Below, piece by piece: positions 1-59,216 of a stretch of 59,216 nucleotides of DNA. Position numbers and translations under genes: made by a program. Within the stretch, counting starts at the first letter, position 1; each line of letters begins with the position of its first letter. A model generated the notes under the pieces. The model saw nothing but the letters and a program-made list of their open reading frames with translations, did not search any database and had not been told where the DNA came from. Source of the stretch: an uncultured Ignavibacteriaceae bacterium (GTDB lineage: Bacteria > Bacteroidota > Ignavibacteria > UBA10030); NCBI GenBank assembly GCA_964645575.1, contig CAZYAM010000003.1:9064-68279 (forward strand). Reading direction: 5' to 3'.

Positions 1-2
1 GC

Positions 3-1424
3 TTTTTTAAGATCCTGCGCCGTAATTACTTCATGCTCCATCTGCTTGACATCTTCATCGAACGGATTGACTATAAATGCAAGTGCAACTTCACCCAGAG
101 CATCTTCATATCTGCCATCGTTCAAATATCCGCGGGCCTTAGACAGGTAGAGGAAAACCTTTTCCTTGTCAGCGCGTCGTTTGGCTTCGGTTTCAGCACT
201 CTCGCCGAGTACGGCACGTTCACGCTCTGCTTGTTCAAGCTGGCGGAGTTCTTCCTCTTGCCGGCGGCGTACAACTTCTTCCTCCTGCTGGCGCTGCTCA
301 TTAGCGATACGTAAGGCCTCTTCTTGTGCTGCCTGAATACGTTTCTCGCAAGCTTGCAATGCATCATTAACCGGATCCAATACATATGCCCGTGTAATGA
401 CACGCAAAGCTTCCGACCACTTTTGTTGACTGGCAAGTCGCTCTGCATTTTCGATATGTTTTTGAATTGCGCTGAAAATTGCTTCACGTTTTTTCCGCTG
501 CTCTTCCTCCCGTTTACGGTATTGTTCAAATTGTGCAGCTTGTTCCTGTTCCTGGGCATCACGTATTTTCCGCTCTAATGCCAAGACGTCTTCGTTCAGC
601 GGGTCTATCACAACAACAAATGCTAATTCACTTAACGCCTCATCAAGGCGGCCGTTCTCGAGAAAATCTTGTGCACGGTTGAGGTACTGAGTAATCTTCT
701 GTTGTTGCGCCAGTCTTCGGGCTTCCTCTTCTTTGCGCCGTTTCTCTTCCTTCTCCTTTTGCATTCGCGCTACTTGAGATCTCAAAAGCTCCTGGCGTTT
801 GCGTTCATCATCCTGCTGTTTCTGAAGTCGTTCTTGTTCGTCGTGTAAACGGGTTTCTTCCTGGGTTTTCCGTACGTTGTTTTCTGCTGCATGAATTTTT
901 TCATTTGCAGGGTCAAGCAGGTATGCACGCGCAATTTCATCCAGTGCGCGGTCGAAATCACCTTTTGCTAAATAATCCTTTGAGCGCGTTAGGAAGGTAG
1001 CGATCTTGGTTTCAATGGCCTGTCGCCTAAGCTCTTCATTCTTCCGTCGTTCCTCTTCCTCTTTTTTGCGAATTACTACTTCTTGTTCTTGTTTTACTGC
1101 AACAGCAGCAGAACGCTGCGCTTCAACGATAGCGAGATTTGAAATGTGTTCTAAAGCAGCCGGAAGAGGCTGAGGTGCAGGCGGCTGCGGGGAGATCTTG
1201 TTGGCTTCCGGCTTTTTATCTTTCTGAGCCGTAACAAGAGAACGAACTCTTTCTTCATATGCTAATGCGTACAAATTCCTCGGATCCCTGGCACGCGCTT
1301 TGGCGATCTCCTCCAATGCAGCCGTGTGATTTCCTTCCCGCACAAGTTTATCGGCTTGTTTCAGGAATATTGCAACTTCTTTTAATTGTTCGGCACTTCT
1401 TGCACTCTCTGTCGCTTTAGCCAT
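3..1424 (-). CDS. TPR-like repeat / charged coiled-coil protein (partial; 3' end runs off the window, so absent from the ORF track)
   Basis: ATG at 1424; my translation is open to the window edge (MAKATESARSAEQLKEVAIFLKQADKLVREGNHTAALEEIAKARARDPRN...). It has five TPR-like units (e.g. IATFLTRSKDYLAKGDFDRALDEIARAYLLDPAN) separated by E/R/K/Q-rich helices. Confidence 0.85.
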   Translation of the reverse strand, partial: MAKATESARSAEQLKEVAIFLKQADKLVREGNHTAALEEIAKARARDPRNLYALAYEERVRSLVTAQKDKKPEANKISPQPPAPQPLPAALEHISNLAIVEAQRSAAVAVKQEQEVVIRKKEEEERRKNEELRRQAIETKIATFLTRSKDYLAKGDFDRALDEIARAYLLDPANEKIHAAENNVRKTQEETRLHDEQERLQKQQDDERKRQELLRSQVARMQKEKEEKRRKEEEARRLAQQQKITQYLNRAQDFLENGRLDEALSELAFVVVIDPLNEDVLALERKIRDAQEQEQAAQFEQYRKREEEQRKKREAIFSAIQKHIENAERLASQQKWSEALRVITRAYVLDPVNDALQACEKRIQAAQEEALRIANEQRQQEEEVVRRRQEEELRQLEQAERERAVLGESAETEAKRRADKEKVFLYLSKARGYLNDGRYEDALGEVALAFIVNPFDEDVKQMEHEVITAQDLKK

Positions 1425-1471
1425 TATTTAAGCCTATTTTTTCTGCTGTAAAAAAAACACTTTAGCAATTC

Positions 1472-1500
1472 ATGGTATATAATTTCCTACATATTGTCAA
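1472..1500 (-). promoter_or_regulatory. Putative sigma70 promoter TTGACA-N17-TACCAT for the TPR repeat gene
   Basis: Reverse complement reads TTGACA atatgtaggaaattata TACCAT, about 50 nt upstream of ATG 1424. Confidence 0.45.
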
Positions 1501-1633
1501 TAAACCAAGTCACTCAAAAGAACAAGGGGCGTTATTGACGAAGATACCTGAAGGATGCTGCCCTAAAAAGTGAAAATGAACGCATAATGCCGCGTTATTT
1601 ATGTAAAAATGTTGTAAAATACATCTGAATTTG

Positions 1634-1708
1634 TCGGGGTGAGAGGATTCGAACCTCCGACCTCCTGCGCCCAAGGCAGGCGCTCTAACCGGGCTGAGCC
1701 ACACCCCG
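1634..1708 (-). tRNA. tRNA-Pro (TGG)
   Basis: CGGGGTG...CACCCCGA acceptor stem, anticodon arm CCTGC-CTTGGGC-GCAGG, T-loop GGTTCGAATCC; CCA not encoded. Confidence 0.97.
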
Positions 1709-1791
1709 AACGTATATATATAAATATACGGAAAATCCGGCGGCAAAACAACAATTACTCTCTGATATCATCTATCTTCTTCAAGATATAA

Positions 1792-3045
1792 TTACCGGCG
1801 TTTTGTCAGCCACCATTCTGGATTCTGCTTCTCCCGCTCTTTCCAAATTTCAAAGTGGAGAATGGCTCCAGCTACAGTATCGCCGCTTTTTGCGATTACC
1901 ATTCCTTCCGAAATACGCTGCGATTCTTTTACAGAAATATCCGATAGATGCGCGTATACAGTACGATAGCCGTTAAAGTGATTTAGTATTAAAACATTGC
2001 CGAAACCGGGGATGAAAGATAGTACGGCCACTTCTCCGTCCGCAACAGCCAGAACATCAGAACCAACGGGTGTGGCTATGTCTATACCTGTATTTTTTGT
2101 GACAGTTTTTAGAACAGGATGGATCTGGTTGCCGAAACGTGACTGTACAGATCCATGTGTCACCGGCCATCGAAGTTTTCCCCTTTGTTGTGCAAAGCCG
2201 AAAGAGGAGGCTGATTCAACCGGTTTTTGTACGGGCGATCTAGATCGTTCGTGTTCCCGCATTTCTGCCAACTCGCGTTCACGACGTTCGGCTTCCTCGC
2301 GTTCTTTCCGGATTCGTTCTTTCTCGATTAAATCTGCAATTAGCTTTTCAATCTGCTGAAAAGCTTGCATCTTCCGGTTAAGTTCTCTTTTGTAGGTTTT
2401 CTTATTCTTTCGTATTTTTTTAAGCACCGCTTGCCGCCGGGAAAATGTCTTCTTGAGTTTTTCTTCTTCACGCGTTTTCTCATTCAGAAGCTGCCGCTCG
2501 TGCTGCAGCTTTAAAAGCAGTTGTTCGTTCTTTTGTTCAAGTATGGCCTTATTTTTGTCGATCTCTTTGAGCTCTTTGGCCCGTTGTTCGGAAAAACTCT
2601 TCAAATATTGAATACGGATAGAAAGCTGGTTTATCGATTGAGAGGAAAAAAGCAGTTCTAGATCGTATACCCGGCCGTGTTTATATACCGAACAGATATA
2701 GTTGGCATAATGTGACTTCAGAAACTGCAGCTGTTTTTCAAGGTCAGAGATCGTTGTTTTGGCGGTGTCGATTTCTGCCGTCATTCCAATTTCTTCTTCT
2801 CTAAGTTTTTGTATCAATCGGCGCATAAGAATGGATTGACGTTCGAGATTATCGAGACGTTCGAGCGTGACTTTCTCTTTCTTGTTGCTTTCTCTTATTT
2901 TTTTCTCGTATGCCTGAATATCACTGCGCAGTTTCTGTAGCTCATTTTCTTTCTGTTTAATCTCACGTACAGTCTTCTGGGCAGAAGCGGGAAGTGCGAT
3001 GATTAAAAAAAGGACAAAGAGAAAGATGCGAGACAGATAGAACAT
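1792..3045 (-). CDS. envC: Murein hydrolase activator EnvC-like (coiled coil plus M23/LytM domain)
   Basis: Signal peptide, long coiled coil, C-terminal M23 fold (NTGIDIA, YRTVYAHL, LHFEIW); the first Zn ligand is replaced (NTGID), as in non-catalytic EnvC. Confidence 0.85.
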   Translation of the reverse strand: MFYLSRIFLFVLFLIIALPASAQKTVREIKQKENELQKLRSDIQAYEKKIRESNKKEKVTLERLDNLERQSILMRRLIQKLREEEIGMTAEIDTAKTTISDLEKQLQFLKSHYANYICSVYKHGRVYDLELLFSSQSINQLSIRIQYLKSFSEQRAKELKEIDKNKAILEQKNEQLLLKLQHERQLLNEKTREEEKLKKTFSRRQAVLKKIRKNKKTYKRELNRKMQAFQQIEKLIADLIEKERIRKEREEAERRERELAEMREHERSRSPVQKPVESASSFGFAQQRGKLRWPVTHGSVQSRFGNQIHPVLKTVTKNTGIDIATPVGSDVLAVADGEVAVLSFIPGFGNVLILNHFNGYRTVYAHLSDISVKESQRISEGMVIAKSGDTVAGAILHFEIWKEREKQNPEWWLTKRR

Positions 3046-3818
3046 TACCAGCGAATTCGTTCAGCGTTCTGTGGAATCGTAAAGGTAAACTGAAGTTGTT
3101 CGATGTTTACCATAATATCGGAATAATTAAGCGTCAGCATTTGCTGTGTTTCAGGTTTTGTGATACATATGGCGTACGGCATTTTGATTTCGCCGACATT
3201 CTCAAAATCGTTGAAGGTTTGCTCGAGTGTAAGATTCCCGTTGTGATCCAAAAACTGAATTTTTTGAATGTATAAGGATATCGGTTCAATCCAGTATCGT
3301 CGAGTAGAATTATTGGAATTATATATGAAAACAAACTGGTTGTCTTCTATGCTTTTCTGGTCGGGAGAGCGGAGATCATCGTCAAGAAATCCTCCGCCGG
3401 AAAAAATATTCAGCAGATCATCAAAATTTAATTGTACGTGAAGGATACGATTCAGGTTTTCTATGCTTGTAGAACCGGTGATGAGTTGGTTCTCTATGCT
3501 GTTATAAAAAGCGAATTCTGTACGGGTTAAAAGTGCAGATCCAACTTTAATGCCGAACGGTCCGCGAAGACTGATTAGAACAGAGTCAGGTTTGCGGAGT
3601 GTCAAGATAAATGCACCGCTTTGAGCTATTTCCGGTGTTTCAACAGATATCCGTCCTTCACCTTGAATGGATTGAATACGTGTGTGATGTGTACGGGCAA
3701 TTTCTTGTACTTCCTCAGATGTGATAGACATGTCGCTCAAATTCAACGTGCTTGTTGTTCGGCATCCGGTGTATAAAAGACTGAAAAGGATCAATATTAA
3801 AGAAAAACGCTGTAGCAT
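3045..3818 (-). CDS. DUF4292-family (LolA/LolB-like fold) lipoprotein
   Basis: Lipobox LYTGC; LRKPDSVLISLRGPFGIKVG pattern; lies between the TPR gene and envC, a typical FCB gene order. Confidence 0.75.
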   Translation of the reverse strand: MLQRFSLILILFSLLYTGCRTTSTLNLSDMSITSEEVQEIARTHHTRIQSIQGEGRISVETPEIAQSGAFILTLRKPDSVLISLRGPFGIKVGSALLTRTEFAFYNSIENQLITGSTSIENLNRILHVQLNFDDLLNIFSGGGFLDDDLRSPDQKSIEDNQFVFIYNSNNSTRRYWIEPISLYIQKIQFLDHNGNLTLEQTFNDFENVGEIKMPYAICITKPETQQMLTLNYSDIMVNIEQLQFTFTIPQNAERIRW

Positions 3819-5551
3819 TACTTCACTCCTCGCATGATTTTTTCTTGTGCACTTTTGTTCTTGGAATCCAACTCAAACGCTTTTTTCCACGACTCCAGGG
3901 CTTTCTCATTTTGCCCCAGTTTCTCATAGACATCGCCAAGATGCTCGTGGACAACAGAACTGGCCTGCCCGGTTATTATTGATTTTTCAATATATACTAC
4001 GGCATCTTCGTAATTATGTAATTTAAAAAGTATCCAGCCGTAAGTATCAAGGTATGCAGCATTGTCCGGTTCCGCGGTAATAGCCTGTTTTGACATTTCC
4101 AGCGCGCGTTCCAGTTGAAGTCCTCGTTCGGCGAGACTGTATCCAAAGTTGTTAAGAAGGAGAGCGGATTTTGGATCCTGTCTCAATCCTTCCTCGTATA
4201 TACTATCGCTTTGTGCATAACGCTGTAATCCATCTAATGTCAAAGCAAGTGTACTGATAGTATTGAGATCTTTTGGGTTAAGCTCGTATGCTTTCTCCAA
4301 TGGTTTCACAGATTCTTCCTGTCTATCCATTCGTGATAGTGCTAGTCCCTGCAATAAGTAGAAACGGAAATCGTTCGGCAGGATCTTTTGCGCTTGTTCC
4401 ATAGTCTCAAGCAGTTTGTCATACTTCTTTTGATCAAATAAGGAGGAACCAAAAAACCACCACGCATCGCCATGGCGTTCTTCCAGTTTTGTTACTTGTT
4501 CGAAGTAGCTTCCGGCAAGCGAGTCTTTATGCTGATTTGCTGCAATAGCTCCAAGATACCAGCAAGACCGCCAGTCGGTTGGTACTTCTTTGTGCAGGTT
4601 CTCAAAAAAAGTGGTTGCTTTTGGAATCAATGTAGAGTCATGCTCCGACAATCCAAAGAATCCGATACCGATTCGCAACTTGATTTCCGTATTCTTAATA
4701 TCCCGATTCAAAAGTCCTTCATATAGATCGATTGCTTTTTGGAATTGTTTTTGCTCTAAATAAAAATCTGCGAGTGTTGCAACGGCGTCTGTATCTGAAG
4801 AATCCGATGCAACCATTGACTCGAGTAGTGTCTGCGCCTGTTCCGGTTTACCACTCTTTGAATAGGTTTTGGCGAGTTGCTTCAGAAGCTGCTTATTGCC
4901 GGGATCAAGCTCTAAAATTCGCTTATATTTTACGGCAGCTTCATCATAAAGCTCGAGTGAAAAATAAAGCTGTGCGCATTGAAAAAGAATATCCAATTGC
5001 CCGTCATCTCGGCCGAGTAATTTCTCGTATATCTCAATTGCTTTCAGAGGGTGCGACGGCCTATAGAGATGCGCCAGTGTGAACCAACCGGCAGTATAAT
5101 TTGAATCGATCTTTACAATTTCTTCGTACTCGCGGATCGCTAAATCCGGCCGCGATGCTTGAAAATATATGGTCCCAAGATTTTCGCGGTAAGTTATATT
5201 CTGCTGTTCCAGCCGAACAGCTTCAGCTGCAGTTTCAACGGCACGGTTGAATTTGTTCAATAGCAAATAATCTTTAGAGATAGCATAGAAAATCGCAGCG
5301 TTCGGCTCTGCTTGAAGCGCTTCTTGATATTCAAGGATTGCTTCCGCGTAGGAACCCTTTGCATCCAGTGCCGTGCCTTCGATAAAATGCTGAAGTGCAC
5401 GATCATGACGCATCTCTTTAATTCTATCGCTCTGCTGTGCGTTTGTGTGGTCAGAACGCACTGATTGAGAAGAATTACTGCAGCCGTAGAGAAAAAAAAT
5501 CCCCACGATTGAAGTGAGGAATAAAAATGACTTCAAGTTGCTGTTCATCAA
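3818..5551 (-). CDS. Tetratricopeptide repeat lipoprotein
   Basis: Lipobox FLYGC; many TPRs including LNNFGYSLAE, YLDTYGWILFK and HEHLGDVY. Confidence 0.9.
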   Translation of the reverse strand: MMNSNLKSFLFLTSIVGIFFLYGCSNSSQSVRSDHTNAQQSDRIKEMRHDRALQHFIEGTALDAKGSYAEAILEYQEALQAEPNAAIFYAISKDYLLLNKFNRAVETAAEAVRLEQQNITYRENLGTIYFQASRPDLAIREYEEIVKIDSNYTAGWFTLAHLYRPSHPLKAIEIYEKLLGRDDGQLDILFQCAQLYFSLELYDEAAVKYKRILELDPGNKQLLKQLAKTYSKSGKPEQAQTLLESMVASDSSDTDAVATLADFYLEQKQFQKAIDLYEGLLNRDIKNTEIKLRIGIGFFGLSEHDSTLIPKATTFFENLHKEVPTDWRSCWYLGAIAANQHKDSLAGSYFEQVTKLEERHGDAWWFFGSSLFDQKKYDKLLETMEQAQKILPNDFRFYLLQGLALSRMDRQEESVKPLEKAYELNPKDLNTISTLALTLDGLQRYAQSDSIYEEGLRQDPKSALLLNNFGYSLAERGLQLERALEMSKQAITAEPDNAAYLDTYGWILFKLHNYEDAVVYIEKSIITGQASSVVHEHLGDVYEKLGQNEKALESWKKAFELDSKNKSAQEKIMRGVK

Positions 5552-5634
5552 TATAAATATATTGAAACACTACATAACTTACAAGTATAGCGCCGCTTGT
5601 TTTGTAAATGGAAAGCATGTATTTTTGATAATAT

Positions 5635-6579
5635 ATGGAAACAGCCCAGATATATGACCTTGCTGTTGCTTGGAACTGGGAATATGACCTTGGATTTATT
5701 GATTATGTGCGCAAGGCTGCCTACCGAGATGATATTTCAGTATTGGAAATTCGTAATGAAAATGTCGAAGAAATTTACGACCTATTATGCAAAGATAGAA
5801 TCCGCTTCAGATACTTTCTTGACCGTGCTTCCGATGAAGACGAAATGTTCCAGCCTTTGGCATTGTATATATTAGAACAATTCCGTTCCGGCGGCACGAC
5901 TGCACCGCATCCTATCAATCCATACGATCTTCAAGCCATTGCCGCCGATAAAGCAACGATGCATCTCGAATTTCTTTCGCATAATATTAATGTTCCTTAT
6001 ACCATCATTATATTGCCGTATAATCACAAAAATGAGATTGGGCTTTCGTTAAGCGAGTTGGCAAAACTCGGCCGGCCGTTTATTATCAAGCCGGCAAATA
6101 CAACCGGAGGCGGCTTAGGTGTTGTGATCGGAGCTGAAACCCTGAAAGAAGTTATCGATGCGCGCCAATCTAATAAGAATGATAAATATCTGCTGCAGGA
6201 GACGATTACGCCGACTATTTTTGCCGAGCGGCGGGCATGGTTTCGTGTATTCTATGCTTTTGGCGACATCATCCCTTCATGGTGGAATGACATCACTCAT
6301 ATTTATTCTCCGATGTCTGAAGAAGAAGAAAAGCGGTTAGGTCTCGGACAACTTCGAACCATTACCGACCGTATTCACACCATTTGTCAGCTTGAATTCT
6401 TTTCAACGGAATTAGCTTTTACTGCCGATGGAGGATGTATTGCAGTAGATTATGTGAATGAATTGTGTGATATGCGGCTTCAATCGGAGATTCCCGACGG
6501 TGTACCGGATATCATTGTTCAACGTATCATTGCCCGAATGATGGAGTGTGTGAAATGCAAGAATCTCGGAGGTATGTAG
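5635..6579 (+). CDS. ATP-grasp fold protein of unknown function
   Basis: ADKATMH, PFIIKPANTTGGGLGV, YLLQETI and AVDYVN motifs. Confidence 0.75.
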   Translation: METAQIYDLAVAWNWEYDLGFIDYVRKAAYRDDISVLEIRNENVEEIYDLLCKDRIRFRYFLDRASDEDEMFQPLALYILEQFRSGGTTAPHPINPYDLQAIAADKATMHLEFLSHNINVPYTIIILPYNHKNEIGLSLSELAKLGRPFIIKPANTTGGGLGVVIGAETLKEVIDARQSNKNDKYLLQETITPTIFAERRAWFRVFYAFGDIIPSWWNDITHIYSPMSEEEEKRLGLGQLRTITDRIHTICQLEFFSTELAFTADGGCIAVDYVNELCDMRLQSEIPDGVPDIIVQRIIARMMECVKCKNLGGM

Positions 6580-6613
6580 GAATAAAATACGTATGTGATT
6601 TTGGGAAAACCAC

Positions 6614-6642
6614 TTGACTTTCAATGAGTGTATTAATAAATT
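6614..6642 (+). promoter_or_regulatory. Putative sigma70 promoter TTGACT-N17-TAAATT
   Basis: Canonical spacing upstream of GGAGG and ATG 6698; the ORF-track TTG start coincides with the -35 box. Confidence 0.45.
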
Positions 6643-6697
6643 TAGCAGGAGATATGACAAATCCACTATTATTCATTCGCAATTGTTTGGAGGCTTT

Positions 6698-7516
6698 ATG
6701 GGTCTCAATAAATTGATAAGTAGCAGCCTTTTACGAAGACATTCTTGGTTTATCATTCTCGCCCTGTTTATGTTCATACTGGCCGGCTGCGGTGAAAGCG
6801 AAGAAGTTGTAATTGAAGAATCTCAAGAAGCAGCGGAGGAGACTTCGTCCGATCAAGCACTAACGAACTTCATTGGAGCTGATACGGATGTATCATCGAC
6901 AGGGTCCAGCGCCACTAAAATAGCACAATACGAAAAATTGGTTCAGGATCTCCGTACGGAAAATACGAGCTTGAAGCAAAATATTGTAAAATTGGAGCAG
7001 GAAAACCGAAGCATGAATGCTCGTTTGACCGAACTTAATGCAAAGTATATGTCGGAGAAATTTAGAGCTGATTCTACGGAAATGCTGGCTAAAGGTGCGA
7101 GTATGGCGCCAAAGGCAAAGGCTGTTATAGATAAAGATGATTACCTTCCGCCTTCAGAATCGACATATGATTATGCTATGGATCAATTTAGAGCGCGCAG
7201 GTATGATTCTGCTGTCAAGGGTTTTAAAGCAATTGTTGAAGGCGGCGGCCAGGATGAGTTGGTCGGCCGGTCAAAGTATTGGCTGGGTGAATCCTACTTT
7301 GCACAGAAAAACTATAGAAATGCATTGCCGTTGTTTCTGAATGTGCTGAAAATGAAAAGTTCCGTAAAGAAAGCCGATGCTCAGTATATGCTCGGACGGA
7401 CGTATGAGAACCTCGGCAACAAGGCAAAGGCTAAAGCAGCTTATGAAAAAGTAGTAAAGAATTATCCGATGAGCAGGAACGTAAAATCTGCAAAGGCACG
7501 TTGGGCAAGATTATAA
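6698..7516 (+). CDS. CpoB/YbgF-like TPR lipoprotein (coiled coil plus C-terminal TPR)
   Basis: GGAGG RBS before ATG 6698; lipobox ILAGC; YWLGESYFAQKNY...KKADAQYMLG...VVKNYP. Confidence 0.75.
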   Translation: MGLNKLISSSLLRRHSWFIILALFMFILAGCGESEEVVIEESQEAAEETSSDQALTNFIGADTDVSSTGSSATKIAQYEKLVQDLRTENTSLKQNIVKLEQENRSMNARLTELNAKYMSEKFRADSTEMLAKGASMAPKAKAVIDKDDYLPPSESTYDYAMDQFRARRYDSAVKGFKAIVEGGGQDELVGRSKYWLGESYFAQKNYRNALPLFLNVLKMKSSVKKADAQYMLGRTYENLGNKAKAKAAYEKVVKNYPMSRNVKSAKARWARL

Positions 7517-7538
7517 TTCGTTTTTTAATAGTATATTG

Positions 7539-7572
7539 AAAACCCGTTAGCTGCTGTGCAACGGGTTTTTTT
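7539..7572 (+). terminator. Intrinsic terminator
   Basis: AAAACCCGTT-agctgctgtgc-AACGGGTTTT followed by a T run, just after the cpoB-like gene. Confidence 0.8.
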
Positions 7573-7747
7573 ATGTGTCTTCGGAATATCGTTACTGCGG
7601 GGGATATACCATAATCCTTATGCTGCGTGGAATAATTCATTTTGTGACTATAGACGCATAATAATTTCCGTTGCTTCTATAGTTCTTTTATCTTGTTCAA
7701 TCCATCTATTTATTGAATTCATCTTCTTCCATCGCTATATTGAACAT

Positions 7748-9106
7748 ATGTCTAAAAATTTAACAAAGTATGTCTGCCAGTCGTGCGGTTATGTCTCGCC
7801 GCGATGGATCGGTAAATGTCCGAACTGCTCCGAATGGAGTACATTTGTCGAAGAAGCTGCAAGACCTTTGAGAGCATCTCGAAAGTCGGGTGTTGCTTCA
7901 AAGATTGAACCAGTTTCTTTCGATCAAATTGAGAAAGAGGATATTCCGCGCATTAAAACGATGCTGAACGAATTTGATCGTGTGCTTGGAGGCGGACTTG
8001 TACCAGGTTCGCTTGTTCTATTGGGCGGCGATCCGGGTATCGGAAAATCTACACTTATGATGCAGCTGGCGATTGCGTTGAAAGATAAAATAATTTTGTA
8101 TGTAACCGGTGAAGAATCCGTTCGGCAAATCAAACTTCGCGCCGAACGGCTGAATGCCGTCTCGTCAAAAAATATTTTACTCCTTGCTGAAACCAACCTC
8201 GATCTCATTCTGGATGTGATAGAATCCGGCACTCCGGATCTTGTTGTTATTGATTCTATTCAGACCATGTTTCGGCCCGGACTTGAAAGCGCACCGGGCA
8301 GTGTAAGTCAGGTGCGTGAATCCGCCGCCTTATTACTGCGCCTTGCCAAGACCCGCGGTATCCCGGTCATTCTTGTCGGGCATGTAACAAAAGAAGGCGT
8401 TATCGCGGGGCCTAAAGTAATAGAACATATGGTAGACACTGTTCTCCAGTTTGAGGGCGAAGCTCATTATGCTTATAGGATTCTGCGTGCGTTGAAGAAT
8501 CGGTTCGGTTCGACTAATGAGATCGGAATTTTTGAAATGCATGATACAGGCCTGCGGGAGGTCCTTAATCCGTCCGAAATATTTCTTTCAGAGCGCCATT
8601 ATGGTACTTCAGGCTCCACTGTGGTCGCAAGTATTGAAGGCTCACGCCCCATCCTTGTTGAAGTGCAGGCGCTGGTAACACCTACGAACTTTGGAATGCC
8701 GCAGCGTACATGCACCGGTTTTGACTACCGGCGGCTGGCATTATTGCTCGCCGTATTGGAAAAACGCGTCGGGATGAATCTCGGCCAGCAGGATGTATTT
8801 GTGAACGTTGCCGGCGGTATCCGTATCGATGAGCCGGCAGTGGATTTAGGAATAGCTTCTTCTATTGCATCGAGCCTGCGCGATATTCCCGTCGATTCGT
8901 CGTCTGTTGCGGTTGGTGAAATTGGACTGGGTGGAGAGATTCGCACGATCGGACAAATTGAAAAACGTGTTCATGAAGCGGCGAAACTCGGATTCAAACG
9001 CATCATTGTTCCTCTGCATAATTTGAAAACACTTAAACCAACCGGCGATATCGAGATTATCGGAGTTGACCGCATTGAAAAAGCTATAGAAACACTGATC
9101 GGCTGA
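7748..9106 (+). CDS. radA: DNA repair protein RadA/Sms
   Basis: C4 zinc finger CQSCG..CPNC, Walker A GGDPGIGKST, KNRFG motif, Lon-like C-terminus; start moved to ATG 7748. Confidence 0.97.
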   Translation: MSKNLTKYVCQSCGYVSPRWIGKCPNCSEWSTFVEEAARPLRASRKSGVASKIEPVSFDQIEKEDIPRIKTMLNEFDRVLGGGLVPGSLVLLGGDPGIGKSTLMMQLAIALKDKIILYVTGEESVRQIKLRAERLNAVSSKNILLLAETNLDLILDVIESGTPDLVVIDSIQTMFRPGLESAPGSVSQVRESAALLLRLAKTRGIPVILVGHVTKEGVIAGPKVIEHMVDTVLQFEGEAHYAYRILRALKNRFGSTNEIGIFEMHDTGLREVLNPSEIFLSERHYGTSGSTVVASIEGSRPILVEVQALVTPTNFGMPQRTCTGFDYRRLALLLAVLEKRVGMNLGQQDVFVNVAGGIRIDEPAVDLGIASSIASSLRDIPVDSSSVAVGEIGLGGEIRTIGQIEKRVHEAAKLGFKRIIVPLHNLKTLKPTGDIEIIGVDRIEKAIETLIG

Positions 9107-9131
9107 TACCACTATCTTACTTCAATCTCTT

Positions 9132-9737
9132 ATGACTAAACTTATTCTTGCAACGCGAAATAAACATAAAGCACAAGAGCTGCAGACACTGCTCGGCGAT
9201 CTCAATCTCGAGATACTTACGCTTAACGATGTTTCTACTGAATTGATCTTGAGAGAAGACGGGAACACTTTCGAGGCTAATGCACTTCAAAAAGCCCGCA
9301 CAGTGTACAATCACACGAAATTACTCACGTTAGCAGATGATTCCGGTCTGGAAGTATTTTTTCTCAACGGCAGACCCGGAGTGTTCTCCGCCCGCTATGC
9401 CGGTGTAAATGCAACGGATGAGATGAATAACCGGAAATTGCTTATGGAGATGCGTGCTGTGGCGCCGCGTCGCAGGAGGGCACAATTCCGTTCAGTGCTT
9501 GCCCTTGTAGGCAAAGGTATTGAAGAATTGACGGAAGGAATCTGTACCGGAATGCTTGGCGAAACTCCTCGCGGTACTAACGGATTTGGATATGACCCGA
9601 TATTTATTCCTGCCGGATTTACTAAAACATATGCAGAACTCAACGCAGAAGAAAAGAATCTTATAAGTCACCGTGCCCGGTCATTAGCCAAAATGAAAGA
9701 GGTTTTAAAAGCGAAGCTTCTTTTCTTGACTAAATGA
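9132..9737 (+). CDS. rdgB: Non-canonical purine NTP pyrophosphatase (dITP/XTP)
   Basis: ATRNKHK, ADDSGL, GVFSARYAG, GFGYDPIF and SHR motifs. Confidence 0.95.
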   Translation: MTKLILATRNKHKAQELQTLLGDLNLEILTLNDVSTELILREDGNTFEANALQKARTVYNHTKLLTLADDSGLEVFFLNGRPGVFSARYAGVNATDEMNNRKLLMEMRAVAPRRRRAQFRSVLALVGKGIEELTEGICTGMLGETPRGTNGFGYDPIFIPAGFTKTYAELNAEEKNLISHRARSLAKMKEVLKAKLLFLTK

Positions 9738-9794
9738 ATGATTCTTGTTATTATTCACGCGGTTACTGTCTCTACCAGTATGAAGGTGTAATGA

Positions 9795-11432
9795 ATGCCT
9801 ACACATGACGAACGCATACTCAGTCTTCAGTCTACCGTCTTATTCCATCAATTATCGCGCGATGAAGTACTGCAAGTAGTCAATAAATTCCGCGAGGAAA
9901 AGCATTCGGCAGGTGCGATACTCTTTGATGCGGATACATCCGGCGATAAAGTGTTTCTTATTGAAGAAGGGAAGATACGTGTTTCCCGCGTAACGACTTT
10001 TGGCGAGGAAACGACACTTGATATTCTGGAGCGCGGGGAAGTTGTCGGCGAACTTGTATCGCTTGACGGCCGTACGCGTTCTGCGCGTGCTACATGCATC
10101 GAGGATTCGGTTCTTCTCTCGATGACGAAAAATGAATTTGAAGAATTACTTCTTGCGAGTCACAAAGTGGCGTTTAATCTTCTCCGCGAGCTGAGTGCGC
10201 GGATTCGCAAGGCAGACGATAATATCGTCCAAAGGCTCGAAGAACAGCGTCAGACCAATGAGATACGATTCAATAAGCTTCATCAACTCATTGAGGCGAG
10301 TAAAATTATTAATTCTACACTTGATTTGGATAAATTGCTCGGATTAATTCTCGACGCGTCAACAAAGAGCACTAATGCCGATCGTGGTACGTTGTACCTT
10401 GCAGATAACATGAAAAAAGAATTGTGGTCGAAAGTCCTACAAGGCACAGATATGGTAGAAATCCGGCTGCCTATTGGCAAAGGCCTGGCAGGATATGTTG
10501 CGGAGACAGGCGAGACGATTAACATTCCCGATACATATGCCGACCCTCGTTTTAATCCCGATATTGATAAACGCAGCGGTTATCATACTTATAATATGCT
10601 GTGCATGCCGTTAAAGAACAAAGACGGTAAAATTATCGGCGTGTTTCAGCTTTTAAATAAAAAGCAAGGCTCTTTTGACAGCGAGGACATTTCATTTATT
10701 GATGCTTTTTCTGCGCATGCGTCTGTTGCAATCGAAAATGCACGAATGGCGCAGGAGATGGTTCAGAATGAACGTTTGTCTGCTGTCGGACGAATGGCCA
10801 GTGTTATTATCCATGACATAAAAAACCCGATGGGAACGCTGCGGGTATACGCCCAGGTGATGAAAAAGAAATCGGGCAACGAAGAAGCGAGCAAGCTTGC
10901 AGATGATATGATCCATCAGGTGGACCGCTTTGTGAATATGACACAGGAAATCTTAGATTTCACACGCGGCGTGAGTGCCACCAATTTTAAAGAGTTCGAA
11001 TTCTTTGATGTGATGAACAGTGTATTGAATTTCATTGAGAAAGATTTAGAGAAGAATAAAATTACATTAGTAAAAAATACAAAGTTCAAAGGTACCGTAC
11101 GGCTTGATCAGGATAAAATGGTTCGTGTTTTTTATAATATTGCCAGTAACGCACGCGATGCAATGTCCGAAGGCGGTTCGCTGACAGTGACAACAGCCGA
11201 GCATGACGGATACGTGCGTATCGATTTTACGGATACGGGTTCCGGCATGCCGGATGAAGTAAAGAACCATATCTTTGAGCCGTTTATGTCTTATGGCAAA
11301 AAACACGGTACCGGACTTGGTATGGCAATTGTCAAAAAGGTTATTGATGACCACAATGGAAAGATAGAAATCGAAAGTGCTGTAGATAAGGGTACAATAA
11401 TCTCCATCTATCTTCCAATAATAAAAAAATAA
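9795..11432 (+). CDS. Soluble sensor histidine kinase: cNMP-binding + GAF + HisKA + HATPase
   Basis: GELVSLDGRTRSARA (cNMP pocket), GAF with GLAGYVAETGE, H-box IIHDIKNP, DTGSGM and GTGLGM; no transmembrane segments. Confidence 0.9.
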   Translation: MPTHDERILSLQSTVLFHQLSRDEVLQVVNKFREEKHSAGAILFDADTSGDKVFLIEEGKIRVSRVTTFGEETTLDILERGEVVGELVSLDGRTRSARATCIEDSVLLSMTKNEFEELLLASHKVAFNLLRELSARIRKADDNIVQRLEEQRQTNEIRFNKLHQLIEASKIINSTLDLDKLLGLILDASTKSTNADRGTLYLADNMKKELWSKVLQGTDMVEIRLPIGKGLAGYVAETGETINIPDTYADPRFNPDIDKRSGYHTYNMLCMPLKNKDGKIIGVFQLLNKKQGSFDSEDISFIDAFSAHASVAIENARMAQEMVQNERLSAVGRMASVIIHDIKNPMGTLRVYAQVMKKKSGNEEASKLADDMIHQVDRFVNMTQEILDFTRGVSATNFKEFEFFDVMNSVLNFIEKDLEKNKITLVKNTKFKGTVRLDQDKMVRVFYNIASNARDAMSEGGSLTVTTAEHDGYVRIDFTDTGSGMPDEVKNHIFEPFMSYGKKHGTGLGMAIVKKVIDDHNGKIEIESAVDKGTIISIYLPIIKK

Positions 11433-11561
11433 ATTAAGCAGGTACCGCTGAAGAAAACGACTCTTACGTTTTGATTGCCGTTTCTTTGTCCCTCCTCTAA
11501 CAAGTATAAAAACCTCTGAATTTTACCGGACTATAGTATGCAGGAATGCTGTGAATTGTAC

Positions 11562-11599
11562 AAAAAGAAAGCCTTCCTTAAGTGTCATAAAAGGAAGGC
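11562..11599 (-). terminator. Intrinsic terminator between convergent genes
   Basis: GCCTTCCTT / AAGGAAGGC 9-bp stem with a U-rich tail on the minus strand. Confidence 0.6.
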
Positions 11600-11622
11600 A
11601 TTGTCTATGATTTAATTGCAGA

Positions 11623-12369
11623 TTATCGGGCGATACCGAGGAGAATCGAAAATATAATCCAAACGATCCACAATGCAAAAGCAACTCCAATGCCTGCACT
11701 TGTCCTCTTTTCTGAAAAAATACTCAAGCCGATGCCAACGACGGCAGTCTGCCATATAGAAAAAATGTTTATAGATGCTAGAAGCATATGGAATTTATCT
11801 GTTGGATCAAAGCTGCCCAGAAGTGCGAGTGAACCGCTGGGAGTTGCCGCCATAGAACCGAGTCCAATCATCATTAGAATGGTTACGATACCGCCAAGTA
11901 CTCCTATCCAGGAAGCGATACCGTACAGCTCAAGATGCTTGCCGTAACCGACAGTCGAGTTAAGAACGGTCTTATTTGCCAGCCATAGAAAGAGTGCACC
12001 GCCGAAATAAAAAGCGGCCAGAAAAATAATTCCGCTGATGATGCCGATGGCAATCATCATACCGCCCATCGATTCAGCCTGAGTTTCTGCTTTCTCGGCT
12101 TGTTCTTCGGTAAGCTTCCCGTCATCGACCATTTTCTGAATTGCTTTGCTTTGAATATCTTTCATTTCTGATTTCAGCGTTTCATTTGTAAAAAGTATAG
12201 TTACTGTTACTATACTGATTAGAATTGTGGCAATGAATGGTACTACCCATAATATGGGTGAAGGAGCTGTGTTCTTGAGACTCTGAAAAACTTCTGAGGG
12301 TGTAGCAAATACGTCGCTTATTGCATTCCCTAATGATGGGGCAGAAGGTAATGATTGTTGATCATCCAT
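11623..12369 (-). CDS. Yip1 family membrane protein
   Basis: DVFATPSEVFQSL start, multiple TM helices, FSIWQTAVVGIGL. Confidence 0.8.
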   Translation of the reverse strand: MDDQQSLPSAPSLGNAISDVFATPSEVFQSLKNTAPSPILWVVPFIATILISIVTVTILFTNETLKSEMKDIQSKAIQKMVDDGKLTEEQAEKAETQAESMGGMMIAIGIISGIIFLAAFYFGGALFLWLANKTVLNSTVGYGKHLELYGIASWIGVLGGIVTILMMIGLGSMAATPSGSLALLGSFDPTDKFHMLLASINIFSIWQTAVVGIGLSIFSEKRTSAGIGVAFALWIVWIIFSILLGIAR

Positions 12370-12528
12370 AGGAACTCCTGGCTAGTATTGTAAAATGAAT
12401 TAAGTGGATTGATAGAATTATACAAAATATTTTAGATAAAGAAAACCTTATTAAATTTTCCTTTAAATCCGGTGGATCAGTTCTGGATATAATCTGCTTT
12501 TAGTAAAATTGTGATACTTTTTGTGTTT

Positions 12529-13464
12529 TTAATGATCCCGGTGGATGTCTACAATGGTTTCCTGCTCGTTGCAGATTTTACTTTCCAGCTGCAATGTCGG
12601 ATGATTGATCTTAAAATGTTTTTGCAGCTCTTTCTCGATCTTTTTCGTGATGACACATCCCTGACTGATCAGCCGGTCTTTTACTACAAGGTGAGCACTC
12701 AAAGCCCGGAATTGAGAAGAAAGACTCCATATATGAAGATGGTGCACATTCTCGATTTCAGGGAACGAGAGGATAAAATCCGCGACAGCATGCAGGTCGA
12801 TTCCTTTAGGTGTCCCTTCCGTCAGTATATTGACTGTCTCAACCAGAATACTCCAGGCGCTTTTAATCACAAAAATACCTATTGCCACAGAAATGATCGG
12901 ATCCAGGATATACCAGCTATACAAGTAAATTAATATGCCCGTTACGACAACGGCGAGCGATTCAATTGCATCCGTTAAGAGGTGCAGGTATGCGCTTTTT
13001 GCATTCAGATCATGGCGTGCATCTTTCCGGAGCAGGAGAGTGGAAATTGTATTTGCAATAAAACCGATAACGGCTACTGCGATCATCCAGATTCCGGCAA
13101 CAGGTTCGGGATTGAGAAAACGGCTGATACCTTCATAGGTAATGTATGCACCGATGAGAACGAGAGTCAGGGCATTAACAAATGCCACAAAAATTTCGAT
13201 ACGTACATAACCGTATGACTTTTGAGAATTGGATTTCCATAAAATTACCTTAGATGCTATATAACTCAGTATGAGCGTAAAAAAATCGCTCAGATTGTGC
13301 ATTGCATCGGATATGAGCGCAAGGCTGTTGGTAAGCAAACCGCCGATAAATTCGAATACAAAAATAACCACATTCAAAATTATTGCAATTAAAAGCCGCT
13401 TGCCGGTGCCCGATGTTTCAGTATGCATTTCACTCATGTTCTTAACAATATCAGTGATTTTCAA
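12529..13464 (-). CDS. czcD: Cation diffusion facilitator (CzcD-like Zn/Co/Cd exporter)
   Basis: SLALISDAMHNLSD, SYGYVRIE, AYLHLLTDA, HHLHIWSL and HPTLQLE motifs. Confidence 0.9.
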   Translation of the reverse strand: MKITDIVKNMSEMHTETSGTGKRLLIAIILNVVIFVFEFIGGLLTNSLALISDAMHNLSDFFTLILSYIASKVILWKSNSQKSYGYVRIEIFVAFVNALTLVLIGAYITYEGISRFLNPEPVAGIWMIAVAVIGFIANTISTLLLRKDARHDLNAKSAYLHLLTDAIESLAVVVTGILIYLYSWYILDPIISVAIGIFVIKSAWSILVETVNILTEGTPKGIDLHAVADFILSFPEIENVHHLHIWSLSSQFRALSAHLVVKDRLISQGCVITKKIEKELQKHFKINHPTLQLESKICNEQETIVDIHRDH

Positions 13465-13623
13465 TAATCAAAGTTTTTGAAAAAGGATGGACTTGGAGTC
13501 CGTATATATGCAATATATAATATTAAATGTTTTAATAAGGAACGAATATTTAACAGATTGTATAGAGTGCAATAAAAAATAGTCCGGATTGGTTTTCATA
13601 TTATTTCGTGAGTACAAGTTTCT

Positions 13624-15207
13624 TCACCGATGATTGATATAGTGTTTGCATTCGATAAAAATAAGTCCCGCTTGCTGTAGCTGACCTGATGCATTTATTC
13701 CGTCCCATTTGGCTGTATGCGTACCTGGAGATTTCGTTTCGTTAACCAATGTGACGACTTCACGGCCGAGAAGATCAAATATCTTTAACTCAATATAACT
13801 TATCACTGATAACTTATAACTTATTACTGTTGTCGGATTAAACGGGTTTGGATAATTCTGTTCTAATATGAAACCTGATGGAATGGGTGGGCTGTTCGGA
13901 ACATTTCCCTGTGAGGTGTATTCGAATGCTCCAAGGTCGATTTTTCCATCCGACGTGCGCGCAGAACATGTACCGGGCGAAAGCAACATACGTTGAGGCG
14001 GTAAGAAAGCCGGAGGGAAGAGAGGCGAAGGAAACGGATAGCCGGGCGGCGGCTCAAGTAATGAAGTACCTGCATTTACCAGTGGGCCGCCTTCTTTCGG
14101 CGAGAGGTTATCGTTCCCAACATCGAAAAAAACAGAATCCGATCCTCTGACCGTACCTGTCCATTGAGACGGAATATTTGTCAATTCGTCCTGTACATAA
14201 TTGTTTGTACCGGATATTTGTTCTTCGTTTTTCCAATCGGCTTCCACAGTTCGGATAACCGGTGCTGATCCTCCGCCGAGGCGGACAATGATATTATTAT
14301 GCATTTCCACAGATTCTAAGCTGTCGAACATACGAAATACTGCGCCGTCCCCCATAAGAATCGTATTGTTCACAAAGCGGTATCGGCCGCTGGATTCACC
14401 TGTTGCATCTCCACCGATTCGTGTAACGGAAAACGTATTTCTCTTCCACAGGACATTCCCGACAACATCCGAATCTTCACGTTTTAATTCGGCCGGCACG
14501 CCTCCGTCCGGATCAGGGCCGATCAGTTCAAGCTCATGATAGCAAGCCCCTTCGATCCAGTTATAATAAATCTCATTACGCTCTGACCGTGTTTTCACAT
14601 TATTGCCGCCGACGCCGTCGTGTATCCAGCAGAATTGCATGCGAAAAACGCTTCCCGGATGTGCTATTTCATCGGTTGCCATATATATTTGATGCGCACA
14701 CTGGCCTTCTCCTGACGAATAGATTCCTGAATATTCCAATAATAAGGAACCCGATCCGTTATCTGCTCCCATAATACCATTATTACAGTGGTGGATAATA
14801 AGATCGCGCAGGATAAGATCATCTGATTGATGGTATACGCCTCGAAATGCCGCATTTCGTACTTCAAATCCTTCAAAAGTATAATGATCTGCTCCGTCGA
14901 TGAAAGCTATACTATTTATACCCCCATCGATAATCGGGTGGTTGTTATTGATACGAACTCCCTTGATAACAATCCGTTGTCCCGCGGATCCGGGCTGTGA
15001 AAAATTTATCCCTCCTGCATAGACAGCATCCCCGTCAACAAATACTGTGTCGCCGGGAGAGAGGAGATTGCGAACTTGTGCCAAGCTTGTATAGGGGCGA
15101 GTCGGGTCTACAAAATAGTTTGCCGCCAATAAGATGGATGGAAAAACCATAAATGGGATAAAATACAGTCTGGCTGCGTAGTTCATGAGGCATTTTCGGA
15201 GTGCCAT
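13624..15207 (-). CDS. Secreted right-handed beta-helix protein with T9SS C-terminal domain, frameshifted in the last strands
   Basis: Signal peptide, parallel beta-helix repeats, DLGAFE, QNYPNPFNPTT. The canonical CTD end ASGTYFYRMQ...VKKLVLTK* continues in another frame to 13601. Confidence 0.8.
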   Translation of the reverse strand: MALRKCLMNYAARLYFIPFMVFPSILLAANYFVDPTRPYTSLAQVRNLLSPGDTVFVDGDAVYAGGINFSQPGSAGQRIVIKGVRINNNHPIIDGGINSIAFIDGADHYTFEGFEVRNAAFRGVYHQSDDLILRDLIIHHCNNGIMGADNGSGSLLLEYSGIYSSGEGQCAHQIYMATDEIAHPGSVFRMQFCWIHDGVGGNNVKTRSERNEIYYNWIEGACYHELELIGPDPDGGVPAELKREDSDVVGNVLWKRNTFSVTRIGGDATGESSGRYRFVNNTILMGDGAVFRMFDSLESVEMHNNIIVRLGGGSAPVIRTVEADWKNEEQISGTNNYVQDELTNIPSQWTGTVRGSDSVFFDVGNDNLSPKEGGPLVNAGTSLLEPPPGYPFPSPLFPPAFLPPQRMLLSPGTCSARTSDGKIDLGAFEYTSQGNVPNSPPIPSGFILEQNYPNPFNPTTVISYKLSVISYIELKIFDLLGREVVTLVNETKSPGTHTAKWDGINASGQLQQAGLIFIECKHYINHR

Positions 15208-15380
15208 AATCTGTTATTCTTTCTCTGTCATATAAATATTAGTAATATCAGTATCGATAGTCAACTATACCTGACGAACTACCGCTGTTGTTTCATTTTC
15301 AATTGATACCGAAAGTATATTTCTTGGATCAGTGTAAAAAGTATTGCGCCTCAGTGCATTTATAATATCTTACAGGACAT

Positions 15381-17138
15381 ATGCACGTTCTGAATTTCAT
15401 ACAAGATCTCGCGGTTGTTATGCTGACTGCCGGAATTGTGACGGTGATTTTCCACCGTTTTCATCAACCGGTAGTGCTGGGATATATTGTTGCGGGAATC
15501 ATCATCGGGCCGTTTACGCCTCCGTTCAGTTTGATTTATGACGAACAGACGATAAAAACACTTGCCGAACTTGGCATAGTATTTCTCATGTTCTCGCTCG
15601 GCCTGGAATTCAGCGTAAAAAAGCTTGCCCGTGTGGGAATCAGCGCGCTCATTGCCGCACTTTCCGAAATAACCCTGATGATCTGGATCGGATATGAAAT
15701 CGGGCAGTTTTTTGGATGGTCTACGATGGATTGTATTTTTCTCGGTGCCCTGCTGGCGATGTCTTCCACAACAATTATTATCAAGGCGCTTGATGAACTC
15801 AAATTGAAACAAGAACCGTTTGCCCATTTTGTATTCGGTATCCTCATCTTAGAGGATATTCTCGGAATAGGAATTATCGCACTCTTATCTGCCCTTGCAA
15901 CAAGCGGTTCAGTCTCCACCGGGACGGTTTTTGCGACACTCGGGAAACTTTCCCTCTTTATGACTATCGCACTGATCCTCGGCGTATTAATTGTGCCGAG
16001 GCTTCTTTCTTATGTTTCAAAATTTAAAAGCAAAGAGATGCTCCTGATCACTGTACTTGGCATATCGTTCGGATTTTGTCTTTTAGTAATCCGGCTCGAT
16101 TACAGCATAGCACTCGGTGCATTTCTGATCGGTGCAGTCATGGCAGAATCCCGCCAGCTGCTCACGATTGAAAAATTAATCGAGCCGTTAAAAGATATGT
16201 TCAGTGCGATATTCTTTGTTACAATCGGTTTACTCCTTGATCCGGGCGTATTGATCACCTATGCGCTCCCGGTTGCAGTGATCACGCTCGCTGTTCTTAT
16301 CGGTAAGGTTGCCGCATGCAGCATCGGCACATTTCTCGGCGGCCGTGATGAGGTTGTGTCACTGCGTGTCGGTATGAGTCTTGCACAGATCGGTGAGTTT
16401 TCTTTCATTATTGCATCGCTTGGCGTGACATTGAATGTGACCAGTAATTTTTTCTATCCGATTATTGTTGCCGTTTCATTGATTACAACATTTTTAACTC
16501 CCTACTTAATCAGATCGGCAGATCCGCTGAGTAATAAATTAAACAAATTACTCTCTTTAAGGATTCGACGGATGCTGAAGGGATATACGGTATGGCTGAA
16601 AAATATTTGGCCGAAAGGAGATCCGGCAAAACTGGTGAAGATTATCCGTCGGATCCTTCTTCAAATACTTATTAATATTGCTCTTGTAGTCGCGATCTTT
16701 CTTACGGGCGCTTATGTTGGAAATCAGATAGGAACACTTGTTCCAGCTCTTGTCTTCGAGGAAGCCATGAAAAATACCGTTGTCTGGGGCAGTGCGTTGT
16801 TCATCTCCATTCCGTTTCTCATTGCTGCATACCGTAAGATTCAGGGTCTCAGCATGATCTTTGTAGAATTAGCGACGAAATCGAGCGTACTTGAATCACG
16901 GAATTTTCAGAGGATCCGGAGAGTGATTTCAGAAGTAATTCCAATTACCTTTATTATCGGAGTGATTTATCTGATTTTGATCCTCAGCTCGGACATCGTT
17001 CCGCCGGATCACATGCTGATTGGAATTATTATCAGCGCATGCATGCTTACTGTTTTACTCTGGAGGTATTTTGTTAAATTGCATTCCGTTCTTCAGATTG
17101 CATTATTAGATACATTCGACGAGAAAGAACGGGAATAA
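15381..17138 (+). CDS. Cation:proton antiporter, CPA2 (Kef/YbaL-like) family
   Basis: QPVVLGYIVAGIIIGP, LFSLGLEFS, SSTTII, FFVTIG and QIGEFSFIIA motifs. Confidence 0.9.
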   Translation: MHVLNFIQDLAVVMLTAGIVTVIFHRFHQPVVLGYIVAGIIIGPFTPPFSLIYDEQTIKTLAELGIVFLMFSLGLEFSVKKLARVGISALIAALSEITLMIWIGYEIGQFFGWSTMDCIFLGALLAMSSTTIIIKALDELKLKQEPFAHFVFGILILEDILGIGIIALLSALATSGSVSTGTVFATLGKLSLFMTIALILGVLIVPRLLSYVSKFKSKEMLLITVLGISFGFCLLVIRLDYSIALGAFLIGAVMAESRQLLTIEKLIEPLKDMFSAIFFVTIGLLLDPGVLITYALPVAVITLAVLIGKVAACSIGTFLGGRDEVVSLRVGMSLAQIGEFSFIIASLGVTLNVTSNFFYPIIVAVSLITTFLTPYLIRSADPLSNKLNKLLSLRIRRMLKGYTVWLKNIWPKGDPAKLVKIIRRILLQILINIALVVAIFLTGAYVGNQIGTLVPALVFEEAMKNTVVWGSALFISIPFLIAAYRKIQGLSMIFVELATKSSVLESRNFQRIRRVISEVIPITFIIGVIYLILILSSDIVPPDHMLIGIIISACMLTVLLWRYFVKLHSVLQIALLDTFDEKERE

Positions 17139-17291
17139 TAGTATTCATACCATAGTATCCTTTTTATTGCTTTCAAATATTCTCACCTTATGCAATAACT
17201 CCCGGGGTTTTCTAAAAGGAATAGGATGATCCCCGGTATTCCAGTTCCCTAAACAGTTCTGATTATAAGTCGATGCTGCACATTGTTTCTT

Positions 17292-17501
17292 TTAAGTATC
17301 TTTCTTTTTAATCGTCGAAAGCTTCAGCGGCAGATATAACGGGCAGAACCCAATTGCGCTTGTCAACAAGAAGACGACTGCGAAGATGCCAAAAATGATG
17401 GCTGTTGTGCCGGTGATTTGATCTGTGAAGTACAGAACAGCAATTACTGTAGCAACAAGAACTCGAACAAATTTATCAATGGAACCAATATTTTTTTTCA
17501 T
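17292..17501 (-). CDS. DUF2892 (YgaP-like) small membrane protein
   Basis: MKKNIGSIDKFVR...GFCPLYLPLKLST signature. Confidence 0.9.
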   Translation of the reverse strand: MKKNIGSIDKFVRVLVATVIAVLYFTDQITGTTAIIFGIFAVVFLLTSAIGFCPLYLPLKLSTIKKKDT

Positions 17502-17540
17502 ACCAAAGCTCCTTTTAGTAAGTGAATGATTTATACATAG

Positions 17541-17565
17541 GATGCAAAAAGACTGGGAAGGGTTC
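17541..17565 (-). promoter_or_regulatory. ECF-sigma-like promoter GAACC-N16-CATC (for DUF2892)
   Basis: Same motif and spacing recur before the thioredoxin and peroxiredoxin genes. Confidence 0.55.
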
Positions 17566-17597
17566 GATATCTTGTAAATATTCTATTAAAAAATGAT

Positions 17598-17622
17598 GAA
17601 CCGTTTTCTTTTCCTCGTCATC
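17598..17622 (+). promoter_or_regulatory. ECF-sigma-like promoter GAACC-N16-CATC (for thioredoxin)
   Basis: GAACC gttttcttttcctcgt CATC, 47 nt before the thioredoxin start. Confidence 0.55.
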
Positions 17623-17669
17623 TTATCTATATCAAAGATAATGTAACAAATTAACAAAGGAGAGCAACC

Positions 17670-18077
17670 ATAGCAGAATATCTCAACAAAGAATCCTTCC
17701 GTGATAAAATCTTTAATTTTGAAAAGAACAAAGAGGGGAAGTATGAGGGAGATTTTCCAGCACTAGTCGATTTTTGGGCTCCATGGTGCGGGCCATGCCA
17801 AATGGTCGAACCTGTGATCGATGAGCTTTCTCAGGAATACGAAAGAAAAATAGATTTTTATAAAGTGAATATAGAAAAAGAGCAAGAGCTTGCAGGTATG
17901 TTTGATATTCAAAGCATCCTCTCGCTGCTGTTTATTCCGGTTAATGGAGAACCAAAGACGGCATTAGGTGCCTTACCAAAAAAGGAACTGGAAAGAATTA
18001 TTGACACCGACTTGATGCCATCCATAAGTGCTGACAGCAAATTACTGCGGCAGCAGATGGAACTGTTGCAGCATTAA
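17670..18077 (+). pseudogene. trxA: Thioredoxin with ATA in place of the start codon (pseudogene or non-canonical start)
   Basis: AGGAG 7 nt before ATA at 17670; frame reads (I)AEYLNKESFRDKIFNFEKNKEGKYEGDFPALVDFWAPWCGPC and is continuous with ORF 17802-18077. Confidence 0.8.
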
Positions 18078-18106
18078 GCGCACTTGAGTATATCCGTACC
18101 ATATAA
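18035..18106 (+). pseudogene. trxB: C-terminal remnant of thioredoxin reductase
   Basis: Frame reads QQITAAADGTVAALSALEYIRTI*, resembling the TrxB C-terminal helix; the rest of the gene is absent. Confidence 0.6.
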
Positions 18107-18160
18107 ACAGTGCATTACGAATAAGCGGCGCTTCCATTTACCATTAAAGAGTTATATCTT

Positions 18161-18790
18161 ATGAATGTGAAAAATAAGAATCATTGGTACGATGGATATT
18201 TTTATGATCTGTTGATTGCCCCTAATCAGGACAGCGCATTTGCCCATGTAAGGAACTTGATTGCTCCCGGATCGACTCTCTTGGATGTCGGCTGCGGAAC
18301 CGGAAGGCTGGCCTTGCAGTTGATTGACAAATGTTCTAGAATCGAAGGTATCGATCCCAGTGTCAGAAATATCAATATCGCACAACGCAAGCTTGCGGAG
18401 AAACCGACCGATAAAATACGGTTCCATCATGTCGACGCACTTGAATTTCTGACGAAGAAGAATGTCTGTCTCGACTATGCAACAATTTCCTATGTGATTC
18501 ATGAAATCGAGGAGCAAGAAAGAAACCAACTGCTGCAGAAGCTTGCCTTGGTTGCCCGCACTATCATCATAGTGGACTACTTAGTACCTCAGCCAAGGAA
18601 TTACTGGAGAATACTCAACGAGGCAGTTGAATTCGCTGCGGGTTCAAGCCACTATAGGAATTTCAAATCCTTTGTCGCTGGGAACGGTCTGGCCGGATTG
18701 CTTGAGCGAACCGGACTTATGGTTTTGAGCGAATTGAAAAACGATCCTCCATCGAGTCACATCGTGCTGACAACTCGAAAAGCAGGATAA
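18161..18790 (+). CDS. Class I SAM-dependent methyltransferase
   Basis: LLDVGCGTG motif I, GIDPS, SYVIHE. Confidence 0.88.
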   Translation: MNVKNKNHWYDGYFYDLLIAPNQDSAFAHVRNLIAPGSTLLDVGCGTGRLALQLIDKCSRIEGIDPSVRNINIAQRKLAEKPTDKIRFHHVDALEFLTKKNVCLDYATISYVIHEIEEQERNQLLQKLALVARTIIIVDYLVPQPRNYWRILNEAVEFAAGSSHYRNFKSFVAGNGLAGLLERTGLMVLSELKNDPPSSHIVLTTRKAG

Positions 18791-18856
18791 ACGAAAAGTA
18801 CCATTAGAAGAATAGTCGTTTGCGCTGGGTTTAGTGATATATTTCCAAGAACAATC

Positions 18857-19699
18857 TTAGATACCAAAGGCATAAAGCAGCAGCCCGACTCCCAATCCGA
18901 AGACAAGATTAAACATTTTGATAAGGAATGAATCTTTCACCGAGTAAGACAGCATCGGCAGCATGCTATGCCCGTCCTGGACAAAGGAACTTGTGAAAAG
19001 GACGGAAAACGGGATCAATCCATTTGCGAACATACTGACAAAAAGAAGATGGGGACCGGACTCAGGGATTAAACCGATTACAGCTCCAAGCAGAAGAAGA
19101 ACAAAAGTGTACTGCGAACTAATCGTATCGAGATGCCAATAGTGCATTCCGAATTCTACAATGATCAAGGCACCGAACGTCCACAGAGCAGTTTTCCATA
19201 AATGCTGTCGAATTATATGTTTCCATATATGCTCTCGTATGTAATGCCGGAAGCTTCTTTCTTCATGGTGATATAGAGTCTCGGGGCAATCCTGACAGGT
19301 TTGTATATTCGCTTTCTTTACGAATTTGTCCACGAGCCATCCTGTTATTATCCCGCTGACAAACAGTAAAGCGAAAAGTATCAAAGCAGTTTGTGGAAAC
19401 ATCGCAAGCATAATGAATGCTTCATCACCTGACGTTGCCGCCATCGAACCGACGAGCGCGCCAAAGCTGATCATGCCATGAATGTACAATGAAACATTCG
19501 TAAAACCACCGATGCATCCCGGAACGGTTCCAATGGCAGAACTCACTATGTATTGCCGCCATTGATGTCCCTGCTTGAGAAGGAGAGCAATTTTGCCGCG
19601 TGTCCAAACGTTGAGTACATCTACTACAACCATCATCAGTAATACTAAAAGAGTTACCTGTAATGTCTCTCCCAGGACTTTCATCAGTAGTGGCTGCAT
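18857..19699 (-). CDS. Putative manganese/heavy-metal transporter (DUF2899/ArsP_2-like)
   Basis: GTVPGCIG, SGDEAFIML, LIPESGPH and VQDGHSMLP motifs; multi-TM. Confidence 0.8.
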   Translation of the reverse strand: MQPLLMKVLGETLQVTLLVLLMMVVVDVLNVWTRGKIALLLKQGHQWRQYIVSSAIGTVPGCIGGFTNVSLYIHGMISFGALVGSMAATSGDEAFIMLAMFPQTALILFALLFVSGIITGWLVDKFVKKANIQTCQDCPETLYHHEERSFRHYIREHIWKHIIRQHLWKTALWTFGALIIVEFGMHYWHLDTISSQYTFVLLLLGAVIGLIPESGPHLLFVSMFANGLIPFSVLFTSSFVQDGHSMLPMLSYSVKDSFLIKMFNLVFGLGVGLLLYAFGI

Positions 19700-19725
19700 A
19701 GTTTTTTACCTTTGCGTATATAATA

Positions 19726-19763
19726 GAACCATCCCCCTAATTTAAATTTTGAGAGGATGGTTC
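19726..19763 (-). terminator. Hairpin downstream of the peroxiredoxin gene (possible terminator)
   Basis: GAACCATCC / GGATGGTTC inverted repeat; weak U tract. Confidence 0.45.
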
Positions 19764-19776
19764 ATTTTTAGATAAC

Positions 19777-20490
19777 TTACTTTTTAAGTATTGTGTTTAA
19801 GACTTTTTCTTTGTCTATTTTCTTCGTACAGAAAAACCAGTCATAGCATTTTACATCGTCCTGTTTTTTCTCCATACGCTCTTTTGCAACACCGCAGGAT
19901 CCGGCAGTAGGTACGATGACCTCATCGCCTGGCCGCCAATCGGCCGGAGTAGCAACGGAAAATGCATCGGCTGTCTGCAATGCAATGAGAGCACGGTATA
20001 GTTCGTCAAAATTTCTGCCAAGACTGAGCGGATAGTAAATAATGGTGCGTACGATTCCCTTTGAATCTATGATAAACACTGCACGCACAGCTTTCGTGTT
20101 GCTTTCACCCGGCTGCATCATTCCGTATTTATTTGCGATTTCCATAGTGATGTCTTCGATCAAGGGAAATTTCACTTCCACGTTTTTCATTCCCTTATAT
20201 TCGATCTTCTCTTTGATAGTTCTCAGCCAAGCAATGTGGCTGTAGAGTCCATCAACAGAAAGCCCGACGAGTTTGCAATTTGCCTTTGCAAACTGATCTT
20301 CCATCGAAGCGAAAGTCATAAATTCCGATGTACAAACCGGTGTAAAATCCGCAGGGTGACTGAAAAGAATTACCCAGCTTCCTGAGTATTGAGCTGGGAA
20401 ATCGATTTCCCCTTGAGTTGTAACAGCTTTAAACGCAGGAGCTTTTTCTCCAATACGCGGCAAGGATAGAGACTGAACGGTTGTTTCCAT
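19777..20490 (-). CDS. Peroxiredoxin (Prx6/TDXH type)
   Basis: HPADFTPVCTSEF, GRNFDE, TPADW and C-terminal DWFFC. Confidence 0.95.
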   Translation of the reverse strand: METTVQSLSLPRIGEKAPAFKAVTTQGEIDFPAQYSGSWVILFSHPADFTPVCTSEFMTFASMEDQFAKANCKLVGLSVDGLYSHIAWLRTIKEKIEYKGMKNVEVKFPLIEDITMEIANKYGMMQPGESNTKAVRAVFIIDSKGIVRTIIYYPLSLGRNFDELYRALIALQTADAFSVATPADWRPGDEVIVPTAGSCGVAKERMEKKQDDVKCYDWFFCTKKIDKEKVLNTILKK

Positions 20491-20552
20491 TTTGAATCTC
20501 CTTAATATAATTGGTAAAATTCAGTTAATAAAATTGATTATTCTTCCCGTTT

Positions 20553-20577
20553 GATGCAGAAAATGGAAATAAGATTC
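20553..20577 (-). promoter_or_regulatory. ECF-sigma-like promoter GAATC-N16-CATC (for peroxiredoxin)
   Basis: Reverse complement GAATC ttatttccattttctg CATC; same spacing as the two copies at 17.5 kb. Confidence 0.5.
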
Positions 20578-20608
20578 TACCAAATATATGCAACTTTTTA
20601 TGAAATCC

Positions 20609-21004
20609 TTATAAAAACGCTTTAATTCCTTTCCTTAGTGTATTCAGCGCCAGATGAATGCATTCATATTTTGAAGGAGGAATACCTTCAAGAAATGTCA
20701 GGACATCCTGAAAATCAATTTGTGATGCTTCCTGCATGGTTTTGCCTTTTATCATTTCTGTTGCTGCTGATGCCACAGCTTCCAATCCTCTGCATCCTAT
20801 GTATTCATATTTAGCATCGATGATTCTTAATTTATCGCATTTTATATACAAAATCAGCGTATCGCCGCAATCCGATTGATGTTGAACGGTGATGTCGGAT
20901 TGTTCTATGGTGCCGAAATTCAATTGCTGATCGAGAAGACGCACGGCTTTCTCCGAATAACCGGCATTATTAAGCAGGACAAGTGGATTGTTTTTTTCTA
21001 TCAT
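20609..21004 (-). CDS. NifU N-terminal / IscU-like Fe-S scaffold
   Basis: NFG, CGD, GC and C-terminal C (three Cys), EMIKGKT. Confidence 0.82.
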   Translation of the reverse strand: MIEKNNPLVLLNNAGYSEKAVRLLDQQLNFGTIEQSDITVQHQSDCGDTLILYIKCDKLRIIDAKYEYIGCRGLEAVASAATEMIKGKTMQEASQIDFQDVLTFLEGIPPSKYECIHLALNTLRKGIKAFL

Positions 21005-21162
21005 CGGTTTACAACTATTCAGTTCAATTTAAAATTACTTTAAATGTCAATTGCTTCGCTGGCTTTTATACTGTTTTTTGGATTCAGTAATTATTTTAAT
21101 TCCTTTTTTCATACCTTCTTCGCAACGCAGTTTTTTCTGCTTGTTGCAAATATGATCATTTT

Positions 21163-21774
21163 CTAAATAATTCCTCGTTGCGAAATAATGATTTCTTGAA
21201 TATCACTTTTTGCCTGTTTTATTGAAAATCCCTTTTGTGTCAGATAAGCTCCGATATCCGACAGATTAATTGTGCCTTTGTCGTGCCGATTACCATCAAG
21301 CGCATGAATTTTATCTATGATCTTGAATCCTGCTTCTGTAAAATCAGCCAATATAAGTTTCCCGTTTGAAGAAAGAATCCGCGATAACTCATCAACGACT
21401 TGATAGGGTTTATGTAAATGGTGAAAGACGTTGACAGAAAAAATTATATCAAAGTTTTTATCGTTAAAACCAGTATGCTCTGCATTCTCTATTCTGAAAT
21501 CTACTAAGTCAGTAAGGCCAAAATATGCTGCATTGAGCTTTGCAAAACGTTGTTCTTCAGCTGATATATCAATAGTGATAAAGGTACAGCCTTTTTTTGC
21601 CAACGCTAACGTAAAGTGCCCTTTACCTGTTCCAGCTTCAAGAATTCTGCCTTTAAGAGGTTTCGCCTGTTCAACGATAAAATTCCTCTCCTTTTCAACA
21701 TCATAACCATAACTTTTAAAAAGCGCTATCCGTTCAGAGTATCGCTTATGATTATCTACTATCTCTTTGTTCAT
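21163..21774 (-). CDS. Class I SAM-dependent methyltransferase
   Basis: ILEAGTGKG, IDIS, VNVFHH, LADF. Confidence 0.88.
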   Translation of the reverse strand: MNKEIVDNHKRYSERIALFKSYGYDVEKERNFIVEQAKPLKGRILEAGTGKGHFTLALAKKGCTFITIDISAEEQRFAKLNAAYFGLTDLVDFRIENAEHTGFNDKNFDIIFSVNVFHHLHKPYQVVDELSRILSSNGKLILADFTEAGFKIIDKIHALDGNRHDKGTINLSDIGAYLTQKGFSIKQAKSDIQEIIISQRGII

Positions 21775-21786
21775 ATCAGGTTACTT

Positions 21787-22266
21787 TTACGACAAATCCT
21801 CCAGCAATGATTCTAAGTCATCTTCATGTTCAATTTCTTCTTTCATTATTTCGAGTGCGAGTTGATAGGTAACGACATCTTTCTCTTTTGTTGCATCAGC
21901 AAGCTTTTTGTATACTTCAATGGCGCACTGCTCGCCTTTGATATTCTGTTTTAAAAGGCTCTTTACAGACGGGTCTTCTGGTGCATCATAACCGCAATTC
22001 GACATTTTATACCAATCCTCAGGCTTTATGATAATGTTGCCGCCTAATTGAAGGATCCTCTCGGTGAGCATTTCAGCATGTTTGAGTTCTTCCGCAGCAT
22101 GTTCAGCAAGTTCTCCTGCAACTGCGCCGCGCATTTGGCCGCGTACAATTTTTGCGCCTGTCCAGTATTGGTAATAAGCAAGCCACTCATCGGCAAATGC
22201 TTTGTTCAACAGCGTAATGATATTCTTTACGTCTGCTCCTGCTAATTCTCTTGCTTTCGTTCCCAT
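21787..22266 (-). CDS. Ferritin-like DpsL/bacterioferritin-related protein
   Basis: AFADEWLAYYQYW, EELKHA, EQCAI and EEIEHE di-iron motifs. Confidence 0.9.
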   Translation of the reverse strand: MGTKARELAGADVKNIITLLNKAFADEWLAYYQYWTGAKIVRGQMRGAVAGELAEHAAEELKHAEMLTERILQLGGNIIIKPEDWYKMSNCGYDAPEDPSVKSLLKQNIKGEQCAIEVYKKLADATKEKDVVTYQLALEIMKEEIEHEDDLESLLEDLS

Positions 22267-22298
22267 GATATGCTCCTTTAATAAATTATGGTTTTGTT

Positions 22299-22677
22299 TT
22301 AAAAATTGCGGTTATGTTCATTTGCACATGCTTTGTAGCCGCTTGACTTTCCTTGAATAAAAAGATTCAACGCTTCCTCATAAAGAAGCCCGGGGGCAGT
22401 AATAACAGTAATGCCGTATTCAGCGAACTTAGCGATTGCCTTTTGTCCCATTCCTCCGGCGATGATTGTGTTGATATTAAATTTCTGCACATAACCGGGT
22501 ATCTCGCATGCACCGCTATGCTGGCCTGCTAATGGATTATCATGACTTTCTTTCTTCACCCACTTTATTTTGTTCATCTAGCTCACATACGTTAAATTTG
22601 GAACACCTGCCGAAGTGCTCGGCCACTTTTTCATGGGCTCCGTGTACTTCAATTGCTACTGCTAATCTGTGGTTCAT
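22299..22677 (-). pseudogene. NifB/NifX-like (COG1433) protein split by a +1 frameshift
   Basis: ATG 22677 reads MNHRLAVAIE..VAEHFGRCSKF; one extra G in the run at 22559-22561; the second half has IIAGGMGQKA. Span is 379 nt (3n+1). Confidence 0.85.
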
Positions 22678-22746
22678 GGTTATTTATTCCTTATTCCAAC
22701 TTACTAAAAAAAGCAAAAAGAATCATTATAAAACCTCAAATATGAT

Positions 22747-23121
22747 CTATAATTTCTTTGAACCGGAATAAACTGCTTCGACTCTAAGTGCAGCAACGGC
22801 ATGACCGGGGAATTTAGCCGGGTTCCATTTTTTCATATCATTAAAAATATTGCCGGTTTTGTGATACTCGATGCTTCCTTTTATCTGAAAAGATTTGTTG
22901 TCTTCGGTGAGAAAGAGGACCGATCCTTTGCTTCCGTTTAAAATATTATTGCGTGTTTTCCCAAAATGATTATCGGCAATAACGATTGTCTCCGAATCGT
23001 ATATGGAAACACATGTGGCATAAATAGAATTTGGAATGCTGTCGGAATCTACGGTGGAAAACACAATTGGACCTACGCGTTTATCCCATGATGTTATTAC
23101 TAACTCGGGTAGGACTGCCAT
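22747..23121 (-). CDS. Pyridoxamine 5'-phosphate oxidase-like FMN-binding protein
   Basis: IVIADNHFGKTRNNI, SFQIKGS, VEAVYSG. Confidence 0.85.
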   Translation of the reverse strand: MAVLPELVITSWDKRVGPIVFSTVDSDSIPNSIYATCVSIYDSETIVIADNHFGKTRNNILNGSKGSVLFLTEDNKSFQIKGSIEYHKTGNIFNDMKKWNPAKFPGHAVAALRVEAVYSGSKKL

Positions 23122-23206
23122 TTTACTTTTTCCTTTTTAATGCTTATTCAATTATAAAGGAGCGGATTGAATTATCGCACTAACCGATATATTTAGATCA
23201 CGAAAA

Positions 23207-23401
23207 TTAATTTCCCGATCTTCTTCCTTGTCCTTTGCGGAGGCCGCCGCCGCGAGGTTTCCCGCCGCGTCCGACTCCCTGGATTTCCTTTTGCTCGCCG
23301 GTCTGTTTTGTTGTTTGCGATTGAGAATTTCGGCACCGGCCTCTCCTCCCACCTGTCATCGGCCCTTGTCCCTTCGGACCGGTTCTATCTAAATTAGGCA
23401 T
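23207..23401 (-). CDS. DUF5320-like Gly/Arg-rich small protein
   Basis: AGGAGG RBS; MPNLDRTGPKGQGPMTGGRRGRC. Confidence 0.85.
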   Translation of the reverse strand: MPNLDRTGPKGQGPMTGGRRGRCRNSQSQTTKQTGEQKEIQGVGRGGKPRGGGLRKGQGRRSGN

Positions 23402-23410
23402 AACGACCTC

Positions 23411-24232
23411 CTATGATTGTTTGTTGAGTTGTGTTGTGATAAAATCGACAATAACCTTACATGCTTTAGATGCTTCAGAATCCGGTTTCTCTAAAATAAA
23501 TGGAGTACCATTATCACTGAGAGGACAGATATCTGTGTCTATGGGAATTGAGCCGAGAAATTGAATATTCATATCTTTTGCTAATTTCTTGCCCCCGTCT
23601 TTTCCAAAAAGGCTGATCTCTTTTCTGCAATGAGGACAAAGCAGCGTGGACATGTTTTCAACAACACCGATAGATGGAATATTTAGTTGTTTTGCCATGT
23701 TAACGGCACGTTCTGCATCGATGACAGAAACTTGCTGCGGAGTTGTAACAATGACAGCATAGTCGGGTTTCATTTGCTGGGCTATCGAGAGTATTTCATC
23801 TCCCGTGCCGGGAGGAAGATCTGCAATCAGATAGTCAAGCTCTTCCCATACAACATCGGCTAAGAATTGATTGATGACTTTTGAACGCATAGGCCCTCGC
23901 CAGATAAGCGGCTGTCCTTTCTTAAGAAGACCTGCCATCGAAATCATCTTTACGCCACCTTTTTCAAAGGGAATCATTTGATCGTTCAACATGATCGGAT
24001 CATCGTTCACACCAAGCATCTTAGGCACATTAGGACCTGTTACATCTGCATCGAGAATTCCTGTCGAGAATCCTTTCAATTTAAATCCGTAAGCAAGATT
24101 GACGGCTACGGTCGTTTTCCCGACACCGCCTTTACCGCTGAAAACAGCAACTCGATGTTTTATCTTTGAGATAGTCTCTGAAATTCGTTTCTTTTCTTCT
24201 TCGAATGCTTTTTGTTTTTCTTGTTCGTTCAT
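23411..24232 (-). CDS. mrp: Mrp/NBP35 (ApbC) Fe-S carrier ATPase
   Basis: SGKGGVGKTT, LDADVTGP, WRGP, DLPPGTGD, VTTPQ, ENMS and CPHC motifs. Confidence 0.95.
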   Translation of the reverse strand: MNEQEKQKAFEEEKKRISETISKIKHRVAVFSGKGGVGKTTVAVNLAYGFKLKGFSTGILDADVTGPNVPKMLGVNDDPIMLNDQMIPFEKGGVKMISMAGLLKKGQPLIWRGPMRSKVINQFLADVVWEELDYLIADLPPGTGDEILSIAQQMKPDYAVIVTTPQQVSVIDAERAVNMAKQLNIPSIGVVENMSTLLCPHCRKEISLFGKDGGKKLAKDMNIQFLGSIPIDTDICPLSDNGTPFILEKPDSEASKACKVIVDFITTQLNKQS

Positions 24233-24234
24233 TA

Positions 24235-25578
24235 TTATACCGTTTTAAACCATTTAACAATTGCGTTGATTGTTGCGTTGATTACCGGATAGGCAATTGG
24301 AGACGGTGTAAGCAAGGGATGCGTTCCTATCTGTAGTGTATTAATATCGGTGTCCGTCATTCTGTTCAAGATCATTACTGAAATCATGTTAATCAGTTCT
24401 CCCACCGAATCCCCGCCGTATATTTGTGCTCCCAGCAGTGTATGCGAGTACGTGGAAAAAATTAATTTAACATAAACTTCAGAAACCCCCTGAAGTTTGC
24501 CAGGGTGCCTGTCAACTGCCTTGGATATTCCGACAGTATATTCCAATCCTTTTTCTTTAGCACGTTTTTCCGTCATGCCGCTGACAGCAAAAGCGGTCTT
24601 CCCGATTTTTGTTGAAAATGTTCCCAGCACACCTTGATATTGTCTGATGACTCTGATAGAATAGAGATTTGAACCGACAAGTCTTCCTTCAGCCATAGCT
24701 GTTGAGGCGAGCATTATGTTTGAGAGATCGCCTGTGAAGAAATCGTATTTTATAGCACAATCGCCGATGGCAAAAACATCTTTTTCTGATGTTCGCAAAT
24801 AGTCGTCAACAGGCACCCCTTTTCCTTCTTGATATGGAATACCTATTTTCTTTACAAGTTCAAGATTCGGCTTATATCCTACAGAAATGACAACGAGATC
24901 GCACTCTATTCTTGAACCGTCGTCAAGTTCCACACCGCCGACAGAAGTCTCGCCTAATATTCTTTTAATCTTTTTTCCCGTTACGACAGTTCCACCTTGT
25001 CCGATGAGTATTTCTTTAACTTTTTCTCCGAATTCTTGATCCATGGTCGGTAACAGTTGAGGCATCATTTCAACGAGAGTGGTGTTCTTTTTCGCTTTTA
25101 CTAATTCGTCTGCGACTTCAACGCCAATGTAACCGCCGCCGACAATAACGATTTTTTGGGCTTTATGAACTGCTGTACGAAAACGTTCCAGATATTCTCT
25201 TTCTTTATGTACAAGATAGACCCCGTCTTTATTGTTTCCTTCAATATTGGGAAGCATGGCGACAGAACCGGTGGCTAATACAAGCTTTTCATAGTGGATT
25301 TCTTCACCGTTGGAAAGAACTATGGTATGATCTTTTCTATCAACAGCCTCGCCATTGATGATATCGATTTTATTTGTTGTCAATGGCACATCCGGTAAAA
25401 TATTTTCATCGACACCGTTTAAGGAGAACAAAACATAAGGTATTCCGCATGGAATCATCGGTTTCATGTCTTTGCGAATTAACGCGACATTTTTACTTGG
25501 ATAAGAATTTTTGGCAGATAACGCCGCAGATACTCCGGCAGGACCTCCGCCAATAATTACGACATCATATTGTTTCAT
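24235..25578 (-). CDS. FAD-dependent pyridine nucleotide-disulfide oxidoreductase (NADH oxidase / CoA-disulfide reductase family)
   Basis: GGGPAG, redox Cys in IPCGIPY, GGGYIGVE, AIGDC. Confidence 0.9.
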   Translation of the reverse strand: MKQYDVVIIGGGPAGVSAALSAKNSYPSKNVALIRKDMKPMIPCGIPYVLFSLNGVDENILPDVPLTTNKIDIINGEAVDRKDHTIVLSNGEEIHYEKLVLATGSVAMLPNIEGNNKDGVYLVHKEREYLERFRTAVHKAQKIVIVGGGYIGVEVADELVKAKKNTTLVEMMPQLLPTMDQEFGEKVKEILIGQGGTVVTGKKIKRILGETSVGGVELDDGSRIECDLVVISVGYKPNLELVKKIGIPYQEGKGVPVDDYLRTSEKDVFAIGDCAIKYDFFTGDLSNIMLASTAMAEGRLVGSNLYSIRVIRQYQGVLGTFSTKIGKTAFAVSGMTEKRAKEKGLEYTVGISKAVDRHPGKLQGVSEVYVKLIFSTYSHTLLGAQIYGGDSVGELINMISVMILNRMTDTDINTLQIGTHPLLTPSPIAYPVINATINAIVKWFKTV

Positions 25579-26450
25579 TATGGCACCTTTATTATTTGGT
25601 TAGACAATAGAACTCCGTATCCCAACGGATAACCGGAGCGCTCAGCGATAACTTCGCATTTAACTTTAAAAAGAAAATAGATCAGCCTCGTTTCATTCAT
25701 TAATGTTTCGAGATTTCCCTGGCCTTTTGCAATGACAATGTCGGCCTTCTTGTAAAGTTCAAGAAATTCCGGAGTACATTGCCGTAGATCGGTTCCGGCA
25801 ATCATACTTCCGCTTTCTACAACATTGCATATTTTATCTATACCGATCCGCTTTGCATCTTCAAGTGTTATGTCATTGAGAATCGGTTTCGACCGTACCG
25901 CGAAAATAACTTTTTTTTGCATAAGTTCAGATAGAAGAAATTTATCGAATAGTGCTTCCTCGTAGTTGTCGCCGATGTAGAGTATGATATCGGCTTTTTT
26001 TAAATCGTCTTTAAAATGGGGAAGCGAAGAGAGGTCAATAGTATTTGAAGCTATTCGATTGACTTCATATTCGATATCAAAACGATGGTTAGCGCCAAGG
26101 TCGATGATATTGCCGATGATGGCAATTCTTAGAGCAGTATCGAGCTTGTCTTTCGAGCCTTCCATCATTGTCCTAAAAAACGGGATATATTTCTCCGCTG
26201 TTTTTCTATTCTCTTCTTTTATTCTTTCGTAAGGGTTGACCACTCCCAGGTGTTTTTCAACGATGGACTGTATTGTCAAAGAGAACATCGGCGCGTTAAA
26301 ATTTCCATCAACAGCATCGACAGATTTGCAGACTTCTTTGACTATCTTAAGTTGAAGTTCCTTGTCTTCCTTATTGAAGAGCCGGGCTGCATTGTATGCT
26401 TGATTTATAATACAGGGAATACATCGTGGATCAAAAAACATGGTCTTCAC
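25578..26450 (-). CDS. DUF89/ARMT1-like metal-dependent damage-control phosphatase
   Basis: CIPC, NPYERIK, GNIIDLG, DN, NDIT and AKGQGNLE motifs. Confidence 0.88.
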   Translation of the reverse strand: MKTMFFDPRCIPCIINQAYNAARLFNKEDKELQLKIVKEVCKSVDAVDGNFNAPMFSLTIQSIVEKHLGVVNPYERIKEENRKTAEKYIPFFRTMMEGSKDKLDTALRIAIIGNIIDLGANHRFDIEYEVNRIASNTIDLSSLPHFKDDLKKADIILYIGDNYEEALFDKFLLSELMQKKVIFAVRSKPILNDITLEDAKRIGIDKICNVVESGSMIAGTDLRQCTPEFLELYKKADIVIAKGQGNLETLMNETRLIYFLFKVKCEVIAERSGYPLGYGVLLSNQIIKVP

Positions 26451-26482
26451 TTTTATTTAATTATTTACTAAAAATTGTCAGC

Positions 26483-26962
26483 CTATAATATACGTTTTCT
26501 TTTGCGCTTGCCTTTTTTAAAATGCATATCAAGCCAGCCGTTTCTTATATGATCTCTTGAATCAAAATGAGCTACATAGGGTTTGATATCTAATAACGGA
26601 GTGCCGTCAAGTATATCGACTTCTGAAAATACGATAATATTATCCTTCACCTTTTCCAATTTCACAATGGAAAATCCGATATGATTGGGCCTGTGAGGGC
26701 TTCTTATTGCAAATATCCCGTGTTCCTTATCCTCAAGGAACGGTTTCCCAACAAGTATCTCTTCTTTAGAGCGGTTAAAATGGTAAATTAAAATGAGGTG
26801 CGAAAATCCCTCAATGTCTTTAAGTCCCTCTTGATACCGTTTAAATAATTCTATCCGGCCCTTCACATGCTTTTTGAAAGTACCCTGAATAGGCATACCC
26901 TTTGGTTTTTTATAAGGCGTGTAAATTATTCCGATGGGTTTAAGATTGATTTCTTTTTTCAT
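26483..26962 (-). CDS. tsaA: TsaA/TrmO-family SAM-binding protein (tRNA m6t6A methyltransferase-like)
   Basis: LKPIGII, GIFAIRSPHRPNHIG, DILDGTPLLDIKPY. Confidence 0.9.
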   Translation of the reverse strand: MKKEINLKPIGIIYTPYKKPKGMPIQGTFKKHVKGRIELFKRYQEGLKDIEGFSHLILIYHFNRSKEEILVGKPFLEDKEHGIFAIRSPHRPNHIGFSIVKLEKVKDNIIVFSEVDILDGTPLLDIKPYVAHFDSRDHIRNGWLDMHFKKGKRKRKRIL

Positions 26963-26963
26963 A

Positions 26964-27097
26964 TCAGAAAGTAATCACTCTCTCGCTTTCTCCAATAATT
27001 TTATAAATATCTTTCATGGTCGAAATCGGGCACATCTCTAAGTTTCCTGCTCTCGTAACTTAATACAGCTTCCGCAAGCATAAATTTTGCTTTCCGC
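26964..27097 (-). pseudogene. C-terminal remnant of a DsrE/DsrF-like sulfur-relay protein
   Basis: Reads KIYACGSCIKLREQET, then a frameshift near 27040, then EMCPISTMKDIYKIIGESERVITF*; the N-terminal half is missing. Confidence 0.7.
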
Positions 27098-27129
27098 CTA
27101 AAAATCATACGGGGCGAGGCTTCCATTAA

Positions 27130-29445
27130 TCAAAATGCTGTTTCGATACCAAAAAAAAGCGTCCCGGGCCTGGCAGGACCATAGACATACGCCGGATCTC
27201 GATCGGGCCCAGTATCCAGATCGTCTTGATAAGCATTTAATATATTTTTTGCTCCAATGTTTAATTTCATATTTAATCCGTTATTCAACGGAAGTTTGTA
27301 AGTAAGACCCACATCTATTTCAAAAAATTGATCGCTCTTTTCAAGGATAAGTATGGGATTTTCCTGTCCTTCCACAACGACTTCATGGGGTAAATCAGCT
27401 TCCCCGATATAAGTGCCATTCAGATAAAGGTCGATATTGCTGCTTGCAGTCAGGGATAAAATGATATTTCCTGTCAAGTCTGGTGTTCTAAAAAAATTAT
27501 AGGTCCCGAAATCCTTATGAGGACTATCATAGCGACTTTTTTGATATGTTAAACCGCCACGAATTTCAAAACCGCTCAATGGACGAATTCCCATATCCAT
27601 TTCGATACCTGTTACCTTAGCGCCGTCACTGTTTACACGTTCCCAGCGTTCGATACTGCCTTGTTTGGAAACAAACTGCTCGGTGAAGGAATCGGTTAAT
27701 TTTGTATAAAAAGCGGTCAATGAAAACATGGTCGGAATATCATTTATATAACCCAAATATTCCAATCCACCGCTGAGTGAATGGCTGCGCTCTTCTTTTA
27801 GTTCCGCTGAATTTCGAATGACTCGTTGATCACCTTCAATGCCGCACAGATGCAAATCTTCGTCGTACGTTTGTGGTGGTTTGAATCCCGTGGTATACGC
27901 GGCTCGAAGCGTAATACCTTTGCCAATATTAAATTTCCCATTGAGACGGGGACTCACAATCCAATCTTTCAGTTCAGAGTGCTTATCGAAACGAATACCT
28001 GCCACAAATTCCAATTGCTTATCATCACCAAAATGGAAATTATCTTGAACAAAGATTCCCGTATTTTTATAGATCTCATTTATATAGTAGGCTGTTTCAG
28101 CAGCAGTTTCATCCTGCAATTTATCTTGGGAATATTGTACTCCAGATGTCAGGAGATGGTTCTGCGCTTGGTAATTAAATTGAAATCCTGCAATTTGCAT
28201 CGGATTATCTGTTTTTCCATAAAAAGCCAGCGCATCCAATGTATCCTTCGGCGTGTCGCCGCCTAAACCACCGAAATAGGATTTTCGATTTTCGAATGAA
28301 AAAGAATAAAAAAATCGATAGTCGAAAAGCGCTCCAGGTCGATGAGACCAGCGAATAGTTCCCCCCGATCGCCAGTGTTCTATCCATTCGGCGATGTCAG
28401 CTTCATGGACAGGCAGATCGAACTTGTTGCCTCCACGCCGTTCTTCATGGATTTGATGAAACGATGCTAATAATTCACTATTGATAAATGGTTGGTAATA
28501 CCATTTGAATCCGAATGTTTCATTACGCAGCTCGCCTAATTCACTAAATCCATCTTTGTTGTAGTCATAAGGATTACGCTTTCGGAACGAGCCAAATATG
28601 TAGGTGCCCGACGTCCCTTTATTATAAACATTCTCTGCAACGGCGCCAAGATGCTGATCTATTTTACCATCGGTGGAGTTGCTCTGGTATTTGATCCTTA
28701 CCTGGTTTATCATGGGCGTTCGTGTAATCATATTAATGACTCCAGCCACCGCGCCGCCGCCATAAAGCGATGATCCGCCGCCTTTTACGATTTCAATCTG
28801 ATCGACCATTTCTTCGGGAAAATGCTCGAGCCCGTACACACCGGCCAAACTACTGACGACGGGATCGCCATCAATCAAAATCTGTGAATATTTGCCATCC
28901 ATGCCCAAAATACGCACCTGTGAAAAATTACAATTTGTGCAATTATTTTCAACCCTGATTCCGGTATGAAAAGAAAGGGCTTCCGCCAAATTGCAAGCAT
29001 GTTTTTGTTCAATCAACTGCCGTGGAATGACCTCGGTTCGTACAGGCATATCTTCCATCAGATGTGGAGTTAATGTTCCCGTTACCACCATGGCTCCCAT
29101 TTCAAACATAGTCGATTCAAGTTCAAAATTAACCATCGTGTGTTCATCAGATTGAATGTCTATAATTTTTTGTTCCTGTTTGTATCCCATCACCGACGCA
29201 ACGAGATGCAATTGCCCGGGTGAGACATTGCTAATAATATACTCGCCATTTTTGTCGGTTGCGGCTCCGACGGTTGTATGTTCAACGATTACATTGACTC
29301 CTGGCAGGGGCTCTTTTGTTTTTTTATCGATCACTTTACCTTTTATCGAACCGTTACCAGGCATTGCAAATGTAACTGTAGAAGAAAATAACAAACCGAA
29401 TATTAAATATGTTTTCATAGCTTGGATTACGATTTTTATGTTCAT
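27130..29445 (-). CDS. TonB-dependent receptor with N-terminal carboxypeptidase-like domain and CxxC plug
   Basis: KEPLPGVNV, VVTGT, ENNCTNCNFSQVRILG, IEIVKGGGSSLYG, C-terminal Phe. Confidence 0.93.
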   Translation of the reverse strand: MNIKIVIQAMKTYLIFGLLFSSTVTFAMPGNGSIKGKVIDKKTKEPLPGVNVIVEHTTVGAATDKNGEYIISNVSPGQLHLVASVMGYKQEQKIIDIQSDEHTMVNFELESTMFEMGAMVVTGTLTPHLMEDMPVRTEVIPRQLIEQKHACNLAEALSFHTGIRVENNCTNCNFSQVRILGMDGKYSQILIDGDPVVSSLAGVYGLEHFPEEMVDQIEIVKGGGSSLYGGGAVAGVINMITRTPMINQVRIKYQSNSTDGKIDQHLGAVAENVYNKGTSGTYIFGSFRKRNPYDYNKDGFSELGELRNETFGFKWYYQPFINSELLASFHQIHEERRGGNKFDLPVHEADIAEWIEHWRSGGTIRWSHRPGALFDYRFFYSFSFENRKSYFGGLGGDTPKDTLDALAFYGKTDNPMQIAGFQFNYQAQNHLLTSGVQYSQDKLQDETAAETAYYINEIYKNTGIFVQDNFHFGDDKQLEFVAGIRFDKHSELKDWIVSPRLNGKFNIGKGITLRAAYTTGFKPPQTYDEDLHLCGIEGDQRVIRNSAELKEERSHSLSGGLEYLGYINDIPTMFSLTAFYTKLTDSFTEQFVSKQGSIERWERVNSDGAKVTGIEMDMGIRPLSGFEIRGGLTYQKSRYDSPHKDFGTYNFFRTPDLTGNIILSLTASSNIDLYLNGTYIGEADLPHEVVVEGQENPILILEKSDQFFEIDVGLTYKLPLNNGLNMKLNIGAKNILNAYQDDLDTGPDRDPAYVYGPARPGTLFFGIETAF

Positions 29446-29496
29446 TTATTCTGTGATATGATATGAGTATTTCTTTTTTTAGTTATCGTTTTTATC

Positions 29497-30312
29497 TTAC
29501 TTTTTTAATGATGATTTATATATTATGAACCAGCCGGCAGATCCTATAGCTATCAGCCCAAGAGATATCAACTGCGCTTCACTTAATCCAAAAGCAATCC
29601 GCGGATTGATGCGGATGAACTCTATTGTAAACCTTTCAATTCCGGCCAATATCAAATAGAACATGAATAACATTCCTGTCGGCAAAGGCTTTTTTCGGAT
29701 GGACCAAAGGAATAAAAACATTACTCCGCAAATCAGAAATTCGTACACAGGAGTCGGATGGCATGGAGTGTTATCCGGAACAATACCTCCTGGAAATTGA
29801 CTGCAGATTTCCGGAAAACCTCTGAAGGCTGCCGAAGGCGGGTATGTGCCGTTCGAATAATCAGTTCCCCAGGGAAGTGTCGTCGGGAAACCATAATCGC
29901 CGTCACCTGAAAGATGACATCCGATACGTGCAATGCCATATGCAAGAATCAAAGCAGGCGAAATTGCATCGGCCACAGTAAAGAAAGTGATTTCCTTTTT
30001 CTTTGAATAAAGATATATTGAGAACGTTGCGAGAATGAAACCGCCGTAAAATGTTAATCCGCCTGGATTAAATATCATGCCTATTGGATCCGCCGTGAAT
30101 TCGCGCCAGTATTCTAACAAGTAAAGAATTTTTGATCCTGCAATACCCGAAACCAGTGCTATTAATGTGATATTATTCGCTATATTCGGATCCAGTTTCC
30201 GGCGTTTGAATTCGCTGACGAAAAGATAACTTCCGACAATGAAACCGGTTGCAAGCATTAAACCGTAGCTATAAACTGTAAAGGGGCCGATTTGAAAGAG
30301 TCTGGGACACAT
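29497..30312 (-). CDS. lgt: Prolipoprotein diacylglyceryl transferase
   Basis: YSYGLM, GGLTFYGG, ARIGCHLSGD, HPTPVYE, RFTIEFIR. Confidence 0.92.
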   Translation of the reverse strand: MCPRLFQIGPFTVYSYGLMLATGFIVGSYLFVSEFKRRKLDPNIANNITLIALVSGIAGSKILYLLEYWREFTADPIGMIFNPGGLTFYGGFILATFSIYLYSKKKEITFFTVADAISPALILAYGIARIGCHLSGDGDYGFPTTLPWGTDYSNGTYPPSAAFRGFPEICSQFPGGIVPDNTPCHPTPVYEFLICGVMFLFLWSIRKKPLPTGMLFMFYLILAGIERFTIEFIRINPRIAFGLSEAQLISLGLIAIGSAGWFIIYKSSLKK

Positions 30313-30478
30313 AAATAATATTCCTGTTAATAAGGGGTTTTAGGTATCGACTCGAAATTGCATAAATATTTTTTGGCTTATTTGAAATTTACGAAAATAT
30401 TTAGCCGGATACAGCATGATCATTCTTATTATTTACAAAGACATTATTTGAATGAAATATCCCTATATCCATTTTTTT

Positions 30479-31580
30479 CTATGGAAGAAGGCGGTTATTT
30501 CTAAAAAATATTTTTTCTTCGGAATCGATTCTTGCGGCTAATTTTTCATCGATCATATATTTCAGCATGTCCGGATCGCCGCCTTTATTTTCAATAAATT
30601 TATTTGCCGCTTCTTCAGTCACAGGATGCACGGACATAATTCCCAAAAGTTCTTCTTCAAGTCCGCCGGCACCTTCAAAATCATTTTCTTCAGAAAAGAA
30701 TAACGTTTCTGAATCCGTGATTTTATTTTTTGTGAACTTCGAAATTTCAGAGAGTGTTGAAATACGGGGCGCCGCGACATAAGCTTCAGTGGGCGGGCGG
30801 ATTGGAATCGTGAAGTATGATTTGTTTCTCTTCAGTTTTTTAAAGTATTCGCTTAGCACTTCTAACTCACCAAGATTGTCATTTATATTCTCTACCAGCA
30901 TTGTCTCCGTGGTAAGAAAGCCACGGTAAGATTTTGAGAAGTCGATTATTCCATCGAGAATTGCATTGAATTTTAATTTTCCATGCGGCCTGTCCAGTTT
31001 TGTCCACGTTGTTTCATTTACCGTATCAACTTTTACTGATACATGATCTGCAAGTGAAAGACTTTCTTTTACATCATCGTTCCACAAAAGAGAGGAGTTT
31101 GTGAAAACTGCAATTTTGCGGCCAAATTCTCGAAGAAGTAAAATCTCTTTCGAAAGGTTAACATCAAGAGTCGGTTCGCCATTTGGAAGAATGCTGATAT
31201 AATCTATTTGAGTACGTTGTTCAGTCAATAGTTTAATCTTGTCATTAACGAGATTGAACGCTTCTTGTAGATCCAAAAACCCATCCCGTTTTATTGAACA
31301 GCGTTTAGTACGGCCGACCTGGCAGTATACGCAGTTATAAGTACATACTTTTTGATACATAGTCATTGATACCGAGGCTGTATCCCAATCTTCGTGACGG
31401 CACAGGCCCGAAAACAATGTTCCCGCGGGAAGAAGGATTTACAGGAACGCTATTCTCCGGATTAACACACATTGTATCTATAAAAGAAGGATTTGAAACA
31501 ATAGTCTTCTCAAAATTACCACGAATATTCTCTATTTTCCTTTTGAATGCAGATTTTATTCTATCGAATTGAAGAGTCAT
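30479..31580 (-). pseudogene. Radical SAM protein (COG0731/TYW1-like) split by a +1 frameshift
   Basis: FGPVPSRRLGYSLGIN in ORF 31335-31580 and KVCTYNCVYCQ in ORF 30479-31417; removing one A from the A5 run (31349-31353) restores NDYVSKVCTYNC. True start uncertain (31580 or 31472). Confidence 0.85.
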
Positions 31581-31598
31581 ATGAATATATGGGTTTTT

Positions 31599-33314
31599 TT
31601 AGAGAATAAGATTAAGTAATGTACCCATTAATAGTGCGACCATAATCATAATGGATGTAATTTTAAGAGTATCTTTTATTCCCAATTCTTTTATTAAAAC
31701 CATATAAGTGGCAATACAAGGGAAATAAATCGCTAATATTGTAGAGCCAATTACTAATTGTTTAGTAGACAAGTTAAGAGGGCCAAGCATACCCACGGCG
31801 ACATCTTTCCTTAAAAATCCGACAAGTAAAGCAGAAGCAGCTTCTTTCGGCAGTCCCCATAGGTCGTTTAAGACGGGAGACATAATTTCGGTAAAGAAAT
31901 CAATAATTCTTAAAGAATAAAGTATATTCACAAAAAGCACTCCTACAAGCACTAAAGGCAATGCTTCCTTTAAAAATCCGTATAAACGCATCCAAAGTTT
32001 TTTTATCACGGCTTGAAATTGAGGTATCCTATATGGAGGTATTTCAACTAATATTTCCGGACTCGCGCCCTTTATAACCTTATTGAGTATTAGACCTTTG
32101 ATAATAAAAAGCATCAAAAGAGCGAAGAATATAATTGCTACGTATTCGCCTCCCCGCTGTCCAACCAATCCTACAATCATGGCAGTTTGTGCCATACAAG
32201 GAATGGCAATTGTCATTAAAGTAGCGGCAATAAATTTCTCACGCCTTTCTTCAAGTATTCGGGTCGCCAGTGCCCCGGGGACATTACATCCTAAGCCTAA
32301 AATAAAAGGAATGATTGCATATCCATGCAATCCTAAATGGTGCATGAAATTATCAACTAAAACTGCCAAACGGGGAAGATATCCGAAATCCTCTAATATT
32401 CCCAAGACTAAATAGAAGCTCACTATGTATGGTAATACAACACCGATAGGCACAAAAAGTCCGGTTGTTAGCATACCAAAAGATAAGCCAAAATCTATTT
32501 TGCCTTCGATGAGGTTGCCGATAAGAATCTGATGCAGGAAAGTTTGTTCTCCCAGATATGTGCTTAAACTCATCATAAACGGAAGCCAAAGATTTCTAAA
32601 CAAGGGTTCAAAGACGCATCCAATAAGACTTTCTCCGATGAATCGAATTATCCAAAAAAAGCCAAATACTATACATAAAGCTAACGGCAGACCGCTGATA
32701 GGTTTAATGCTTAGATCTTCTAATCTTTCTAATATTGTATGGTGACGGTGAGTTAGTTTCTGAGCTGCTTCCACAATTTTTCCAATTTTTTCCCATCTGT
32801 CACCGTCGGAAGAGACAGGCATCTTTCCCATCTTTGCCTCTGGTATGCGATCAATCAATTCCTTTATACCTTCACCGGACAAACCACAGGTATGAACTAC
32901 CGGTACGCCCAATTGCTCCTCTAATTTTTTTATATCAATTTGGATACCGCGATGCTTAGTGTCATCCCATAAATTTAAAGCGACGATTACAGGAATATTT
33001 CTTTCTAGCAATTCGAGAGTCAAATAAAGATTTCTTTCTAAATTTGTAGCATCCATAACATTGACAACTACATCACCTTCCTGTAACATCCGGACGGCTA
33101 CTTCTTCGGCTTCGCAGGTCGGCTTTAAAGTATATGTTCCGGGAATATCTATGATCATTGCCTTTTTATCACCCAGTTTCATTTGCCCCTGGCTGAATTC
33201 TACCGTTGTGCCCGGATAGTTGGAGATTATTACCTTTACCCCGGTAAGTCTGGAAAAAACCGTGCTTTTGCCGACGTTAGGATTACCTACAAGTAAAATT
33301 TTTTCTATTTGCAT
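31599..33314 (-). CDS. feoB: Ferrous iron transporter FeoB (short type)
   Basis: GNPNVGKS, NYPGTTV, DIPG, LGLGCNVP, PCMAQ, YFPCIAT. Confidence 0.95.
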   Translation of the reverse strand: MQIEKILLVGNPNVGKSTVFSRLTGVKVIISNYPGTTVEFSQGQMKLGDKKAMIIDIPGTYTLKPTCEAEEVAVRMLQEGDVVVNVMDATNLERNLYLTLELLERNIPVIVALNLWDDTKHRGIQIDIKKLEEQLGVPVVHTCGLSGEGIKELIDRIPEAKMGKMPVSSDGDRWEKIGKIVEAAQKLTHRHHTILERLEDLSIKPISGLPLALCIVFGFFWIIRFIGESLIGCVFEPLFRNLWLPFMMSLSTYLGEQTFLHQILIGNLIEGKIDFGLSFGMLTTGLFVPIGVVLPYIVSFYLVLGILEDFGYLPRLAVLVDNFMHHLGLHGYAIIPFILGLGCNVPGALATRILEERREKFIAATLMTIAIPCMAQTAMIVGLVGQRGGEYVAIIFFALLMLFIIKGLILNKVIKGASPEILVEIPPYRIPQFQAVIKKLWMRLYGFLKEALPLVLVGVLFVNILYSLRIIDFFTEIMSPVLNDLWGLPKEAASALLVGFLRKDVAVGMLGPLNLSTKQLVIGSTILAIYFPCIATYMVLIKELGIKDTLKITSIMIMVALLMGTLLNLIL

Positions 33315-33544
33315 CTGTCTATCTCAACAAAAATTTTTTTTGCCATTCCGAATCCGACAGCAACTTGCATATTGTCTATTTCTATCGTCTGTGGACCGCG
33401 CCAGAAATGAGAACTTACCTTGGTTATTCTCTTCCCGGGCCTTATTCCTATGCTTTGCAGTTTTCTTATGAAGCCGCGACCGCCCAGAATCTCTTTTACC
33501 GTGCCGGTTTCTCCCGGCTGCATTTGTGTTAAATCTGTCTTCAT
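33305..33544 (-). CDS. feoA: FeoA family protein
   Basis: RKLQSIGIRPG, GP, VAVGFGMAKKI; overlaps the feoB start. Confidence 0.92.
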   Translation of the reverse strand: MKTDLTQMQPGETGTVKEILGGRGFIRKLQSIGIRPGKRITKVSSHFWRGPQTIEIDNMQVAVGFGMAKKIFVEIDRCK

Positions 33545-33546
33545 TT

Positions 33547-33756
33547 TCAAAAACAGGTAGGACATGTTCCTGTAGAGCAGCTTGGTCCAGAAGAAGAACT
33601 GTCTCCAGAACCTCCAACGCTAAATGTTGAAAATATTCTTTCGATATTTTCACTGTTGCATTTTTCGCATTTAAGCTCTTGTTTTTCTGAAGTTACCCCT
33701 ATCAACAAATCGAATTTCTCACCACAATCTTTACAAATATATGTATACATAGGCAT
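33547..33756 (-). CDS. FmdB-family zinc ribbon protein
   Basis: MPMYTYICKDCG...CEKCNS...RIFS plus a Cys-rich tail CSTGTCPTC. Confidence 0.9.
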   Translation of the reverse strand: MPMYTYICKDCGEKFDLLIGVTSEKQELKCEKCNSENIERIFSTFSVGGSGDSSSSGPSCSTGTCPTCF

Positions 33757-33795
33757 GATTATCATCTCCTGTTTATGTTCTAAAAATTAACTTAA

Positions 33796-34110
33796 CTAAA
33801 CATGTTGCTTGATCGTAGTTTCCAGTTCGGATTTAGGAAGCGCACCTACAACCTTGTCCACGACTTTATCATCTTTAAAAATTGCTAAAGTTGGAATACC
33901 CATTATTCCATAACGAGATGCGGTATTAGGAGCTTCATCTACATTTAACTTATATACTTTCAATTTACCTTTATATTCCTCGGCGATTTGCTTGATTATC
34001 GGCGCCACCATAAGGCAAGGGGCGCACCACTCTGCCCAAAAGTCTACCAAAACAGGTAAATCCGATTCTAAAACCTCTTGTTTAAAATTATTATCATTTA
34101 CATTAATCAT
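33796..34110 (-). CDS. trxA: Thioredoxin
   Basis: [18 protein letters not shown]. Confidence 0.93.
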
Positions 34111-34120
34111 ATCTTTGTTT

Positions 34121-34765
34121 TTATATCTCTGCGATTACTGTGATGCCTGCCTTTACTTTATCACCTGTTTTAACTTTTAAGTGTAAATAATTAGGTAAAG
34201 AGAGATCAACCTGTGAACCCAATTTAATCATCCCTATCCGCTGTCCCTGAATAACTTTATCACCGACATTAACCCAGCATACTATCCTTCTTGCAAGAAT
34301 CCCTGCAATCTGCTTGATTTCGAAGACTCCATCCATCGTTAATATTCTGATTACATTCTGTTCATTCTCAATTTCTGCCTGCTTAAAAAATGCCGGTAAA
34401 AATTTCCCCGTTTTATATTCTATTACCTCTACCGAACCCGGGAACGGCGCTCTTTGAACATGCATGTCTAATGGCGACATAAAAATCTGTATAATCTGCC
34501 TCTTGTTATCTTTTTTGATTTCAATAATTTTTCCATCAGCAGGCGAGAGAACGTGGTTATCGTTGATTAATATTTTCCTTTCAGGGTCGCGGTAGAAATA
34601 CAGAGTGAACAGAGACAGTATTAAAAGCACCCAGGCAAGAAGATTAAAGACTAAATAAAGCCACCCAAACAGAAAGCAAGATATTATATAACAGAAGAGA
34701 GCAAGGAACAAGCAGATACCCGCTGTTAGCACTCCTTCTTTAACTATTGGCAATTTCATATTCAT
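34121..34765 (-). CDS. psd: Phosphatidylserine decarboxylase proenzyme
   Basis: [24 protein letters not shown] and the self-cleavage motif KLGS. Confidence 0.92.
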
Positions 34766-34843
34766 AATTGTTAAAGAAAAATATTCACTAAACGATGATT
34801 CAATTCAATCTTAAATATATACATGAACCTTTATAAGCAACTT

Positions 34844-35149
34844 TTACTTAGTATTATCAGCTTCGCTTAAAATTTGGTTCAGTTTATCAGCATGAATGAA
34901 ATCTATGACTTTCATATCAATTTCTTTTATACCTTTTATCTGTGTAATTGCATTTCTAATATCAAAGGCAAGCCGAAAACCTAATGGACAAGTCGGCATG
35001 GATGGTCTAAATATCAGGATTACTCCGTTATTTTCGATTATTTCTAATTTTTTAATTAATCTCATGCTTAAAACATCGATGCCTGTTTCCGGATCGATAA
35101 CTTTGCTCAATTTATCCTGTATTATTTCTTTGAAACTAATTGAGTCCAT
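34844..35149 (-). CDS. DUF59 / SufT / PaaD-like Fe-S assembly protein
   Basis: VIDPETGIDV and PTCP motifs. Confidence 0.85.
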   Translation of the reverse strand: MDSISFKEIIQDKLSKVIDPETGIDVLSMRLIKKLEIIENNGVILIFRPSMPTCPLGFRLAFDIRNAITQIKGIKEIDMKVIDFIHADKLNQILSEADNTK

Positions 35150-36020
35150 TTTGAATAACTTCCCAGATGTTTCTAATTTGTTGCGAGACTTCTCCGTCGG
35201 AATATTCTATAACAGTTTTTTTATTTACCATTGCTTCTATTATTGCGGTATCATATTTGATTTTACCTGCCAGCGCAACTCCGTTTTTTCGACAATATCT
35301 TTCTATTTCTTCGGCCATTTCCGTATTCAGGTCGTATTTATTGACAACTACAAATGTTTTTACATTAAAATGCTGCGCTAATTCTATTACTCTTACCATA
35401 TCATGTAAACCTGATAAAGTGGGCTCTGTCACTATTAAAGCGCAGTCAATTCCTGAAATCGAGGAAATAACCGGGCAGCCTATTCCGGGAGAACCATCAA
35501 CGATAATGATGTCGCGATTTTCCTTCTCGGCTATCAGTTTTGCATTCTGTTTTACTATGGTCACTAATTTACCCGAATTTTCTTCCGCAACGCCTAATTT
35601 AGCATGAACGAAGGGGCCATATTGAGTGTCTGATATAAACCACTCGCCTGAAATACATTCTTCCATCTTTATTGCTTCTTGGGGACAAATATAACTGCAG
35701 ACTCCACAGCCTTCACAAGAAATAGGGTCAACTGTTACCGTCGATTGCTGATTGCTTATGGATGATTGAGTAATGGCGTCAAACCGGCACACTTCAAGAC
35801 ACATGCCGCATTGATTACATCTCTCGGTATCGATGACAGCGGTCTTGCCGCCTTTAAATTCATGTCTCTCCAGAATTTTTGGATTGAGTAAAAGATGCAA
35901 ATCTGCTGCATCTACATCACAATCAGCCATAACTTTGTTTTTCACTAAACTGGCAAAAGCAGCGGTAATAATCGTCTTGCCCGTTCCACCTTTTCCGCTT
36001 ATAACTACAATCTGTTTCAT
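35136..36020 (-). CDS. MinD-superfamily P-loop ATPase with inserted 2x[4Fe-4S] ferredoxin (COG1149), copy 1
   Basis: SGKGGTGKT, DCDVDAADL, CNQCGMC..C and CEGCGVC..CP, ENSGKLV, DGSPGIGCP. Confidence 0.93.
   Translation of the reverse strand: MKQIVVISGKGGTGKTIITAAFASLVKNKVMADCDVDAADLHLLLNPKILERHEFKGGKTAVIDTERCNQCGMCLEVCRFDAITQSSISNQQSTVTVDPISCEGCGVCSYICPQEAIKMEECISGEWFISDTQYGPFVHAKLGVAEENSGKLVTIVKQNAKLIAEKENRDIIIVDGSPGIGCPVISSISGIDCALIVTEPTLSGLHDMVRVIELAQHFNVKTFVVVNKYDLNTEMAEEIERYCRKNGVALAGKIKYDTAIIEAMVNKKTVIEYSDGEVSQQIRNIWEVIQNGLN
35741..35770 (-). repeat. Degenerate heptamer repeat forming an in-frame insertion (about SSISNQQ) in the ferredoxin loop
   Basis: Minus strand actcaat-catccat-aagcaat-cagcaat-cgacggt. 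Confidence 0.5.
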
Positions 36021-36394
36021 GAACCTCTCTTCAATAAATAATCGGCCAGCGCCTTGTGTAAAGTGGTCACTGCCAAAATTGCGCAATGAACATTAGAACC
36101 TAAAAAATCGTGCAGTTTATCTATAACATCTGCCGGAGATAATTTTAAGGCATTGTTTATAGTTTGTCCTTTCACCATTTCAGTTGCAATTGATCCGCAT
36201 GCTGTTGTGATTCTGCATCCGTCGGTATAGAACAAAACCTCGGAAATTTTTCCATCAGTTATTTTTATGTGCATCTCCATAGTATCACCACATTGGCCTT
36301 TCACCAGAGCGGCACCGTCCGGCTTGGCTATTTTTCCGAAATTCTTCGGCTGGGAAAAATGTTCAACTATTTTCTCTGAAGATATTTTTTTCAT
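36017..36394 (-). CDS. NifU N-terminal / IscU-like Fe-S scaffold, copy 2
   Basis: HFSQPKNFG, CGD, DGC and HCA motifs. Confidence 0.88.
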   Translation of the reverse strand: MKKISSEKIVEHFSQPKNFGKIAKPDGAALVKGQCGDTMEMHIKITDGKISEVLFYTDGCRITTACGSIATEMVKGQTINNALKLSPADVIDKLHDFLGSNVHCAILAVTTLHKALADYLLKRGS

Positions 36395-36433
36395 GTTTTT
36401 CTATTGTTTAATTCTTTGCGCTTATAATTCTTT

Positions 36434-37354
36434 TTATGATTTGAATTTTTTAATATCGTTAAATAACCGTACAAATTTCGTTTTAAATTCAGGAATAAAT
36501 TCAACCATAGGAATTCCTTTTGAATAAGATTCGGCTATTTTTCTGTCAAAAGGTATTCTCATTAAAACCGGAATATTTTCTTTATTGCAGTACTTATCAA
36601 CCTCTTGATACCCTGCCTGCCCTGATGCTGTCGGAATATCTGTTCGGTTTATTACCACACCAAAAGCAATGTTCAATTTTCTAATAACTTCTACTGCGAG
36701 AATGAGATCGTTCATGCCAAACGGAGTGGGTTCGGTTACGAGAATACAATAATCGCTGCCTTTGATGGACCCGATTACCGGGCAGGATGTGCCGGGTGGA
36801 GCATCGATGATGACCACTTTATTGTTTGTAATATTTTTCTTAACTGCTTTAATAAGGGGCGGCGACATCGCTTCACCGATATTTAACTTTCCACCAACAA
36901 ACTCGATTTTTCCAACTCTGCCGATTTGAATATTTCCTATTTCCCGGCCTACTTCCTCAATTGCTTTCTCGGGACAGAGTAAACTACAGCCGCCGCAGCT
37001 GTGACAGAGTTCAGGAAAAATTAAAACCTTTCCGCCGGATGCGGATCCCTGCTCGTCCGTCGGGCGAGTGTTTTGGTTGAAATTTCTTATCACAGCAATA
37101 GCGTTGTAAGCACACACTTCCTGACATTTACCACAGTAGGTGCATCTCTCTTCGATTACTTTAGGTACGGGAATGCTTATTGGTAGAGTTTTTGTAATAT
37201 TCGGTTTTAAGAAGATATGCGCGTTTGGCTCTTCTACATCGCAGTCAACAATCTGTATCGCACCTATATCGGCGGATGACAAGGAAAGGGCTAAATTTAC
37301 CGCTATGGTAGTTTTTCCCGTTCCACCTTTTCCACTGGCAATTGATATAATCAT
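36434..37354 (-). CDS. MinD-superfamily P-loop ATPase with inserted ferredoxin (COG1149), copy 2
   Basis: SGKGGTGKTT, DCDVEEPNAH, two ferredoxin Cys motifs, DAPPGTSCP, TEPTPFG. Confidence 0.93.
   Translation of the reverse strand: MIISIASGKGGTGKTTIAVNLALSLSSADIGAIQIVDCDVEEPNAHIFLKPNITKTLPISIPVPKVIEERCTYCGKCQEVCAYNAIAVIRNFNQNTRPTDEQGSASGGKVLIFPELCHSCGGCSLLCPEKAIEEVGREIGNIQIGRVGKIEFVGGKLNIGEAMSPPLIKAVKKNITNNKVVIIDAPPGTSCPVIGSIKGSDYCILVTEPTPFGMNDLILAVEVIRKLNIAFGVVINRTDIPTASGQAGYQEVDKYCNKENIPVLMRIPFDRKIAESYSKGIPMVEFIPEFKTKFVRLFNDIKKFKS
36614..36634 (-). repeat. 21-nt REP-like in-frame insertion encoding PTASGQA
   Basis: CCGACAGCATCAGGGCAGGCA inside NRTDI[...]GYQEV; shares GGCAGGCAGG with the intergenic hairpin at 37534. 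Confidence 0.6.
37031..37068. repeat. Two stacked REP-like hairpins inserted in frame (..TRPTDEQGSASGG..)
   Basis: TCCGC-cggat-GCGGA and CTCGTCC-gtc-GGGCGAG inside the ferredoxin loop of ATPase copy 2. Confidence 0.6.
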
Positions 37355-37533
37355 TTTTCTTGTTTATTCTTGACAGCAAACATTTCGAGAGATTTATAAA
37401 AAATATTTTCGTTTGAACATATATCATCTGTTCAGGCACTATGAAAACGATATTAAAAAGAATCTCAGGTCATTCCTATCGGATTATTTCGAAATCGATA
37501 TATATATTATACCGCAATATGCACGATAAATTG

Positions 37534-37563
37534 CCCGCCTGCCAGAGCGAAACGGCAGGCAGG
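37534..37563. repeat. Intergenic REP-like hairpin
   Basis: CCCGCCTGCC-agagcgaaac-GGCAGGCAGG, 9 of 10 pairs. Confidence 0.65.
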
Positions 37564-37601
37564 AGTTCAGCATGATAAAAATCCTATTTTTGAGATAGGT
37601 C

Positions 37602-38126
37602 TTAGTTGCTATCATTATATTGATAATCGAGTCTTTTTAAAGCTAATGCTTCGTTTGGACAAGTATTGACACAAACGCCGCAGCCAGAACATTTTTCTGA
37701 ATCGATTTTTGCTGTGTAATTTAACGTGATTGCCCCTTGATCGCAAACATCAATGCATGTTCCGCAGCCCGTGCATTTATTTTCATCGATAAAAGCTTTA
37801 ACAGATACTTTTTCCCCGGTTATATTTTGTTTCCCCTTGCTTATGCTCAATTCATCGATCCTGTTAAGGATTGAGTCTATATGATGCTGAAGTGTTTGAG
37901 CTTGTTGTTTCAACATATCCAATTCTTGATCTTCTGGAATAGGTTGTTGTGGATCTTGCAGTGATTGTGGCTGAACTGTAGATGGTGTCCAACTCTCGGA
38001 CAACTGCCTTTGTACCATCCCCTGTCCCGTTCCACGGCCCATACCTCTTGCAAATCTACGATTTCTACCTCTTCCTGTTCCCGGACCATTGCCCCATAAT
38101 GGTCCTTTTCCATTACCACCCGGCAT
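37602..38126 (-). CDS. DUF5320-like N-terminus + coiled coil + 2x[4Fe-4S] ferredoxin fusion
   Basis: AGGAGG RBS; MPGGNGKGPLWGNGPGTGRGR; CTGCGTCIDVC and CSGCGVCVNTCP. Confidence 0.88.
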   Translation of the reverse strand: MPGGNGKGPLWGNGPGTGRGRNRRFARGMGRGTGQGMVQRQLSESWTPSTVQPQSLQDPQQPIPEDQELDMLKQQAQTLQHHIDSILNRIDELSISKGKQNITGEKVSVKAFIDENKCTGCGTCIDVCDQGAITLNYTAKIDSEKCSGCGVCVNTCPNEALALKRLDYQYNDSN

Positions 38127-38127
38127 T

Positions 38128-38379
38128 TTAATTACCTCCTTGTTGATTATCATTCTTACTGTTAAGGGCTTTTTTCTCGTCTTGTTTCTTTGAAGAAAAG
38201 AGTTTTACAATTGAAGCGAGCAATGTAACAGCACTTCCTATCAATGCTATTACACCTTGTGATTTGTTTTCATTCTCGGATATTGAATCCTTTTTTACAG
38301 TACTGTCAAATTGTTGACGCCTGTATCCTGTCCCTGGCCCGCTGCCCCATGGGGGCCCTTTTCCATCTCTATCTGGCAT
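38128..38379 (-). CDS. Small protein with DUF5320-like N-terminal motif and a hydrophobic helix
   Basis: MPDRDGKGPPWGSGPGTG; VIALIGSAVTLLASIVKLF. Confidence 0.75.
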   Translation of the reverse strand: MPDRDGKGPPWGSGPGTGYRRQQFDSTVKKDSISENENKSQGVIALIGSAVTLLASIVKLFSSKKQDEKKALNSKNDNQQGGN

Positions 38380-38477
38380 TTAATACCTACTTTTCTTAAA
38401 GTTACCTACTTAAAAAGTTATTATCCTTTTATCAGAATCATGTCTTCAGGATTTGGCCACCTGCTTTAATTGTACTT

Positions 38478-38843
38478 TTAAGACATGCCAAATTTTGAAT
38501 TTGTGCTTGGGCCTTGAGTTGGTTTAAACTCGCCTTTTTTGTATTTTTCTACCGCTTCCTTAACACTGCCGGATATGCCGCTTATTATTTCGATGCCTGC
38601 TTGTTGAAGTGATTGAAAAGCATTTGGTCCTACGTTTCCACTCAGAACTGCTTTGACTTGCTTGTTTGCCATGAGCTGACCAGCCTGAACACCCGCTCCG
38701 CCTGTAGCATCAATACTTGGATTATTAATCGCTTCAAATTTCATCGTCTCGGTATCGACGACAATGAAATAATTACACCTTCCAAACCGTGGGTCAACTT
38801 GCGAATCCAGATTGTTATTCTGTGCCGTTACACAAATATTCAT
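38478..38843 (-). CDS. NifB/NifX-like (COG1433; MTH1175/orange protein family) protein
   Basis: VDPRFGRCNYF, GGAGVQAGQ, GNVGPNAF; GAGGAG RBS. Confidence 0.92.
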   Translation of the reverse strand: MNICVTAQNNNLDSQVDPRFGRCNYFIVVDTETMKFEAINNPSIDATGGAGVQAGQLMANKQVKAVLSGNVGPNAFQSLQQAGIEIISGISGSVKEAVEKYKKGEFKPTQGPSTNSKFGMS

Positions 38844-38859
38844 GTTATAACACTCCTCT

Positions 38860-39258
38860 TCAATGGTTATGTTCATCCGGATTAGAATGATCAGATCGGA
38901 TTTTATCTAAGCCGTATCCCTTTCCCACGCCGGGCTTACAGAGACTTTCAGCACTTTCTAAAGCATCTTTTTTAATTTTCTCTATCACTTCGTCTATTCT
39001 ACCGCTTATACCGACGATTGTTTGTATCCCATATTCATTAAAAAAACCAACGGCTCTCATCCCCATACCGCCGCAAACTATACACTCTACACATTTCTGG
39101 TGTAAAAATTTTGGTATGAGCCCAAGTTCGTGTCCCGGATTTTCGATAATCTCTTTCTTTGCAATCGTGCCGTTTTCAATGTTCACAATTGTAAAATTAG
39201 GACACCTGCCGAAATGGGCAGATACAAAATCTCCATCTGTGGATATAGCAATTCGCAT
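38860..39258 (-). CDS. NifB/NifX-like (COG1433) protein
   Basis: VSAHFGRCPNF, NPGH, CGGMG; His-containing tail. Confidence 0.92.
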   Translation of the reverse strand: MRIAISTDGDFVSAHFGRCPNFTIVNIENGTIAKKEIIENPGHELGLIPKFLHQKCVECIVCGGMGMRAVGFFNEYGIQTIVGISGRIDEVIEKIKKDALESAESLCKPGVGKGYGLDKIRSDHSNPDEHNH

Positions 39259-39331
39259 ATTCTTTTCCTTACAAGAATTAATAATTAGAGATAGGGGAGA
39301 AATCTATGTAATTTTCCCCTATCCTAAATGG

Positions 39332-39718
39332 TTATTTATCCGACCCGGCTGTTCTTTCGGTCTTCTCTAAGGTCTTGATGCGATTCAGAATACCATCAAG
39401 CTGGGTTTTTAAAGTATCAGCTTCCTGCTTGAGCATATCCATCTCCTGTTTTGGAGTCATGTTTGGAGTGTAAGGATAAGCGTCAGCAGGAAAAGCATAA
39501 TCGGTTCCTGCCCAGCCTGGGAAACCGGCAGCCCAATACCGATGTCTCCAGCCACGTCCAAACCCACCATGACCCCAGCCTCGACCAAATCCAAAGCCCA
39601 ACCCTCTGCCTGGAATTGGATTCATATAACCGGGTGCAGGATAACCCGCACAGTAGCCTGCTGCGCGACCGGTCATTGGACCAGCCCCACTTGGACCAGT
39701 TCTATCTCCTCTTGGCAT
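39332..39718 (-). CDS. DUF5320 family protein
   Basis: MPRGDRTGPSGAGPMTGRAAGYCAG, Gly/Arg/aromatic middle, C-terminal coiled coil. Confidence 0.9.
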   Translation of the reverse strand: MPRGDRTGPSGAGPMTGRAAGYCAGYPAPGYMNPIPGRGLGFGFGRGWGHGGFGRGWRHRYWAAGFPGWAGTDYAFPADAYPYTPNMTPKQEMDMLKQEADTLKTQLDGILNRIKTLEKTERTAGSDK

Positions 39719-39776
39719 TTTATTTATCTCCTTTCTTATTGTTAATTATCTTTATATCGTTAATAGGGAAAAAATG

Positions 39777-40247
39777 TTATTTCTTTTGGCATTTATTGCA
39801 CAGCCCATAAAATTGAATAAGGTGATTTGTGATTTTAAAGTTAAATTTTTTAGATAATCCTTTTTCTGTTTGGCCAAGTAATTCTTTCTCTTCTTCGGCA
39901 AAATCTGTGTAATCAATAATTTTACCGCAATCTGTACACAATAAATGATGATGATGTTGTTTTCCTTGGAATCCTTCGGCTAACTCGTACCGGGCTCTTT
40001 TATCTCCGAAGTCGAATTTCAAGATAAAGCCCATTTCTACGAGCAACTCCAGTGTCCGGTATATGGTTGTTAAGCCGATGGCCGGATATGTTTTATGGAC
40101 TGCCATATATATTTCTTCAGCGCTTAAATGCTCGGTCGTTTTACTTAAGAGATCGAGGATTGCTTCTCTCGGAATAGTTAATCTATAACCATAACCCCTA
40201 AATTTTCCGTGCCACCAGCGTGATCCCATTTTCATTCCTCTTGGCAT
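39777..40247 (-). CDS. fur: Fur family transcriptional repressor
   Basis: RLTIPR, HLSAEEI, TIYRTL, HHHHLLCTDCG, C-terminal CNKC. Confidence 0.95.
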   Translation of the reverse strand: MPRGMKMGSRWWHGKFRGYGYRLTIPREAILDLLSKTTEHLSAEEIYMAVHKTYPAIGLTTIYRTLELLVEMGFILKFDFGDKRARYELAEGFQGKQHHHHLLCTDCGKIIDYTDFAEEEKELLGQTEKGLSKKFNFKITNHLIQFYGLCNKCQKK

Positions 40248-40260
40248 ATGATGCCTTATT

Positions 40261-40279
40261 GATAATGGTTATCATTATC
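40261..40279. promoter_or_regulatory. Fur box
   Basis: GATAATGGTTATCATTATC matches the classical GATAATGATAATCATTATC at 17 of 19 positions, 13 nt upstream of the fur ATG. Confidence 0.85.
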
Positions 40280-40280
40280 A

Positions 40281-40308
40281 AATATAATATAATAATATAA
40301 TTTGTCAA
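40281..40308 (-). promoter_or_regulatory. Sigma70 promoter TTGACA-N16-TATATT of the fur operon
   Basis: The -10 box abuts the Fur box. Confidence 0.6.
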
Positions 40309-40352
40309 GTACGGTTAAATGATATATATGAAACTGCCGTTTTTACTTGATT

Positions 40353-40753
40353 TTAGTGGAGAGTGAATGCTCCGCGGGCGCGGGCATAACATTTATTTGA
40401 ACACAGAAGCTCGTCATCTGCCAGCACAACTCTCCCACGCTTACCGGCTATCCGCGCATTAACGGTTAAAATTTAGCTTGGTGGCACAGCTTAGAGGTAG
40501 CGTACCTCGAGCCGGTATGTGAATGGATTTTCCTATATTTTTCCCGAAGATTGCAAACCACTGCGGCATCATGCGTGCTTACAATGATCTCTTTGTTAAA
40601 AACATCATCACGGCTTATAAATTTCGAAGGCATGGAAACTCGGCATGTTATTCCATTTTATCCATTCTCAAATTTAATATTCAGACCTTGATTATTACAT
40701 TTGCCGCAGGCGAAGCAAGCCGAATGAAAAGTTGTATTCTTTTTACTGCTCAT
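40353..40753 (-). pseudogene. Degraded PaaI/hotdog thioesterase
   Basis: HSACFACGKCNNQGLNIKF, in-frame TAA at 40658-40660, THDAA, frameshift, then RLEVRYL*AVPPS*ILTVNARI...ARARGAF*. Confidence 0.7.
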
Positions 40754-40771
40754 AATAATATGCTTATTAAT

Positions 40772-41317
40772 TCAGGGGAGAAGGACTGCCATTGCTACTA
40801 CGGAAGTCCACTTACCTTCTTTGTCTCCTTCAGCAGATTGGGTTACGTTAAATGTCCTTACGATTTTGCCTGACATCTTATAAATCTTTTCCCGTTCATC
40901 CCATGCTGTATTAGGATCAAATTCCACACCCAATGTCGATGCAAGCATTGTGGCGGCTAAATCTTCCGCATATTCTCCGCATTTCTCATCGGTTTCGCCG
41001 TTCGGGTGGTGCTCTGAAAGGTATCCATATTGAGTTGCTTCCGCGGGTACAGCCGCGCCGATGGAAGCTGCGATCAAACGGTTAGGTTCGTTGGTTGCAT
41101 TACGCGCCATAACAACAAAAGTGATAGTACCGGCAGATAATTTTTTTGCTCCTTCAGCTATGGGGATACGCCGGCATCCGGGTGGAAGAATACTTGAGAC
41201 AGAAACAAGGTTGCACATTTCGACTCCGGCATCGCGTAGTGCAAGTTCAAACGATTGCAAATAGTCCTTATGTCGGCCGACACCTTTTGTAAAGAAGACT
41301 TGAGTAGGGACAAACAT
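40772..41317 (-). CDS. pdaD: Pyruvoyl-dependent arginine decarboxylase
   Basis: [21 protein letters not shown] (Ser-Ser cleavage), GYLSEH. Confidence 0.93.
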
Positions 41318-41370
41318 TTTTTTTCTCCATGTATTATTTTGTGATTATTAAATAACTCATCAGTATTTCA

Positions 41371-42216
41371 TCAGTTGTCTGTTTTCCACGTCATTCCCGT
41401 AAATCCCTGAATAACTTTTTTTCCCAGTTTATTTCGGAGAAAAGCAGCTGCTGTGTCACCGGTACAATGGCACGGAATAATTATATTAATATTCCATTTC
41501 TGCAAGGCTTCACATGTAGCTTCAAGGCGCCGGGGAGAGGCATTTGCGAGATGAAAGCCTCCGATAATTGCATGTATTTTTTCTTGCCCGCTGGTTCTGC
41601 GAACATGTTCCACAGTGTTGATTAATCCCGAATGACAGCAGCCGGTTATGATAACAAGTCCTTGATCAGTCTGTATCCATAGCGCCATATCATCTTCAAT
41701 GGGATCGGGTTGTTTCCCTTCAGTATCAAGGAAAAATGAGCCGCCTGTATTCTCAAACGGGTTTGTTCGGGGAATGGACCCCGATAATCCGATATTGGAA
41801 CCAATTTGGCCCGGGCGTGTAATCCAACAGACTTGTTCTGTATTTAAACTGAGAATTGCCGATTTTGCTTTCTGAGGCATCGAGATATCTTTAGGTTCCA
41901 TTCCCTCTCTTATGCTGTACCGCATAATAACAACTTTTGAATGACAATATATCTTTACAGACGGGTTTTGTTTTAATACATACACCAAGCCGCCTGTATG
42001 ATCATAATGGCCGTGACTTAAAAACAATGTGTCGGCAAGAGAGAGGTCGCAATTCAACAATGCAGAGTTTTGAATAAGCGCTTTTCCCTGGCCTGTGTCA
42101 AATAGGATCTTACGGCCAAATGCCTCAATCCAGGCCGAGAAGCCGTGTTCCTTCATTAACCTGCCATCTGCTTTATTGTCGACAATTATTTTAACTGTGA
42201 TGCGATTTTCTGGCAT
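41371..42216 (-). CDS. MBL-fold metallo-hydrolase (COG1237-like)
   Basis: EHGFS, LFDTG, SHGHYDHTGG, TGCCHSG, GGFHL, PCHCTG. Confidence 0.9.
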   Translation of the reverse strand: MPENRITVKIIVDNKADGRLMKEHGFSAWIEAFGRKILFDTGQGKALIQNSALLNCDLSLADTLFLSHGHYDHTGGLVYVLKQNPSVKIYCHSKVVIMRYSIREGMEPKDISMPQKAKSAILSLNTEQVCWITRPGQIGSNIGLSGSIPRTNPFENTGGSFFLDTEGKQPDPIEDDMALWIQTDQGLVIITGCCHSGLINTVEHVRRTSGQEKIHAIIGGFHLANASPRRLEATCEALQKWNINIIIPCHCTGDTAAAFLRNKLGKKVIQGFTGMTWKTDN

Positions 42217-42255
42217 TTTTTCGTTTTCTGTTTTTCACATGTTCCGCATATTTCA

Positions 42256-43011
42256 TCAATGAGCAACTTTTGCTTCGCCCAATAATTCTAATGTATGTTG
42301 TATAAGGTCGAGGCCTCCATGTTTGCCGTGACCGGGAATAACAATCTTTGCATCGGGAAATGCATTGATAATTTTTTTAAGCGTTATGGGCCACTCTTTA
42401 ATATCGCCGTCAGCGGTATGACCCATCGTTGTAGATTCAGGTCCTCTGACCATACAGCCGGCAAATAGGATTTTTTCTGCAGGTACCCATGTTACAATAT
42501 TATCCATAGAATGAGCCGCGCCGAAGTATCTTGAGATTACCTTTTCCCCTCCAAAATTAAACACAAGAGAGTCTGTAAAACCTCTCGAAGGAACCGGCAA
42601 ATTTTTTTCTTGGGCAATTTTTCTTGTCAGTTCATAAGCAAACGACTGTATTCCGCGGCTGTGTATATATTTTAGTCCTCCCATACAGTCAATATGCCAG
42701 TGATTTGGAATAACACCGATAACCTCGGCTTTTAGCGTCTTTTCTATCCACTTAACCAGAACTTCGGTGAGAGTATCGTTTGTAGGGGTATCAAATAAAA
42801 AAGCTTTTCCTTTTGTTATAAAGATCATCCCGTTCGACGGCACTCTTTTCCATGGAGGCATATCTGCGTATGATGTGTGGATATAGGTATGGTCAGACAG
42901 TTTGGTTATTTCAATATCTTCAGATACAGATATAACAGGAGAATTTTCCTGAGAACCAGAAGATGTAATCAGAAATAAGATCATTACAGATGCAAGAAGA
43001 ATTCTATTCAT
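42256..43011 (-). CDS. Subclass B1 metallo-beta-lactamase
   Basis: Signal peptide; PSNG, FDTP, HWHIDC (H116/H118/D120), HSMDN (H196), AGC (C221), PGHG (H263). Confidence 0.85.
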   Translation of the reverse strand: MNRILLASVMILFLITSSGSQENSPVISVSEDIEITKLSDHTYIHTSYADMPPWKRVPSNGMIFITKGKAFLFDTPTNDTLTEVLVKWIEKTLKAEVIGVIPNHWHIDCMGGLKYIHSRGIQSFAYELTRKIAQEKNLPVPSRGFTDSLVFNFGGEKVISRYFGAAHSMDNIVTWVPAEKILFAGCMVRGPESTTMGHTADGDIKEWPITLKKIINAFPDAKIVIPGHGKHGGLDLIQHTLELLGEAKVAH

Positions 43012-43160
43012 TTTTTTCCTTTAATTTTCTAATAATTTAAAAAATATTTGGTTTAAGATATTTCAGCATGAAGGCCGTGCTGTATTTTCTGTATGTTTTC
43101 ATTAATCGTCGATATCTCATGGGTATCATATTAATACTCTGATATATACTTTAATCAAGT

Positions 43161-44321
43161 TCACTCACTTATCATAGGAAAAGATTTAATATCCAGGAGT
43201 TTCGCAAATATTCGAGGCACTTCAGTATTATCATGTAAACCTATGAATCGCTCTGCCTGCGGACCGAAAGTGTATATTATCACAGGTATGCCCGAGTGTT
43301 TTTTTGTAGTCCATTCGATATCCAAATCTTTGCCGTCGAGACTCCCGTCATTGATTCCCATGCCACCGCATTCGTGATCGGCCGTAACTACGACAAGTGT
43401 ATGCTCATCTTTGAGAGCAAACTCAAGAACAGTTTTAACGGCCTCATCAAAAAGTTGCGTTTGTCTGATTGCTTCTTCCTCGTCATTGTCGTGACATGCC
43501 CAATCGATTTGACTGCCTTCCACCATCAGAAAGAATCCATTATTATTCCGATTGAGAAGCTCAATAGCTTTTTGAGTCATCTCTGCAAGACTTGGTTCCG
43601 GGAGATTTGTGGTTAGAGCTTCAAGTTGAAATAACCCAAGAATATAATTCCCCGTAGCTGTCATTAATTGTTCTTTCGTTTGCACAAACGAATAACCGGA
43701 ATTTTTTGCTTTTGCAATGAGGTCAAGATCGTCCTCTCTTTCGCTTTCGTCTTCCGATTTGGGGATAAAAAACTTTTTTCCTCCGCCCAGCAGAACATTT
43801 ACTTTATTTTCCAGAAGCTGAGATGCTATAGTGACTTCATCGTTTCTGGATTTTACATGAGCAGCAAACACGGCAGGCGTGGCATTTGTAATGGCGCAAG
43901 TAACTACGAGGCCGGTAGCCATCCCTTTATCTCTGCATGCTTCCAGAATAGTATATAACTTTTTACCATCCGGATTCATCGAAATTATTTCGTTGTTCGT
44001 CTTATATCCTGTAGCTAAAGCAGTTCCGGCTGCAGCAGAACAGGTCACTAATTTATTAGCAGAATGTGTGTTGATTAACCCGGTTACCGGCATTTTTTCA
44101 ATGTTTAATCTACCATTGGCTCCATATGTTTTTATGCGAGTAGCAGCAACCTGTGCTAATCCCATACCATCGCCTATTAGAATCACAATATTTTTTACTT
44201 GCGAGTCTGGAGGAAATAGTGGATAAAAAACCGTATCTGCGCTTGAGAAAACATTATTTACAACAGAAAGGCAGATAATTGTTAGTATCGCTAGAAATCT
44301 AATTACGTGGTCTTTTTTCAT
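43161..44321 (-). CDS. phoA: Alkaline phosphatase (PhoA family)
   Basis: IGDGMG, VTCSAAAGTALATG, ATPA, VEGSQIDWACH, TADHE; signal peptide. Confidence 0.9.
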   Translation of the reverse strand: MKKDHVIRFLAILTIICLSVVNNVFSSADTVFYPLFPPDSQVKNIVILIGDGMGLAQVAATRIKTYGANGRLNIEKMPVTGLINTHSANKLVTCSAAAGTALATGYKTNNEIISMNPDGKKLYTILEACRDKGMATGLVVTCAITNATPAVFAAHVKSRNDEVTIASQLLENKVNVLLGGGKKFFIPKSEDESEREDDLDLIAKAKNSGYSFVQTKEQLMTATGNYILGLFQLEALTTNLPEPSLAEMTQKAIELLNRNNNGFFLMVEGSQIDWACHDNDEEEAIRQTQLFDEAVKTVLEFALKDEHTLVVVTADHECGGMGINDGSLDGKDLDIEWTTKKHSGIPVIIYTFGPQAERFIGLHDNTEVPRIFAKLLDIKSFPMISE

Positions 44322-44422
44322 AATTTTTCTCTCTCTTTTTTTATTTCTTAAATCCTTTAAATATAAGAGAAACTTGGTTCATTCGGAAAAACCGAATTTT
44401 ATATTAAGGATTGTATTCCTGT

Positions 44423-45703
44423 TTAAAAAAATACTCTCATCCATAGCTCGATTCGTTGTTGTACTTGCTTCCCTCCATATTCTGTCATGTTGTTCCCTGC
44501 AAGCAGTGTTCCCCAGAAAATAAATTCGGTGTTTATGATAGGTTTGTAACTTATTCGGAGCGATAAAAGGTAACTGTTATCTGACAGATTGTAGATTGTG
44601 TAGAGCGATGGAGTGAAGTAGAGCCAGTCGAACGGTTCGGGGTGCATAAGTTTTATATACAAATAATCTTGCATCAATGTACTGCCCTTGAAATATGTCT
44701 GATTGATCCCGAATGTTTGTTGTGCAACAGCAGGGTCGGGATTGTTTACACCATTGTTCAGGAACTCATTGTATTGCGCAAACTCGGCTTTGCTAAGTCC
44801 AAGACCGTTGTGATAATATTCCGCAATGATGGTTGTGTTCGATGCGTCGAGATATCGCAACCCGAAAAGATATGAAAACCTGTCTACGGATTCGCAGGTG
44901 AGCGCTCCGTTTATAATTGCAAATCGCTCCATATTCTTATTATGGCTTAGTTCGCCATGCATTTCTATATTCTCTTGAAGATTTCGTGAAAAATCGAATC
45001 CGAATTGTCTCGATTTGTCTGCTCTGTAGTATGCAAGCAGATCAATGTCCGTATCCCAGAGTAAGAAGTAGGACTTTAATGCGATAGCTGTATTCCCAAG
45101 TTCTCTAAATTGAGTGCCGGTAATGTCCGAAGGAGGAATCACAATTGCCAGGAACGAAAAACTTTGAAGAGCTTTTGATGAAAAGCTTTTGATGTACTCG
45201 ACGTTAGCTGAAAGTAAACCTGATTGCGCAAGTTCCGGATTCTCAGGGTCTTTAACAGGATTAACAAAACCGCCGGGATTGAATGCATAGCCTTTTCCCC
45301 AGCTGTATACGCGCTTTCCTGCCTGCAATGTTATATTGAATGAAGGATTGAAACTGCCATATGCTTCAAACAAATCAACCTGTGCATCGGTATCACTGTA
45401 ATAGGTTGCGTGTGTTTTCAGTATAAATCCCAAATCGCCAGTTCGATAGTCGGCGTTTAGGTACGGCTCCAATCTATATTGCGAGAGCAGCGATGATGAC
45501 AGATGCTCTCTTAGAAATTGAAGTTTGTACTGCGCCGAGTTTCTGTCCATATGGAACAGCGTATACTTTATATCAAGGTTACCGCTCAATTCGAGTTTCT
45601 TTTCTTTCTCTGGTGGAATTTCTGAAGCATCTTCATCCTGTCCGAATGCAAAAGCCGATGATGCGAACATCCCAATGAATATGAACCATCGGGAAAGTCT
45701 CAT
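44423..45703 (-). CDS. Putative outer-membrane beta-barrel protein
   Basis: Signal peptide, GKRVYSWGKGYAFNP motif, alternating beta pattern, C-terminal Phe. Confidence 0.75.
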   Translation of the reverse strand: MRLSRWFIFIGMFASSAFAFGQDEDASEIPPEKEKKLELSGNLDIKYTLFHMDRNSAQYKLQFLREHLSSSLLSQYRLEPYLNADYRTGDLGFILKTHATYYSDTDAQVDLFEAYGSFNPSFNITLQAGKRVYSWGKGYAFNPGGFVNPVKDPENPELAQSGLLSANVEYIKSFSSKALQSFSFLAIVIPPSDITGTQFRELGNTAIALKSYFLLWDTDIDLLAYYRADKSRQFGFDFSRNLQENIEMHGELSHNKNMERFAIINGALTCESVDRFSYLFGLRYLDASNTTIIAEYYHNGLGLSKAEFAQYNEFLNNGVNNPDPAVAQQTFGINQTYFKGSTLMQDYLYIKLMHPEPFDWLYFTPSLYTIYNLSDNSYLLSLRISYKPIINTEFIFWGTLLAGNNMTEYGGKQVQQRIELWMRVFF

Positions 45704-46431
45704 TATCTCAAGTCTCCAAGCCGTCCCATGTAGTTTAGCGTAAATACCTCATCGGGGAATTTCCGTTTCTTGATAGTCTGGTAAATCATCAACGAACGAT
45801 ATTCTTTATAGAGCGGACTATATGTTTCAATTATAGAAGGCCGAACCAGTCCGCCGCCGTAATTTTTATCATCCTTAAACTCCAGGGTTTTAATGAGCAT
45901 ACCGCTGGCGGAGTAGGCTTCAACTTTCCGGAGTATTTTTTTGTCTTTCTCAATCCACATCTTGAGCTTATCGTATGCAACTGTTTTATTCCTTGCTTTC
46001 AAATTGAGGATATACTCTTTGTCTGTTTCCTCAGAATAGGCCGCGTCGTACTCCGTCGAATAGTCCAGCTGCATAATATCCGCGTTATTGAAAACGCCTC
46101 CGACCACAGATTGAAGGCTTGTAATACGTATAGGCTTATTTGCGCTTGGAATATAGAGCCACATATTCTCTCCCAGCCGCAATGTAGAACGCCCTTTCTC
46201 GCTTGCCGGCAAAAGGTAGAGCATTGCAATCTTGTCTTTTCCTTTCTTCACTGTGTAGAATGTGAATTCCTTCTTTGTTCCATTAGGTTCTTCATTAATG
46301 AGTTTTCGTTTTGCCTCGTATGATTCCGGCATAAGGTTTTCATCAACTTCCTTTAGGAGTTTGTTGGCGTCTTGTGCTTTAACATTGAATGCGAACAGAA
46401 GTGCAATAACGAACATCGATACAATTTTCAT
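45703..46431 (-). CDS. LolA-like outer membrane lipoprotein-sorting protein
   Basis: Signal peptide; LRLGENMWLYIPSANKPIRI; VFNNAD. Confidence 0.85.
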   Translation of the reverse strand: MKIVSMFVIALLFAFNVKAQDANKLLKEVDENLMPESYEAKRKLINEEPNGTKKEFTFYTVKKGKDKIAMLYLLPASEKGRSTLRLGENMWLYIPSANKPIRITSLQSVVGGVFNNADIMQLDYSTEYDAAYSEETDKEYILNLKARNKTVAYDKLKMWIEKDKKILRKVEAYSASGMLIKTLEFKDDKNYGGGLVRPSIIETYSPLYKEYRSLMIYQTIKKRKFPDEVFTLNYMGRLGDLR

Positions 46432-46492
46432 AACTCTTTCACTTTTTATATTTGAGTAAATATTCCTTTTAAAATTCCTGGCATGTTTTACG

Positions 46493-47725
46493 CTACACAT
46501 GCCCTAAAGCATCCACAGGCTCCATCTTTGATGCCTTATAAGCAGGTTGGAAACCTGCAAAAAGCGACATGAGCATGACGATAATAGCTACCCACATGAT
46601 TTCACCGGCCGGAATACTTGGCGCCAGTGATACATTCATTTGACCGAATGTGAAATCAATCTTTGTTGTGTTCATGAGCCATAGTATGCTAAGTCCGATG
46701 ACGATGCCTACGACCGTGCTTAGTAATCCCATCGCAAATCCTTCGATCAAGAAGAGGGAGAGAATCCGGCGGGGCGGTGTTCCGATTGCCGCAATAGTTC
46801 CTATTTCGCTGATTCTCTCGTACACCGACATAGTCATTATATTTAGAATACTCACTAGCACAATGGAAATCAAAATGAATTTTACAACTATGACCAAAAG
46901 GTCTACAATACGTGCGATGCTGGCGAACGGTGAAAGTTGTTCCCATGTATGTACTTCAATGGATGCTTGTGGTGCAGCGAATTTCTTTTTTAATTGCACG
47001 AATACATTGTTGAGCTGATCAAATCGTTGCAAGTGAATCGCTATTTCCACTATCTCAGGTTGATCCATCCGCAGAAGTGCCTGCCCGTCCTGGATGTGGA
47101 TGTAGCCGTCCTTGCCGGAGGGACCGAATACATTCTCCGTTACTGCAGCGATGAGTAACGTTATTGCATTGACCGATCCTTCTTTGTTTGTTGCTACCAG
47201 AACAATTTCATCTCCCGTCTTCAGTGAAAGACCCTTCATGAGATTTTCCGGTACCAGTATTTCTCCCGGCTTAAGAAAATTCTCGGGATTGGGGATATCT
47301 CCTCTGATACGTTTTATAAATTCTGGCACAGTACGATTCTCCATTTCCGGGTACACTGCGCTCAACCGGATGTTGGATGTTTGTGCGTAGTTACTGATCA
47401 TTGCACCAAATTTAATCCGCGGGCTGTACGCTGCAACTTCCGGCATTTCCTTCAGCATCGTTTCAACCTTTGCCAGTTCCATTCCTGAAAGAGTGAGATT
47501 AAGCGGTTGATTATCGATGGATTCAACATATCCCTTTGCGTGAATTTGCAGATCGCCCATCGCCGTGTTCGTCAATACACCAACCATTTGTGATTTAAAT
47601 GATATTGCCAGTCCCCCGAATACTACTACGATGATGACGCCAAACGAAATCAGCGATGAAGTAAGAAGCGTCCGCCGTTTGTTCCGAAATAGATTACGGA
47701 AAGCAATTATGATCAGATTTCTCAT
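46493..47725 (-). CDS. MacB/FtsX/LolE-family ABC permease
   Basis: AFRNLFRNKRRT, ERISEIGTIAAIG, PVDALGHV. Confidence 0.92.
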   Translation of the reverse strand: MRNLIIIAFRNLFRNKRRTLLTSSLISFGVIIVVVFGGLAISFKSQMVGVLTNTAMGDLQIHAKGYVESIDNQPLNLTLSGMELAKVETMLKEMPEVAAYSPRIKFGAMISNYAQTSNIRLSAVYPEMENRTVPEFIKRIRGDIPNPENFLKPGEILVPENLMKGLSLKTGDEIVLVATNKEGSVNAITLLIAAVTENVFGPSGKDGYIHIQDGQALLRMDQPEIVEIAIHLQRFDQLNNVFVQLKKKFAAPQASIEVHTWEQLSPFASIARIVDLLVIVVKFILISIVLVSILNIMTMSVYERISEIGTIAAIGTPPRRILSLFLIEGFAMGLLSTVVGIVIGLSILWLMNTTKIDFTFGQMNVSLAPSIPAGEIMWVAIIVMLMSLFAGFQPAYKASKMEPVDALGHV

Positions 47726-47728
47726 TGC

Positions 47729-48424
47729 TTATCCAGCCTTTCTGTATTCCGTGTTGACAATAGTTCCATCTTCCAGAGTGTGAAGGATTTCTGCTTCTCC
47801 AACAATCTTAGGGTCGTGTGTTGAAAAAATGAACGTTGTCCCGAATTCGTTCGTCATCTCGTGCATGATATTTATAATCTTAAATGCAGTGACATGATCG
47901 AGATTGGCTGTTGGCTCGTCTGCGAGAACAATTTGTGGATTTGTCACCAAAGCTCGTGCGACAGCAACACGCTGTTTTTGCCCGCCGGAAATCCGGTTTG
48001 GATATTTTTCTTTTTGGTCGGACATACCGACCTTTTCCAATAATTGCATCACACGGCTGTGACGTTCCTTCAATGGAAGCCGGCCAAGCATAAGGAGTGG
48101 ATACTCGACGTTTTCATACACGGTCAAGACAGGAATAAGATTGAAATTCTGAAATACGAAACCGATGGTCCTTCCGCGAAACGCTGCGGCTTCGGCTCTG
48201 TCTAATTTGTTCACATCAGTTCCGTTGACAAGTATATTGCCCTGCGTCGGTTTATCTAGAACGCCGATGAGATTCAACAGAGTAGATTTCCCGCTCCCTG
48301 AAGGGCCGATGAATGAAACAAAAGATTTTTTTTCAAGTTGAAGCGATATACCTTTTAATGCCCTAACCGGTACTTCACCTGTCTGATATACCTTCGTAAC
48401 GTTTTCTAATTCGATTAAACTCAT
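47729..48424 (-). CDS. LolD/MacB-type ABC ATP-binding protein
   Basis: [34 protein letters not shown]. Confidence 0.95.
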
Positions 48425-48698
48425 ACTTGCCCCGTTTCCAATGAATTCGTGATCCATCTCTCTCTTCTATAAATGTCAAACACCATAACAGGTATCGTCA
48501 GATGATCAAAGGATTTTTTCAAAATTCTTGAATCAGAATTACGGCCCGAAGGATGTCCGTCATGAGATTCTCTTGCGCGGATTAACCATGTCTATTTTGT
48601 CTTGTTGCTTTTTGCCAATGAGGACTATCCTCTTTTATCGTATTATACCAAAAATATTTATATGGAATTTACAAGTTTCTCACTTTGTCTAATTTCAG

Positions 48699-49637
48699 TT
48701 ATTTGTCTTTTCTTTTATAAAAAACCCCTCTTTCTTGCCTGACCGGTTCAATTTTATTTTCTGATTCTAAAACATCAAGGTATTTATTAATTTCGTTGAT
48801 ATGCATCCCCAATATTTTTGCCAGGTCGTCAATCGTACAGGGTCTTCTTGCTATGGTCTCTATGATGGCTGTTTCTGTATCTTTTCTGTATGACTGTATG
48901 TTTTTTCTTTCCGACGATGCTGCAATTATTTCAACATTGTCTAATTTCCAGAAATTGATTACACGCTGCAATTCTTCTTTTGTCGCACTTCTTAAATTTG
49001 TTACCGTTCCGGGTCGATCTAAGGTATTTAATTGAACAGAATCGGGATTTATTTTTAATATTGCTTTTTTAAGCTCTATCAGCTCATTATCGCTGTCATT
49101 ATATCCCGGAAGAATGAATATCTCGAGCCATATTTTTCCTTTAAACTCGCTCCTTAGTGTTATTAATCCTTGTATGTATTTATCTATTGTTAAATTTTCC
49201 GGAGGGCGATTTATTTTTTTGAATACATCTTCTGTTGCTGCGTCCAGAGAGGGAAGGATAACGTCTGCGTCTTTTATCGCATCTCTGACATTTTTATCGT
49301 AAAACAATGTTCCATTCGTTAAAACGGCAACAGGAATGCCGGGCTTATTTTGTTTTATAAATTGAAGAATTTCACCTATGCGAATGTTTAACGTTGGCTC
49401 GCCAGAACCCGAAAAGGTAATATAATCAGGATCGGGATTGTTGGCGAAATAATTCGTTAATTCCTCTTTTACCTTATCGAACTTAATGTATTCTTTTCTG
49501 TCAAGTGTCAGTTTTGTTGTTCTCCCGACCTCGCAATAAACGCAATCAAGCGAGCATACTTTTTTGGGAACTAAATCAACTCCTAAAGACATCCCTAATC
49601 GTCTTGAAGGAACAGGCCCAAATAAATATTTATACAA
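48699..49637 (-). CDS. Radical SAM protein (COG0731/TYW1-like), intact paralog, TTG start
   Basis: FGPVPSRRLGMSLGVD, CSLDCVYC, SGEPTL, PSLDA. Confidence 0.92.
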   Translation of the reverse strand: MYKYLFGPVPSRRLGMSLGVDLVPKKVCSLDCVYCEVGRTTKLTLDRKEYIKFDKVKEELTNYFANNPDPDYITFSGSGEPTLNIRIGEILQFIKQNKPGIPVAVLTNGTLFYDKNVRDAIKDADVILPSLDAATEDVFKKINRPPENLTIDKYIQGLITLRSEFKGKIWLEIFILPGYNDSDNELIELKKAILKINPDSVQLNTLDRPGTVTNLRSATKEELQRVINFWKLDNVEIIAASSERKNIQSYRKDTETAIIETIARRPCTIDDLAKILGMHINEINKYLDVLESENKIEPVRQERGVFYKRKDK

Positions 49638-49794
49638 TGAAACCTCTTTTATTATTAGATATTACCGATCCTATTTCGCTATGGATAATAAGGCTGCATC
49701 TTTGACTTTTATAATTTGGCTGCTATTTTAATAACAGTAAAATTTCTGCCGTCGCCGAGAGCTACATTTCTTTATCTATGAAATTCTTCCTGCT

Positions 49795-50187
49795 TTATGA
49801 GAATATTAAATGCTTTCTATTCTCTCCCTTTTCTTTCTCCTGAGATATTTTATCGATATTAGCATGGATAAGTTGAATTGCATCATAAATAGTTGCTCTC
49901 CGCACAACTATGCATACTAAATTTTTTGATAATCTTAGAAGATTGGGGCCAAACCTTTTACCTACAACTCCATCTAATCCTTTCAATACAGAAGCCGTAG
50001 ACTTAGCTTTTCCTGGATCCCCACGTATTATCGATTCATCTTCCTTATATTCAACGTTATTTCTTTGTTCGACAAATTCTTCTTTGTTATCAAAAAAACG
50101 ATAGACATGAAAATACTTAGATTTGCCTGCATGATCTTCTTTCAAATTTATGCCGTCATCTGTACCAAAGGCTATCAATAGTTTCAT
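49795..50187 (-). CDS. Divergent NifB/NifX-like protein
   Basis: IAFGTDDG, HAGKSKYF (Cys of HFGRC absent), FGPN. Confidence 0.75.
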   Translation of the reverse strand: MKLLIAFGTDDGINLKEDHAGKSKYFHVYRFFDNKEEFVEQRNNVEYKEDESIIRGDPGKAKSTASVLKGLDGVVGKRFGPNLLRLSKNLVCIVVRRATIYDAIQLIHANIDKISQEKEKGENRKHLIFS

Positions 50188-50244
50188 GAATGCCTCCTAT
50201 ATAAGTGTTTGATGAGCCTGTTGTCTCAAAAGCGCCTTAGCCAT

Positions 50245-50793
50245 TTATTCTTCCTTTTTATAGTTCTTTTCGCCTGCTTGAATAGAAATTTTAAGCCAGT
50301 TTTCCGGAGGTACGAAAGGGCAGCTGTACTCTTTGCTATAGGCACACCATGGATTATATGCTTTATTGAAGTCGAGAACCCATTTCCCCTCGTTATAATC
50401 GTCTTCAGGTTTAAGGTCAATATATCGTCCCGCCCCATATGTTTCCTTGCCGCTTGTCGCATCACGGAAAGGAATAAATAATCTCCCTTCAGCAGGATTG
50501 CTTTTATAAGCTTGAAGCACGAATTCTTCGTTGTCTATTCTAAACCTGAATTCTCCCCATCTTAGAAGCCCCCTCTCATTATCCTGAGTGTCTTGCACTT
50601 TTATGCTTTCTTTCTTCTTATGCTCGTGAAGAACAAGCTCGAACCTGTATCTGGGGTCGGGGGAATAATAGTAAAGTCCTTTAAACTTTACATGTGCCTC
50701 AAAAGGTATGGGTGATTGAAAATGCTGTCCAAAAAAAACATCTTTATTCTCTCTCTCGGACTCGAGTTGTTTTTTCCATTCGGATATTTCCAT
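50245..50793 (-). CDS. DUF1684 family protein
   Basis: FKGLYYY, PFRDATSGKETYGAGRY, DFNKAYNPWCAYS, CP. Confidence 0.92.
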   Translation of the reverse strand: MEISEWKKQLESERENKDVFFGQHFQSPIPFEAHVKFKGLYYYSPDPRYRFELVLHEHKKKESIKVQDTQDNERGLLRWGEFRFRIDNEEFVLQAYKSNPAEGRLFIPFRDATSGKETYGAGRYIDLKPEDDYNEGKWVLDFNKAYNPWCAYSKEYSCPFVPPENWLKISIQAGEKNYKKEE

Positions 50794-51023
50794 GATTATT
50801 TCCCGAAATTTAAGATAAAACCTTCGTTATAGTCGTCGTTATGAAAAACTTTATAGGTATATAAGATTGAAGCTTCTATTCCTTTAAAAAACATATAAGG
50901 TCATGTAACTCTTTTTAACGACATCACGAATCGAATTTATAAATATAACTCAGTCATTCCGTTTTTCTGTTTCTTAGGACTGATTTACCCCCTCCAAGAT
51001 TGCCGGTTGATTGTTATTGTATG

Positions 51024-51773
51024 TCATTCTGTTCGCTTTTTAGCAGGGAAGAGAAGGGAAACGGTCAACGCAAGCAGTGCATGAAAAAACACAAGTGTAT
51101 ATCCGGTCGGCAAATCTAAATTGTATGAAACAAGTATAGAAATAACATTCACACAGGTCCCGATAGCCCATGCCGTTAAAAGTAATTTTCCTTTATTCAT
51201 TCTGATAGATACATACGCCGGAGCCACGAGAAGAGCGAAGACGATAAGCACTCCCGCCATTCTTACAGAGCTGGTAACGGTTGCTGCGAACGATACAAAG
51301 AATAATATATCTTTCCATACTCCTTTTATTCTTGGATAAACAAAAAATAAGAGCAGGCCGAGGATTGAATAAATAATAGTTGTCTCGACGATATCACTCA
51401 TAGGGGTAAATAAAATATCGGATGCCATAAGTCTATCGAACATTTCTAAGCCGTGGCTTGATTTTGAAAGTACGATAAACACACCTGAAATTCCGAATGC
51501 ATATAAAAGTCCGATAAAAGCTTCATGCGACACGGTTCGCTTTGAAGCGAATGCAATTACAAGTCCTCCAATCAGTGCGAATGAAAGTGAAAGGAGATAG
51601 ATATACTGGCCCTCTAATAACAAAACCGAGAGCGCAGCGCCTAATGCAGCCATCTGGCCAATTGCGAGATCGGTGAATATAATTCCTCGTTTTATAATTT
51701 CAAGGCCAAAGAAGGAATGGATGCCAAGCAGCACTACCGAAAGAAGGAATGCCGAAAGTAATATATCGGTCAT
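51024..51773 (-). CDS. Zn/Mn ABC-type permease (ZnuB-like)
   Basis: IKRGIIFTDLAIGQMAALG, LIVFALLVAPA, DLPTG. Confidence 0.85.
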   Translation of the reverse strand: MTDILLSAFLLSVVLLGIHSFFGLEIIKRGIIFTDLAIGQMAALGAALSVLLLEGQYIYLLSLSFALIGGLVIAFASKRTVSHEAFIGLLYAFGISGVFIVLSKSSHGLEMFDRLMASDILFTPMSDIVETTIIYSILGLLLFFVYPRIKGVWKDILFFVSFAATVTSSVRMAGVLIVFALLVAPAYVSIRMNKGKLLLTAWAIGTCVNVISILVSYNLDLPTGYTLVFFHALLALTVSLLFPAKKRTE

Positions 51774-52660
51774 TGTGTTATTCTCCTTACCATTTCATCA
51801 AATAATGAAATAATTCCTTCAGCTTCTTTAACGGCTCCGATGTCTTGAGGAAAGATAATCATTTTTATATTAAGTTTTTTTGAAAGATATTCTGAAGCAT
51901 CCTTAGGATTATAAACATCCTGCAGGATACAGCGGATCTTTTCACTTTCTATAAGTTTTTCAACTTCTCCGATATGCCTTGAAGTTGGAGGAATACCCGG
52001 CAGAGGTTCTATTGTTCCTGCTATGATAAGTCCGTACTTTTGCAGGAAATAATCATAATTTTTATGATACTCAATTACCTTTACTCCTTTCATCGGATTC
52101 ATTTTCTCTTCCCATTCCTTAGTTTTCTGTCCCCATATTTTCTCAAACTCCGTATAGTTTGTTTGGTAAAGGGATTTACTTTCCGGGTCGATCTCGCAAA
52201 GTTTGTCTGTTATCGCTTTTGCGATTAACAGTATGTTGTCTGGATTCATGCAGAAGTGCGGGTTTCCCTCAGGATGGACATCTCCTTGTTCACGTGAAAC
52301 ACTCGTCGGAACGTCTATAAGGTGCATGTAGGTTGAAAGATCGAGAAATCCCCTCTCTCCCGGCTGAACATTGCCATTATTAGCTTGTTTGAGAATTGGA
52401 GGCAGCCAGCCGATTTCAAGCTGCGCTCCATTGATAATGAGAAGATCGGCTCTCCGTAATTTTGCAATGTATGATGGTTTAGGAATAATAACATGCGGAT
52501 TATAGTCACCTCTTGCGAGTGGAATAACCCGAACACGCTCACCGCCTATTTTTTCTGTAATATCTGCTATATAGGGATAGGTTGTTACAACTTGTAAGCG
52601 TTCAGAAAAAACAACCTGTGTATATAAAATGCAAGTTAAAACAAAACATAATATTCTCAT
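51770..52660 (-). CDS. Zn/Mn ABC substrate-binding protein (ZnuA/AdcA-like)
   Basis: VVTTYP, NPH, HPEGNPH, EYHKN, IEPLPGIPPT. Confidence 0.9.
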   Translation of the reverse strand: MRILCFVLTCILYTQVVFSERLQVVTTYPYIADITEKIGGERVRVIPLARGDYNPHVIIPKPSYIAKLRRADLLIINGAQLEIGWLPPILKQANNGNVQPGERGFLDLSTYMHLIDVPTSVSREQGDVHPEGNPHFCMNPDNILLIAKAITDKLCEIDPESKSLYQTNYTEFEKIWGQKTKEWEEKMNPMKGVKVIEYHKNYDYFLQKYGLIIAGTIEPLPGIPPTSRHIGEVEKLIESEKIRCILQDVYNPKDASEYLSKKLNIKMIIFPQDIGAVKEAEGIISLFDEMVRRITQ

Positions 52661-52681
52661 TGGTATCTCCTTAGATATAAA

Positions 52682-53986
52682 TTAGAAAGAATGCGCGCCA
52701 TGTGCGCCAATGGCTATATTAAGTTGGAGAATAAATTCTGTATAGGGTTTATAAATCAATCCGTTCGAAGTGTGCAGGTATTTGCTTTCATCGTGATTCA
52801 CCTGCAGTCGAAGTCTTGAAAATTCGGTTGGAAGGTACTCAAGCATTGCCGAATATCGAGCGGGATTTTCAGGATAATTCTGTTTCGTACTGCCGATGAT
52901 TACATCATTGAGATTCATAAGATCATATCTTACACCGGCTCTCCATCTGAGCCCCAGTTTAGCAACGAGTTGAGAATAAAAACCTGCCTGTTTTCTTTCC
53001 AGAGAGTTTTTTGCTACCGTAAAAGAAGTATCACGGTTGTACAATGAACCATCTATCGAACGATGCATGTATTCACTCTGGAAAGAAATGTTATGTATTG
53101 CGTCGATGATATATTTTACCGTCAGATCACCGCAGAGAATATCCGTGGAAGCATCAATAGCTGTTCCTTCGTCTTCTGAAGCTGAAAAACCTTCATCCAT
53201 TCTGGTTTTTCCATGAGCGTATGAGAAGCCGAATAATACAACTGTTTCCTCTATGTCGAAGGATGACCGTGCATAACCCACGAACAGGTTTGGATTCTCA
53301 CTCTCATGAATATTAACGAGTCCATTGACATCGCTGAAACCTGCAGTTCCGAAACTTGCTTCGTTTTCTCCCATCAGGATTTCAGTGCCCAGCATAAGAT
53401 AGAAATCAGTTGGTGCGACCCAGGTAATTCGTGTTCCAAGTTCATTCAATCCTTCCTCGCCGAAGAAAGCATTTAATACCAGCGGGCGTTCAGCAAAATC
53501 CAAATAATGTGTGTGTTGTTCATTTAATCTGCCGAAGCTGGATAGAAATTTCCCCGCTTTTACCTGAAAACCGTATGGCAGTTTTCGTGTTGTAATGTAT
53601 GCCTCTTCTAATCCTGCATGTTCCTCTGCAACATGGAGTACAGCGAAGAGATCGAAGTATGGATCAACAATAGAATAGAACGAAATTTCCCCGTAATTAA
53701 GATTAAATCCCTTCAGGGAATTCATGCTGCTATGGTCATGACCCTCTTTGTCATGGTGATGGGTGAATCCCGGCATGTGAAGTTCTGAAAAAACTCCGTT
53801 ATCAATATCCCGTGAAACCCATGAAAAGTCGACAATCATTGAAATATCCGGAACAAACTTCGATTGGTTGAAGGGTGAACCGGCTTTTGATTGGGTTACG
53901 GGGAAATCATCCTGCCCTAATACTGATGCTGTAGCTGTAATTAAAATGAAAAAAACATATTTAAAATTCATATTGATATTCCTCAA
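52682..53986 (-). CDS. His-rich outer-membrane beta-barrel (zinc-uptake porin-like)
   Basis: FVPDIS, HHHDKEGHDH loop, EEAY, FGRLNEQHTH, C-terminal GAHGAHSF. Confidence 0.8.
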   Translation of the reverse strand: MRNINMNFKYVFFILITATASVLGQDDFPVTQSKAGSPFNQSKFVPDISMIVDFSWVSRDIDNGVFSELHMPGFTHHHDKEGHDHSSMNSLKGFNLNYGEISFYSIVDPYFDLFAVLHVAEEHAGLEEAYITTRKLPYGFQVKAGKFLSSFGRLNEQHTHYLDFAERPLVLNAFFGEEGLNELGTRITWVAPTDFYLMLGTEILMGENEASFGTAGFSDVNGLVNIHESENPNLFVGYARSSFDIEETVVLFGFSYAHGKTRMDEGFSASEDEGTAIDASTDILCGDLTVKYIIDAIHNISFQSEYMHRSIDGSLYNRDTSFTVAKNSLERKQAGFYSQLVAKLGLRWRAGVRYDLMNLNDVIIGSTKQNYPENPARYSAMLEYLPTEFSRLRLQVNHDESKYLHTSNGLIYKPYTEFILQLNIAIGAHGAHSF

Positions 53987-54002
53987 AATTAGAAAAGCAA
54001 TA

Positions 54003-54063
54003 GTAGACGCAAGCTTTAGCTTGCGGTTCTGGCTTTACACGCGGACATAAAGTCCGCGACTAC
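54003..54063. repeat. GTAG-family REP doublet (REPIN-like)
   Basis: GTAGA-CGCAAGC-TTTA-GCTTGCG and inverted partner CGCGGAC-ATAAA-GTCCGCG-ACTAC. Confidence 0.75.
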
Positions 54064-54112
54064 CAGACCACCTCAGTTTTCAGTACTAAAGTATTTTTAA
54101 ACGAGAATGAAA

Positions 54113-54424
54113 CTAGGAGTAGTTAGGCGGAGCGTGTGAATAGCAGACTGTTTTTTGAGAGGGATCCGTAACTCTATCGTATTGAGTGATTATCGATACC
54201 AGCACCGGCTTATGGAGTATAATATCTGAAATCCCAGATTCCACTGTTACAGAAGATGATGATAAAGACTGCTGAAATGCGCAAAGAGGACAATTATCAG
54301 ATTCTTCATCACAATGGTGGCTGTGAAATGACATAACAGTAATGCTTGAAAGCAGTGCTGCAAGGATGAAAATGGGAAGGTATTTTTCCGTTCGAAGGGC
54401 AAATTTGGAAATTTTGTTTTTCAT
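54113..54424 (-). CDS. DUF2946-like leader protein (TM helix, HSHH, CxxC, C-terminal HAPP)
   Basis: FHSHHCDEESDNCPLC and SHAPPNYS*; first gene of the metal-uptake operon. Confidence 0.7.
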   Translation of the reverse strand: MKNKISKFALRTEKYLPIFILAALLSSITVMSFHSHHCDEESDNCPLCAFQQSLSSSSVTVESGISDIILHKPVLVSIITQYDRVTDPSQKTVCYSHAPPNYS

Positions 54425-54433
54425 CTCATTGCA

Positions 54434-54462
54434 AAAATATAATAAGTTTATACTATTGTCAA
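54434..54462 (-). promoter_or_regulatory. Sigma70 promoter TTGACA-N17-TATTTT (implies a near-leaderless transcript)
   Basis: The -10 box ends 9 nt before ATG 54424; no Shine-Dalgarno site. Confidence 0.5.
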
Positions 54463-54593
54463 GAAACACTAAATATACACGCCGGCGCTTTCTATTTTTA
54501 TATACTGACTATGAAACCTTATTGGTTGTTCCATTGTTAATAATAAAAAGGATGGTATTTGAGAATGAAGTATTCTGTAGAAAATAAAGAGTA

Positions 54594-54806
54594 ATGAATA
54601 TGAAATCCCACGAATTAATAATCCAGGGAATGAGCTGCAGACACTGTGTTATGCACATGAAGCAAGCTCTGGACTCGGTTGACGGATTGGAAGTTGAGGA
54701 TGTGCAGATTGGCAAGGCGCGCGTCCGGTATGACGATCAAAATGTCATCAAAGCCTTTTCCGAGAAGATAGAAGAAGCCGGATACAAAGTTGTCTCGATT
54801 CAATGA
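54594..54806 (+). CDS. copZ: Copper chaperone (HMA domain)
   Basis: GMSCRHC. Confidence 0.9.
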   Translation: MNMKSHELIIQGMSCRHCVMHMKQALDSVDGLEVEDVQIGKARVRYDDQNVIKAFSEKIEEAGYKVVSIQ

Positions 54807-57070
54807 ATGATTCTGCTCATCATATCGAAACTCTGACACTGCCGATAGAAGGTATGACGTGCGCAAGCTGTGTTGCGCGGGTTGAGAAAACGTTGAAAAA
54901 GGTCGACGGAGTCGAAATTGCCAATGTCAATCTTGCAACGGAAGCAGTTACACTCTCATTTGATCCCCAAAAGGCTTCTCTTGACGTATTGGCCAAAGCC
55001 GTCGATGGGGCGGGCTACAAATTAAAGATACCGGAGGACTCGAAACCTTCCGAAAGTTCTCTTGGCCTTGTGCAAAAGCAACTTTCGGAAGGTTCTTATC
55101 AGGAAAAATCATATCGTCAACTCAAGCGCGAATTTCTCTTCAGTCTCGTTCTCGCAGTTCCGATCATGCTGATCAATATGTTGAGCATGGCCGCTTGGTT
55201 TATGTCCCGCATTCCTTTGTCGATGGATGAGGTTAATACGCTTCTACTGATACTTACTATACCTGTGATGATCGTCTCGGGAAAGCGTTTTTTCAGACCG
55301 GCATGGAAATTAGCACAGCACTTTGCGGCGGATATGAATACTCTCGTTGCTGTTGGAACAGGGTCGGCATTTTTATACAGCGCGTGTATTGTGCTGTTTC
55401 CGCAGTGGTTCCCGCCAGGTACAGATGTACGTGCGGTATATTTTGATTCGGCAGCGGTAATCATCACGCTGATTTTGATGGGAAGAATGCTCGAATCACG
55501 TGCAAAAAATAAAGCATCAGAATCCATAAGACTTCTAATGAATCTTCAGCCAAAAACTGCGCACGTTATTAAAGAGAATAATGAATATGAAATTTCGGCC
55601 GCCGATGTTATTGTCGGCGATGTTCTTATCGTACGCCCCGGCGAACGCATTCCAGTTGATGGTGTGATACTTAAAGGTGTTTCATCCGTCGATGAATCTA
55701 TGGTGAGCGGCGAAAGTATTCCCATAGAAAAAACTATCAGCGATAAAGTGATTGGCGGTACGATCAATCGAAACGGAGGTTTTGAATTTCGTGCAATTGC
55801 TGTCGGAGCAGATACAATTGTTGCCCATATTACAAAACTTGTGGAAGAAGCGCAGGGTTCTAAAGCTCCTATTCAGCATCTTGCCGATAGAATCGCATCT
55901 GTGTTTGTCCCTATTGTGATAATGATTGCAATTGCGACATTCGGTGTTTGGCATTACGCAATCGGCATTGGTTTTGCATCTGCGTTAATGAATGCCGTTG
56001 CGGTTCTCGTTATTGCATGTCCATGCGCACTCGGACTCGCAACTCCCACTGCGATTATGGTCGGAACAGGCAGAGGTGCATCACTCGGTGTACTGATTAA
56101 AAATGCCGAGAGTCTAGAGCGGGCTCATAAAATAAATACAATTGTTTTCGATAAAACCGGGACTATCACCTCAGGAAAGCCGTCTGTAACGGATATACAA
56201 GGACTTAACGGAACAGATGAGGAGGCAGTATTAAAATTAGCAGCTGCGCTGGAAAAGAGATCGGAACACCCACTGGGTGAAGCCATTGTGCGTGAATCAA
56301 AGTTTCACTCTTTTGTTTTGGATGAGACGGATTCGTTTCAATCGCATACGGGATTCGGCGTAGAGGGAACAGTGTATGGCCTGAAAGTGCTCCTCGGGAG
56401 TGAGAAAATGATGAAGGATGTATCTATAGATACCTCAATTGCTGTAAGCGATCTTATTCGGTTCTCCAATCAGGGCAAGACGCCAATTCTTGTTGCCGTC
56501 GATGGCAAGCTTGCAGGTATCATTGCCGTCGCAGATACGCTTCAACAGTTATCGAAAGAGACTGTAGCGGAATTAAAAGCCATGGGATTCGAAATTGTTC
56601 TGTTAACGGGCGATAATTCACGTACCGCAAATGCAATTGCATTACAAGCCGGTATAGATCTTGTCGTCGCTGAAGTTTTACCGAATCAAAAAGCAGCGAA
56701 GGTCCGGGAACTTCAATCAAAAGGGAAGGTCGTTGCAATGGTCGGCGACGGCATCAACGATGCACCTTCGCTGGCACAGGCAGATGTAGGCATTGCAATA
56801 GGAACCGGCTCTGATATAGCGATGGAGACTGCAGATATTACACTGATGAAATCCGATTTAACAGGAGTTCTTCGCGCGATCCGTCTTTCCCGGCAAACCA
56901 TGCGCACCATAAAGCAGAATCTTTTCTGGGCGTTTATTTACAATGCGATCGGTATACCGCTGGCGGCATTGGGTTTGCTCAATCCGATGTTTGCTGCCGG
57001 GGCGATGGTGTTTAGCTCTGTGAGTGTGGTAACAAACTCGCTGAGACTGCGGGTAGCTAAGTTAAACTAA
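54803..57070 (+). CDS. copA: Cu(I)-translocating P1B-1 ATPase
   Basis: GMTCASC, SGES, CPC, DKTGT, HP, GDGINDAP, YN and MxxSS motifs. Confidence 0.96.
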   Translation: MNDSAHHIETLTLPIEGMTCASCVARVEKTLKKVDGVEIANVNLATEAVTLSFDPQKASLDVLAKAVDGAGYKLKIPEDSKPSESSLGLVQKQLSEGSYQEKSYRQLKREFLFSLVLAVPIMLINMLSMAAWFMSRIPLSMDEVNTLLLILTIPVMIVSGKRFFRPAWKLAQHFAADMNTLVAVGTGSAFLYSACIVLFPQWFPPGTDVRAVYFDSAAVIITLILMGRMLESRAKNKASESIRLLMNLQPKTAHVIKENNEYEISAADVIVGDVLIVRPGERIPVDGVILKGVSSVDESMVSGESIPIEKTISDKVIGGTINRNGGFEFRAIAVGADTIVAHITKLVEEAQGSKAPIQHLADRIASVFVPIVIMIAIATFGVWHYAIGIGFASALMNAVAVLVIACPCALGLATPTAIMVGTGRGASLGVLIKNAESLERAHKINTIVFDKTGTITSGKPSVTDIQGLNGTDEEAVLKLAAALEKRSEHPLGEAIVRESKFHSFVLDETDSFQSHTGFGVEGTVYGLKVLLGSEKMMKDVSIDTSIAVSDLIRFSNQGKTPILVAVDGKLAGIIAVADTLQQLSKETVAELKAMGFEIVLLTGDNSRTANAIALQAGIDLVVAEVLPNQKAAKVRELQSKGKVVAMVGDGINDAPSLAQADVGIAIGTGSDIAMETADITLMKSDLTGVLRAIRLSRQTMRTIKQNLFWAFIYNAIGIPLAALGLLNPMFAAGAMVFSSVSVVTNSLRLRVAKLN

Positions 57071-57181
57071 AATTCGCATTCAAATATTGTGCTTCCTGCG
57101 ATAAAGTTGTACCCGTGAAATACGGGAACAGGGCAAATACACAAGTTCTGACACCGCTTTTTATTTTACAGTTTTTGTCTT

Positions 57182-59212
57182 CTAATTCTCATCCATCAAT
57201 CCGCGATTTTTTAGCAATGCTTCAATGGCGGGCTTTCTGCCGCGGAATTGAATATACAATTTCATCGGGTCGTCCGTGCCGCCGCGTTCGAGTATGTTTT
57301 TCAGGAATGCTTGTGCTGTCGCCTGATCAAATATTCCTTTCTCTTTAAATGCCTCGAAGGCGTCCGTGTCCAGCACCTCTGCCCATAAGTAACTATAATA
57401 CCCGGCGGAATATCCACCGCTGAATATATGCGCGAAATATGGGCTGCGGTAGCGAACAACTATTTCAGGGATTAAACCGATCTTTGAAAGCGATTCCTTT
57501 TCAAACACGGAAGTGGTAATTGGCGCAGTGCTTGCGAGTGTATGCCAGTCCATATCAAGAAATGCTGCGGAAAGATATTCAACCGTTGCAAATCCCTGAT
57601 TAAACTTGCTGCTTTTCTGAATTTTATTAATGAGTTCCTGCGGAATCGGTTCGCCGGTTTTATAATGTCGTGCATATAACTTCAATACTTCAGGCTCGGA
57701 AGCCCAATGTTCCATAATCTGTGAAGGGAGCTCGACAAAGTCGCGCGGCACATTCGTACCGGCAAGACTCTCATATGTTACATTAGAAAGCAGTCCGTGC
57801 AGTGCATGGCCTAATTCATGAAAAAGCGTTTCGACTTCCTCGAAACTCAAGAGTGAGGGCTTATCGCCTGTCGGGCGTGAAAAATTCCCGACATTATAAA
57901 TAATCGGTGTTATCATAGAATCACCTAAACGATGCTGTATTCGAAGGGAACCCATCCATGCACCGGCGCGTTTTCCCGGCCGCGGAAAATAATCGGTATA
58001 GAAGATACCGATATGTGAGCCGTCGCTGCGGTTCACTTCAAAAACTTTTGCTTCGTCCACATATTTGGGAATGTCATTTCGCTCAATGAATCGAATACCG
58101 TAGAGTTTTGATGCCACTTCAAATGCTCCGTTTCGTACATTCTCCAGCAGAAAATACGGCCGGAGTTCATTCTCGTCCAGATCATATTTTGCCTTGCGCA
58201 CTTTTTCTGCATAGTACCACCAATCCCATGGCTCCAGCTTAAATTTACCGCCTTCAGCATCGATAATTTTTTGCATTTCAACTGTTTCATTTTTTGCCGC
58301 CTTAAGAGCCGGATCCCAGATCTTCTTCATAAAATCGTACACTGCCTGCGGAGTTTTTGCCATGTTGCGTTCCAGTACAAAATCGGCATGCGTTTTAAAG
58401 CCAAGAATATTTGCCCGCTCTACGCGCATGACGGCAATTCTTGCGACAATTTCTTTGTTGTCAAATTCATTATTGTTGTCGCCGCGATTGATATAAGCTT
58501 TGAATACTTTTTCACGAAGGGCGCGATTTTGTGCATATTGTAAAAATGGGATCATGCTCGGTTTGTGAACGGTGAACACCCATTTTCCTTCCATACCTGC
58601 TTTCTTCGCAGCTTCCGAGGCGGCGTCAATTGAACTCTGGGGCAAGCCCGCAAGATCATCTTTTTTATCAATGATCATTTTGAAGCCGTTCGTTTCTTTA
58701 AGAACATTATCGTCGAATTTTAGCGAGAGCATGGAAAGTTCTTCATTGAGTTTTCGGAAACGTTCTTTTGGGGCGCCTTTCAGGTTTGCACCGCCGCGTA
58801 CAAATCTTTTATAAATCTCCTCGGTCAGTTTTCGCTGTTCCGGTGTTAATGAGAGTTTATCGATATTCTCATATACACTTTTTACACGCTGAAATAATTT
58901 CTCGTTTAGATTAATATCATCGCGGTGCTTCGTGAGAAGGGGAGTGATTTCTGCCGCGATATTTTGTATTTCATCATTTGTGTTTGCATTGCGCAATGCA
59001 TTAAATACTCTGCCGACTTTATCCAAAAGTGTGCCGCTCAGTTCGAGCATAAGAATTGTATTATCAAACGTTGGTGATGCGGAATTATCAACAAGAGCGT
59101 CTATCTCTCCTTTTTGTTCTTCCATCCCGCTAATATATGCCGGTTTAAAATGTTCGATTTTTAGTAACTGCTCAGCGTAATTGAGGAATCGGAGATAAAG
59201 GATTACCGACAA
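57182..59212 (-). CDS. dcp: M3 family peptidyl-dipeptidase Dcp (5' end uncertain at window edge)
   Basis: EHFKPA, KRAGAWM, FHELGHALH, DFVELPSQIMEHW, YSAGYYSYLWAE. Confidence 0.9.
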   Translation of the reverse strand: MSVILYLRFLNYAEQLLKIEHFKPAYISGMEEQKGEIDALVDNSASPTFDNTILMLELSGTLLDKVGRVFNALRNANTNDEIQNIAAEITPLLTKHRDDINLNEKLFQRVKSVYENIDKLSLTPEQRKLTEEIYKRFVRGGANLKGAPKERFRKLNEELSMLSLKFDDNVLKETNGFKMIIDKKDDLAGLPQSSIDAASEAAKKAGMEGKWVFTVHKPSMIPFLQYAQNRALREKVFKAYINRGDNNNEFDNKEIVARIAVMRVERANILGFKTHADFVLERNMAKTPQAVYDFMKKIWDPALKAAKNETVEMQKIIDAEGGKFKLEPWDWWYYAEKVRKAKYDLDENELRPYFLLENVRNGAFEVASKLYGIRFIERNDIPKYVDEAKVFEVNRSDGSHIGIFYTDYFPRPGKRAGAWMGSLRIQHRLGDSMITPIIYNVGNFSRPTGDKPSLLSFEEVETLFHELGHALHGLLSNVTYESLAGTNVPRDFVELPSQIMEHWASEPEVLKLYARHYKTGEPIPQELINKIQKSSKFNQGFATVEYLSAAFLDMDWHTLASTAPITTSVFEKESLSKIGLIPEIVVRYRSPYFAHIFSGGYSAGYYSYLWAEVLDTDAFEAFKEKGIFDQATAQAFLKNILERGGTDDPMKLYIQFRGRKPAIEALLKNRGLMDEN

Positions 59213-59216
59213 AAAC

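Follow-up and report, generated by a model that had tools for sequence, protein, structure and literature searches.

Three conserved promoter-like sites of the stress-sigma kind at redox genes of an uncultured Ignavibacteriaceae bacterium

In a 59,216-nucleotide stretch of DNA from an uncultured Ignavibacteriaceae bacterium (GCA_964645575.1 CAZYAM010000003.1:9064-68279; hereafter the window), the same bipartite motif stands before a DUF2892 gene, a thioredoxin-like open reading frame (ORF) and a peroxiredoxin gene. Is this motif a promoter and, if so, which sigma factor reads it? A preliminary description had proposed an ECF-sigma redox or sulfur-stress regulon that includes DUF2892. The three sites were confirmed as real, conserved promoter-like elements of the stress-sigma kind, and in uncultured Ignavibacteria-like bacteria they probably mark out a set of genes for thiol/sulfur stress. 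With moderate confidence, we interpret them as promoters read by an RpoE/SigW-like ECF (group IV) sigma factor, forming the local part of a small conserved thiol/sulfur-stress regulon. No alternative-sigma regulon of the Ignavibacteria-like group was described in the literature searched. For this phylum-level, mostly uncultured group, the analysis yields a promoter code together with a candidate pair of sigma and anti-sigma factors. Additionally, two widespread domains, DUF2892/YgaP-like transmembrane and DUF6132, would become members of a stress regulon alongside thioredoxin, peroxiredoxin and persulfide-reductase-like enzymes, a lead to their function.

Sites and genes in the window

Exact matches to GAAYC-N16-CATC were found before all three genes (Table 1), on the strands given in the preliminary description. 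Each site was intergenic and oriented toward its named gene. All three spacers were exactly 16 nt long and pyrimidine-rich (12–13 of 16), likewise in agreement with that description. The sites for the thioredoxin-like ORF (P(trx)) and DUF2892 (P(DUF2892)) were arranged back to back, with 33 nt between their -35 elements, and P(trx) had the top position weight matrix (PWM) score of the window. The distance from site end to gene start was 39 nt for DUF2892, 62 nt for the peroxiredoxin gene (prx) and approximately 47 nt for the thioredoxin-like ORF, counting ATA at 17670 as its start. Transcription is predicted from the sequence to begin at all three sites, near 17529-17533 for P(DUF2892), 17630-17634 for P(trx) and 20541-20545 for P(prx). 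The Y position of P(DUF2892) was polymorphic in the population (GAACC in the window; GAATC in L001–L003, L005, L006 and L010).

Table 1. Promoter-like sites and genes in the window, with positions counted from its first nucleotide
Feature	Position	Strand	Description
P(DUF2892), putative ECF-type promoter	17541..17565	(-)	GAACC-N16-CATC, then CTAT; PWM 23.9
P(trx), putative ECF-type promoter	17598..17622	(+)	GAACC-N16-CATC, then TTAT; PWM 24.9
P(prx), putative ECF-type promoter	20553..20577	(-)	GAATC-N16-CATC, then AAAC; PWM 23.5
Fourth exact pattern match	29946..29970	(+)	Antisense inside lgt; absent among PWM matches ≥9
DUF2892/YgaP-like transmembrane protein, 69 aa	17292..17501	(-)	Pfam PF11127, E=1.1e-20
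Thioredoxin-like ORF, WCGPC	17670..18077	(+)	Pfam PF00085, NCBIfam TIGR01068
SAM-dependent methyltransferase	18161..18790	(+)	Pfam; 84 nt past the thioredoxin-like ORF
ArsP_2 permease	18857..19699	(-)	Pfam PF11449; directly downstream of prx
1-Cys peroxiredoxin, 237 aa	19777..20490	(-)	Pfam AhpC-TSA and 1-cysPrx_C
Fur/PerR-family gene	39777..40247		

Across the whole window, four matches were observed against 1.14 expected from shuffles, a marginal excess. The fourth match was rejected as a member of the system and is regarded as chance, because it is placed within lgt on the antisense strand and the additional conserved positions are missing from it. Within intergenic DNA upstream of genes and in the correct orientation (4.1% of strand-bases), three matches were observed against a mean of 0.0135 in 2000 local shuffles, and two or more were never reached; since the pattern was derived from these very sites, this test is post hoc. 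In a PWM scan of the 59 kb, the three sites alone scored above 23, and the next best match (14.5) was intragenic. Both the marginal whole-window count and the definition of the pattern after the sites had been seen would speak for chance similarity or mere descent, with no function. Conservation in other genomes is an independent test of the motif, and it was passed, as described below.

The thioredoxin-like ORF was identified as thioredoxin by both Pfam and NCBIfam. It has no ATG, GTG or TTG start; an ATA lies 7 nt past AAGGAG, this codon is GTA or ATA in population variants, and gene callers give a product of only 90–91 aa. Substitutions affect invariant or near-invariant residues (W23G, R44Q, G47E and P84L), and the C-terminus is extended. 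Since it has no canonical start and near-invariant residues have been lost, the ORF may be a decaying gene. Transcription from P(trx) may extend into the methyltransferase gene behind the ORF, and methyltransferases of the same type recur in related clusters, as do MerR genes. DUF2892 is divergent from or adjoins this thioredoxin subfamily in L013, L176–L184 and L186–L188. The 1-Cys peroxiredoxin is 81–93% identical to proteins from many phyla, and ArsP_2 may be co-transcribed with it. The window also contains a Fur/PerR-family gene; such genes often adjoin prx in other phyla. Rfam yielded one tRNA and nothing else in the window.

Conservation and form of the motif in related genomes

At least 14 related metagenomic genomes also carried the motif, which stood there before orthologues of prx, trx and DUF2892 as well as before unrelated genes of the redox/sulfur kind. 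The related contexts were obtained by exact-protein look-ups; a metagenome scan with the thioredoxin alignment was swamped by generic thioredoxins and gave approximately 10 close loci. Orthologues of prx were preceded by the conserved blocks in L012 (N17), L013, L021 and L064, and in L011 with TATC; in all of these the blocks were kept and the spacers and flanks differed. A site preceded trx orthologues in L097, L102, L176, L178, L180, L183, L186 and L188, with a variant (GAATC-N16-CATT) in L096, and DUF2892 orthologues in L013, L176, L178, L180, L183, L184 and L186–L188. The motif was absent from the Bacteroidia-type trx orthologues of L098, L099, L103, L105 and L106. Other motif-preceded genes encoded a small ferredoxin (L178 and L183), a Pyr_redox_2-rhodanese protein and a methyltransferase (both in L184), a PntA-like protein (L064, besides its prx site) and a DUF6132-like protein heading the prx cluster of L014. 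In L180, the motif headed a string of MamS/X-like, ArsP_2, sigma and anti-sigma genes, with the synteny NifU - motif - X - ArsP_2 - sigma - anti-sigma. The genes preceded by the motif were almost only of the redox/sulfur kind (prx, trx, DUF2892, DUF6132, small ferredoxin, Pyr_redox_2-rhodanese and ArsP_2), redoxin operons included.

A consensus was tabulated from 27 sites in 14 genomes. The -35 region read G (27/27), A (26/27), A (27/27), then C (9) or T (18), and C (27/27), so that AAT replaced the canonical AAC in 18 sites, a departure from strict AAC. Three T-rich positions followed GAAYCn (T in 24, 23 and 24 of 27). The spacer between GAAYC and CATC diverged in sequence and was 16 nt long in 19 sites and 17 nt in eight. 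Downstream of CATC, an A was found three bases on in every site, followed by T in 22. The -10 region is thus CATCnTAT, i.e. TCnnA. The preliminary description had not recognized CATC as a described -10 consensus; read with the invariant A, it is a -10 of the sigmaE/AlgU type (PMC10651043). Since GAAYnn-N17/18-TCnnA matches the sigmaE/AlgU consensus, CATC represents a known -10 type taken two bases out of register. In this register, P(DUF2892) is GAACCC-N17-TCCTA and P(prx) is GAATCT-N17-TCAAA. The proposed promoter would accordingly comprise a -35 element of G-A-A-Y with a T-tract and a -10 element of TCnnA(T), the upstream part of which would be CATC, at a spacing of 17–18 nt in sigmaE/AlgU notation.

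Of the 47 strict motif matches, 16 fell in upstream space, which made up 3.9% of the sequence. This strong enrichment bore out the expectation of the preliminary description that the motif is more frequent upstream of genes than in shuffled sequence. Besides its excess over the local shuffles of the window, the motif preceded non-homologous genes, persisted in genomes whose spacers and flanks had diverged, and had an invariant position outside the defining pattern (the A in all 27 sites). Chance or mere descent is therefore effectively refuted.

The element could instead be a classical transcription factor site, bound by a MerR protein of the cluster or a Fur/PerR-family protein, with a housekeeping promoter transcribing the genes. 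Such a factor could be supplied by the MerR or Fur/PerR genes noted above, and a weak sigma70-like candidate (TCGTCA-16-GATAAT) overlapped P(trx). On the other side, a sigma70-like scan of the coding strand found no such promoter before DUF2892 or prx, and a repeat search revealed no inverted or direct repeat or palindrome inside any of the three sites. The element is asymmetric and strictly oriented toward its gene, a single copy suffices (prx), and the gap is fixed at 16–17 nt with free spacer sequence, 37–74 nt before nearly all tabulated start codons. Since asymmetry, orientation, fixed gap and start distance are properties of sigma recognition rather than of a dimeric repressor or activator, we consider this explanation very unlikely. 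Operators of Fur/PerR, OxyR or MerR were rejected on the same grounds: dyad symmetry is absent and single oriented copies occur. Three further promoter classes were rejected, namely sigma54 (mismatch in GG/GC spacing), proteobacterial sigma32 (no TTGAA or CCCCAT context) and a lineage housekeeping promoter (only three strong sites among approximately 63 genes).

A candidate sigma factor and its anti-sigma factor

As stated in the preliminary description, the window encodes no sigma factor: neither the four ECF sigma probes nor the two anti-sigma probes used had a tblastn match in it. In seven related loci (L178, L180, L183, L184, L186, L187 and L188), the same gene cluster contains an RpoE/SigW-like ECF sigma factor of 206 aa, 1–8 kb from the motif-bearing trx/DUF2892 genes. 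Further cases of linkage are suggested by trx and sigma matches on contigs of equal length. The regulon proposed in the preliminary description is thus supported by both the redox/sulfur gene bias and the clustered sigma. The neighbours of the sigma in relatives include ars genes, ArsP permeases, YeeE/YedE-rhodanese, octahaem cytochrome and persulfide-reductase-like genes. The closest solved relatives in the PDB are SigW, sigmaE and AlgU-type factors (E 1e-23 to 1e-25), and the best matches in the NCBIfam search were PRK11922, SigW, SigM and RpoE. In an alignment to reference sequences, the sigma was 33–34% identical to RpoE and SigW.

An anti-sigma gene was found in five of these loci, by a zf-HC2 Pfam call (L180, L184, L186 and L187) or by sequence (L178). 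The product is a small, soluble zinc-finger protein of 81–86 aa; those of L180 (81 aa) and L178 (85 aa) have no transmembrane segment and share the zinc-ligand pattern C11, H37-x3-C41-x2-C44. Its top NCBIfam match was antisig_RsrA (TIGR03988; E=9.5e-9), at 35.2 bits below the cut-off of 62.5, and its best PDB match was the RsiW zinc-finger domain. In L180 the sigma and anti-sigma genes come after ArsP_2; no such pair follows ArsP_2 in the window.

Gene neighbourhood and promoter type point to the cluster sigma as the probable reader of the motif. Under the favoured reading, the most likely reader in the source organism would be an orthologue of this sigma. Its presence in the source genome is assumed, because the window has none, and the sigma/anti-sigma pair would have to be encoded outside the window. 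The three promoters would drive DUF2892, the thioredoxin-like ORF (probably with the methyltransferase) and prx (probably with ArsP_2), as part of a regulon conserved across Ignavibacteria-like bacteria. Release from the anti-sigma would presumably be triggered by thiol-reactive stress, i.e. oxidants, reactive sulfur species or arsenite-like agents.

A different ECF sigma, for example an RpoE-like factor encoded elsewhere, may instead read these ECF-type promoters, with the cluster sigma controlling something else. RpoE-like sigma factors often have GAAC...TC specificities in common. Immediately upstream of the sigma gene, no site was found in any of the seven loci searched (L178, L183, L184, L185, L186 and L188 among them), where another stretch was conserved instead (GTTCAyrTTCAyTCTTTTTCTTT...ATCTTAGTATCTTA). 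Only in L180 could transcripts from a motif 1.7 kb upstream read through into the sigma gene, and the usual signature of ECF autoregulation is therefore missing. Moreover, the motif-headed string of L014 has at its end another ECF sigma, one with a membrane anti-sigma; this sigma is only 26% identical to that of L180, and both have NF008888/PRK11922 as their top NCBIfam match. Against this stands the finding that motif-bearing genes surround the sigma/anti-sigma pair in seven loci, with several gene orders, an arrangement that would be difficult to account for if pair and motif were not functionally linked. We therefore regard another reader as unlikely.

A CorE-like ECF238 sigma (CxC linker and C-terminal Cys-rich domain; ECF44/ECF238) is also motif-adjacent in L014. 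It was rejected as the reader because a different conserved promoter, TGTAATG-N15/16-GCGTCA, precedes its adjoining Cu-ATPase gene; this promoter was found before the Cu-ATPase in L014 and, twice, in L092.

Comparison with known systems

The -35 region of group IV promoters consists of a G region, AAC and a T-tract (PMC1540707), and the motif matched this anatomy in three parts (G, AAC-like and T-tract), in line with the ECF architecture suggested in the preliminary description. Fixed spacing of 16–18 nt, an unconstrained spacer and a short -10 element, all typical of ECF promoters, were likewise present; the typical autoregulatory site before the cognate sigma was not.

The closest resemblance in promoter shape was to sigmaE of E. 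coli and AlgU of Pseudomonas and Azotobacter (ECF02). The AlgU consensus is GAACTT-N16/17-TCtgA, and listed promoters include GAACCT...TCctA and GAACTA...TCttA (PMC10651043). GAAYnn-N17/18-TCnnA has the same shape as GAACnn-N16/17-TCnnA, and P(prx) even has TCAAA. In contrast to these systems, the spacer is at the upper limit or one base longer (17–18), and many sites have AAT rather than AAC. Additionally, the candidate anti-sigma is a short, soluble zinc-binding anti-sigma factor (ZAS) rather than a membrane protein such as RseA or MucA, and the motif-preceded genes concern cytoplasmic thiol/sulfur redox rather than envelope stress.

Oxidative-stress ECF factors of Bacteroidota belong to the same superphylum as the candidate sigma. 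SigH of P. gingivalis, SigR-1/SigH-1 of B. thetaiotaomicron (ECF114) and EcfO of B. fragilis have been tied to aerotolerance and thioredoxins (PMC12596196, PMC7366714). Their motifs are described as a -30/-10 near-palindrome (PM2) or as distinct (EcfO) (PMC12596196, PMC7366714).

SigR-RsrA of Streptomyces coelicolor and SigH-RshA of Mycobacterium and Corynebacterium (ECF12) likewise pair their ECF sigma with a zinc-finger anti-sigma that is small and soluble, and SigR-RsrA governs a thioredoxin/thiol-redox regulon, as the motif-preceded genes would form here. The SigR consensus is GGAAT-N18-GTT, unlike GAAY-T-tract...TCnnA. The candidate sigma falls outside the SigR/SigH clade and is nearer to SigW/sigmaE/AlgU (E approximately 1e-25, versus 3.7e-6 for the SigR sigma-2 domain); its anti-sigma scores below the RsrA model cut-off, an autoregulatory site is missing and the phylum is different. 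Cys11, His37, Cys41 and Cys44 of RsrA have the same residue numbers as the ligands of the candidate anti-sigma (PMC3177212). Residues flanking the HCC motif are reported to make actinobacterial ZAS proteins redox-sensitive, namely acidic residues before C41 (EE in RsrA) and, after C44, L with a charged residue (LE in RsrA); these flanks are absent from the candidate (KKH-LLT-C-PK-C-SK versus HH-FEE-C-SP-C-LE) (PMC3177212).

A more speculative reading, which we regard as possible but doubtful, is that a SigR/RsrA-like thiol switch evolved separately in the Ignavibacteria lineage, built on an RpoE/SigW-type sigma and with its own promoter code. Its signal would be reactive sulfur species or arsenite, not oxygen-derived oxidants, with the uncharacterised membrane proteins DUF2892 and DUF6132 as core targets in membrane persulfide/thiol handling; the gene neighbours of the sigma listed above are consistent with this. 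If the anti-sigma is a thiol sensor, it would represent an RsrA-type mechanism outside Actinobacteria, on a different sigma scaffold.

Occurrence and conservation of the motif

The motif GAAYC-N16-CATC matched four times in the window, compared with 1.14 matches expected from whole-window shuffles. Three matches were correctly oriented ahead of DUF2892, thioredoxin-like (trx) and 1-Cys peroxiredoxin (prx) genes, as claimed in the preliminary description, and their 16-nt spacers were indeed pyrimidine-rich (12–13 of 16). In a position-weight model these sites scored 23.5–24.9; the next best site in 59 kb, intragenic, scored 14.5, and the match within lgt was not among the hits of 9 or more. Correctly oriented upstream intergenic DNA made up 4.1% of the window strand-bases. 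In local shuffles of this space (n = 2000), the mean was 0.0135 matches and two or more never occurred, so the three observed sites were enriched over shuffled sequence. Since the pattern was derived from the same three sites, this enrichment is necessary, not sufficient, for the motif to be real.

Features of the window and of related loci (positions are those of the window unless a locus is named)
Feature	Position	Strand	sigmaE/AlgU notation	Remark
P(DUF2892), predicted promoter	17541–17565	-	GAACCC-N17-TCCTA	ends 39 nt from ATG of 69-aa YgaP-like/DUF2892 protein
P(trx), predicted promoter	17598–17622	+	GAACCG-N17-TCTTA	ends ~47 nt from thioredoxin-like ORF
P(prx), predicted promoter	20553–20577	-	GAATCT-N17-TCAAA	ends 62 nt from 1-Cys peroxiredoxin
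Fourth match	29946–29970	+		antisense, within lgt
Thioredoxin-like ORF	17655–18077	+
Inverted repeat	19726–19763			between prx and ArsP_2
Iron, Fe-S and redox gene series	20609–40247			same strand
Second thioredoxin	33796–34110			in the series
Fur-family regulator	39777–40247			in the series
Stretch upstream of sigma gene	L184 9940–10000; L186 5550–5607; L188 9940–10000
Element upstream of Cu-ATPase genes	L014 4824–4922; L092 10546–11018			twice in L092

Conservation in other genomes is an independent test of the motif. The window sequence belongs to a salt-marsh metagenome population, and its genes have AAGGAG ribosome-binding sites, unlike those of Bacteroidia. The closest genomes were Ignavibacteria-like MAGs (L011 and L012, prx identity 93% and 91%), which shared synteny of TrmO, ARMT1, Mrp, DUF5320, PNPOx, NifX-like, ferritin, methyltransferase, NifU, prx and ArsP_2 genes with the window. 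Upstream of prx, both blocks were kept while spacer and flanks had diverged in five relatives, with N16 in L013, L021 (Melioribacter sp.) and L064, N17 in L012, and as GAATC-N16-TATC in L011. Among 80 prx loci across many phyla, the motif was confined to these relatives. It also preceded orthologs of the 126-aa trx subfamily in L097 and L102 (as a CATT variant in L096); none was found upstream of trx orthologs in Bacteroidia-type loci without Shine-Dalgarno sites. Divergent DUF2892/trx pairs with back-to-back promoters, their -35 elements 30–35 nt apart, were present in L176, L178, L180, L183, L186 and L188, and a single site headed a DUF2892-trx operon in L013, L184 and L187.

Further sites preceded a small 4Fe-4S ferredoxin gene (L178, L183) and a pntA-like gene (L064). 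In L184 they lay ahead of Pyr_redox_2-rhodanese and, in the divergent direction, of a methyltransferase. In L180 the motif preceded a MamS/X-like-ArsP_2-sigma-anti-sigma string, and in L014 a DUF6132-like gene, the first of a Fur-NifX-CoADR/rhodanese-ZIP-MBL-prx cluster. Because the motif precedes genes non-homologous to the three in the window, descent alone is not a sufficient explanation. Enrichment upstream of genes was evident in a scan of 16 loci: correctly oriented upstream intergenic DNA, 3.9% of the strand-bases, contained 16 of 47 strict matches, and all 16 were followed by prx, trx, DUF2892, ArsP_2, ferredoxin or MamS/X-like genes. GAAYC-N16-CATC is almost certainly a real conserved cis-element.

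The 1-Cys peroxiredoxin was 81–93% identical among MAGs labelled as many phyla (L011–L090), which suggests extreme conservation or frequent transfer. In many of these MAGs a Fur/PerR-family gene directly preceded prx; different, PerR-type control is suggested outside the Ignavibacteria-like group. A perfect 9-bp inverted repeat in the window (GAACCATCC / GGATGGTTC) contained GAACC and CATC words out of promoter register and may be a terminator or attenuator separating prx and ArsP_2. The long gene series included NifU, ferritin-like, several NifX/Nitro_FeMo-Co-like, PNPOx-like, DUF5320, Mrp/NBP35, Pyr_redox_2, ARMT1, TrmO, TonB receptor, FeoB, thioredoxin, 4Fe-4S MinD-type ATPase and Fur-family genes, and the motif was absent from all of them.

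Probable promoter type and state of the thioredoxin-like gene

A table of 27 sites from 14 genomes extended the consensus to T at three positions after GAAYCn (in 24, 23 and 24 of the 27 sites), G preceding CATC (17/27), and A three bases past CATC (27/27) followed by T (22/27). Some of the sites added later came from a position-weight matrix that took in these flanks; the invariant A is not circular, because 25 of the 27 sites also fit the bare pattern. P(DUF2892) was polymorphic at Y (17561–17565: GAACC in the window, GAATC in population contigs L001, L002, L003, L005, L006 and L010), in agreement with the degeneracy of that position. In L010, G replaced the A that is otherwise invariant past the trx CATC.

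The element was asymmetric and strictly oriented, could stand as a single copy, and had a fixed gap with free spacer sequence; for nearly all tabulated genes it ended 37–74 nt from the start codon. Judged from sequence, asymmetry, orientation, single copy, fixed gap and start-codon distance are the behaviour expected of a sigma-factor promoter. For group IV sigma factors a three-part -35 element has been described, with G at its upstream end, AAC at its core and a T-tract behind (PMC1540707), and the motif shows all three parts. The proposed fit of its GAAC-type -35 and spacing to ECF promoters was upheld. CATC had not been recognised as a described -10. AlgU promoters follow the consensus GAACTT-N16/17-TCtgA, and those predicted in Azotobacter include GAACCT...TCctA and GAACTA...TCttA (PMC10651043); given the match to these, CATC corresponds to a known -10 type, TCnnA, with the register shifted by two bases. 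The sites are thus probably ECF-type promoters.

The thioredoxin-like ORF had no ATG, GTG or TTG ahead of residue 45. Where homologs have Met1 (17670), the window had ATA, and the population variants had mostly GTA and otherwise ATA. W23G, R44Q, G47E and P84L affected positions invariant or near-invariant among 25 homologs, P84 presumably being the cis-proline facing the active site, and the C-terminus was extended. The ORF is either a decaying gene or one with non-canonical initiation. Despite this state, P(trx) was intact, with the top position-weight score in the window; perhaps it is kept because it also serves the downstream methyltransferase.

Candidate sigma and anti-sigma factors

Sequence search of the window found neither an anti-sigma gene nor a sigma factor gene, the latter as previously described. 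In relatives, a 206-aa ECF sigma clustered with motif-bearing genes, the gene order taking several forms (L178, L180, L183, L184, L186, L187, L188), with an adjoining anti-sigma gene in L178, L180, L184, L186 and L187; trx and sigma hits on contigs of equal length suggest further linked cases. This sigma was 69–96% identical across Ignavibacteriales/Bacteroidota MAGs. Gene order in L180 was NifU, motif, MamS/X-like, ArsP_2, sigma, anti-sigma, and in the window NifU, motif, prx, ArsP_2, then nothing. The closest solved relatives were SigW, sigmaE and an AlgU-type sigma, which fits the promoter type; identity to RpoE and SigW was about 33–34%. No motif copy was found directly upstream of the sigma gene in six loci examined.

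The anti-sigma (81–86 aa, no membrane segment) carried C11, H37, C41 and C44, the same residue numbers as the zinc ligands reported for RsrA, whose C11–C44 disulfide frees SigR (PMC3177212). Its best family match was the RsrA model, below cut-off, and its best structural relative by sequence was the RsiW zinc-finger domain. Around its HCC motif the anti-sigma lacked the acidic residues and the Leu/charged residues that were reported to give redox sensitivity (PMC3177212). Assuming that the sigma is present in the source organism, we lean towards the full statement that the sites are ECF-type promoters read by this cluster sigma.

A CorE-like (ECF238) sigma with a CxC linker and Cys-rich tail, 56% identical to a Myxococcus protein, adjoined the motif in L014. 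It was rejected as the reader, the neighbouring Cu-ATPase having another conserved promoter, TGTAATG-N15/16-GCGTCA. The promoter-like element TGTAATG-N15/16-GCGTCAGCAT was conserved upstream of Cu-ATPase genes beside CorE-like sigma genes (L014, L092), a candidate for the consensus of CorE-family promoters outside myxobacteria.

Immediately ahead of the Ignavibacteria-type ECF sigma gene lay a conserved stretch distinct from GAAYC-N16-CATC (GTTCAyrTTCAyTCTTTTTCTTT...ATCTTAGTATCTTA; also in L178 and L180). A conserved operon with genes for MerR, octahaem cytochrome c, cytochrome b, YeeE/YedE (Sulf_transp) and rhodanese bordered the sigma/trx/DUF2892 cluster of relatives (L176, L178, L180, L183, L184, L186–L188), with TauE, ArsP permeases and ars genes nearby (ArsR, ArsD, ArsA, ArsC and ACR3 in L183). 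These neighbours point to sulfur-compound or arsenic chemistry.

Comparison with known systems

The literature searched held no description of this sigma/ZAS (zinc-finger anti-sigma)/motif system. Control of thioredoxin genes by an ECF sigma and a ZAS protein is already known from SigR-RsrA and SigH-RshA; the system proposed here differs from these in sigma scaffold, promoter code, phylum and core targets (DUF2892, DUF6132).

Follow-up and report, generated by a model that had tools for sequence, protein, structure and literature searches.

Results and Discussion

Gene content of the array

The window analysed here is a stretch of 59,216 nt from an uncultured Ignavibacteriaceae bacterium. On its minus strand, from 40247 to 20609, Pfam and NCBIfam scans identified 28 same-strand genes over 20 kb, with fur first; each gene that an earlier note had named was recovered, in the same order and on that strand. 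Features are given below in the direction of transcription, with counts referring to a survey of 80 ATPase-anchored loci and L numbers to individual loci.

40281..40308, minus: promoter-like site, TTGACA-16-TATATT, 11/12 matches (consensus match only)
40261..40279, strand not assigned: predicted Fur box GATAATGGTTATCATTATC, 18/19 against the 19-mer Fur consensus (1 mismatch)
39777..40247, minus: fur (Pfam FUR, 1.3e-32)
39332..39718, minus: DUF5320 protein, 128 aa (Pfam DUF5320, 8.7e-29)
38860..39258, minus: NifX1 (Nitro_FeMo-Co, 1.2e-19)
38478..38843, minus: NifX2, orange-protein/MTH1175-type, Orp8-like (Nitro_FeMo-Co, 7.4e-26)
38128..38379, minus: 83-aa protein with a single hydrophobic helix and, at its N terminus, a tag like that of DUF5320 (MPDRDGKGPPWGSGPGTG)
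37602..38126, minus: DUF5320 region comprising tag, cationic stretch and coiled coil, joined to a 2x[4Fe-4S] ferredoxin (Fer4, 3.1e-16; DUF5320, 4.2e-10)
37355..37601, minus: 247-nt spacer, a GC-rich hairpin and then TATAAT; putative attenuator and promoter within the array
36434..37354, minus: ATPase1, MinD/SIMIBI P-loop ATPase with inserted 2x[4Fe-4S] ferredoxin domain, Orp3/Orp4-like (Pfam)
36017..36394, minus: NifU1, U-type Fe-S scaffold, three conserved Cys (NifU_N, 2.8e-29)
35136..36020, minus: ATPase2, paralog of ATPase1 (called at 294 aa in L001)
34844..35149, minus: DUF59/SufT-like Fe-S assembly protein (FeS_assembly_P, 2.4e-11)
34121..34765, minus: psd, phosphatidylserine decarboxylase, housekeeping passenger (Pfam)
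33796..34110, minus: thioredoxin (Pfam; 4/80 loci and L011)
33547..33765, minus: FmdB-family zinc ribbon with Ser/Cys-rich tail (Zn_ribbon_8, 1.3e-12; TIGR02605 above cut-off)
33305..33565, minus: feoA, ferrous iron import (Pfam)
31599..33314, minus: feoB, ferrous iron import (Pfam)
30479..31580, minus: radical SAM protein, COG0731-like, about 366 aa, frameshift near 31363 (FGPVPSRRLGxSLG motif, CxxxCxxC)
29497..30312, minus: lgt, prolipoprotein diacylglyceryl transferase, housekeeping passenger (Pfam; 1/80 loci)
27130..29445, minus: TonB-dependent receptor with CarboxypepD_reg domain (Pfam)
26963..27129, minus: DsrE remnant, C-terminal third only, in two frames
26483..26962, minus: TrmO/TsaA-family protein (TrmO_N, 5.9e-42; TIGR00104 above cut-off; 7/80 loci)
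25578..26450, minus: DUF89/ARMT1-like metal-dependent phosphatase (Pfam)
24235..25578, minus: pyridine nucleotide-disulfide oxidoreductase (Pyr_redox_2), nearest to CoA-disulfide reductase at 224 bits against a cut-off of 579 (9/80 loci)
23411..24232, minus: Mrp/NBP35 Fe-S carrier, CPHC motif (ParA, 8.9e-96)
23207..23401, minus: short DUF5320 protein, 64 aa (tag and Arg/Gly-rich tail, pI 12)
22747..23121, minus: PNPOx-like protein, FMN-binding, outside the conserved set (Pfam)
22299..22677, minus: NifX3, frameshift near 22565 (84% identical to its intact counterpart in L009)
21787..22266, minus: Dps-like ferritin, DpsL/archaeal DPS type (Pfam/NCBIfam; conserved in L009)
21163..21774, minus: class I SAM methyltransferase (L009, L011, L093, L095; 7-9/80 loci)
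20609..21004, minus: NifU2, second U-type scaffold (NifU_N, 8.9e-24), the end of the array here as in L009

Three genes of the array are decayed, the radical SAM gene and NifX3 being frameshifted and DsrE truncated. The two frameshifts are present in the assembly, and this copy may therefore be partly decayed or mis-assembled. The DsrE remnant, which had been proposed earlier, is borne out by direct reading: the gap at 26963-27129 encodes KIYACGSCIKLREQET and STMKDIYKIIGESERVITF, each ending at a stop codon and matching the C-terminal third of the intact L007 DsrE, a likeness for which the BLAST match was not significant. In L007 the TonB receptor is missing and lgt is followed by the intact DsrE; the receptor is, on this comparison of gene order, a lineage-specific insertion that cut DsrE short. 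An AF2 model of the radical SAM protein matched only generic radical SAM folds.

A Fur-headed orange-protein core

As the earlier note had suggested, a promoter-like site and a predicted Fur box precede fur. At the former, TATATTTG additionally fits the Bacteroidota -7 motif TAnnTTTG. The box contains the 7-1-7 unit TGATAAC-C-ATTATCA and is the sole match better than 5 mismatches across the 59 kb, and shuffled sequences yielded no match to the Fur consensus at ≤3 mismatches. Moreover, L007 carries a 1-mismatch box in the equivalent place. The box lies directly 3′ of the -10 element and upstream of fur, a predicted repression position.

The closest NCBIfam model for the regulator is Bacillus-type Fur (133 bits, below the model cut-off). 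Its N terminus is extended (MPRG..WWHGKFRGYGYR), it carries an HHHH motif together with two CxxC pairs, and it aligns with proteins sharing 70-75% identity across phyla in which the WW..G.GYR extension is invariant (W11, W12, G18, G20, Y21 and R22). By this alignment it is a member of a dedicated Fur subfamily. The extension resembles the tag of the DUF5320 proteins.

Downstream of fur lies an orange-protein (ORP)-type core, as previously claimed: two MinD-type ATPases with ferredoxin inserts, a NifX2 whose nearest relative of solved structure in the PDB is the D. gigas orange protein (2WFB, 1.1e-21; MTH1175 also matched, 6e-20), and an Mrp closest to the MrpORP model. ATPase1 has >8000 homologs and no close solved structure (MinD best, 4e-13). 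ATPase2, with its start corrected to 36020, overlaps the NifU1 stop by 4 nt; NifU1 matches NifU_clost at 1.5e-31, below that model's cut-off. The Mrp aligns to positions 2-254 of the 365 of MrpORP (314 bits, below the cut-off of 450), so that it has a P-loop domain of MrpORP type but lacks the fused NifX-type domain. NifX1 is of the type that forms this C-terminal ('Di-Nase') domain (MrpORP model positions 265-359, 2.9e-25), and its best PDB match is TM1816 (1T3V, 2e-15). In Desulfovibrio, Orp3/Orp4 receive Fe-S from MrpORP (PMC6345978). Whereas the Desulfovibrio-type cluster is headed by a sigma54 promoter and OrpR, this core is preceded by a predicted Fur box and fur, in agreement with the earlier proposal of Fur rather than sigma54 control.

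Conservation across anaerobes

The earlier note held that its reading would fail if the gene combination were not conserved elsewhere. The combination is in fact conserved. The unit fur>DUF5320>NifX>NifX>..ATPase>ATPase, with ferredoxin optional, recurs, with Fur boxes at the corresponding position, in 9/80 ATPase-anchored loci; these carry seven different lineage names (WOR-3, Omnitrophota, Clostridia, Planctomycetales, Dehalococcoidales, Syntrophaceae and Puniceicoccaceae). In a reciprocal set of fur-anchored loci all three have the same array. Of 18 Fur-box-like sites, 11 fall at fur and DUF5320 starts, although these positions account for just 1.1% of the sequence (p = 1e-17, binomial). 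Across phyla, Fur control is predicted to be the common alternative to control by OrpR, and it is not peculiar to this genome.

Among the 80 loci we counted NifX in 75, Mrp in 43-44 (43 at E≤1e-30), DUF5320 in 40, NifU in 31-32, FmdB in 29, the radical SAM family in 24 (E≤1e-21), DUF89 in 16 (14 at E≤1e-30) and fur in 12, with psd, the TonB receptor, PNPOx and Dps in none. The recurrent partners of the fur-headed unit elsewhere are Mrp, NifU, FmdB, the COG0731-like radical SAM, DUF89 and the methyltransferase; in the window they lie further downstream. In L095, in the fur-anchored set, the order MT-ATPase-ATPase-Mrp-rSAM-DUF89-NifU-FmdB is added in one tight run. Core and partners are separated in the window by FeoAB, by thiol and peroxide genes and by DpsL; the array also holds the unrelated passengers psd, lgt, the inserted TonB receptor and PNPOx. 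The close relatives L007 and L009 keep the core and have shed passenger genes, L009 being a compact 17-gene array from fur to NifU. FeoB is found near the ATPases in 7/80 loci and adjoins fur in L011, L017, L024 and L039. For psd, a position close to the ATPases is seen in L007 alone, the closest relative. The wider association claimed earlier stands for Mrp, NifU, FmdB, radical SAM, DUF89 and the methyltransferase, which recur with the core, and falls for psd and lgt as well as for the TonB receptor and PNPOx.

One transcript or several

The earlier note described the array as a Fur-controlled run of about 30 genes, which raises the question of a single transcript. Tight packing is real, with 15/27 junctions overlapping or ≤32 nt apart, and the feoB-radical SAM gap is 18 nt, not 181, once the frameshift is allowed for. 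A search of the minus-strand intergenic gaps found no convincing intrinsic terminator, as also noted earlier; the best candidate (27179-27161) falls within the TonB receptor gene, at its 3′ end. The same-strand run spans 18857-54469 under a monotone GC skew, outlasting the array on both sides, and therefore orientation alone is no argument for one operon. Against a single transcript stand the presence of only one Fur box, the long gaps (four of 158-247 nt, or three if the 167-nt gap, being the decayed DsrE gene, is set aside) and the hairpin and TATAAT in the 247-nt spacer. L007 retains the latter pair and L009 lacks it; the spacer has a fold z-score of only -1.7 and no match in Rfam. Moreover, psd and lgt are housekeeping genes whose expression is expected to be needed at plentiful iron. 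A single Fur-controlled 28-gene transcript is thus unlikely, and the 20 kb most likely comprises several transcription units. Judging from the one box and its comparative placement, direct Fur control would most likely be limited to the first one or two.

DUF5320 proteins and proposed function

The 128-aa DUF5320 protein consists of an N-terminal tag (MPRGDRTGPSGAGPMTGR), a cationic Gly/Arg/Trp/Phe/Tyr-rich stretch and a C-terminal coiled coil; residues 1-88 have a pI of 9.9, with 22 Gly and 16 aromatic residues. The DNA encoding the tag of the 83-aa protein is present in duplicate (repeat D3); this protein has no match in the Pfam scan and is 74% conserved in L007. In L001 the ferredoxin fusion is called at 174 aa, from an MPGG start, and in L004/L005 as a longer ORF of 183 aa; the 64-aa protein has a homolog in L009. 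In 8 loci elsewhere, a NifX2-type domain is fused to a (GMGR)n stretch and a DUF5320 coiled coil.

The tail of IssA, a protein that stores thioferrate, is described as cationic, aromatic and Gly-rich and as binding thioferrate (PMC5524996). Judged by composition and that published description, DUF5320 looks like an IssA-like tail, but one provided as a separate protein. A pure storage role for the Fur-headed module fits poorly: IssA is produced under iron- and sulfide-rich conditions (PMC5524996), whereas a Fur-repressed system is expected under the opposite condition. This mismatch counts against the mechanism given below, and to speak of capture and delivery is an adaptation to it. In M. voltae grown on FeS2, IssA-clade proteins and FeoAB increase together (PMC9431491).

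The earlier note also envisaged a specialised metal-sulfur cluster. This is not indicated, as the parts of the array point to ordinary Fe-S or FeS-polymer handling. A search across the window for nitrogenase, hydrogenase and cysteine desulfurase found none, in keeping with the earlier remark that no nitrogenase or hydrogenase was in view.

On balance, we favour viewing the window as a Fur-headed, unusually spread-out version of the anaerobe ORP-type Fe-S module, derepressed under iron starvation for Fe-S capture and delivery. When Fe2+ is scarce, Fur would leave its box and the head module would be expressed together with FeoAB. Imported Fe2+ and sulfide could then form a protein-bound Fe-S species on the orange-protein/MTH1175-type NifX domain, assisted by DUF5320, whose separately supplied cationic Gly/Arg/aromatic tail would mirror that of IssA and whose coiled coil would permit oligomerisation. 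The ATPase pair and ferredoxin may drive ATP-dependent, reductive assembly or release, and NifU, Mrp and DUF59 may hand [4Fe-4S] clusters to client proteins. We count against this mechanism that it leaves the roles of the radical SAM protein, the methyltransferase, DUF89 and TrmO without explanation, and against the capture and delivery reading that the window lacks a sulfur donor (cysteine desulfurase).

The presence of a Fur-headed module in many anaerobe phyla offers a testable iron-starvation hypothesis for the poorly understood, orphan ORP system.

Gene content and boundaries of the array

The array comprises 28 reading frames on the minus strand, running from fur at 40247 to the second NifU gene (NifU2) at 20609. 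Scans with Pfam and NCBIfam recovered every gene that the earlier note had named, in the order it had stated.

Genes of the array, in order from fur (assignments by Pfam and NCBIfam scans)
Minus strand, genes 1 to 4: fur, DUF5320 and two NifX (Nitro_FeMo-Co) genes, NifX1 and NifX2
Minus strand: 83-aa protein, matching no Pfam or NCBIfam family
Minus strand: DUF5320 fused to a 2x[4Fe-4S] ferredoxin
Minus strand: MinD-type ATPase with a ferredoxin insert (ATPase1), NifU_N (NifU1), a second such ATPase (ATPase2, start 36020, overlapping the NifU stop) and DUF59
Minus strand: psd, thioredoxin (trx), FmdB zinc ribbon, feoA and feoB
30479-31580, minus strand: radical SAM gene (rSAM), ~366 aa, split by a frameshift near 31363
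Minus strand: lgt, TonB-dependent receptor, TrmO/TsaA, DUF89/ARMT1 and a CoADR-like flavoprotein
Minus strand: Mrp, a short DUF5320 and a PNPOx-like gene
22299-22677, minus strand: NifX3, with a frameshift near 22565
Minus strand: Dps-like ferritin (DpsL), class I methyltransferase (MT) and a second NifU_N (NifU2)

Both ATPases match CbiA/ParA and carry two Fer4 stretches each. The two NifU_N proteins show the Cys motifs of a U-type scaffold with three conserved Cys. The frameshifts in rSAM (31340-31420, minus strand) and NifX3 (22555-22580, minus strand) are single-base events, reflecting either true decay or assembly error. Since rSAM is split in this way, its spacing from feoB is 18 nt rather than 181.

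A DsrE remnant had also been reported, and the sequence separating the TonB receptor from tsaA does hold the last third of DsrE in two frames, a call made by reading three frames only, as tblastn with the DsrE protein of the nearest relative scored no match. In that relative (L007, 89% ATPase identity) lgt is followed by an intact DsrE and the receptor is missing, from which we conclude that the receptor gene inserted here and cut DsrE short. As no relative has the receptor, its candidature as a siderophore importer of the system was set aside.

Upstream of fur lie an arginine decarboxylase, two metallo-beta-lactamase-fold genes, an alkaline phosphatase and a decayed 4HBT gene. This flank is unrelated in content and syntenic with L007, which makes the fur promoter a sound left boundary. 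At the other end, NifU is also the last array gene in L009, a relative at 75% identity. Database occurrences of the window's own proteins are confined to short metagenome contigs. Several further features were observed around the array.

Features flanking the array and in the wider window
40359-40738, minus strand: 4HBT-type thioesterase pseudogene, interrupted by several in-frame stops and immediately preceding the fur promoter; intact in L007
Directly downstream of the array: ArsP_2 permease and 1-Cys peroxiredoxin
12529-13464 (minus), 51024-52660 (minus), 54803-57070 (plus) and 18857-20490 (minus): metal genes, in which the wider window is rich; besides the ArsP_2 permease with its peroxiredoxin they comprise a CDF efflux protein, an ABC-3 permease with ZnuA, and a P-type ATPase with an HMA domain
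51848-52072: weak AT-rich Fur/Zur-like boxes in the ZnuA/ABC-3 region

Promoter, Fur box and transcription units

A promoter-like sequence (TTGACA-16-TATATT, 40308-40281) lies upstream of fur. Immediately downstream of its -10 element is a Fur box, GATAATGGTTATCATTATC (40261-40279), which matches the 19-mer Fur consensus at 18/19 positions. Nowhere else in the 59 kb is there a match with fewer than 5 mismatches, shuffled sequences gave none at <=3 mismatches, and the placement of the box is kept in relatives. A search of 20 kb for further Fur boxes returned none better than 5 mismatches, which is chance level. Moreover, the window holds no sigma54 -24/-12 motif, and no Sigma54_activat protein occurs among its scanned ORFs.

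The earlier note's proposal, taken in full, makes the whole array one Fur-controlled operon for iron import and for the assembly or storage of a specialised metal-sulfur cluster outside the standard types. Its observations on packing and termination stand: 15/27 junctions are <=32 nt or overlapping, and there is no convincing terminator in any minus-strand gap. In addition, both L009 and L095, the latter a locus reached from fur, hold most of the conserved members in one tight array behind fur. However, the array contains a single Fur box, four larger gaps (247, 166, 167 and 158 nt, the 167-nt gap being the decayed DsrE gene) and lineage-specific passenger genes, among them the recently inserted receptor. 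The genes psd and lgt are housekeeping genes, whose expression is expected to be needed when iron is plentiful. Nor does shared orientation say anything on co-transcription, because the same-strand run extends over 18.9-54.5 kb with a monotone GC skew. The 247-nt gap precedes ATPase1 and contains a GC hairpin followed by TATAAT, both conserved in L007; in L009 there is no such gap, the genes being directly adjacent. The fold of this spacer is not exceptional (z = -1.7), and Rfam returned only a tRNA across the whole window, thus there is no known RNA element in the spacer.

On these grounds the array is probably not one operon, with read-through between units being possible. The likely units are fur to NifX2; the 83-aa gene with DUF5320-ferredoxin; ATPase1 to DUF59; psd to rSAM; lgt with the receptor; tsaA to the short DUF5320; PNPOx; NifX3 to MT; and NifU2. 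No convincing regulatory repeat is common to the intergenic gaps. A likeness between the fur promoter and the region upstream of prx was rejected as a shared regulatory repeat, being short and too near the prx ATG.

A dedicated Fur subfamily

The window Fur matches Pfam FUR at 1.3e-32 and contains HHHH, CTDC and CNKC motifs that are invariant in its subfamily. Fur proteins at the heads of other arrays match it at 1e-49 to 1e-97; the generic Fur found by some Dehalococcoidia/Anaerolineales clusters matches at 1e-13 to 1e-19. At E<=1e-25 the database contains 1470 members of this subfamily, with 70-75% identity across phyla. The members have an N-terminal extension before the DNA-binding domain, with invariant W11, W12, G18, G20, Y21 and R22 and the consensus MPRxxxxGPxWWHGRFRGCGYRxT. 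The motif WWHG.F.G.GYR is found in 89 of the best 120 members, and 16 of the same 120 start with MPxx[DN]G[TK]GP. This start is common to the tags of the DUF5320-ferredoxin (MPGGNGKGP..) and the 83-aa protein (MPDRDGKGP..).

The regulator could instead be PerR-like, or another redox sensor, in which case the array would serve in the repair and protection of Fe-S clusters under oxidative damage and not in iron starvation. In B. subtilis, Fur half-sites read TGATAA and PerR half-sites TTATAA; the window box has the Fur-type TGATAA. Among NCBIfam models the Bacillus-type Fur scores best, at 133 bits, which is below its cut-off, and PerR is second at 94 bits. Consistent with a redox role, the array includes thioredoxin, the CoADR-like oxidoreductase and DpsL, and a peroxiredoxin follows it; moreover, the orp operons of Desulfovibrio are controlled by OrpR, a sensor of redox potential (PMC8359166), and an OrpR-like PAS-EBP stands in place of fur in some sampled loci. 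However, feoAB is linked to fur in the window, L007 and L009 and adjoins fur in four further loci (L011, L017, L024 and L039). Weighing the half-site, the model scores and this linkage, we regard a redox sensor as distinctly improbable.

Conservation across anaerobes

The sample of 80 loci consisted of the matches listed from a scan with an ATPase alignment, one genome per GTDB species, at 47-60% identity. It covered Omnitrophota, WOR-3, Clostridia, Planctomycetota, Dehalococcoidia, Zixibacteria, Desulfobacterota, Ignavibacteria, Bathyarchaeia, methanogens and others. Window proteins were searched against all reading frames of these loci, and families were counted within 10 kb of the ATPase pair. 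The pairing of the two ATPases is conserved across the sample.

Families found <=10 kb from the ATPase pair (loci out of 80)
NifX: 75/80
Mrp: 43-44/80
DUF5320: 40/80
NifU: 31-32/80
FmdB: 29/80
rSAM, same family: 24/80, all E<=1e-21, 17 with the motif GPVxSRRLG
DUF89: 16/80
fur: 12/80
MT: 7-9/80
CoADR-like: 7-9/80
TrmO: 7/80
feoB: 7/80
lgt: 1/80
psd, TonB receptor, PNPOx and Dps: 0/80

Conservation of the combination in other genomes had been set beforehand as the test that could refute the proposal, and the Fur-headed order recurs in unrelated lineages, which is the principal finding of the analysis. The order fur>DUF5320>NifX>NifX>...ATPase>ATPase is present in 9/80 loci, from WOR-3, Omnitrophota (three), Clostridia, Planctomycetales, Dehalococcoidales, Syntrophaceae and Puniceicoccaceae. 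Starting reciprocally from three distant members of the fur subfamily, the same array was reached in 3/3 cases. Moreover, the sampled sequence (1.06 Mb) contains 18 Fur-box-like sites at <=4 mismatches, and 11/18 fall at fur or DUF5320 starts. These start zones (200 nt upstream plus 20 nt into the gene) make up 1.1% of the sequence, an enrichment with binomial p = 1e-17.

Among the relatives compared directly, L007 keeps the order of the window and lacks DUF59, trx, FmdB, rSAM and the receptor. The other three arrays read as follows.

Gene orders in related arrays
L009 (75% identity), compact array of 17 genes: fur-DUF5320-NifX-Fdx-ATPase-ATPase-DUF59-feoAB-rSAM-DUF89-x-CGGC-DUF5320-NifX-Dps-MT-NifU
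L011 (71%): fur-feoAB, then sigma54 and a PAS activator, then NifX-DUF5320-NifX-x-ATPase-ATPase-trx-DnaJ-MT-RACo-rSAM-FmdB-Mrp
L095, one tight run: fur-DUF5320-x-NifX-NifX-Fdx-DUF5320-MT-ATPase-x-ATPase-Mrp-rSAM-DUF89-NifU-FmdB-MBL

These comparisons bear on whether the head alone, from fur to about DUF59, is the functional system. The downstream Fe-S genes would then be independent operons, made co-directional by replication-strand bias. The co-directional block with its monotone GC skew fits this explanation, as do the unrelated genes interleaved in the array (psd, lgt, the TonB receptor and PNPOx) and the fact that Mrp, NifU, trx and Dps are common genes. However, Mrp, NifU, rSAM, FmdB, DUF89 and MT recur close to the ATPases in unrelated phyla, and genes of the Mrp, NifU, rSAM, DUF89, FmdB and MT types are contiguous with the head in L009 and L095. 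A head acting on its own is therefore unlikely.

An OrpR-like PAS/sigma54 activator lies near the ATPases in ~13/80 loci, mostly of Desulfobacterota and Planctomycetota. Within the 80 loci it never occurs together with fur, and the two therefore look like alternative controllers of one module. The separately found L011 has both: at 2570-5073, fur-feoAB and an rpoN plus PAS-activator pair lie upstream of ORP-type (orange protein) genes, a possible intermediate of the two control modes. At 18142-18474 of L095, running off the end of the locus, a CDF cation-efflux transporter is fused to a NifX domain, which again ties this domain to metal trafficking. Furthermore, two unrelated loci have a CGGC-domain protein within or adjoining their Fur-headed arrays (7320-7763 of L093, a locus reached from fur, and 13210-13653 of L009); the window has none.

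NifX, DUF5320 and Mrp

NifX2 is closest among solved structures to the D. gigas orange protein 2WFB (1.1e-21, residues 2-113), followed by MTH1175 (6e-20). For NifX1 the nearer relatives are TM1816 and the NifX-type (Di-Nase) domain at the C terminus of MrpORP (2.9e-25). The window Mrp, at 273 aa, covers positions 2-254/365 of the MrpORP model, with 314 bits against a cut-off of 450. As it stops at 254/365 and the remainder of the model matches the separate NifX1, the Mrp and NifX-type domains are split and not fused.

Four window proteins carry the tag MPxxDxxGPxGxGPxTGR. The 128-aa DUF5320 protein consists of this tag, a stretch rich in Gly, Arg, Trp, Phe and Tyr, and a coiled coil; its residues 1-88 have a pI of 9.9 and include 22 Gly and 16 aromatic residues. 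NifX2 itself has no tail, and the tail-like segment sits on the separate DUF5320 proteins. However, in 8 sampled loci a NifX2-type domain is fused to (GMGR)n and the DUF5320 coiled coil, in one case with a ferredoxin also. These gene fusions argue for a functional link between DUF5320 and the orange-protein-type NifX domain. A direct repeat of 56 nt (38073-38128 and 38326-38381, 75% identity) codes for the tag at the N terminus of both the 83-aa protein and the DUF5320-ferredoxin, pointing to a local tandem duplication of the tag. In the searchable literature we found no paper joining Fur to ORP-type clusters and none on DUF5320.

Relation to known systems

The closest described counterpart is the ORP cluster of Desulfovibrio vulgaris Hildenborough, orp3-4-5 / orpR / orp7-8-9 (PMC6345978, PMC8359166). 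Both have two paralogous MinD-type ATPases with two [4Fe-4S] motifs each, which are Orp3 and Orp4 in Desulfovibrio, and a single-domain NifX/orange protein, there named Orp8; the P-loop domain of the window Mrp best matches MrpORP, and both systems are restricted to anaerobes. In contrast to the Desulfovibrio cluster, which forms two divergent operons, the window array is one-directional, has a Fur box and a dedicated Fur in place of a sigma54 promoter and OrpR, and its Mrp is unfused to a NifX-type domain. It also has four DUF5320-tag proteins, two NifU, DUF59, FmdB, rSAM, DUF89, MT, FeoAB and DpsL as extras. Judged from sequence, the module works like the Desulfovibrio ORP system and shares its core, and it misses two features that define that cluster, the fused MrpORP and control by sigma54/OrpR. 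MrpORP binds a bridging [4Fe-4S] cluster that is handed to Orp3/Orp4 and to aconitase (PMC6345978).

The ORP complex has a putative role in cell division, with MrpORP located at the cell pole (PMC6345978, PMC3897727), and MinD proteins are the closest solved relatives of the window ATPases. The ATPase pair might accordingly act in division or positioning, with the Fe-S genes merely maturing the ATPases. However, each ATPase has two [4Fe-4S] motifs and the partners are NifX, NifU, Mrp and DUF59, neither Fur control nor the linkage to Feo has any evident bearing on division, and division genes are absent from the window. We consider a division role very unlikely.

A second counterpart is IssA of Pyrococcus furiosus, in which an IPR003731 domain, modelled on MTH1175, carries a cationic, aromatic and glycine-rich tail proposed to wrap anionic thioferrate (PMC5524996). 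IssA stores Fe and S and is able to rebuild ferredoxin clusters, and tails rich in glycine also occur in 'IssX', a mesophilic clade that is uncharacterised (PMC5524996). In Methanococcus voltae, IssA-clade proteins and FeoAB rise together on pyrite relative to soluble Fe(II)/HS- (PMC9431491). Compared with IssA by description only, the window has a NifX domain that matches MTH1175 and may be of the IssA type, and likewise a cationic, Gly/Arg/aromatic-rich, probably disordered segment, and in the 8 loci with fusions the domain and tail share one polypeptide. The differences are that the window tail is a separate DUF5320 protein with an N-terminal tag and a coiled coil, that ATPases and scaffolds are found alongside, and that expression is predicted at low iron, whereas IssA is made at high iron and sulfide.

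At the level of control, the array appears from its sequence to resemble an E. coli-type Fur regulon in its promoter-overlapping Fur box, its pairing of iron import with Fe-S assembly and an autoregulated fur. The feoAB and suf operons of E. coli are Fur-repressed iron-starvation regulons. The window differs in that its regulator belongs to a distinct subfamily with a conserved N-terminal extension, and in that it carries ORP-type machinery for Fe-S instead of SufBCD. The 59-kb window encodes no Aminotran_5 protein, and hence no cysteine desulfurase of the kind that partners the scaffold in ISC, SUF and NIF.

Lastly, rSAM together with NifX and the NifH-class P-loop ATPases loosely recalls nitrogenase cofactor assembly (NifB, NifX/NafY, NifH and NifU), as does the U-type scaffold. 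NifB combines a radical SAM with a NifX domain, and it is among the top fold matches of rSAM. However, NifEN, NifDK or a like scaffold or target, and other nif genes, are absent from the window, and rSAM is COG0731-like. It has no specific NCBIfam family, no match to the NifB model and no PDB sequence match. Its AF2 model is confident (pLDDT 88) and matches generic radical SAM cores only, NifB being no better than TYW1, viperin and RlmN (TM 0.45-0.5); a NifB-like role was therefore dropped. A second COG0731-like radical SAM gene lies outside the array, 17 kb upstream (48699-49637, minus strand), with 28-31% identity and the N-terminal motif FGPVPSRRLGxSLG in common. The module is not a member of ISC, SUF or NIF. 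Taken together with the evidence on transcription units, a single operon dedicated to a specialised, non-standard cluster is unlikely.

Proposed function and significance

As the most likely mechanism, we propose that at low Fe2+ the regulator would leave the Fur box, and the head module and Feo would then be produced. Imported Fe2+ and sulfide may be held on NifX2 with DUF5320, while ferredoxin and the ATPase heterodimer would power reductive assembly or release. NifU, Mrp and DUF59 could hand the clusters to client proteins, and thioredoxin, the CoADR-like enzyme, DpsL and the downstream peroxiredoxin would provide protection or reducing power. That the window encodes no cysteine desulfurase is compatible with sulfide being used directly, as weak evidence. 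As IssA is made when iron is plentiful and a Fur-repressed system when it is scarce, capture and delivery are favoured over bulk storage.

More broadly, and tentatively, the dedicated Fur, DUF5320, NifX and the ATPases may constitute a widespread, undescribed system by which anaerobes keep Fe-S as a protein-bound mineral or polymer, a reading that we consider more probably wrong than right. In such a system DUF5320 would be a separate IssA-like cationic tail lent to NifX domains of the orange-protein type, loading or unloading of the bound Fe-S would fall to the ferredoxin-ATPase pair, and the cargo-type N-terminal tag would let the dedicated Fur read the state of the system and not free Fe2+ alone.

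The ORP complex is spread over anaerobic bacteria and archaea, the ATPase alone having >8000 close database relatives, and over ten years of study in a single Desulfovibrio model have left its function undefined. The window copy is scattered and partly decayed, and its interest comes mainly from the general pattern that it exposed. Many phyla couple the module to a Fur box and a dedicated Fur, often beside Feo, and we therefore hypothesise that its trigger is iron starvation. Moreover, the conserved ORP parts list is enlarged by Mrp, NifU, FmdB, one particular family of radical SAM enzymes, DUF89 and MT, and the orphan family DUF5320 is tied to the NifX domain by gene fusions. If the IssA-like reading is true, the literatures on ORP and on thioferrate storage would be joined, and the system would bear on how anaerobes of sulfidic, iron-poor environments acquire and ration iron for Fe-S proteins without the classical route through a cysteine desulfurase.

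Follow-up and report, generated by a model that had tools for sequence, protein, structure and literature searches.

A start-codon peptide common to four DUF5320 paralogs is a candidate docking motif in an iron-sulfur operon predicted to be of the orange protein complex type

Four open reading frames, here called A to D, begin with a common peptide of about 20 residues because all four, judged from their sequences, are paralogs of a single Pfam family, DUF5320 (PF17253); the peptide appears to be the N-terminal signature of that family, whose profile itself begins with the motif, rather than a free-standing tag. The genes lie in a 59,216-nucleotide stretch of DNA (the window) from an uncultured Ignavibacteriaceae bacterium, in an operon predicted to be of the Desulfovibrio 'orange protein' (ORP) complex type, which is anaerobe-specific and here stands behind a Fur box, with Fur control predicted. 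The original prediction had quoted the four N-termini correctly, and all are on the minus strand, but its description of four different small proteins sharing a tag gives way to one of paralogs within one family. New here are the position of the motif at start codons, its predicted disorder, its absence from NifX fusions, and a tail composition like that of the archaeal protein IssA.

The pattern MP..[DN]..GP.{3,4}GP.TG has exactly four matches in a six-frame scan of the 59 kb, each at an ATG, and relaxing it to GP.{3,4}GP.TG adds no further sites; shuffling the window 300 times never produced the strict pattern and produced the loose one a mean of 0.003 times per shuffle. The DNA encoding the motif varies at third codon positions (for example, CCA, CCT and CCG for proline and GGT, GGA and GGG for glycine), and such synonymous differences among the four segments show that the protein sequence, rather than a repeated DNA segment, is what is conserved. 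The signature MPxGDxTGPxGxGPMTGR..G.C, corresponding to profile positions 1-23 of PF17253, is found in all four ORFs, with B and C having a GPGTG variant with a four-residue spacer and without Cys-23. The amphipathic helix QExDxLKxQAExL...RIxxLE (profile positions ~70-99) is present in D and B and absent from A and C; the similarity between B and D that had been noticed earlier, about 17 of 29 residues identical when counted on the translations, is the conserved C-terminal helix of DUF5320.

Table 1. Coordinates of the operon genes and of features within proteins A to D, counted from the first letter of the window.
Feature	Position (nt)	Strand	Remarks
Fur box	40261..40279	.	GATAATGATAACCATTATC; 14 nt before the fur start codon
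Fur-family regulator	39777..40247	-	PF01475, 113 bits; first gene of the operon
Protein D, canonical DUF5320	39332..39718	-	128 aa
D N-terminal motif	39650-39718	-	MPRGDRTGPSGAGPMTGRAAGYC; followed by Pro/Gly/Arg/aromatic disordered region
D C-terminal helix	39341-39454	-	residues 89-126
NifX-like protein 1 (Nitro_FeMo-Co / 'Di-Nase')	38860..39258	-	PF02579, 70.9 bits; directly downstream of D
NifX-like protein 2	38478..38876	-	PF02579, 90.7 bits
Protein C	38128..38379	-	83 aa; motif variant, polar linker, hydrophobic helix
C N-terminal motif variant	38326-38379	-	MPDRDGKGPPWGSGPGTG
C hydrophobic helix	near C-terminus, after polar linker	-	IALIGSAVTLLASIVKLF
Protein B	37602..38126	-	174 aa; PF17253 plus Fer4
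B N-terminal motif	38073-38126	-	MPGGNGKGPLWGNGPGTG; followed by RG/M-rich disordered region
B DUF5320 helix	37830-37934	-	residues 65-99
B 2x[4Fe-4S] ferredoxin	37632-37805	-	about residues 108-165
MinD/ParA-type P-loop ATPase with inserted 2x[4Fe-4S] ferredoxin (Orp3/Orp4 type)	36434..37354	-	Pfam ParA/CbiA plus Fer4
Second MinD/ParA-ferredoxin ATPase	35136..36086	-	Pfam; true start likely near 36020, giving 294 aa as in gene callers
Mrp/NBP35-type Fe-S carrier ATPase	23411..24232	-	PF10609, 320 bits; immediately upstream of A
Protein A	23207..23401	-	64 aa; motif, basic Arg/Gly/Lys tail, no helix
A N-terminal motif	23333-23401	-	MPNLDRTGPKGQGPMTGGRRGRC

With membership of PF17253 defined by the gathering cut-off, an HMM score of at least 27 bits for the whole protein, D scores 101 bits over the full profile (1-99), B scores 39.5 bits in addition to 59 bits for Fer4, and A scores 36.5 bits over positions 1-53 only; C has no match in Pfam, PF17253 included, and its assignment to DUF5320 is therefore by motif and synteny only. 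The bodies behind the motif differ much as first described: a Gly/Arg/aromatic region plus helix in D, a helix plus 2x[4Fe-4S] ferredoxin in B, a hydrophobic helix in C and a basic RG tail in A. Set against the Pfam family, A lacks the helix, B has a ferredoxin in addition, and C, which escapes detection by the profile, retains the motif only and has a helix of membrane type. A homolog search returned only four relatives of C, and all five sequences keep the motif DGKGPPWGSGPGTG unchanged (100%) at an overall identity of 56-73%; an invariant motif in a drifting protein, together with the synonymous DNA differences, argues for selection on the peptide. The C gene order is repeated on six independent metagenome contigs, and C is apparently a lineage-specific membrane-helix derivative of DUF5320. 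A motif-plus-RG-tail protein resembling A is encoded at a Thermodesulfobacteriota locus (L089, 8166-8426).

The motif is found exclusively at the N-terminus, at translation starts. The residue ahead of Pro-2 is Met in 120 of 124 cases and Val in the other four, a Shine-Dalgarno sequence lies upstream of 120 of 129 motif copies, and long motif-bearing matches are either tandem forms or have mis-called starts; in all five tandem ORFs the internal motif is preceded by a Shine-Dalgarno-like (A/G)AGGAGG(T/C)GAT plus ATG. Within the window, AAGGAG lies upstream of the ATG of D and AGGAGG upstream of the start of A, which is 9 nt past the Mrp stop codon. Protein B had been listed as starting at 38153, whereas translation really begins at the Met of the motif (38126). 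Seven nucleotides ahead of that codon is AAGGAGGT, the Shine-Dalgarno being formed by the last codons of C (QGGN-stop), and the 174-aa product is also predicted by some gene callers. In the AlphaFold models of D and B the motif has a pLDDT below 50: residues 1-88 of D are below this value and the helix 89-126 is confident, while residues 1-63 of B are disordered and the helix 65-99 has a pLDDT of 74-86.

Covalent NifX fusions are without the strict motif. The best 120 matches to a NifX-tail-helix protein all contain PF02579 and most also contain PF17253, with or without Fer4, and among these 120 the strict motif does not occur and the loose motif occurs four times; the Pfam alignment of NifX fusions to PF17253 begins at profile position 8 or 14. 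The body of B corresponds to the last two thirds of the NifX-DUF5320-ferredoxin fusions, which are widespread. At loci L019 and L068 the NifX-tail fusions coexist with stand-alone motif proteins, showing that the fused and stand-alone forms are not simple alternatives.

DUF5320 is a large family (more than 4,500 homologs found; clustering at 50% identity gives 5,916 groups) of anaerobic bacteria and archaea; no function is on record for it, and the literature searched contains no paper on the subject, only two passing mentions. About ten positions of the 17-23-residue motif are 99-100% conserved across bacteria and archaea, the invariant ones being Gly and Pro; conservation is 94% for Asp-5, 99% for Thr-7, 74% for Met-15, 93% for Arg-18 (within TGRG) and 81% for Cys-23. 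Between two and five motif-bearing ORFs are present at 38 of 80 related loci, with recurrent body classes, and across phyla the motif precedes coiled coils, Cys4 ribbons, Arg/Trp tails, ferredoxins and membrane helices, bearing out the modular reuse that had been proposed from the window. In the ribbon class the motif reads GPGTGRG, without Cys-23 and Met-15, and a ribbon-type protein of Solidesulfovibrio is without the motif.

The genomic setting is similarly conserved, comprising Fur, DUF5320, two NifX-like genes, two MinD-ferredoxin ATPases and Mrp. Related loci from many phyla contain NifX (69/80), MinD-ferredoxin (63/80), Mrp (42/80) and Fur (39/80), and where at least 6 kb is available on both sides NifX and the MinD-ferredoxin (COG1149-type) genes are each present at 28 of 30 loci; homologs are therefore linked to these genes, and not commonly unlinked from them, the outcome that the original prediction had named as counting against it. 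An independent motif-only DNA scan, covering up to 8 kb and including archaea, finds NifX at 59 and MinD-ferredoxin at 42 of 93 motif-bearing loci. The gene after a canonical DUF5320 gene is NifX-like in 41 of 72 cases and an ATPase in five, and Fur is directly upstream in 27 of the 72. In the window, NifX-like protein 1 is closest among NCBIfam models to the Di-Nase part of MrpORP, and the domain of NifX-like protein 2 is elsewhere fused to a DUF5320 tail, helix and ferredoxin (L019, L068, P0126-P0245). The top NCBIfam match of the regulator is Fur, below its cut-off. The Fur box has a single mismatch to the 19-mer consensus, with 0.04 matches expected by chance, and one is present upstream of fur at 21 of 38 related loci compared with 1.6% of control windows; it is likely to be the operator of the operon beginning fur-D-NifX.

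Our preferred reading, put forward tentatively and at a probability somewhat short of even, is that the peptide serves for docking from the N-terminus, holding cationic tails of the IssA type in trans on the NifX/ATPase core. It would act as a short linear motif with a required free N-terminus, Pro-2 probably being exposed once Met is removed, and would tether the variable bodies to the NifX-like domain, or else to a complex assembled around that domain. These bodies would supply an oligomerising helix and a disordered tail that is cationic and of Gly/Arg/aromatic or Gly/Arg/Met composition, with B contributing its ferredoxin and C its membrane helix, and once docked they would reproduce both the NifX-DUF5320-ferredoxin arrangement that is one polypeptide in many genomes and the layout of NifX domain plus cationic tail in Pyrococcus IssA. 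The IssA tail, which binds thioferrate, is believed to retain anionic iron-sulfur species and promote particle assembly. Binding of the motif to NifX or the complex, and of Fe-S material by the tails, is inferred. A docking signal, as originally put forward, fits the strictly N-terminal position, the predicted disorder and the absence from covalent NifX fusions; the docking itself stays a proposal. Several observations count against it. In L087/L088, from a related lineage, the D-C-B trio adjoins fur without NifX1/NifX2 or MinD-ferredoxin genes between, and the motif of B is degenerate (MPCGNGRGSRWTNGSATG). The Solidesulfovibrio protein is motif-less, and the fused and stand-alone forms coexist at L019 and L068. 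A Fur box of the classical kind suggests that the operon is induced when iron is limiting, and this is awkward for a pure storage role.

As partners of a docking motif the ATPases could equally serve. A motif whose targets, for recruitment or stimulation, are ATPases of the MinD/ParA-like (Orp3/Orp4-type) or Mrp kind, and not NifX, would agree with the conservation of Arg-18, with a disordered and strictly N-terminal peptide, and with the frequency of both ATPase types at the loci; A adjoins Mrp in the window, ribbon-class motif genes often come immediately before Mrp or the first ATPase, and we take the coiled coil plus disordered region and the C-terminal Trp of the Arg/Trp-tail class to resemble McdB-type adaptors. 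We nonetheless consider an ATPase-only role rather unlikely, since it leaves the loss of the motif precisely upon NifX fusion unexplained, canonical members mostly precede NifX, and the L087/L088 trio is kept although MinD-ferredoxin genes are absent within 20 kb, with Mrp only, at the end of the locus.

A somewhat smaller chance attaches to the motif being a metal or Fe-S ligand site, in which iron, or a cluster bridged between chains that the helix brings together, would be held by the Pro-2 amine, Asp-5, Thr-7, Met-15 and Cys-23. The candidate ligands are conserved, a need for a free N-terminus would account for the exclusive N-terminal position, all locus neighbours handle Fe-S, and a small Cys-rich ORP-operon protein is reported, as relayed by PMC6345978, to bind [2Fe-2S] (Maiti 2016). 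However, B, C and the whole ribbon class do without Cys-23 and Met-15, the invariant residues are non-ligands, and a single Cys per chain is scant for a cluster. Less probable still are sticker-and-spacer scaffolds (Arg, aromatic, Gly) with no specific partner, which would form condensates or bind nucleic acid and keep the N-terminal peptide for stability, processing or translation initiation: the RGG-like, aromatic-rich composition, high pI, near absence of acidic residues before the helix and AlphaFold-predicted disorder are in keeping with such scaffolds, but the near-invariant motif positions point to a specific contact, the synonymous variation speaks against an mRNA-level signal, and the tight operon linkage speaks against a generic role. 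It is very improbable that the motif serves as leader in a ribosomally synthesised peptide or marks a substrate for recognition by the radical SAM enzyme encoded at the locus, as had also been suggested, for although a conserved N-terminal segment before a variable remainder is reminiscent of leader and core and the radical SAM gene recurs (21 of 80 loci), its linkage is far below that of NifX or the ATPases, it is not a direct neighbour, and in the window it carries a frameshift, neither a protease nor an exporter is present, and the bodies are conserved families with folded domains (ferredoxin, Cys4 ribbon, long helix).

ParB, ParG, MinE, PomX and McdB act on their ParA/MinD partners through N-terminal peptides, and the DUF5320 motif proteins presumably resemble such adaptors in having a short, disordered, positively charged N-terminal peptide on a small coiled-coil or disordered protein with an ATPase neighbour. 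They differ in that there is no sequence similarity, and the ATPases here have ferredoxin inserts and an Fe-S context.

There is a likeness in composition to IssA (PF2025) of Pyrococcus furiosus, an iron-sulfur storage protein that binds thioferrate, forms Fe-S nanoparticles and consists of a NifX-like domain and a disordered tail (PMC5524996). The IssA tail has 70 residues, with 21% Gly, 10% cationic, 20% aromatic and 16% Pro, a pI of 10.7 and one Cys, and is ordered as a Pro-rich, then a cationic, aromatic and Gly-rich part (PMC5524996). The middle region of canonical DUF5320 members, predicted by AlphaFold to be disordered, averages 68 residues with G 25%, R 10%, P 13%, W+Y+F 22%, D+E 2% and pI 10.1, and so lies within the limits for IssA-type tails of a pI of at least 9 and at least 20% Gly (PMC5524996); length, composition and pI are near-equal in a comparison with the published IssA composition. 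None of A to D has a Pfam match to PF02579, the NifX-like IPR003731 domain, which is encoded by their neighbours, and because it is absent from the same polypeptide they are not IssA members. NifX domain and tail are one protein in IssA and separate genes in the window; in many bacteria NifX is joined straight to a DUF5320 tail, as IssA joins its NifX domain to a cationic tail, and DUF5320 adds the N-terminal motif and C-terminal helix, neither of which is described for IssA.

The core of the operon is that of Desulfovibrio ORP, with two MinD-like ATPases containing 2x[4Fe-4S], a NifX-like 'Di-Nase' and Mrp/NBP35, and both systems are anaerobe-specific with small ORFs at the operon head. Here there is a single long co-directional unit with a Fur box, whereas ORP is two divergent operons under sigma-54/OrpR; Mrp is here a protein of 273 aa with no PF02579 match, whereas in ORP it is fused to the Di-Nase (MrpORP). 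A scan of the NifX-like and MinD-ferredoxin proteins of the window gives only partial matches to the NCBIfam MrpORP model. The D. vulgaris operons are orp5-orp4-orp3 and orp7-orp8-orp9, each headed by a small ORF (PMC6345978, PMC8359166), and by synteny Orp7 would correspond to DUF5320 and Orp5 to a motif/ribbon protein; in D. vulgaris pull-downs the physical ORP complex includes the small subunit Orp5 (PMC6345978).

Four small open reading frames of the window, labeled A, B, C and D, open with one common peptide, as the original prediction stated: a six-frame scan with MP..[DN]..GP.{3,4}GP.TG finds only four sites, each directly at an ATG, and across 300 shuffled versions of the window the strict motif never occurs, its loose core occurring 0.003 times per shuffle. 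Synonymous positions vary among the four motif-coding segments, showing that it is the peptide that is conserved; a DNA repeat or gene conversion as the origin of the motif is ruled out by the differing third codon positions, and a secretion signal by the absence from the A-D sequences of both a hydrophobic core and a twin-Arg motif. The ORF list extended B to 38153, but AAGGAGGT sits 7 nt 5' of the motif Met, and the final codons of C (…QGGN-stop) make up this Shine-Dalgarno sequence of B; translation of B is therefore coupled to that of C and begins at 38126. Gene calls on sister contigs give the product as 183 or 174 aa.

The shared peptide is the N-terminal signature of one known family. 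D matches the whole of the Pfam profile PF17253 (DUF5320) with 101 bits, B does so with 39.5 bits and has a 2x[4Fe-4S] ferredoxin in addition, and A matches the first half of the profile only, with 36.5 bits; all three exceed the cut-off of 27 bits, and C has no Pfam match. On these matches we take the four genes to be paralogs of DUF5320, a family of unknown function, and the original description of four different proteins is not borne out, although the likeness it saw between the helices of B and D is real, these being the DUF5320 C-terminal helix. Homologs of D number more than 4,500, and an exhaustive search recovers 5,916 clusters at 50% identity with E <= 1e-3, the members being spread over archaea and many phyla of anaerobic bacteria. 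A full-text literature search yields only two passing mentions of DUF5320, and comparing the family profile with PDB sequences gives weak coiled-coil matches only (best E = 0.012), with none for the motif. C has four relatives, all from one lineage, among which the motif DGKGPPWGSGPGTG is invariant, the remainder is 56-73% identical, and the hydrophobic helix close to the C-terminus is kept.

Between two and five motif-bearing ORFs are present in 38 of 80 related loci, and their bodies fall into recurrent classes. Beside the canonical form, a Gly/Arg/aromatic region followed by a helix, there are ~75-aa proteins with a GPGTGRG variant, a GRG linker and a C-terminal Cys4 ribbon (23 identified by regex and 19 more by clustering), ~95-aa proteins with an Arg-rich tail and a terminal Trp, encoded always directly 5' of the canonical gene, tandem ORFs with two motif copies, and A-like proteins with the motif and a basic RG tail. 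B and C have in common a GPGTG variant and a lineage-specific spacer containing Trp, and their motifs are therefore recent paralogs on different bodies; at this level the modular reuse originally proposed is correct. We also note stand-alone 2x[4Fe-4S] ferredoxins in related loci (L039 10592-11029 and six similar ORFs, and ~58-aa ferredoxins before the ribbon genes in L051, L064, L066 and L067), some with Arg-rich disordered tails, that occupy the place of B, which suggests that ferredoxin and tail modules have fused and split repeatedly.

The motif is confined to the protein start. The residue ahead of Pro-2 is Met in 120 of 124 sequences and Val in four, and a Shine-Dalgarno sequence precedes 120 of 129 motif copies. 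In tandem ORFs every internal copy (5/5) has a Shine-Dalgarno-like (A/G)AGGAGG(T/C)GAT 6-7 nt before its own ATG, so that the conserved 'GKEV..MP' peptide is a ribosome-binding site, and a functional internal motif is rejected. An HMM of the motif, advocated earlier for listing fused domains, reached 123 positions because sequence weighting retained full-length rows, and matched mainly canonical members; the few long database matches are tandem forms or mis-called starts. Pro at position 2 permits cleavage of Met by methionine aminopeptidase, and by this rule the mature proteins probably start with Pro. The motif is predicted to be disordered, with residues 1-88 of D below pLDDT 50 ahead of a confident helix (89-126) and residues 1-63 of B disordered ahead of a helix (65-99) in the AlphaFold models.

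The Pfam-based annotation of the window places A-D in a cluster whose neighbors are all co-directional with them, listed here along the coding direction.

Features of the cluster and its flanks, ordered from fur to the Dps-like ferritin gene
Feature	Positions	Strand	Remark
Fur box	40261-40279		14 nt 5' of fur
Fur	39777-40247	-
D	39332-39718	-	128 aa; canonical DUF5320
NifX1 (PF02579)	38860-39258	-
NifX2 (PF02579)	38478-38876	-
C	38128-38379	-	83 aa
B	37602-38126	-	174 aa
MinD/ParA ATPase with inserted ferredoxin	36434-37354	-
IscU-like
Second MinD/ParA ATPase with inserted ferredoxin	35136-36086	-
DUF59-type Fe-S assembly protein
PSD
Thioredoxin
FmdB zinc ribbon
FeoA
FeoB
Stretch directly 3' of feoB	31335-31580	-	encodes conserved peptide
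Radical SAM gene	30479-31580	-	spans two frames
Lgt
TonB-dependent receptor
TrmO-like
ARMT1/DUF89
CoA-disulfide-reductase-like flavoprotein	24235-25578	-	best NCBIfam match, below cut-off
Mrp/NBP35	23411-24232	-
A	23207-23401	-	64 aa
PNPOx-like
Third NifX-like gene	22299-22677	-	in two frames
Dps-like ferritin
Flanking segment	19777-21774	-
Flanking segment	41371-43011	-

The Fur box, GATAATGATAACCATTATC, has one mismatch where 0.04 chance matches are expected, is the sole match in the window with three or fewer mismatches, and lies downstream of a TTGACA-like hexamer. Several other features of the region deserve mention. The junction of the two radical SAM frames falls near 31365-31380, where the upstream frame stops after ...GPVPSRRLGYSLGINDYVSKSMYL and the CxxxCxxC frame carries on as ...KVCTYNCVYCQ; dropping one A from a CAAAAAG run would give back GINDYVSKVCTYNCVYCQ, and the split reflects an error of assembly or else a real frameshift. 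The third NifX-like gene, read in two frames (MNHRLAVAIEVHGAHEKVAEHFGRCSKFNV... / ...KIKWVKKESHDNP...IIAGGMGQKA...) near an A-rich stretch, is likely a frameshift or a pseudogene. The peptide encoded directly 3' of feoB, RKIENIRGNFEKTIVSNPSFIDTMCVN, resembles a stretch RKKIETICSNFGEVVGRNPSFIDTLCIN annotated as the N-terminus of a NifX-like gene on a related contig (L087 13457-14029), and may represent a small conserved ORF or a domain linked to FeoB. Genes for a class I methyltransferase and a 1-Cys peroxiredoxin, two metallo-beta-lactamase-fold genes and a second IscU-like gene lie in the flanking segments; of these types, methyltransferase (18 loci), metallo-beta-lactamase-fold (11) and peroxiredoxin (3) genes recur in related loci.

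Linkage of the family to this operon is strong. The 80 genome loci, retrieved with an alignment of canonical DUF5320, come from WOR-3, Omnitrophota, Atribacterota, Bacillota, Chloroflexota, Planctomycetota, Spirochaetota, Actinomycetota, Desulfobacterota and others, and encode NifX-like proteins (69 loci), MinD-ferredoxin (63), Mrp (42) and Fur (39). Among the 30 flanked on either side by 6 kb or more, NifX genes are present in 28 and MinD-ferredoxin genes in 28, so that the expected association with NifX/COG1149 stands and homologs are not commonly unlinked from these genes. Of 72 canonical genes, 27 have fur before them and 41 a NifX-like gene after them, and a Fur box lies 5' of fur in 21 of 38 related loci, compared with 1.6% of control windows. 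A second scan with the motif DNA only (ATGCC…GGNGAY…ACNGGNCC) returned 120 loci, archaeal examples among them, of which 93 have a recognizable motif ORF, with NifX (59/93), MinD-ferredoxin (42/93) and Mrp (24/93) genes within 8 kb. One locus from the motif scan, from Solidesulfovibrio, was rejected as an orp locus. Solidesulfovibrio alcoholivorans (L160 3780-4517) has a NifX-like domain fused behind a DUF134-like N-terminus (MPRPRLRRWV...); directly downstream come genes for a motif-less Cys4-ribbon protein and a canonical DUF5320, and then CGGC-domain genes. The CoA-disulfide-reductase-like flavoprotein recurs within the operon in 10 of the 80 loci, between both ATPase genes in L003, L004, L007, L040 and L056, and is reminiscent of the Pyrococcus CoA-dependent sulfur reductase, reportedly induced by sulfur along with IssA, the Pyrococcus iron-sulfur storage protein.

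In several NifX2-type proteins the NifX domain is followed by a GMGRG-rich tail, the DUF5320 helix and at times a ferredoxin, and in Pfam these fusions are PF02579 plus PF17253 aligned from profile position 8 or 14. A search with one fusion gave 6,825 matches; PF02579 is present in all of the best 120 and PF17253 in most of them, with or without Fer4, and these 120 include no strict motif and four loose ones. From their sequences, NifX2, C and B thus resemble a widespread NifX-DUF5320-ferredoxin protein divided among separate genes, in which the motif appears to sit where the covalent NifX link would be.

As the best-supported reading, we tentatively regard the motif as an N-terminal docking element that would join IssA-like tails to the NifX-like domain or the surrounding complex, the docked bodies being cationic tails with helix, ferredoxin or membrane-helix additions. 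The docking originally proposed is plausible, but the proteins concerned are paralogous members of one known family. Against this reading, a D-C-B trio lies beside fur in two related loci (L087 and L088) that lack NifX1/2 and MinD-ferredoxin genes and in which the motif of B is degenerate, one Solidesulfovibrio ribbon-type protein is without the motif, stand-alone forms and fusions occur together at some loci, and control by a Fur box suggests expression on iron limitation and not storage. The main rival, which we think rather unlikely, is that the motif addresses the MinD/Mrp ATPases, by analogy with ParB/MinE/McdB-type N-terminal peptides. Somewhat less probable is a metal or cluster site formed by the free Pro amine, Asp-5, Met-15 and Cys-23, a reading weakened by the fact that neither B nor C nor the ribbon class retains Met-15 and Cys-23. 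It is improbable that the motif is a generic condensate or RGG element, and very improbable indeed that it is a RiPP or radical-SAM leader.

A broader proposal, doubtful at present, is that DUF5320 proteins serve in trans as IssA-type tails of a body for iron-sulfur storage and trafficking in bacteria and archaea. The N-terminal Pro-motif would insert into a NifX-like domain, the cationic tail, of Gly/Arg/aromatic or Gly/Arg/Met type, would surround an anionic Fe-S polymer or clusters, and the helix would link units into particles or condensates; paralogs would supply electron input (ferredoxin B, Cys4-ribbon proteins) or membrane anchoring (C), and the MinD/Mrp ATPases would load, unload or place the body under Fur control. 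If true, this proposal would give a function to the long-enigmatic Desulfovibrio 'orange protein' (ORP) complex, and thioferrate-type storage would be a property not of Thermococcales alone but of most anaerobic phyla.

DUF5320 is a large family of unknown function in an operon whose one studied relative, the ORP complex, is without a defined role. The family itself was already known; the worth of the finding lies in connecting it with the ORP complex and IssA, and in a testable model, drawn from an invariant, predicted-disordered motif found only at the N-terminus, its loss in NifX fusions, the IssA-tail composition and the conserved Fur control, of a docking peptide and cationic tail acting with NifX-like domains in iron-sulfur handling. 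Such a model, if true, would join three literatures (ORP complex, IssA/thioferrate storage and Mrp/NBP35 carriers) and define a prokaryotic short linear motif of a new class; should the motif bind nothing, the finding is one of ordinary paralogs of a known family.

The gene set of the window is that of the Desulfovibrio vulgaris ORP complex, in which Orp3 and Orp4 are MinD-like proteins that contain ferredoxin motifs, Orp8 is NifX-like, Orp9 has Mrp and Di-Nase domains and Orp5 is a small protein, encoded in the operons orp5-orp4-orp3 and orp7-orp8-orp9 (PMC6345978, PMC8359166). From synteny we infer that Orp7 is DUF5320 and Orp5 a small motif- or ribbon-type protein. IssA consists of a NifX-like domain and a 70-aa disordered tail of 16% Pro, 21% Gly, 10% cationic and 20% aromatic residues, with one Cys and a pI of 10.7, for which wrapping of anionic thioferrate has been proposed (PMC5524996). 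The canonical DUF5320 middle region (mean 68 aa) is similar to this published composition, with 13% Pro, 25% Gly, 10% Arg, 22% aromatic and 2% acidic residues, a pI of 10.1 and the conserved Cys-23 ahead of it. Tail and NifX domain are encoded by separate genes in the window, whereas they form one polypeptide in thousands of other proteins, and are likewise joined in IssA.

Follow-up and report, generated by a model that had tools for sequence, protein, structure and literature searches.

CruR of Bordetella pertussis (Bp2923), a protein of the DUF2946 family, carries a CxxC motif at a distance of 45 +/- 1-2 residues from an RAPP motif that lies 3 residues before the C-terminus (PMC9426467); an increase of this spacing by two residues is tolerated, but one of five is not. 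In vitro, CruR arrests translation with the Pro-Pro pair occupying the P and A sites of the ribosome (toeprint, PMC12992588). CutF of Rhodobacter capsulatus and the CutF-like proteins, with 5,334 members in 29 clusters (Ozturk et al. 2023), form a related group. CutF acts only in cis, through a stem-loop that hides the downstream Shine-Dalgarno (SD) sequence and is opened by the stalled ribosome. The genes reported next to CutF-like ORFs encode OEP/RND, TonB-like, PCuAC and HupE/UreJ proteins; ZnuA-type importers are not among them.

Two further systems are relevant. Arrest at an HAPP motif has been shown for one peptide, uDF_RQH_Lachnospirales, which arrested only in the B. subtilis system (Fujiwara et al. 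2024, PMC10987492); the H129A substitution weakened its arrest in the B. subtilis PURE system (PMC10987492). In an engineered construct, the Cys2His2 zinc finger ADR1a was fused to the SecM arrest peptide, and arrest at R-A-G-P was released only in the presence of Zn2+ (Nilsson et al. 2015, PMC4571824). A search of the literature, including supplements, found no report linking ZnuA, zinc or Ignavibacteria to DUF2946, CruR, CutF or RAPP uORFs.

Here we analyze a 103-codon uORF in a 59,216-nt stretch of DNA from an uncultured Ignavibacteriaceae bacterium (the whole stretch is hereafter called the window). The uORF is a real gene, beyond chance, and its peptide is under selection. We put at roughly 60% the probability that it is a cis-acting, metal-sensing arrest leader of the DUF2946-like type, akin to CruR and CutF, and is read from a near-leaderless mRNA; the arrest, the metal, the direction of the response and its coupling to the downstream genes are what we infer from the sequence.

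The uORF, its promoter and its operon

The uORF product reads MKNKISKFALRTEKYLPIFILAALLSSITVMSFHSHHCDEESDNCPLCAFQQ...TDPSQKTVCYSHAPPNYS, followed by the stop codon (Table 1). A longer version of 118 aa that starts with GTG and extends up to 54469 would cross the conserved -35 box, and the ATG was therefore taken as the start. The N-terminus is rich in K/R and is followed by an 18-residue hydrophobic stretch, an arrangement kept across the family. AF2 places a helix at residues 2-32 (pLDDT 77-93) and, after the 2His+2Cys block, a second, confidently predicted helix at residues 46-56; confidence in the C-terminal half is low. The N-terminal segment is predicted to be an export signal or an N-in transmembrane segment, as in CruR-type uORFs. 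HSHH corresponds to residues 34-37, within a block that reads FHSHHC, and CPLC to residues 45-48, whereas HAPP occupies residues 97-100 (54125-54136), in a C-terminus that reads SHAPPNYS-stop. No other ORF in the 59-kb window ends with [RHQ][AGS]PP. By analogy with the CruR toeprint (PMC12992588), the P site of the arrested ribosome is predicted to hold Pro99 (54128-54130), and the A site Pro100 (54125-54127).

Table 1. Features of the uORF locus in the window (positions are those of the window)
Feature	Position	Strand	Details
ABC-3 (ZnuB-like) permease gene	51024..51773	-	Pfam match
ZnuA-family (cluster A-I) metal-binding protein gene	51770..52660	-	Pfam ZnuA, E = 1.9e-44; three-His, zinc-type ligand pattern
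Porin-like outer-membrane beta-barrel (OMP) gene	52682..53971	-	429 aa; His-rich N-terminal stretch; ATG at 53971; weak Pfam matches to Porin_O_P and TonB-dependent-receptor barrel
Structured intergenic region, uORF to OMP gene	53972..54112	-	141 nt; MFE -44.3 kcal/mol, z = -3.4 vs shuffles
SD sequence GAGGA of the OMP gene	53980..53984	-	8 nt before ATG 53971; homologous start sites
Second GC-rich hairpin, CGCAAGC-UAAA-GCUUGCG	54008..54025	-	not conserved; weak U-rich tail
Conserved RNA hairpin, CGCGGAC-UUUAU-GUCCGCG	54040..54058	-	single copy in the window; present in 7 loci
uORF (leader peptide gene)	54113..54424	-	103 codons plus stop; ATG 54424-54422, TAG 54115-54113; homologues in about 30 other loci
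Tail N-Y-S plus stop, after HAPP	54113..54124	-	3 residues after xAPP in most intact family members
Putative arrest segment, TDPSQKTVCYSHAPP	54125..54169	-	codons 86-100; amino acids invariant despite synonymous changes
Putative 2His+2Cys metal site, H-S-H-H-C-x6-C-P-L-C	54281..54325	-	codons 34-48; H34, H36, C45 and C48 invariant (alignments A2, A4)
Signal-anchor or signal-peptide helix	54326..54382	-	codons 15-33; sequence, AF2; kept in the family
-10 box TATTTT	54434..54439	-	17 nt past the -35 box, 9 nt ahead of the ATG
-35 box TTGACA	54457..54462	-	consensus scan; fixed distance to the ATG in nearly all homologous loci

A consensus scan identified a sigma-70-like promoter, TTGACA-17-TATTTT, directly upstream of the uORF. 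Among the homologous loci, the geometry is kept as either TTGACA-17-TAyTTT-9-ATG or TTGACA-17-TATATA-6-ATG, and the positions of the boxes suggest a transcription start that would leave a leader of 0-3 nt.

The uORF is the first gene of a co-directional run that continues with the genes for the porin-like OMP, the ZnuA-family protein and the ABC-3 permease; copZ (54594-54806) and copA (54803-57070) are divergent from it. The top NCBIfam match of the ZnuA-like protein is AztC, and a His of this protein aligns with Glu205 of PsaA. The sequence-only reading had described the ORF as containing a membrane or signal helix, HSHH, CPLC and SHAPPNYS, and as heading a metal-uptake operon back-to-back with copZA, apparently on a near-leaderless transcript. 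All the named features were found and the gene order was confirmed, and the conserved promoter-to-ATG geometry speaks for a very short leader. The accompanying statement that the window contains no Zur gene is unsafe, given the Fur-family regulator gene at 39777-40247.

In all lineages examined, a homologue of the OMP gene lies downstream of the uORF. The OMP-ZnuA-ABC-3 order follows the uORF, invariably the first gene, in ~30 Ignavibacteriota loci. The same genes follow the RAPP-type relatives, which come from other phyla (four further lineages, among them Geobacter sp. SVR), after intergenic regions of 44-190 nt; in the Geobacter locus, a Fur-family gene lies directly upstream. Pairing of the uORF locus with copZA was found in about 14 loci. 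In L021 and L022, the nearest relatives, the uORF and the porin gene are separated by an extra gene.

The uORF shares with the RQH family the C-terminal H-A-P-P and the N-terminal localization signal, and the H, R and Q variants in its relatives are the same set as the RQH arrest motifs studied by experiment. This combination of a localization signal with a C-terminal [RQH]APP could be taken to indicate an RQH/SecM-type monitor of secretion or insertion, in which the pull of membrane insertion frees the arrest and the Cys and His residues are incidental. We consider such a function highly improbable. The RQH peptides precede secA, secDF or yidC and monitor protein export, whereas none of these genes is ever found downstream of the uORF, which is linked to metal-transport genes only (OMP, ZnuA and ABC-3 in every locus). 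In addition, the putative arrest motif keeps a fixed distance to the HxH and CxxC motifs, both of them invariant, whereas the RQH peptides have no conserved Cys/His site and no overall similarity to the window ORF.

Conservation of the peptide and kinship with DUF2946

Homologous loci were collected with a genome pattern search built on alignment A1; the broad alignment A2 is without a conserved stretch. Three very long profile matches (P0015, P0022 and P0025) are repetitive Ser/Thr-rich proteins and were discarded as spurious relatives. A search for sequencing runs found no RNA-seq runs with the locus sequence; the DNA runs that contain it are salt-marsh metagenomes.

In the ~30 Ignavibacteriota loci, H-x-H, C-x-x-C and TDPSQKxVCxSHAPP are kept, the latter with synonymous changes in nearly every codon, and HAPP is invariant; the window ORF has both HAPP and the membrane helix. 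Among 25 sequences with 20-53% identity, H34, H36, C45, C48, A98, P99 and P100 are invariant or nearly so. Only four features are constant across all relatives: HxH, CxxC, an [H/R/Q]APP that is followed by ~3 residues and the stop, and a distance of 45-46 residues from CxxC to xAPP, bridged by a linker of unconserved sequence. This distance is 46 in 24 members with HAPP and 45 in those with RAPP. A 2-residue Ser insertion brings it to 48 in the window ORF and the relatives closest to it (L005, L021 and L022). More distant relatives contain RAPP, QAPP or RSPP at the position of HAPP.

The uORF evolves faster than the neighboring genes (dN/dS of 0.37 vs 0.15), and a more distant Ignavibacteriota locus, L013, contains a frameshifted copy. 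Together with the spacing of 48 and a tail that is not complementary to the downstream SD in the window, and with the inserted gene in L021 and L022, this frameshift could be taken as a sign of a chance or decaying ORF, functionless in the window genome. There is very little probability of that: the frame is intact with all motifs, dN/dS over the whole uORF is 0.37, the promoter is conserved, and in the metal-site block pN is 0.022 vs a pS of 0.45 between the window and L021.

A different reading of the same conservation is that the product is a mature, small, membrane-anchored metal-binding protein, such as an accessory protein or chaperone of OMP/ZnuA, with HAPPxxx serving as an interaction or processing motif. 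The membrane helix, the invariant 2His+2Cys block, the confidently predicted helix 46-56, the constant co-occurrence of the same transporter genes and the epitope-like conservation of the last 15 residues within Ignavibacteriota all fit such a protein. We nevertheless regard this as unlikely, because the wider family keeps the motifs and the 45-46 spacing but lets most of the tail and the linker vary freely, a pattern that suggests a ruler rather than a fold. The low predicted confidence of the C-terminal half points in the same direction, and the motif position, the H/R/Q-APP set and the spacing mirror CruR, in which these features act in cis.

The kinship with DUF2946 is indirect. No match of the window ORF to PF11162 (DUF2946; gathering score, 23.7 bits) was found at E <= 1 or at E <= 10. 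PF11162 is the top Pfam family for the relatives, 5 of the 25 matching it below threshold (best E = 0.0062). All 10 RAPP-type bridging sequences match PF11162 in the same register, two of them above the gathering score (P0053, 28.3 bits; P0060, 29.4 bits), and the HAPP-clade profile reaches these bridging sequences at E = 9e-7, with an hhalign probability of 98.2%. Because the threshold is passed only by RAPP relatives, which are linked to the HAPP clade by profile, the membership of the window ORF in DUF2946 is transitive only.

Similar to CruR, the window ORF encodes a small, apparently exported protein as the first gene of a metal-import operon, carries an invariant CxxC, has exactly 3 residues between its xAPP and the stop, and precedes an outer-membrane gene after a long intergenic region; the spacing is 45 in CruR, 45-46 in the family and 48 in the window, and the CruR product is reported to be poorly structured. 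The differences are equally clear. The window ORF has HAPP, whereas CruR has RAPP with an essential Arg; the window family adds an invariant HxH eight residues before the CxxC; and the window ORF is without a Pfam match. The downstream genes encode a porin-like OMP and a ZnuA/ZnuB importer instead of the TonB-dependent transporter and PepSY protein of the CruR operon, and zinc is likelier than copper for the window locus. Finally, the host belongs to the Ignavibacteriota and the context is AT-rich and near-leaderless, whereas CruR is from Proteobacteria. The likeness to CruR/DUF2946 uORFs that the sequence-only reading had proposed holds for the CxxC, the xAPP position, the spacing of 45-46 in the family (48 in the window) and the profile link via the RAPP relatives, and the alignment of homologue C-termini, which it had suggested as a check, placed [H/R/Q]APP ~3 residues before the stop across the family.

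Intergenic RNA and the proposed mechanism

In the Ignavibacteriota loci, 122-182 nt separate the uORF from the OMP gene. In the alignment of the CGCGGAC hairpin from 7 loci, 93.9% of the cells are paired, and two pairs show compensatory changes, along with G-U wobbles. The possibility that this hairpin is a repeated element was rejected, with one copy in the window and, in L001-L013, occurrence only after the uORF. No intrinsic terminator was called by a terminator scan in the stretch from the uORF to the OMP gene, and an Rfam scan of 53500-54800 at E <= 1 matched no RNA family. A Rho loading site was also rejected, the intergenic regions not being C-rich and G-poor; nothing in the analysis speaks for Rho-dependent termination.

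In the relatives, the final 7 codons of the uORF show complementarity to the downstream SD (mean, -11.6 kcal/mol vs -6.9 for synonymous recodings), with p < 0.5 in all 29 loci and p < 0.05 in 17 of the 29. The matching sequences differ between lineages, and RNAalifold draws the tail-to-SD helix in the relatives. This arrangement is reminiscent of the SD masking in CutF, which belongs to the same superfamily and likewise combines a signal sequence with a Cys/His metal site and a C-terminal proline motif. Unlike in CutF, the SD in the window is not complementary to its own uORF tail (-4.8 kcal/mol, p = 0.48). Partition-function folding with a ribosome footprint raised SD accessibility only from 0.22 to 0.28 across the loci, an effect too small to speak for or against SD masking.

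Under the mechanism we propose, the uORF would be read off the near-leaderless mRNA, and its N-terminal helix would direct the growing peptide to the membrane. Once Pro99 and Pro100 occupy the P and A sites, respectively, the TDPSQKxVCxSHAPP segment in the exit tunnel would halt elongation three codons before the stop. At this point, the HxH-x8-CxxC block would be located 46-48 residues upstream, a distance approximately equal to one tunnel length plus one translocon length, so that it would have just emerged. When the metal is scarce, the arrested ribosome would keep OMP-ZnuA-ZnuB expressed, either by covering the uORF 3' end, which is complementary to the OMP SD in most relatives, or, in line with the proposal made for CruR, by preventing termination within the structured intergenic region. 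Metal bound to the 2His+2Cys site would compact the chain and exert a pull; the arrest would then be freed, the ribosome would terminate, and downstream expression would drop. The ADR1a-SecM fusion, which also places a 2His+2Cys site in a nascent chain, demonstrates that the physical principle proposed here is workable, although that construct is artificial and its finger folds within the tunnel, at 24-26 residues from the arrest point, whereas the site considered here would lie beyond the tunnel, at 46-48 residues.

The direction of the response could also be the opposite. CutF stalls upon Cu binding, melting the stem-loop that hides the SD, and thereby switches on a detoxifying oxidase; by the same logic, metal would induce or prolong the stall at the window uORF and turn the operon on, for the handling of metal excess or of another metal. 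The tail-to-SD complementarity in the relatives and the copZA efflux genes paired with the locus would suit this arrangement. It is, however, quite improbable, given that the genes after the uORF encode import components (an OMP, a cluster A-I binding protein and a permease) and adjoin a Fur-family repressor gene in Geobacter: uptake genes are as a rule repressed by the metal concerned, as in the CruR logic. Taken together, the computational tests favor, at the level of sequence, the main inference of the sequence-only reading, a CruR-like, metal-sensing leader with a putative HAPP arrest motif.

Metal identity and significance

The operon and its binding protein suggest that the metal is most likely Zn(II). 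Zinc is preferred over copper because of the three-His binding protein, its AztC match and the Fur-family gene upstream in Geobacter; the conserved copZA neighbor and the CxxC motif would fit copper equally well. More tentatively, and with the odds against it, the locus and its relatives might represent a cross-phylum class of zinc-sensing leaders, of HAPP type in Ignavibacteriota and of RAPP type in Geobacter and others. Such leaders would combine a Cys2His2-like site 45-46 residues from [H/R]APP with a leaderless mRNA, would be released by Zn, and would have arrest codons and a three-codon tail that double as an anti-SD for the downstream outer-membrane gene. If it exists, this class, not previously described, would provide the first nascent-chain zinc switch found in nature and would work in parallel with Zur.

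To our knowledge, the metal-sensing arrest peptides described so far (CruR in 2022 and CutF in 2023) have been tied experimentally to copper only. With the locus analyzed here and its relatives, the principle would also cover an ABC-type importer (probably of zinc), an arrest motif with His in place of Arg, a 2His+2Cys sensor, and phyla beyond Proteobacteria. The strict 45-46-residue ruler, common to this family and CruR despite their very different sequences, would offer a handle on how a metal signal is conveyed from outside the tunnel to the peptidyl-transferase center, and the match between uORF tail and SD that recurs in several lineages would provide a simple, mutable model of the coupling step. 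Because the RAPP form is present in Geobacter sp. SVR, these ideas could be tested in a cultured relative.

The putative leader peptide gene and its relatives

The putative metal-sensing leader (uORF) comprises 103 codons (see the table); its ATG was taken as the start because the -35 box of the promoter falls within the GTG-extended reading frame. A K/R-rich N-terminus leads into a hydrophobic stretch of 18 residues; FHSHHC (residues 33-38) and CPLC (45-48) follow, then a linker that is rich in Ser and poorly conserved, and the peptide ends in TDPSQKTVCYSHAPPNYS-stop. Among all ORFs of the window, this one alone has a [RHQ][AGS]PP ending. The sequence-only reading had described these motifs, the position at the head of the operon and the divergent copZ and copA genes upstream, all of which we found. 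AlphaFold predicts helices at residues 2-32 and 46-56 and assigns low confidence to the rest, which resembles the copper-linked Bordetella leader CruR, reported as poorly structured.

Six homologues, 47-53% identical, came from a word-indexed search; when 1.84 billion representative proteins were searched in full with a profile, about 27 genuine relatives emerged, each around 100 aa. Pattern scans recovered the gene in 22 metagenome contigs and 9 GTDB genomes, all of the latter Ignavibacteriota or 'Bacteroidetes' MAGs. The sequencing runs that contain the window sequence are salt-marsh metagenomes.

Across 25 relatives, with only 20-53% identity, H34, H36, C45, C48, A98, P99 and P100 are invariant or nearly so. 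Most relatives start the terminal xAPP motif with H, a large distant group with R and a few with Q; the RAPP-like arrest motifs called 'RQH', which have been studied experimentally, are defined by these three residues (PMC10987492). The sequence between CxxC and xAPP is not conserved; its length is (46 residues for 24 HAPP members, 45 for the RAPP members), and xAPP is followed by 3 residues in most relatives. In the window uORF and its nearest relatives, a two-Ser insertion brings the spacing to 48. Hallmarks of CruR and other DUF2946 leaders include CxxC, RAPP 3 residues ahead of the stop, a spacing of 45 +/- 1-2 residues from one to the other, an export signal, the first operon position and a long intergenic region (PMC9426467), and CruR arrest has been demonstrated in vitro with a Pro codon in each of the P and A sites (PMC12992588). 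Judged by sequence, the architecture of the uORF resembles that of CruR.

The uORF is a real gene under selection. In the Ignavibacteriota clade, the amino acids of TDPSQKxVCxSHAPP are invariant and nearly every codon varies synonymously, which argues for selection on the peptide, not on the RNA. Compared with the closest relative, locus L021, dN/dS is 0.37, and the HxH-CxxC block has pN 0.022 and pS 0.45. For His97 of HAPP, all 13 loci use CAC, in spite of synonymous variation in the adjoining codons and of AT-rich genomes.

The DUF2946 profile, PF11162, does not match the window uORF even at E <= 10; it is the commonest sub-threshold family among the relatives (5 of 25). The uORF-family profile finds RAPP-ending proteins of the form SFHHHDD...DCxxC...SRAPPxx (E down to 1e-14), among them, at E = 9e-7, protein P0053, which bears a PF11162 annotation. 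All 10 RAPP-ending sequences tested match PF11162 with one common register (positions 53-117 of the 117 in the profile), two of them above the gathering score, and hhalign aligns HAPP with RAPP members at 98.2% probability over the helix-HxH-CxxC part. Because a direct match is lacking, yet these relatives provide a link, the uORF is placed on the margin of DUF2946 as a divergent relative and is not counted as a formal member.

Promoter, operon and candidate metal

A sigma-70-like promoter, TTGACA-17-TATTTT, ends 9 nt 5' of the ATG, and TTGACA-17-TAyTTT-9-ATG or TTGACA-17-TATATA-6-ATG recurs in nearly all Ignavibacteriota loci. This geometry implies a leader of 0-3 nt, with no room for a Shine-Dalgarno (SD) sequence, so that promoter conservation favours the near-leaderless transcript proposed earlier. 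An inverted repeat, ATGGAAC-N10-GTTTCAT, between copZ and the uORF is kept in most of 12 aligned loci; it may serve the copZA regulator as operator.

Features of the window and of related loci
Feature	Position	Strand	Remarks
uORF	ATG 54424 to TAG 54113	minus	103 codons
His97 codon	54134-54136	minus	CAC
Inverted repeat	54511-54534		ATGGAAC-N10-GTTTCAT
RNA hairpin	54040-54058	minus	CGCGGAC-UUUAU-GUCCGCG, preceded by GGUAG; 7 loci keep it in the uORF-OMP spacer
Porin-like outer-membrane protein (OMP) gene	ATG 53971	minus	429 aa; 141 nt 3' of uORF; GAGGA ahead of ATG
His-rich stretch of OMP	53732-53779	minus	residues 65-80
ZnuA and ABC-3 genes	51024-52660	minus	
DUF1684 to DUF5320/Fer4 genes	49795-50793, 48699-49637, 35136-38153	minus	
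Nearest ABC_tran gene	47729-48457	minus	
ABC_tran, FtsX/MacB permease and LolA-like genes	45703-48457	minus	
Fur-family regulator	39777-40247	minus	156 aa; Pfam FUR E = 1.3e-32
Extra-gene/hairpin insert	L021 2813-3459; L022 1103-1749		
Broken uORF	L013 7001-7304		1-nt insertion

On the same strand, the uORF is followed by genes for the OMP, a ZnuA-family binding protein and an ABC-3 permease, homologues of which follow it in every Ignavibacteriota locus; copZA is divergent, 170 nt upstream, in about 14 loci. OMP (28-39% identity), ZnuA and ABC-3 homologues also lie after the RAPP-type uORFs of other lineages, namely Geobacter sp. SVR, two metagenomic lineages and GCA_041546465; the P0061 lineage was added by gene order and Pfam annotation. 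The neighbours differ at P0028, one distant HAPP member. Surveys of CruR/CutF-like and RAPP/RGPP uORFs list TonB-dependent transporters, PepSY, PCuAC, YcnI, RND/OEP and HupE/UreJ as neighbours; we found no mention of ZnuA-type importers or zinc in these published surveys. The uORF belongs to a wider, apparently undescribed subfamily tied to ZnuA-type importers.

No curated family matched the OMP above threshold; a His-rich stretch near its N-terminus, HMPGFTHHHDKEGHDH, suggests metal capture at the outer membrane. The ZnuA and ABC-3 genes have no ABC ATPase gene beside them; the ABC_tran gene closest to them is grouped with genes for an FtsX/MacB permease and a LolA-like protein, and MacB/FtsX and DUF3299 genes come after the ZnuA unit in Geobacter. 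Downstream of the permease lie DUF1684, NifX-like (Nitro_FeMo-Co) and radical-SAM genes and, beyond these, genes for two MinD/Fer4 ATPases and one DUF5320/Fer4 protein; a NifX-like gene likewise follows the operon on the P0004 contig.

We put the probability that the sensed metal is Zn(II) at roughly one in two. This metal is favoured because, where PsaA has Glu205, the binding protein carries His, which gives the three-His pattern seen in zinc-type cluster A-I proteins, and because AztC is its best NCBIfam match; because the invariant HxH and CxxC of the uORF form a candidate 2His+2Cys ligand set; and because a Fur-family gene lies immediately upstream at the Geobacter locus. The conserved copZA neighbour and the CxxC would also fit copper as the sensed metal. 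The earlier statement that the window has no Zur is not safe: the Fur-family protein encoded there scores below every NCBIfam subfamily cut-off (Fur, PerR, Zur).

Proposed coupling to the porin gene and a possible switch

Over a non-redundant set of 29 loci, the predicted pairing of the last seven uORF codons with the downstream SD region averages -11.6 kcal/mol, versus -6.9 for synonymous recodings; p is below 0.5 in 29/29 loci and below 0.05 in 17/29 (Fisher combined p = 1.7e-16, inflated by relatedness among loci). The matching pairs differ between lineages: the tails GCUCCUCC, AUACUCCUA, CCUUUCCUG and GCUCCUCCUGCCUGA go with the SD regions GAGGAGU, UAGGAGUAU, CAGGAAAGG and CAGACACAGGAGG, respectively. 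This long-range helix also appears in the RNAalifold structure of 14 loci, where it encloses two internal hairpins with compensatory changes. The window is the weakest case (tail ACUCCUAG, SD GAGGAAU, -4.8 kcal/mol, p = 0.48). Across loci, SD accessibility in an equilibrium model shifts only slightly with the ribosome footprint. The intergenic region of the window exceeds shuffled sequence in structure (z = -3.4); its hairpin, with two compensatory pairs and G-U wobbles across the 7 loci, is absent from other spacer types. The scan called no terminator in this region, nor was a C-rich, G-poor tract found there.

Because the operon imports metal, the logic of CruR fits best. When metal is scarce, the ribosome would arrest at HAPP and downstream expression would stay on; once the 2His+2Cys block has emerged, its binding of metal would release the arrest. 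Similarly, in an engineered construct with a Cys2His2 finger ahead of the SecM arrest peptide, Zn2+ binding to the nascent chain frees the ribosome (PMC4571824). If Pro99 occupies the P site, CxxC and the peptidyl-transferase centre lie 51-54 residues apart, which would approximate one tunnel length (about 30 residues) plus the translocon length; sensing at the periplasmic mouth of the translocon would account for the fixed CxxC-xAPP ruler. A ribosome stalled on Pro-Pro would cover the uORF-tail strand that is predicted to pair with the SD, as in the model for CutF, the copper-linked Rhodobacter capsulatus leader.

The uORF may be less tightly coupled in the window than in the rest of the family, given the spacing of 48, the lack of a tail-SD match and the state of its relatives. 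In the closest, L021 and L022 (porin 97%, copA 91% identical), an additional gene (start MQKKEVLPPTYF...) and a terminator-like hairpin separate the uORF from the porin gene, and the uORFs bear C94W and S89F; in L013, the frame is broken after codon 38, possibly a pseudogene or a long-read assembly or sequencing error. Between the window and its closest relatives, synonymous divergence of the uORF (dS 0.32) far exceeds that of the porin gene (0.088).

Within the reach of sequence comparison, the proposal of a CruR-like metal-sensing leader with HAPP is supported. We regard the uORF as a candidate variant of the CruR/CutF kind, from which it differs in its HAPP, its added HxH and the ZnuA-type importer downstream; a CruR/CutF-like leader with this combination, in Ignavibacteriota, would be what is new here.
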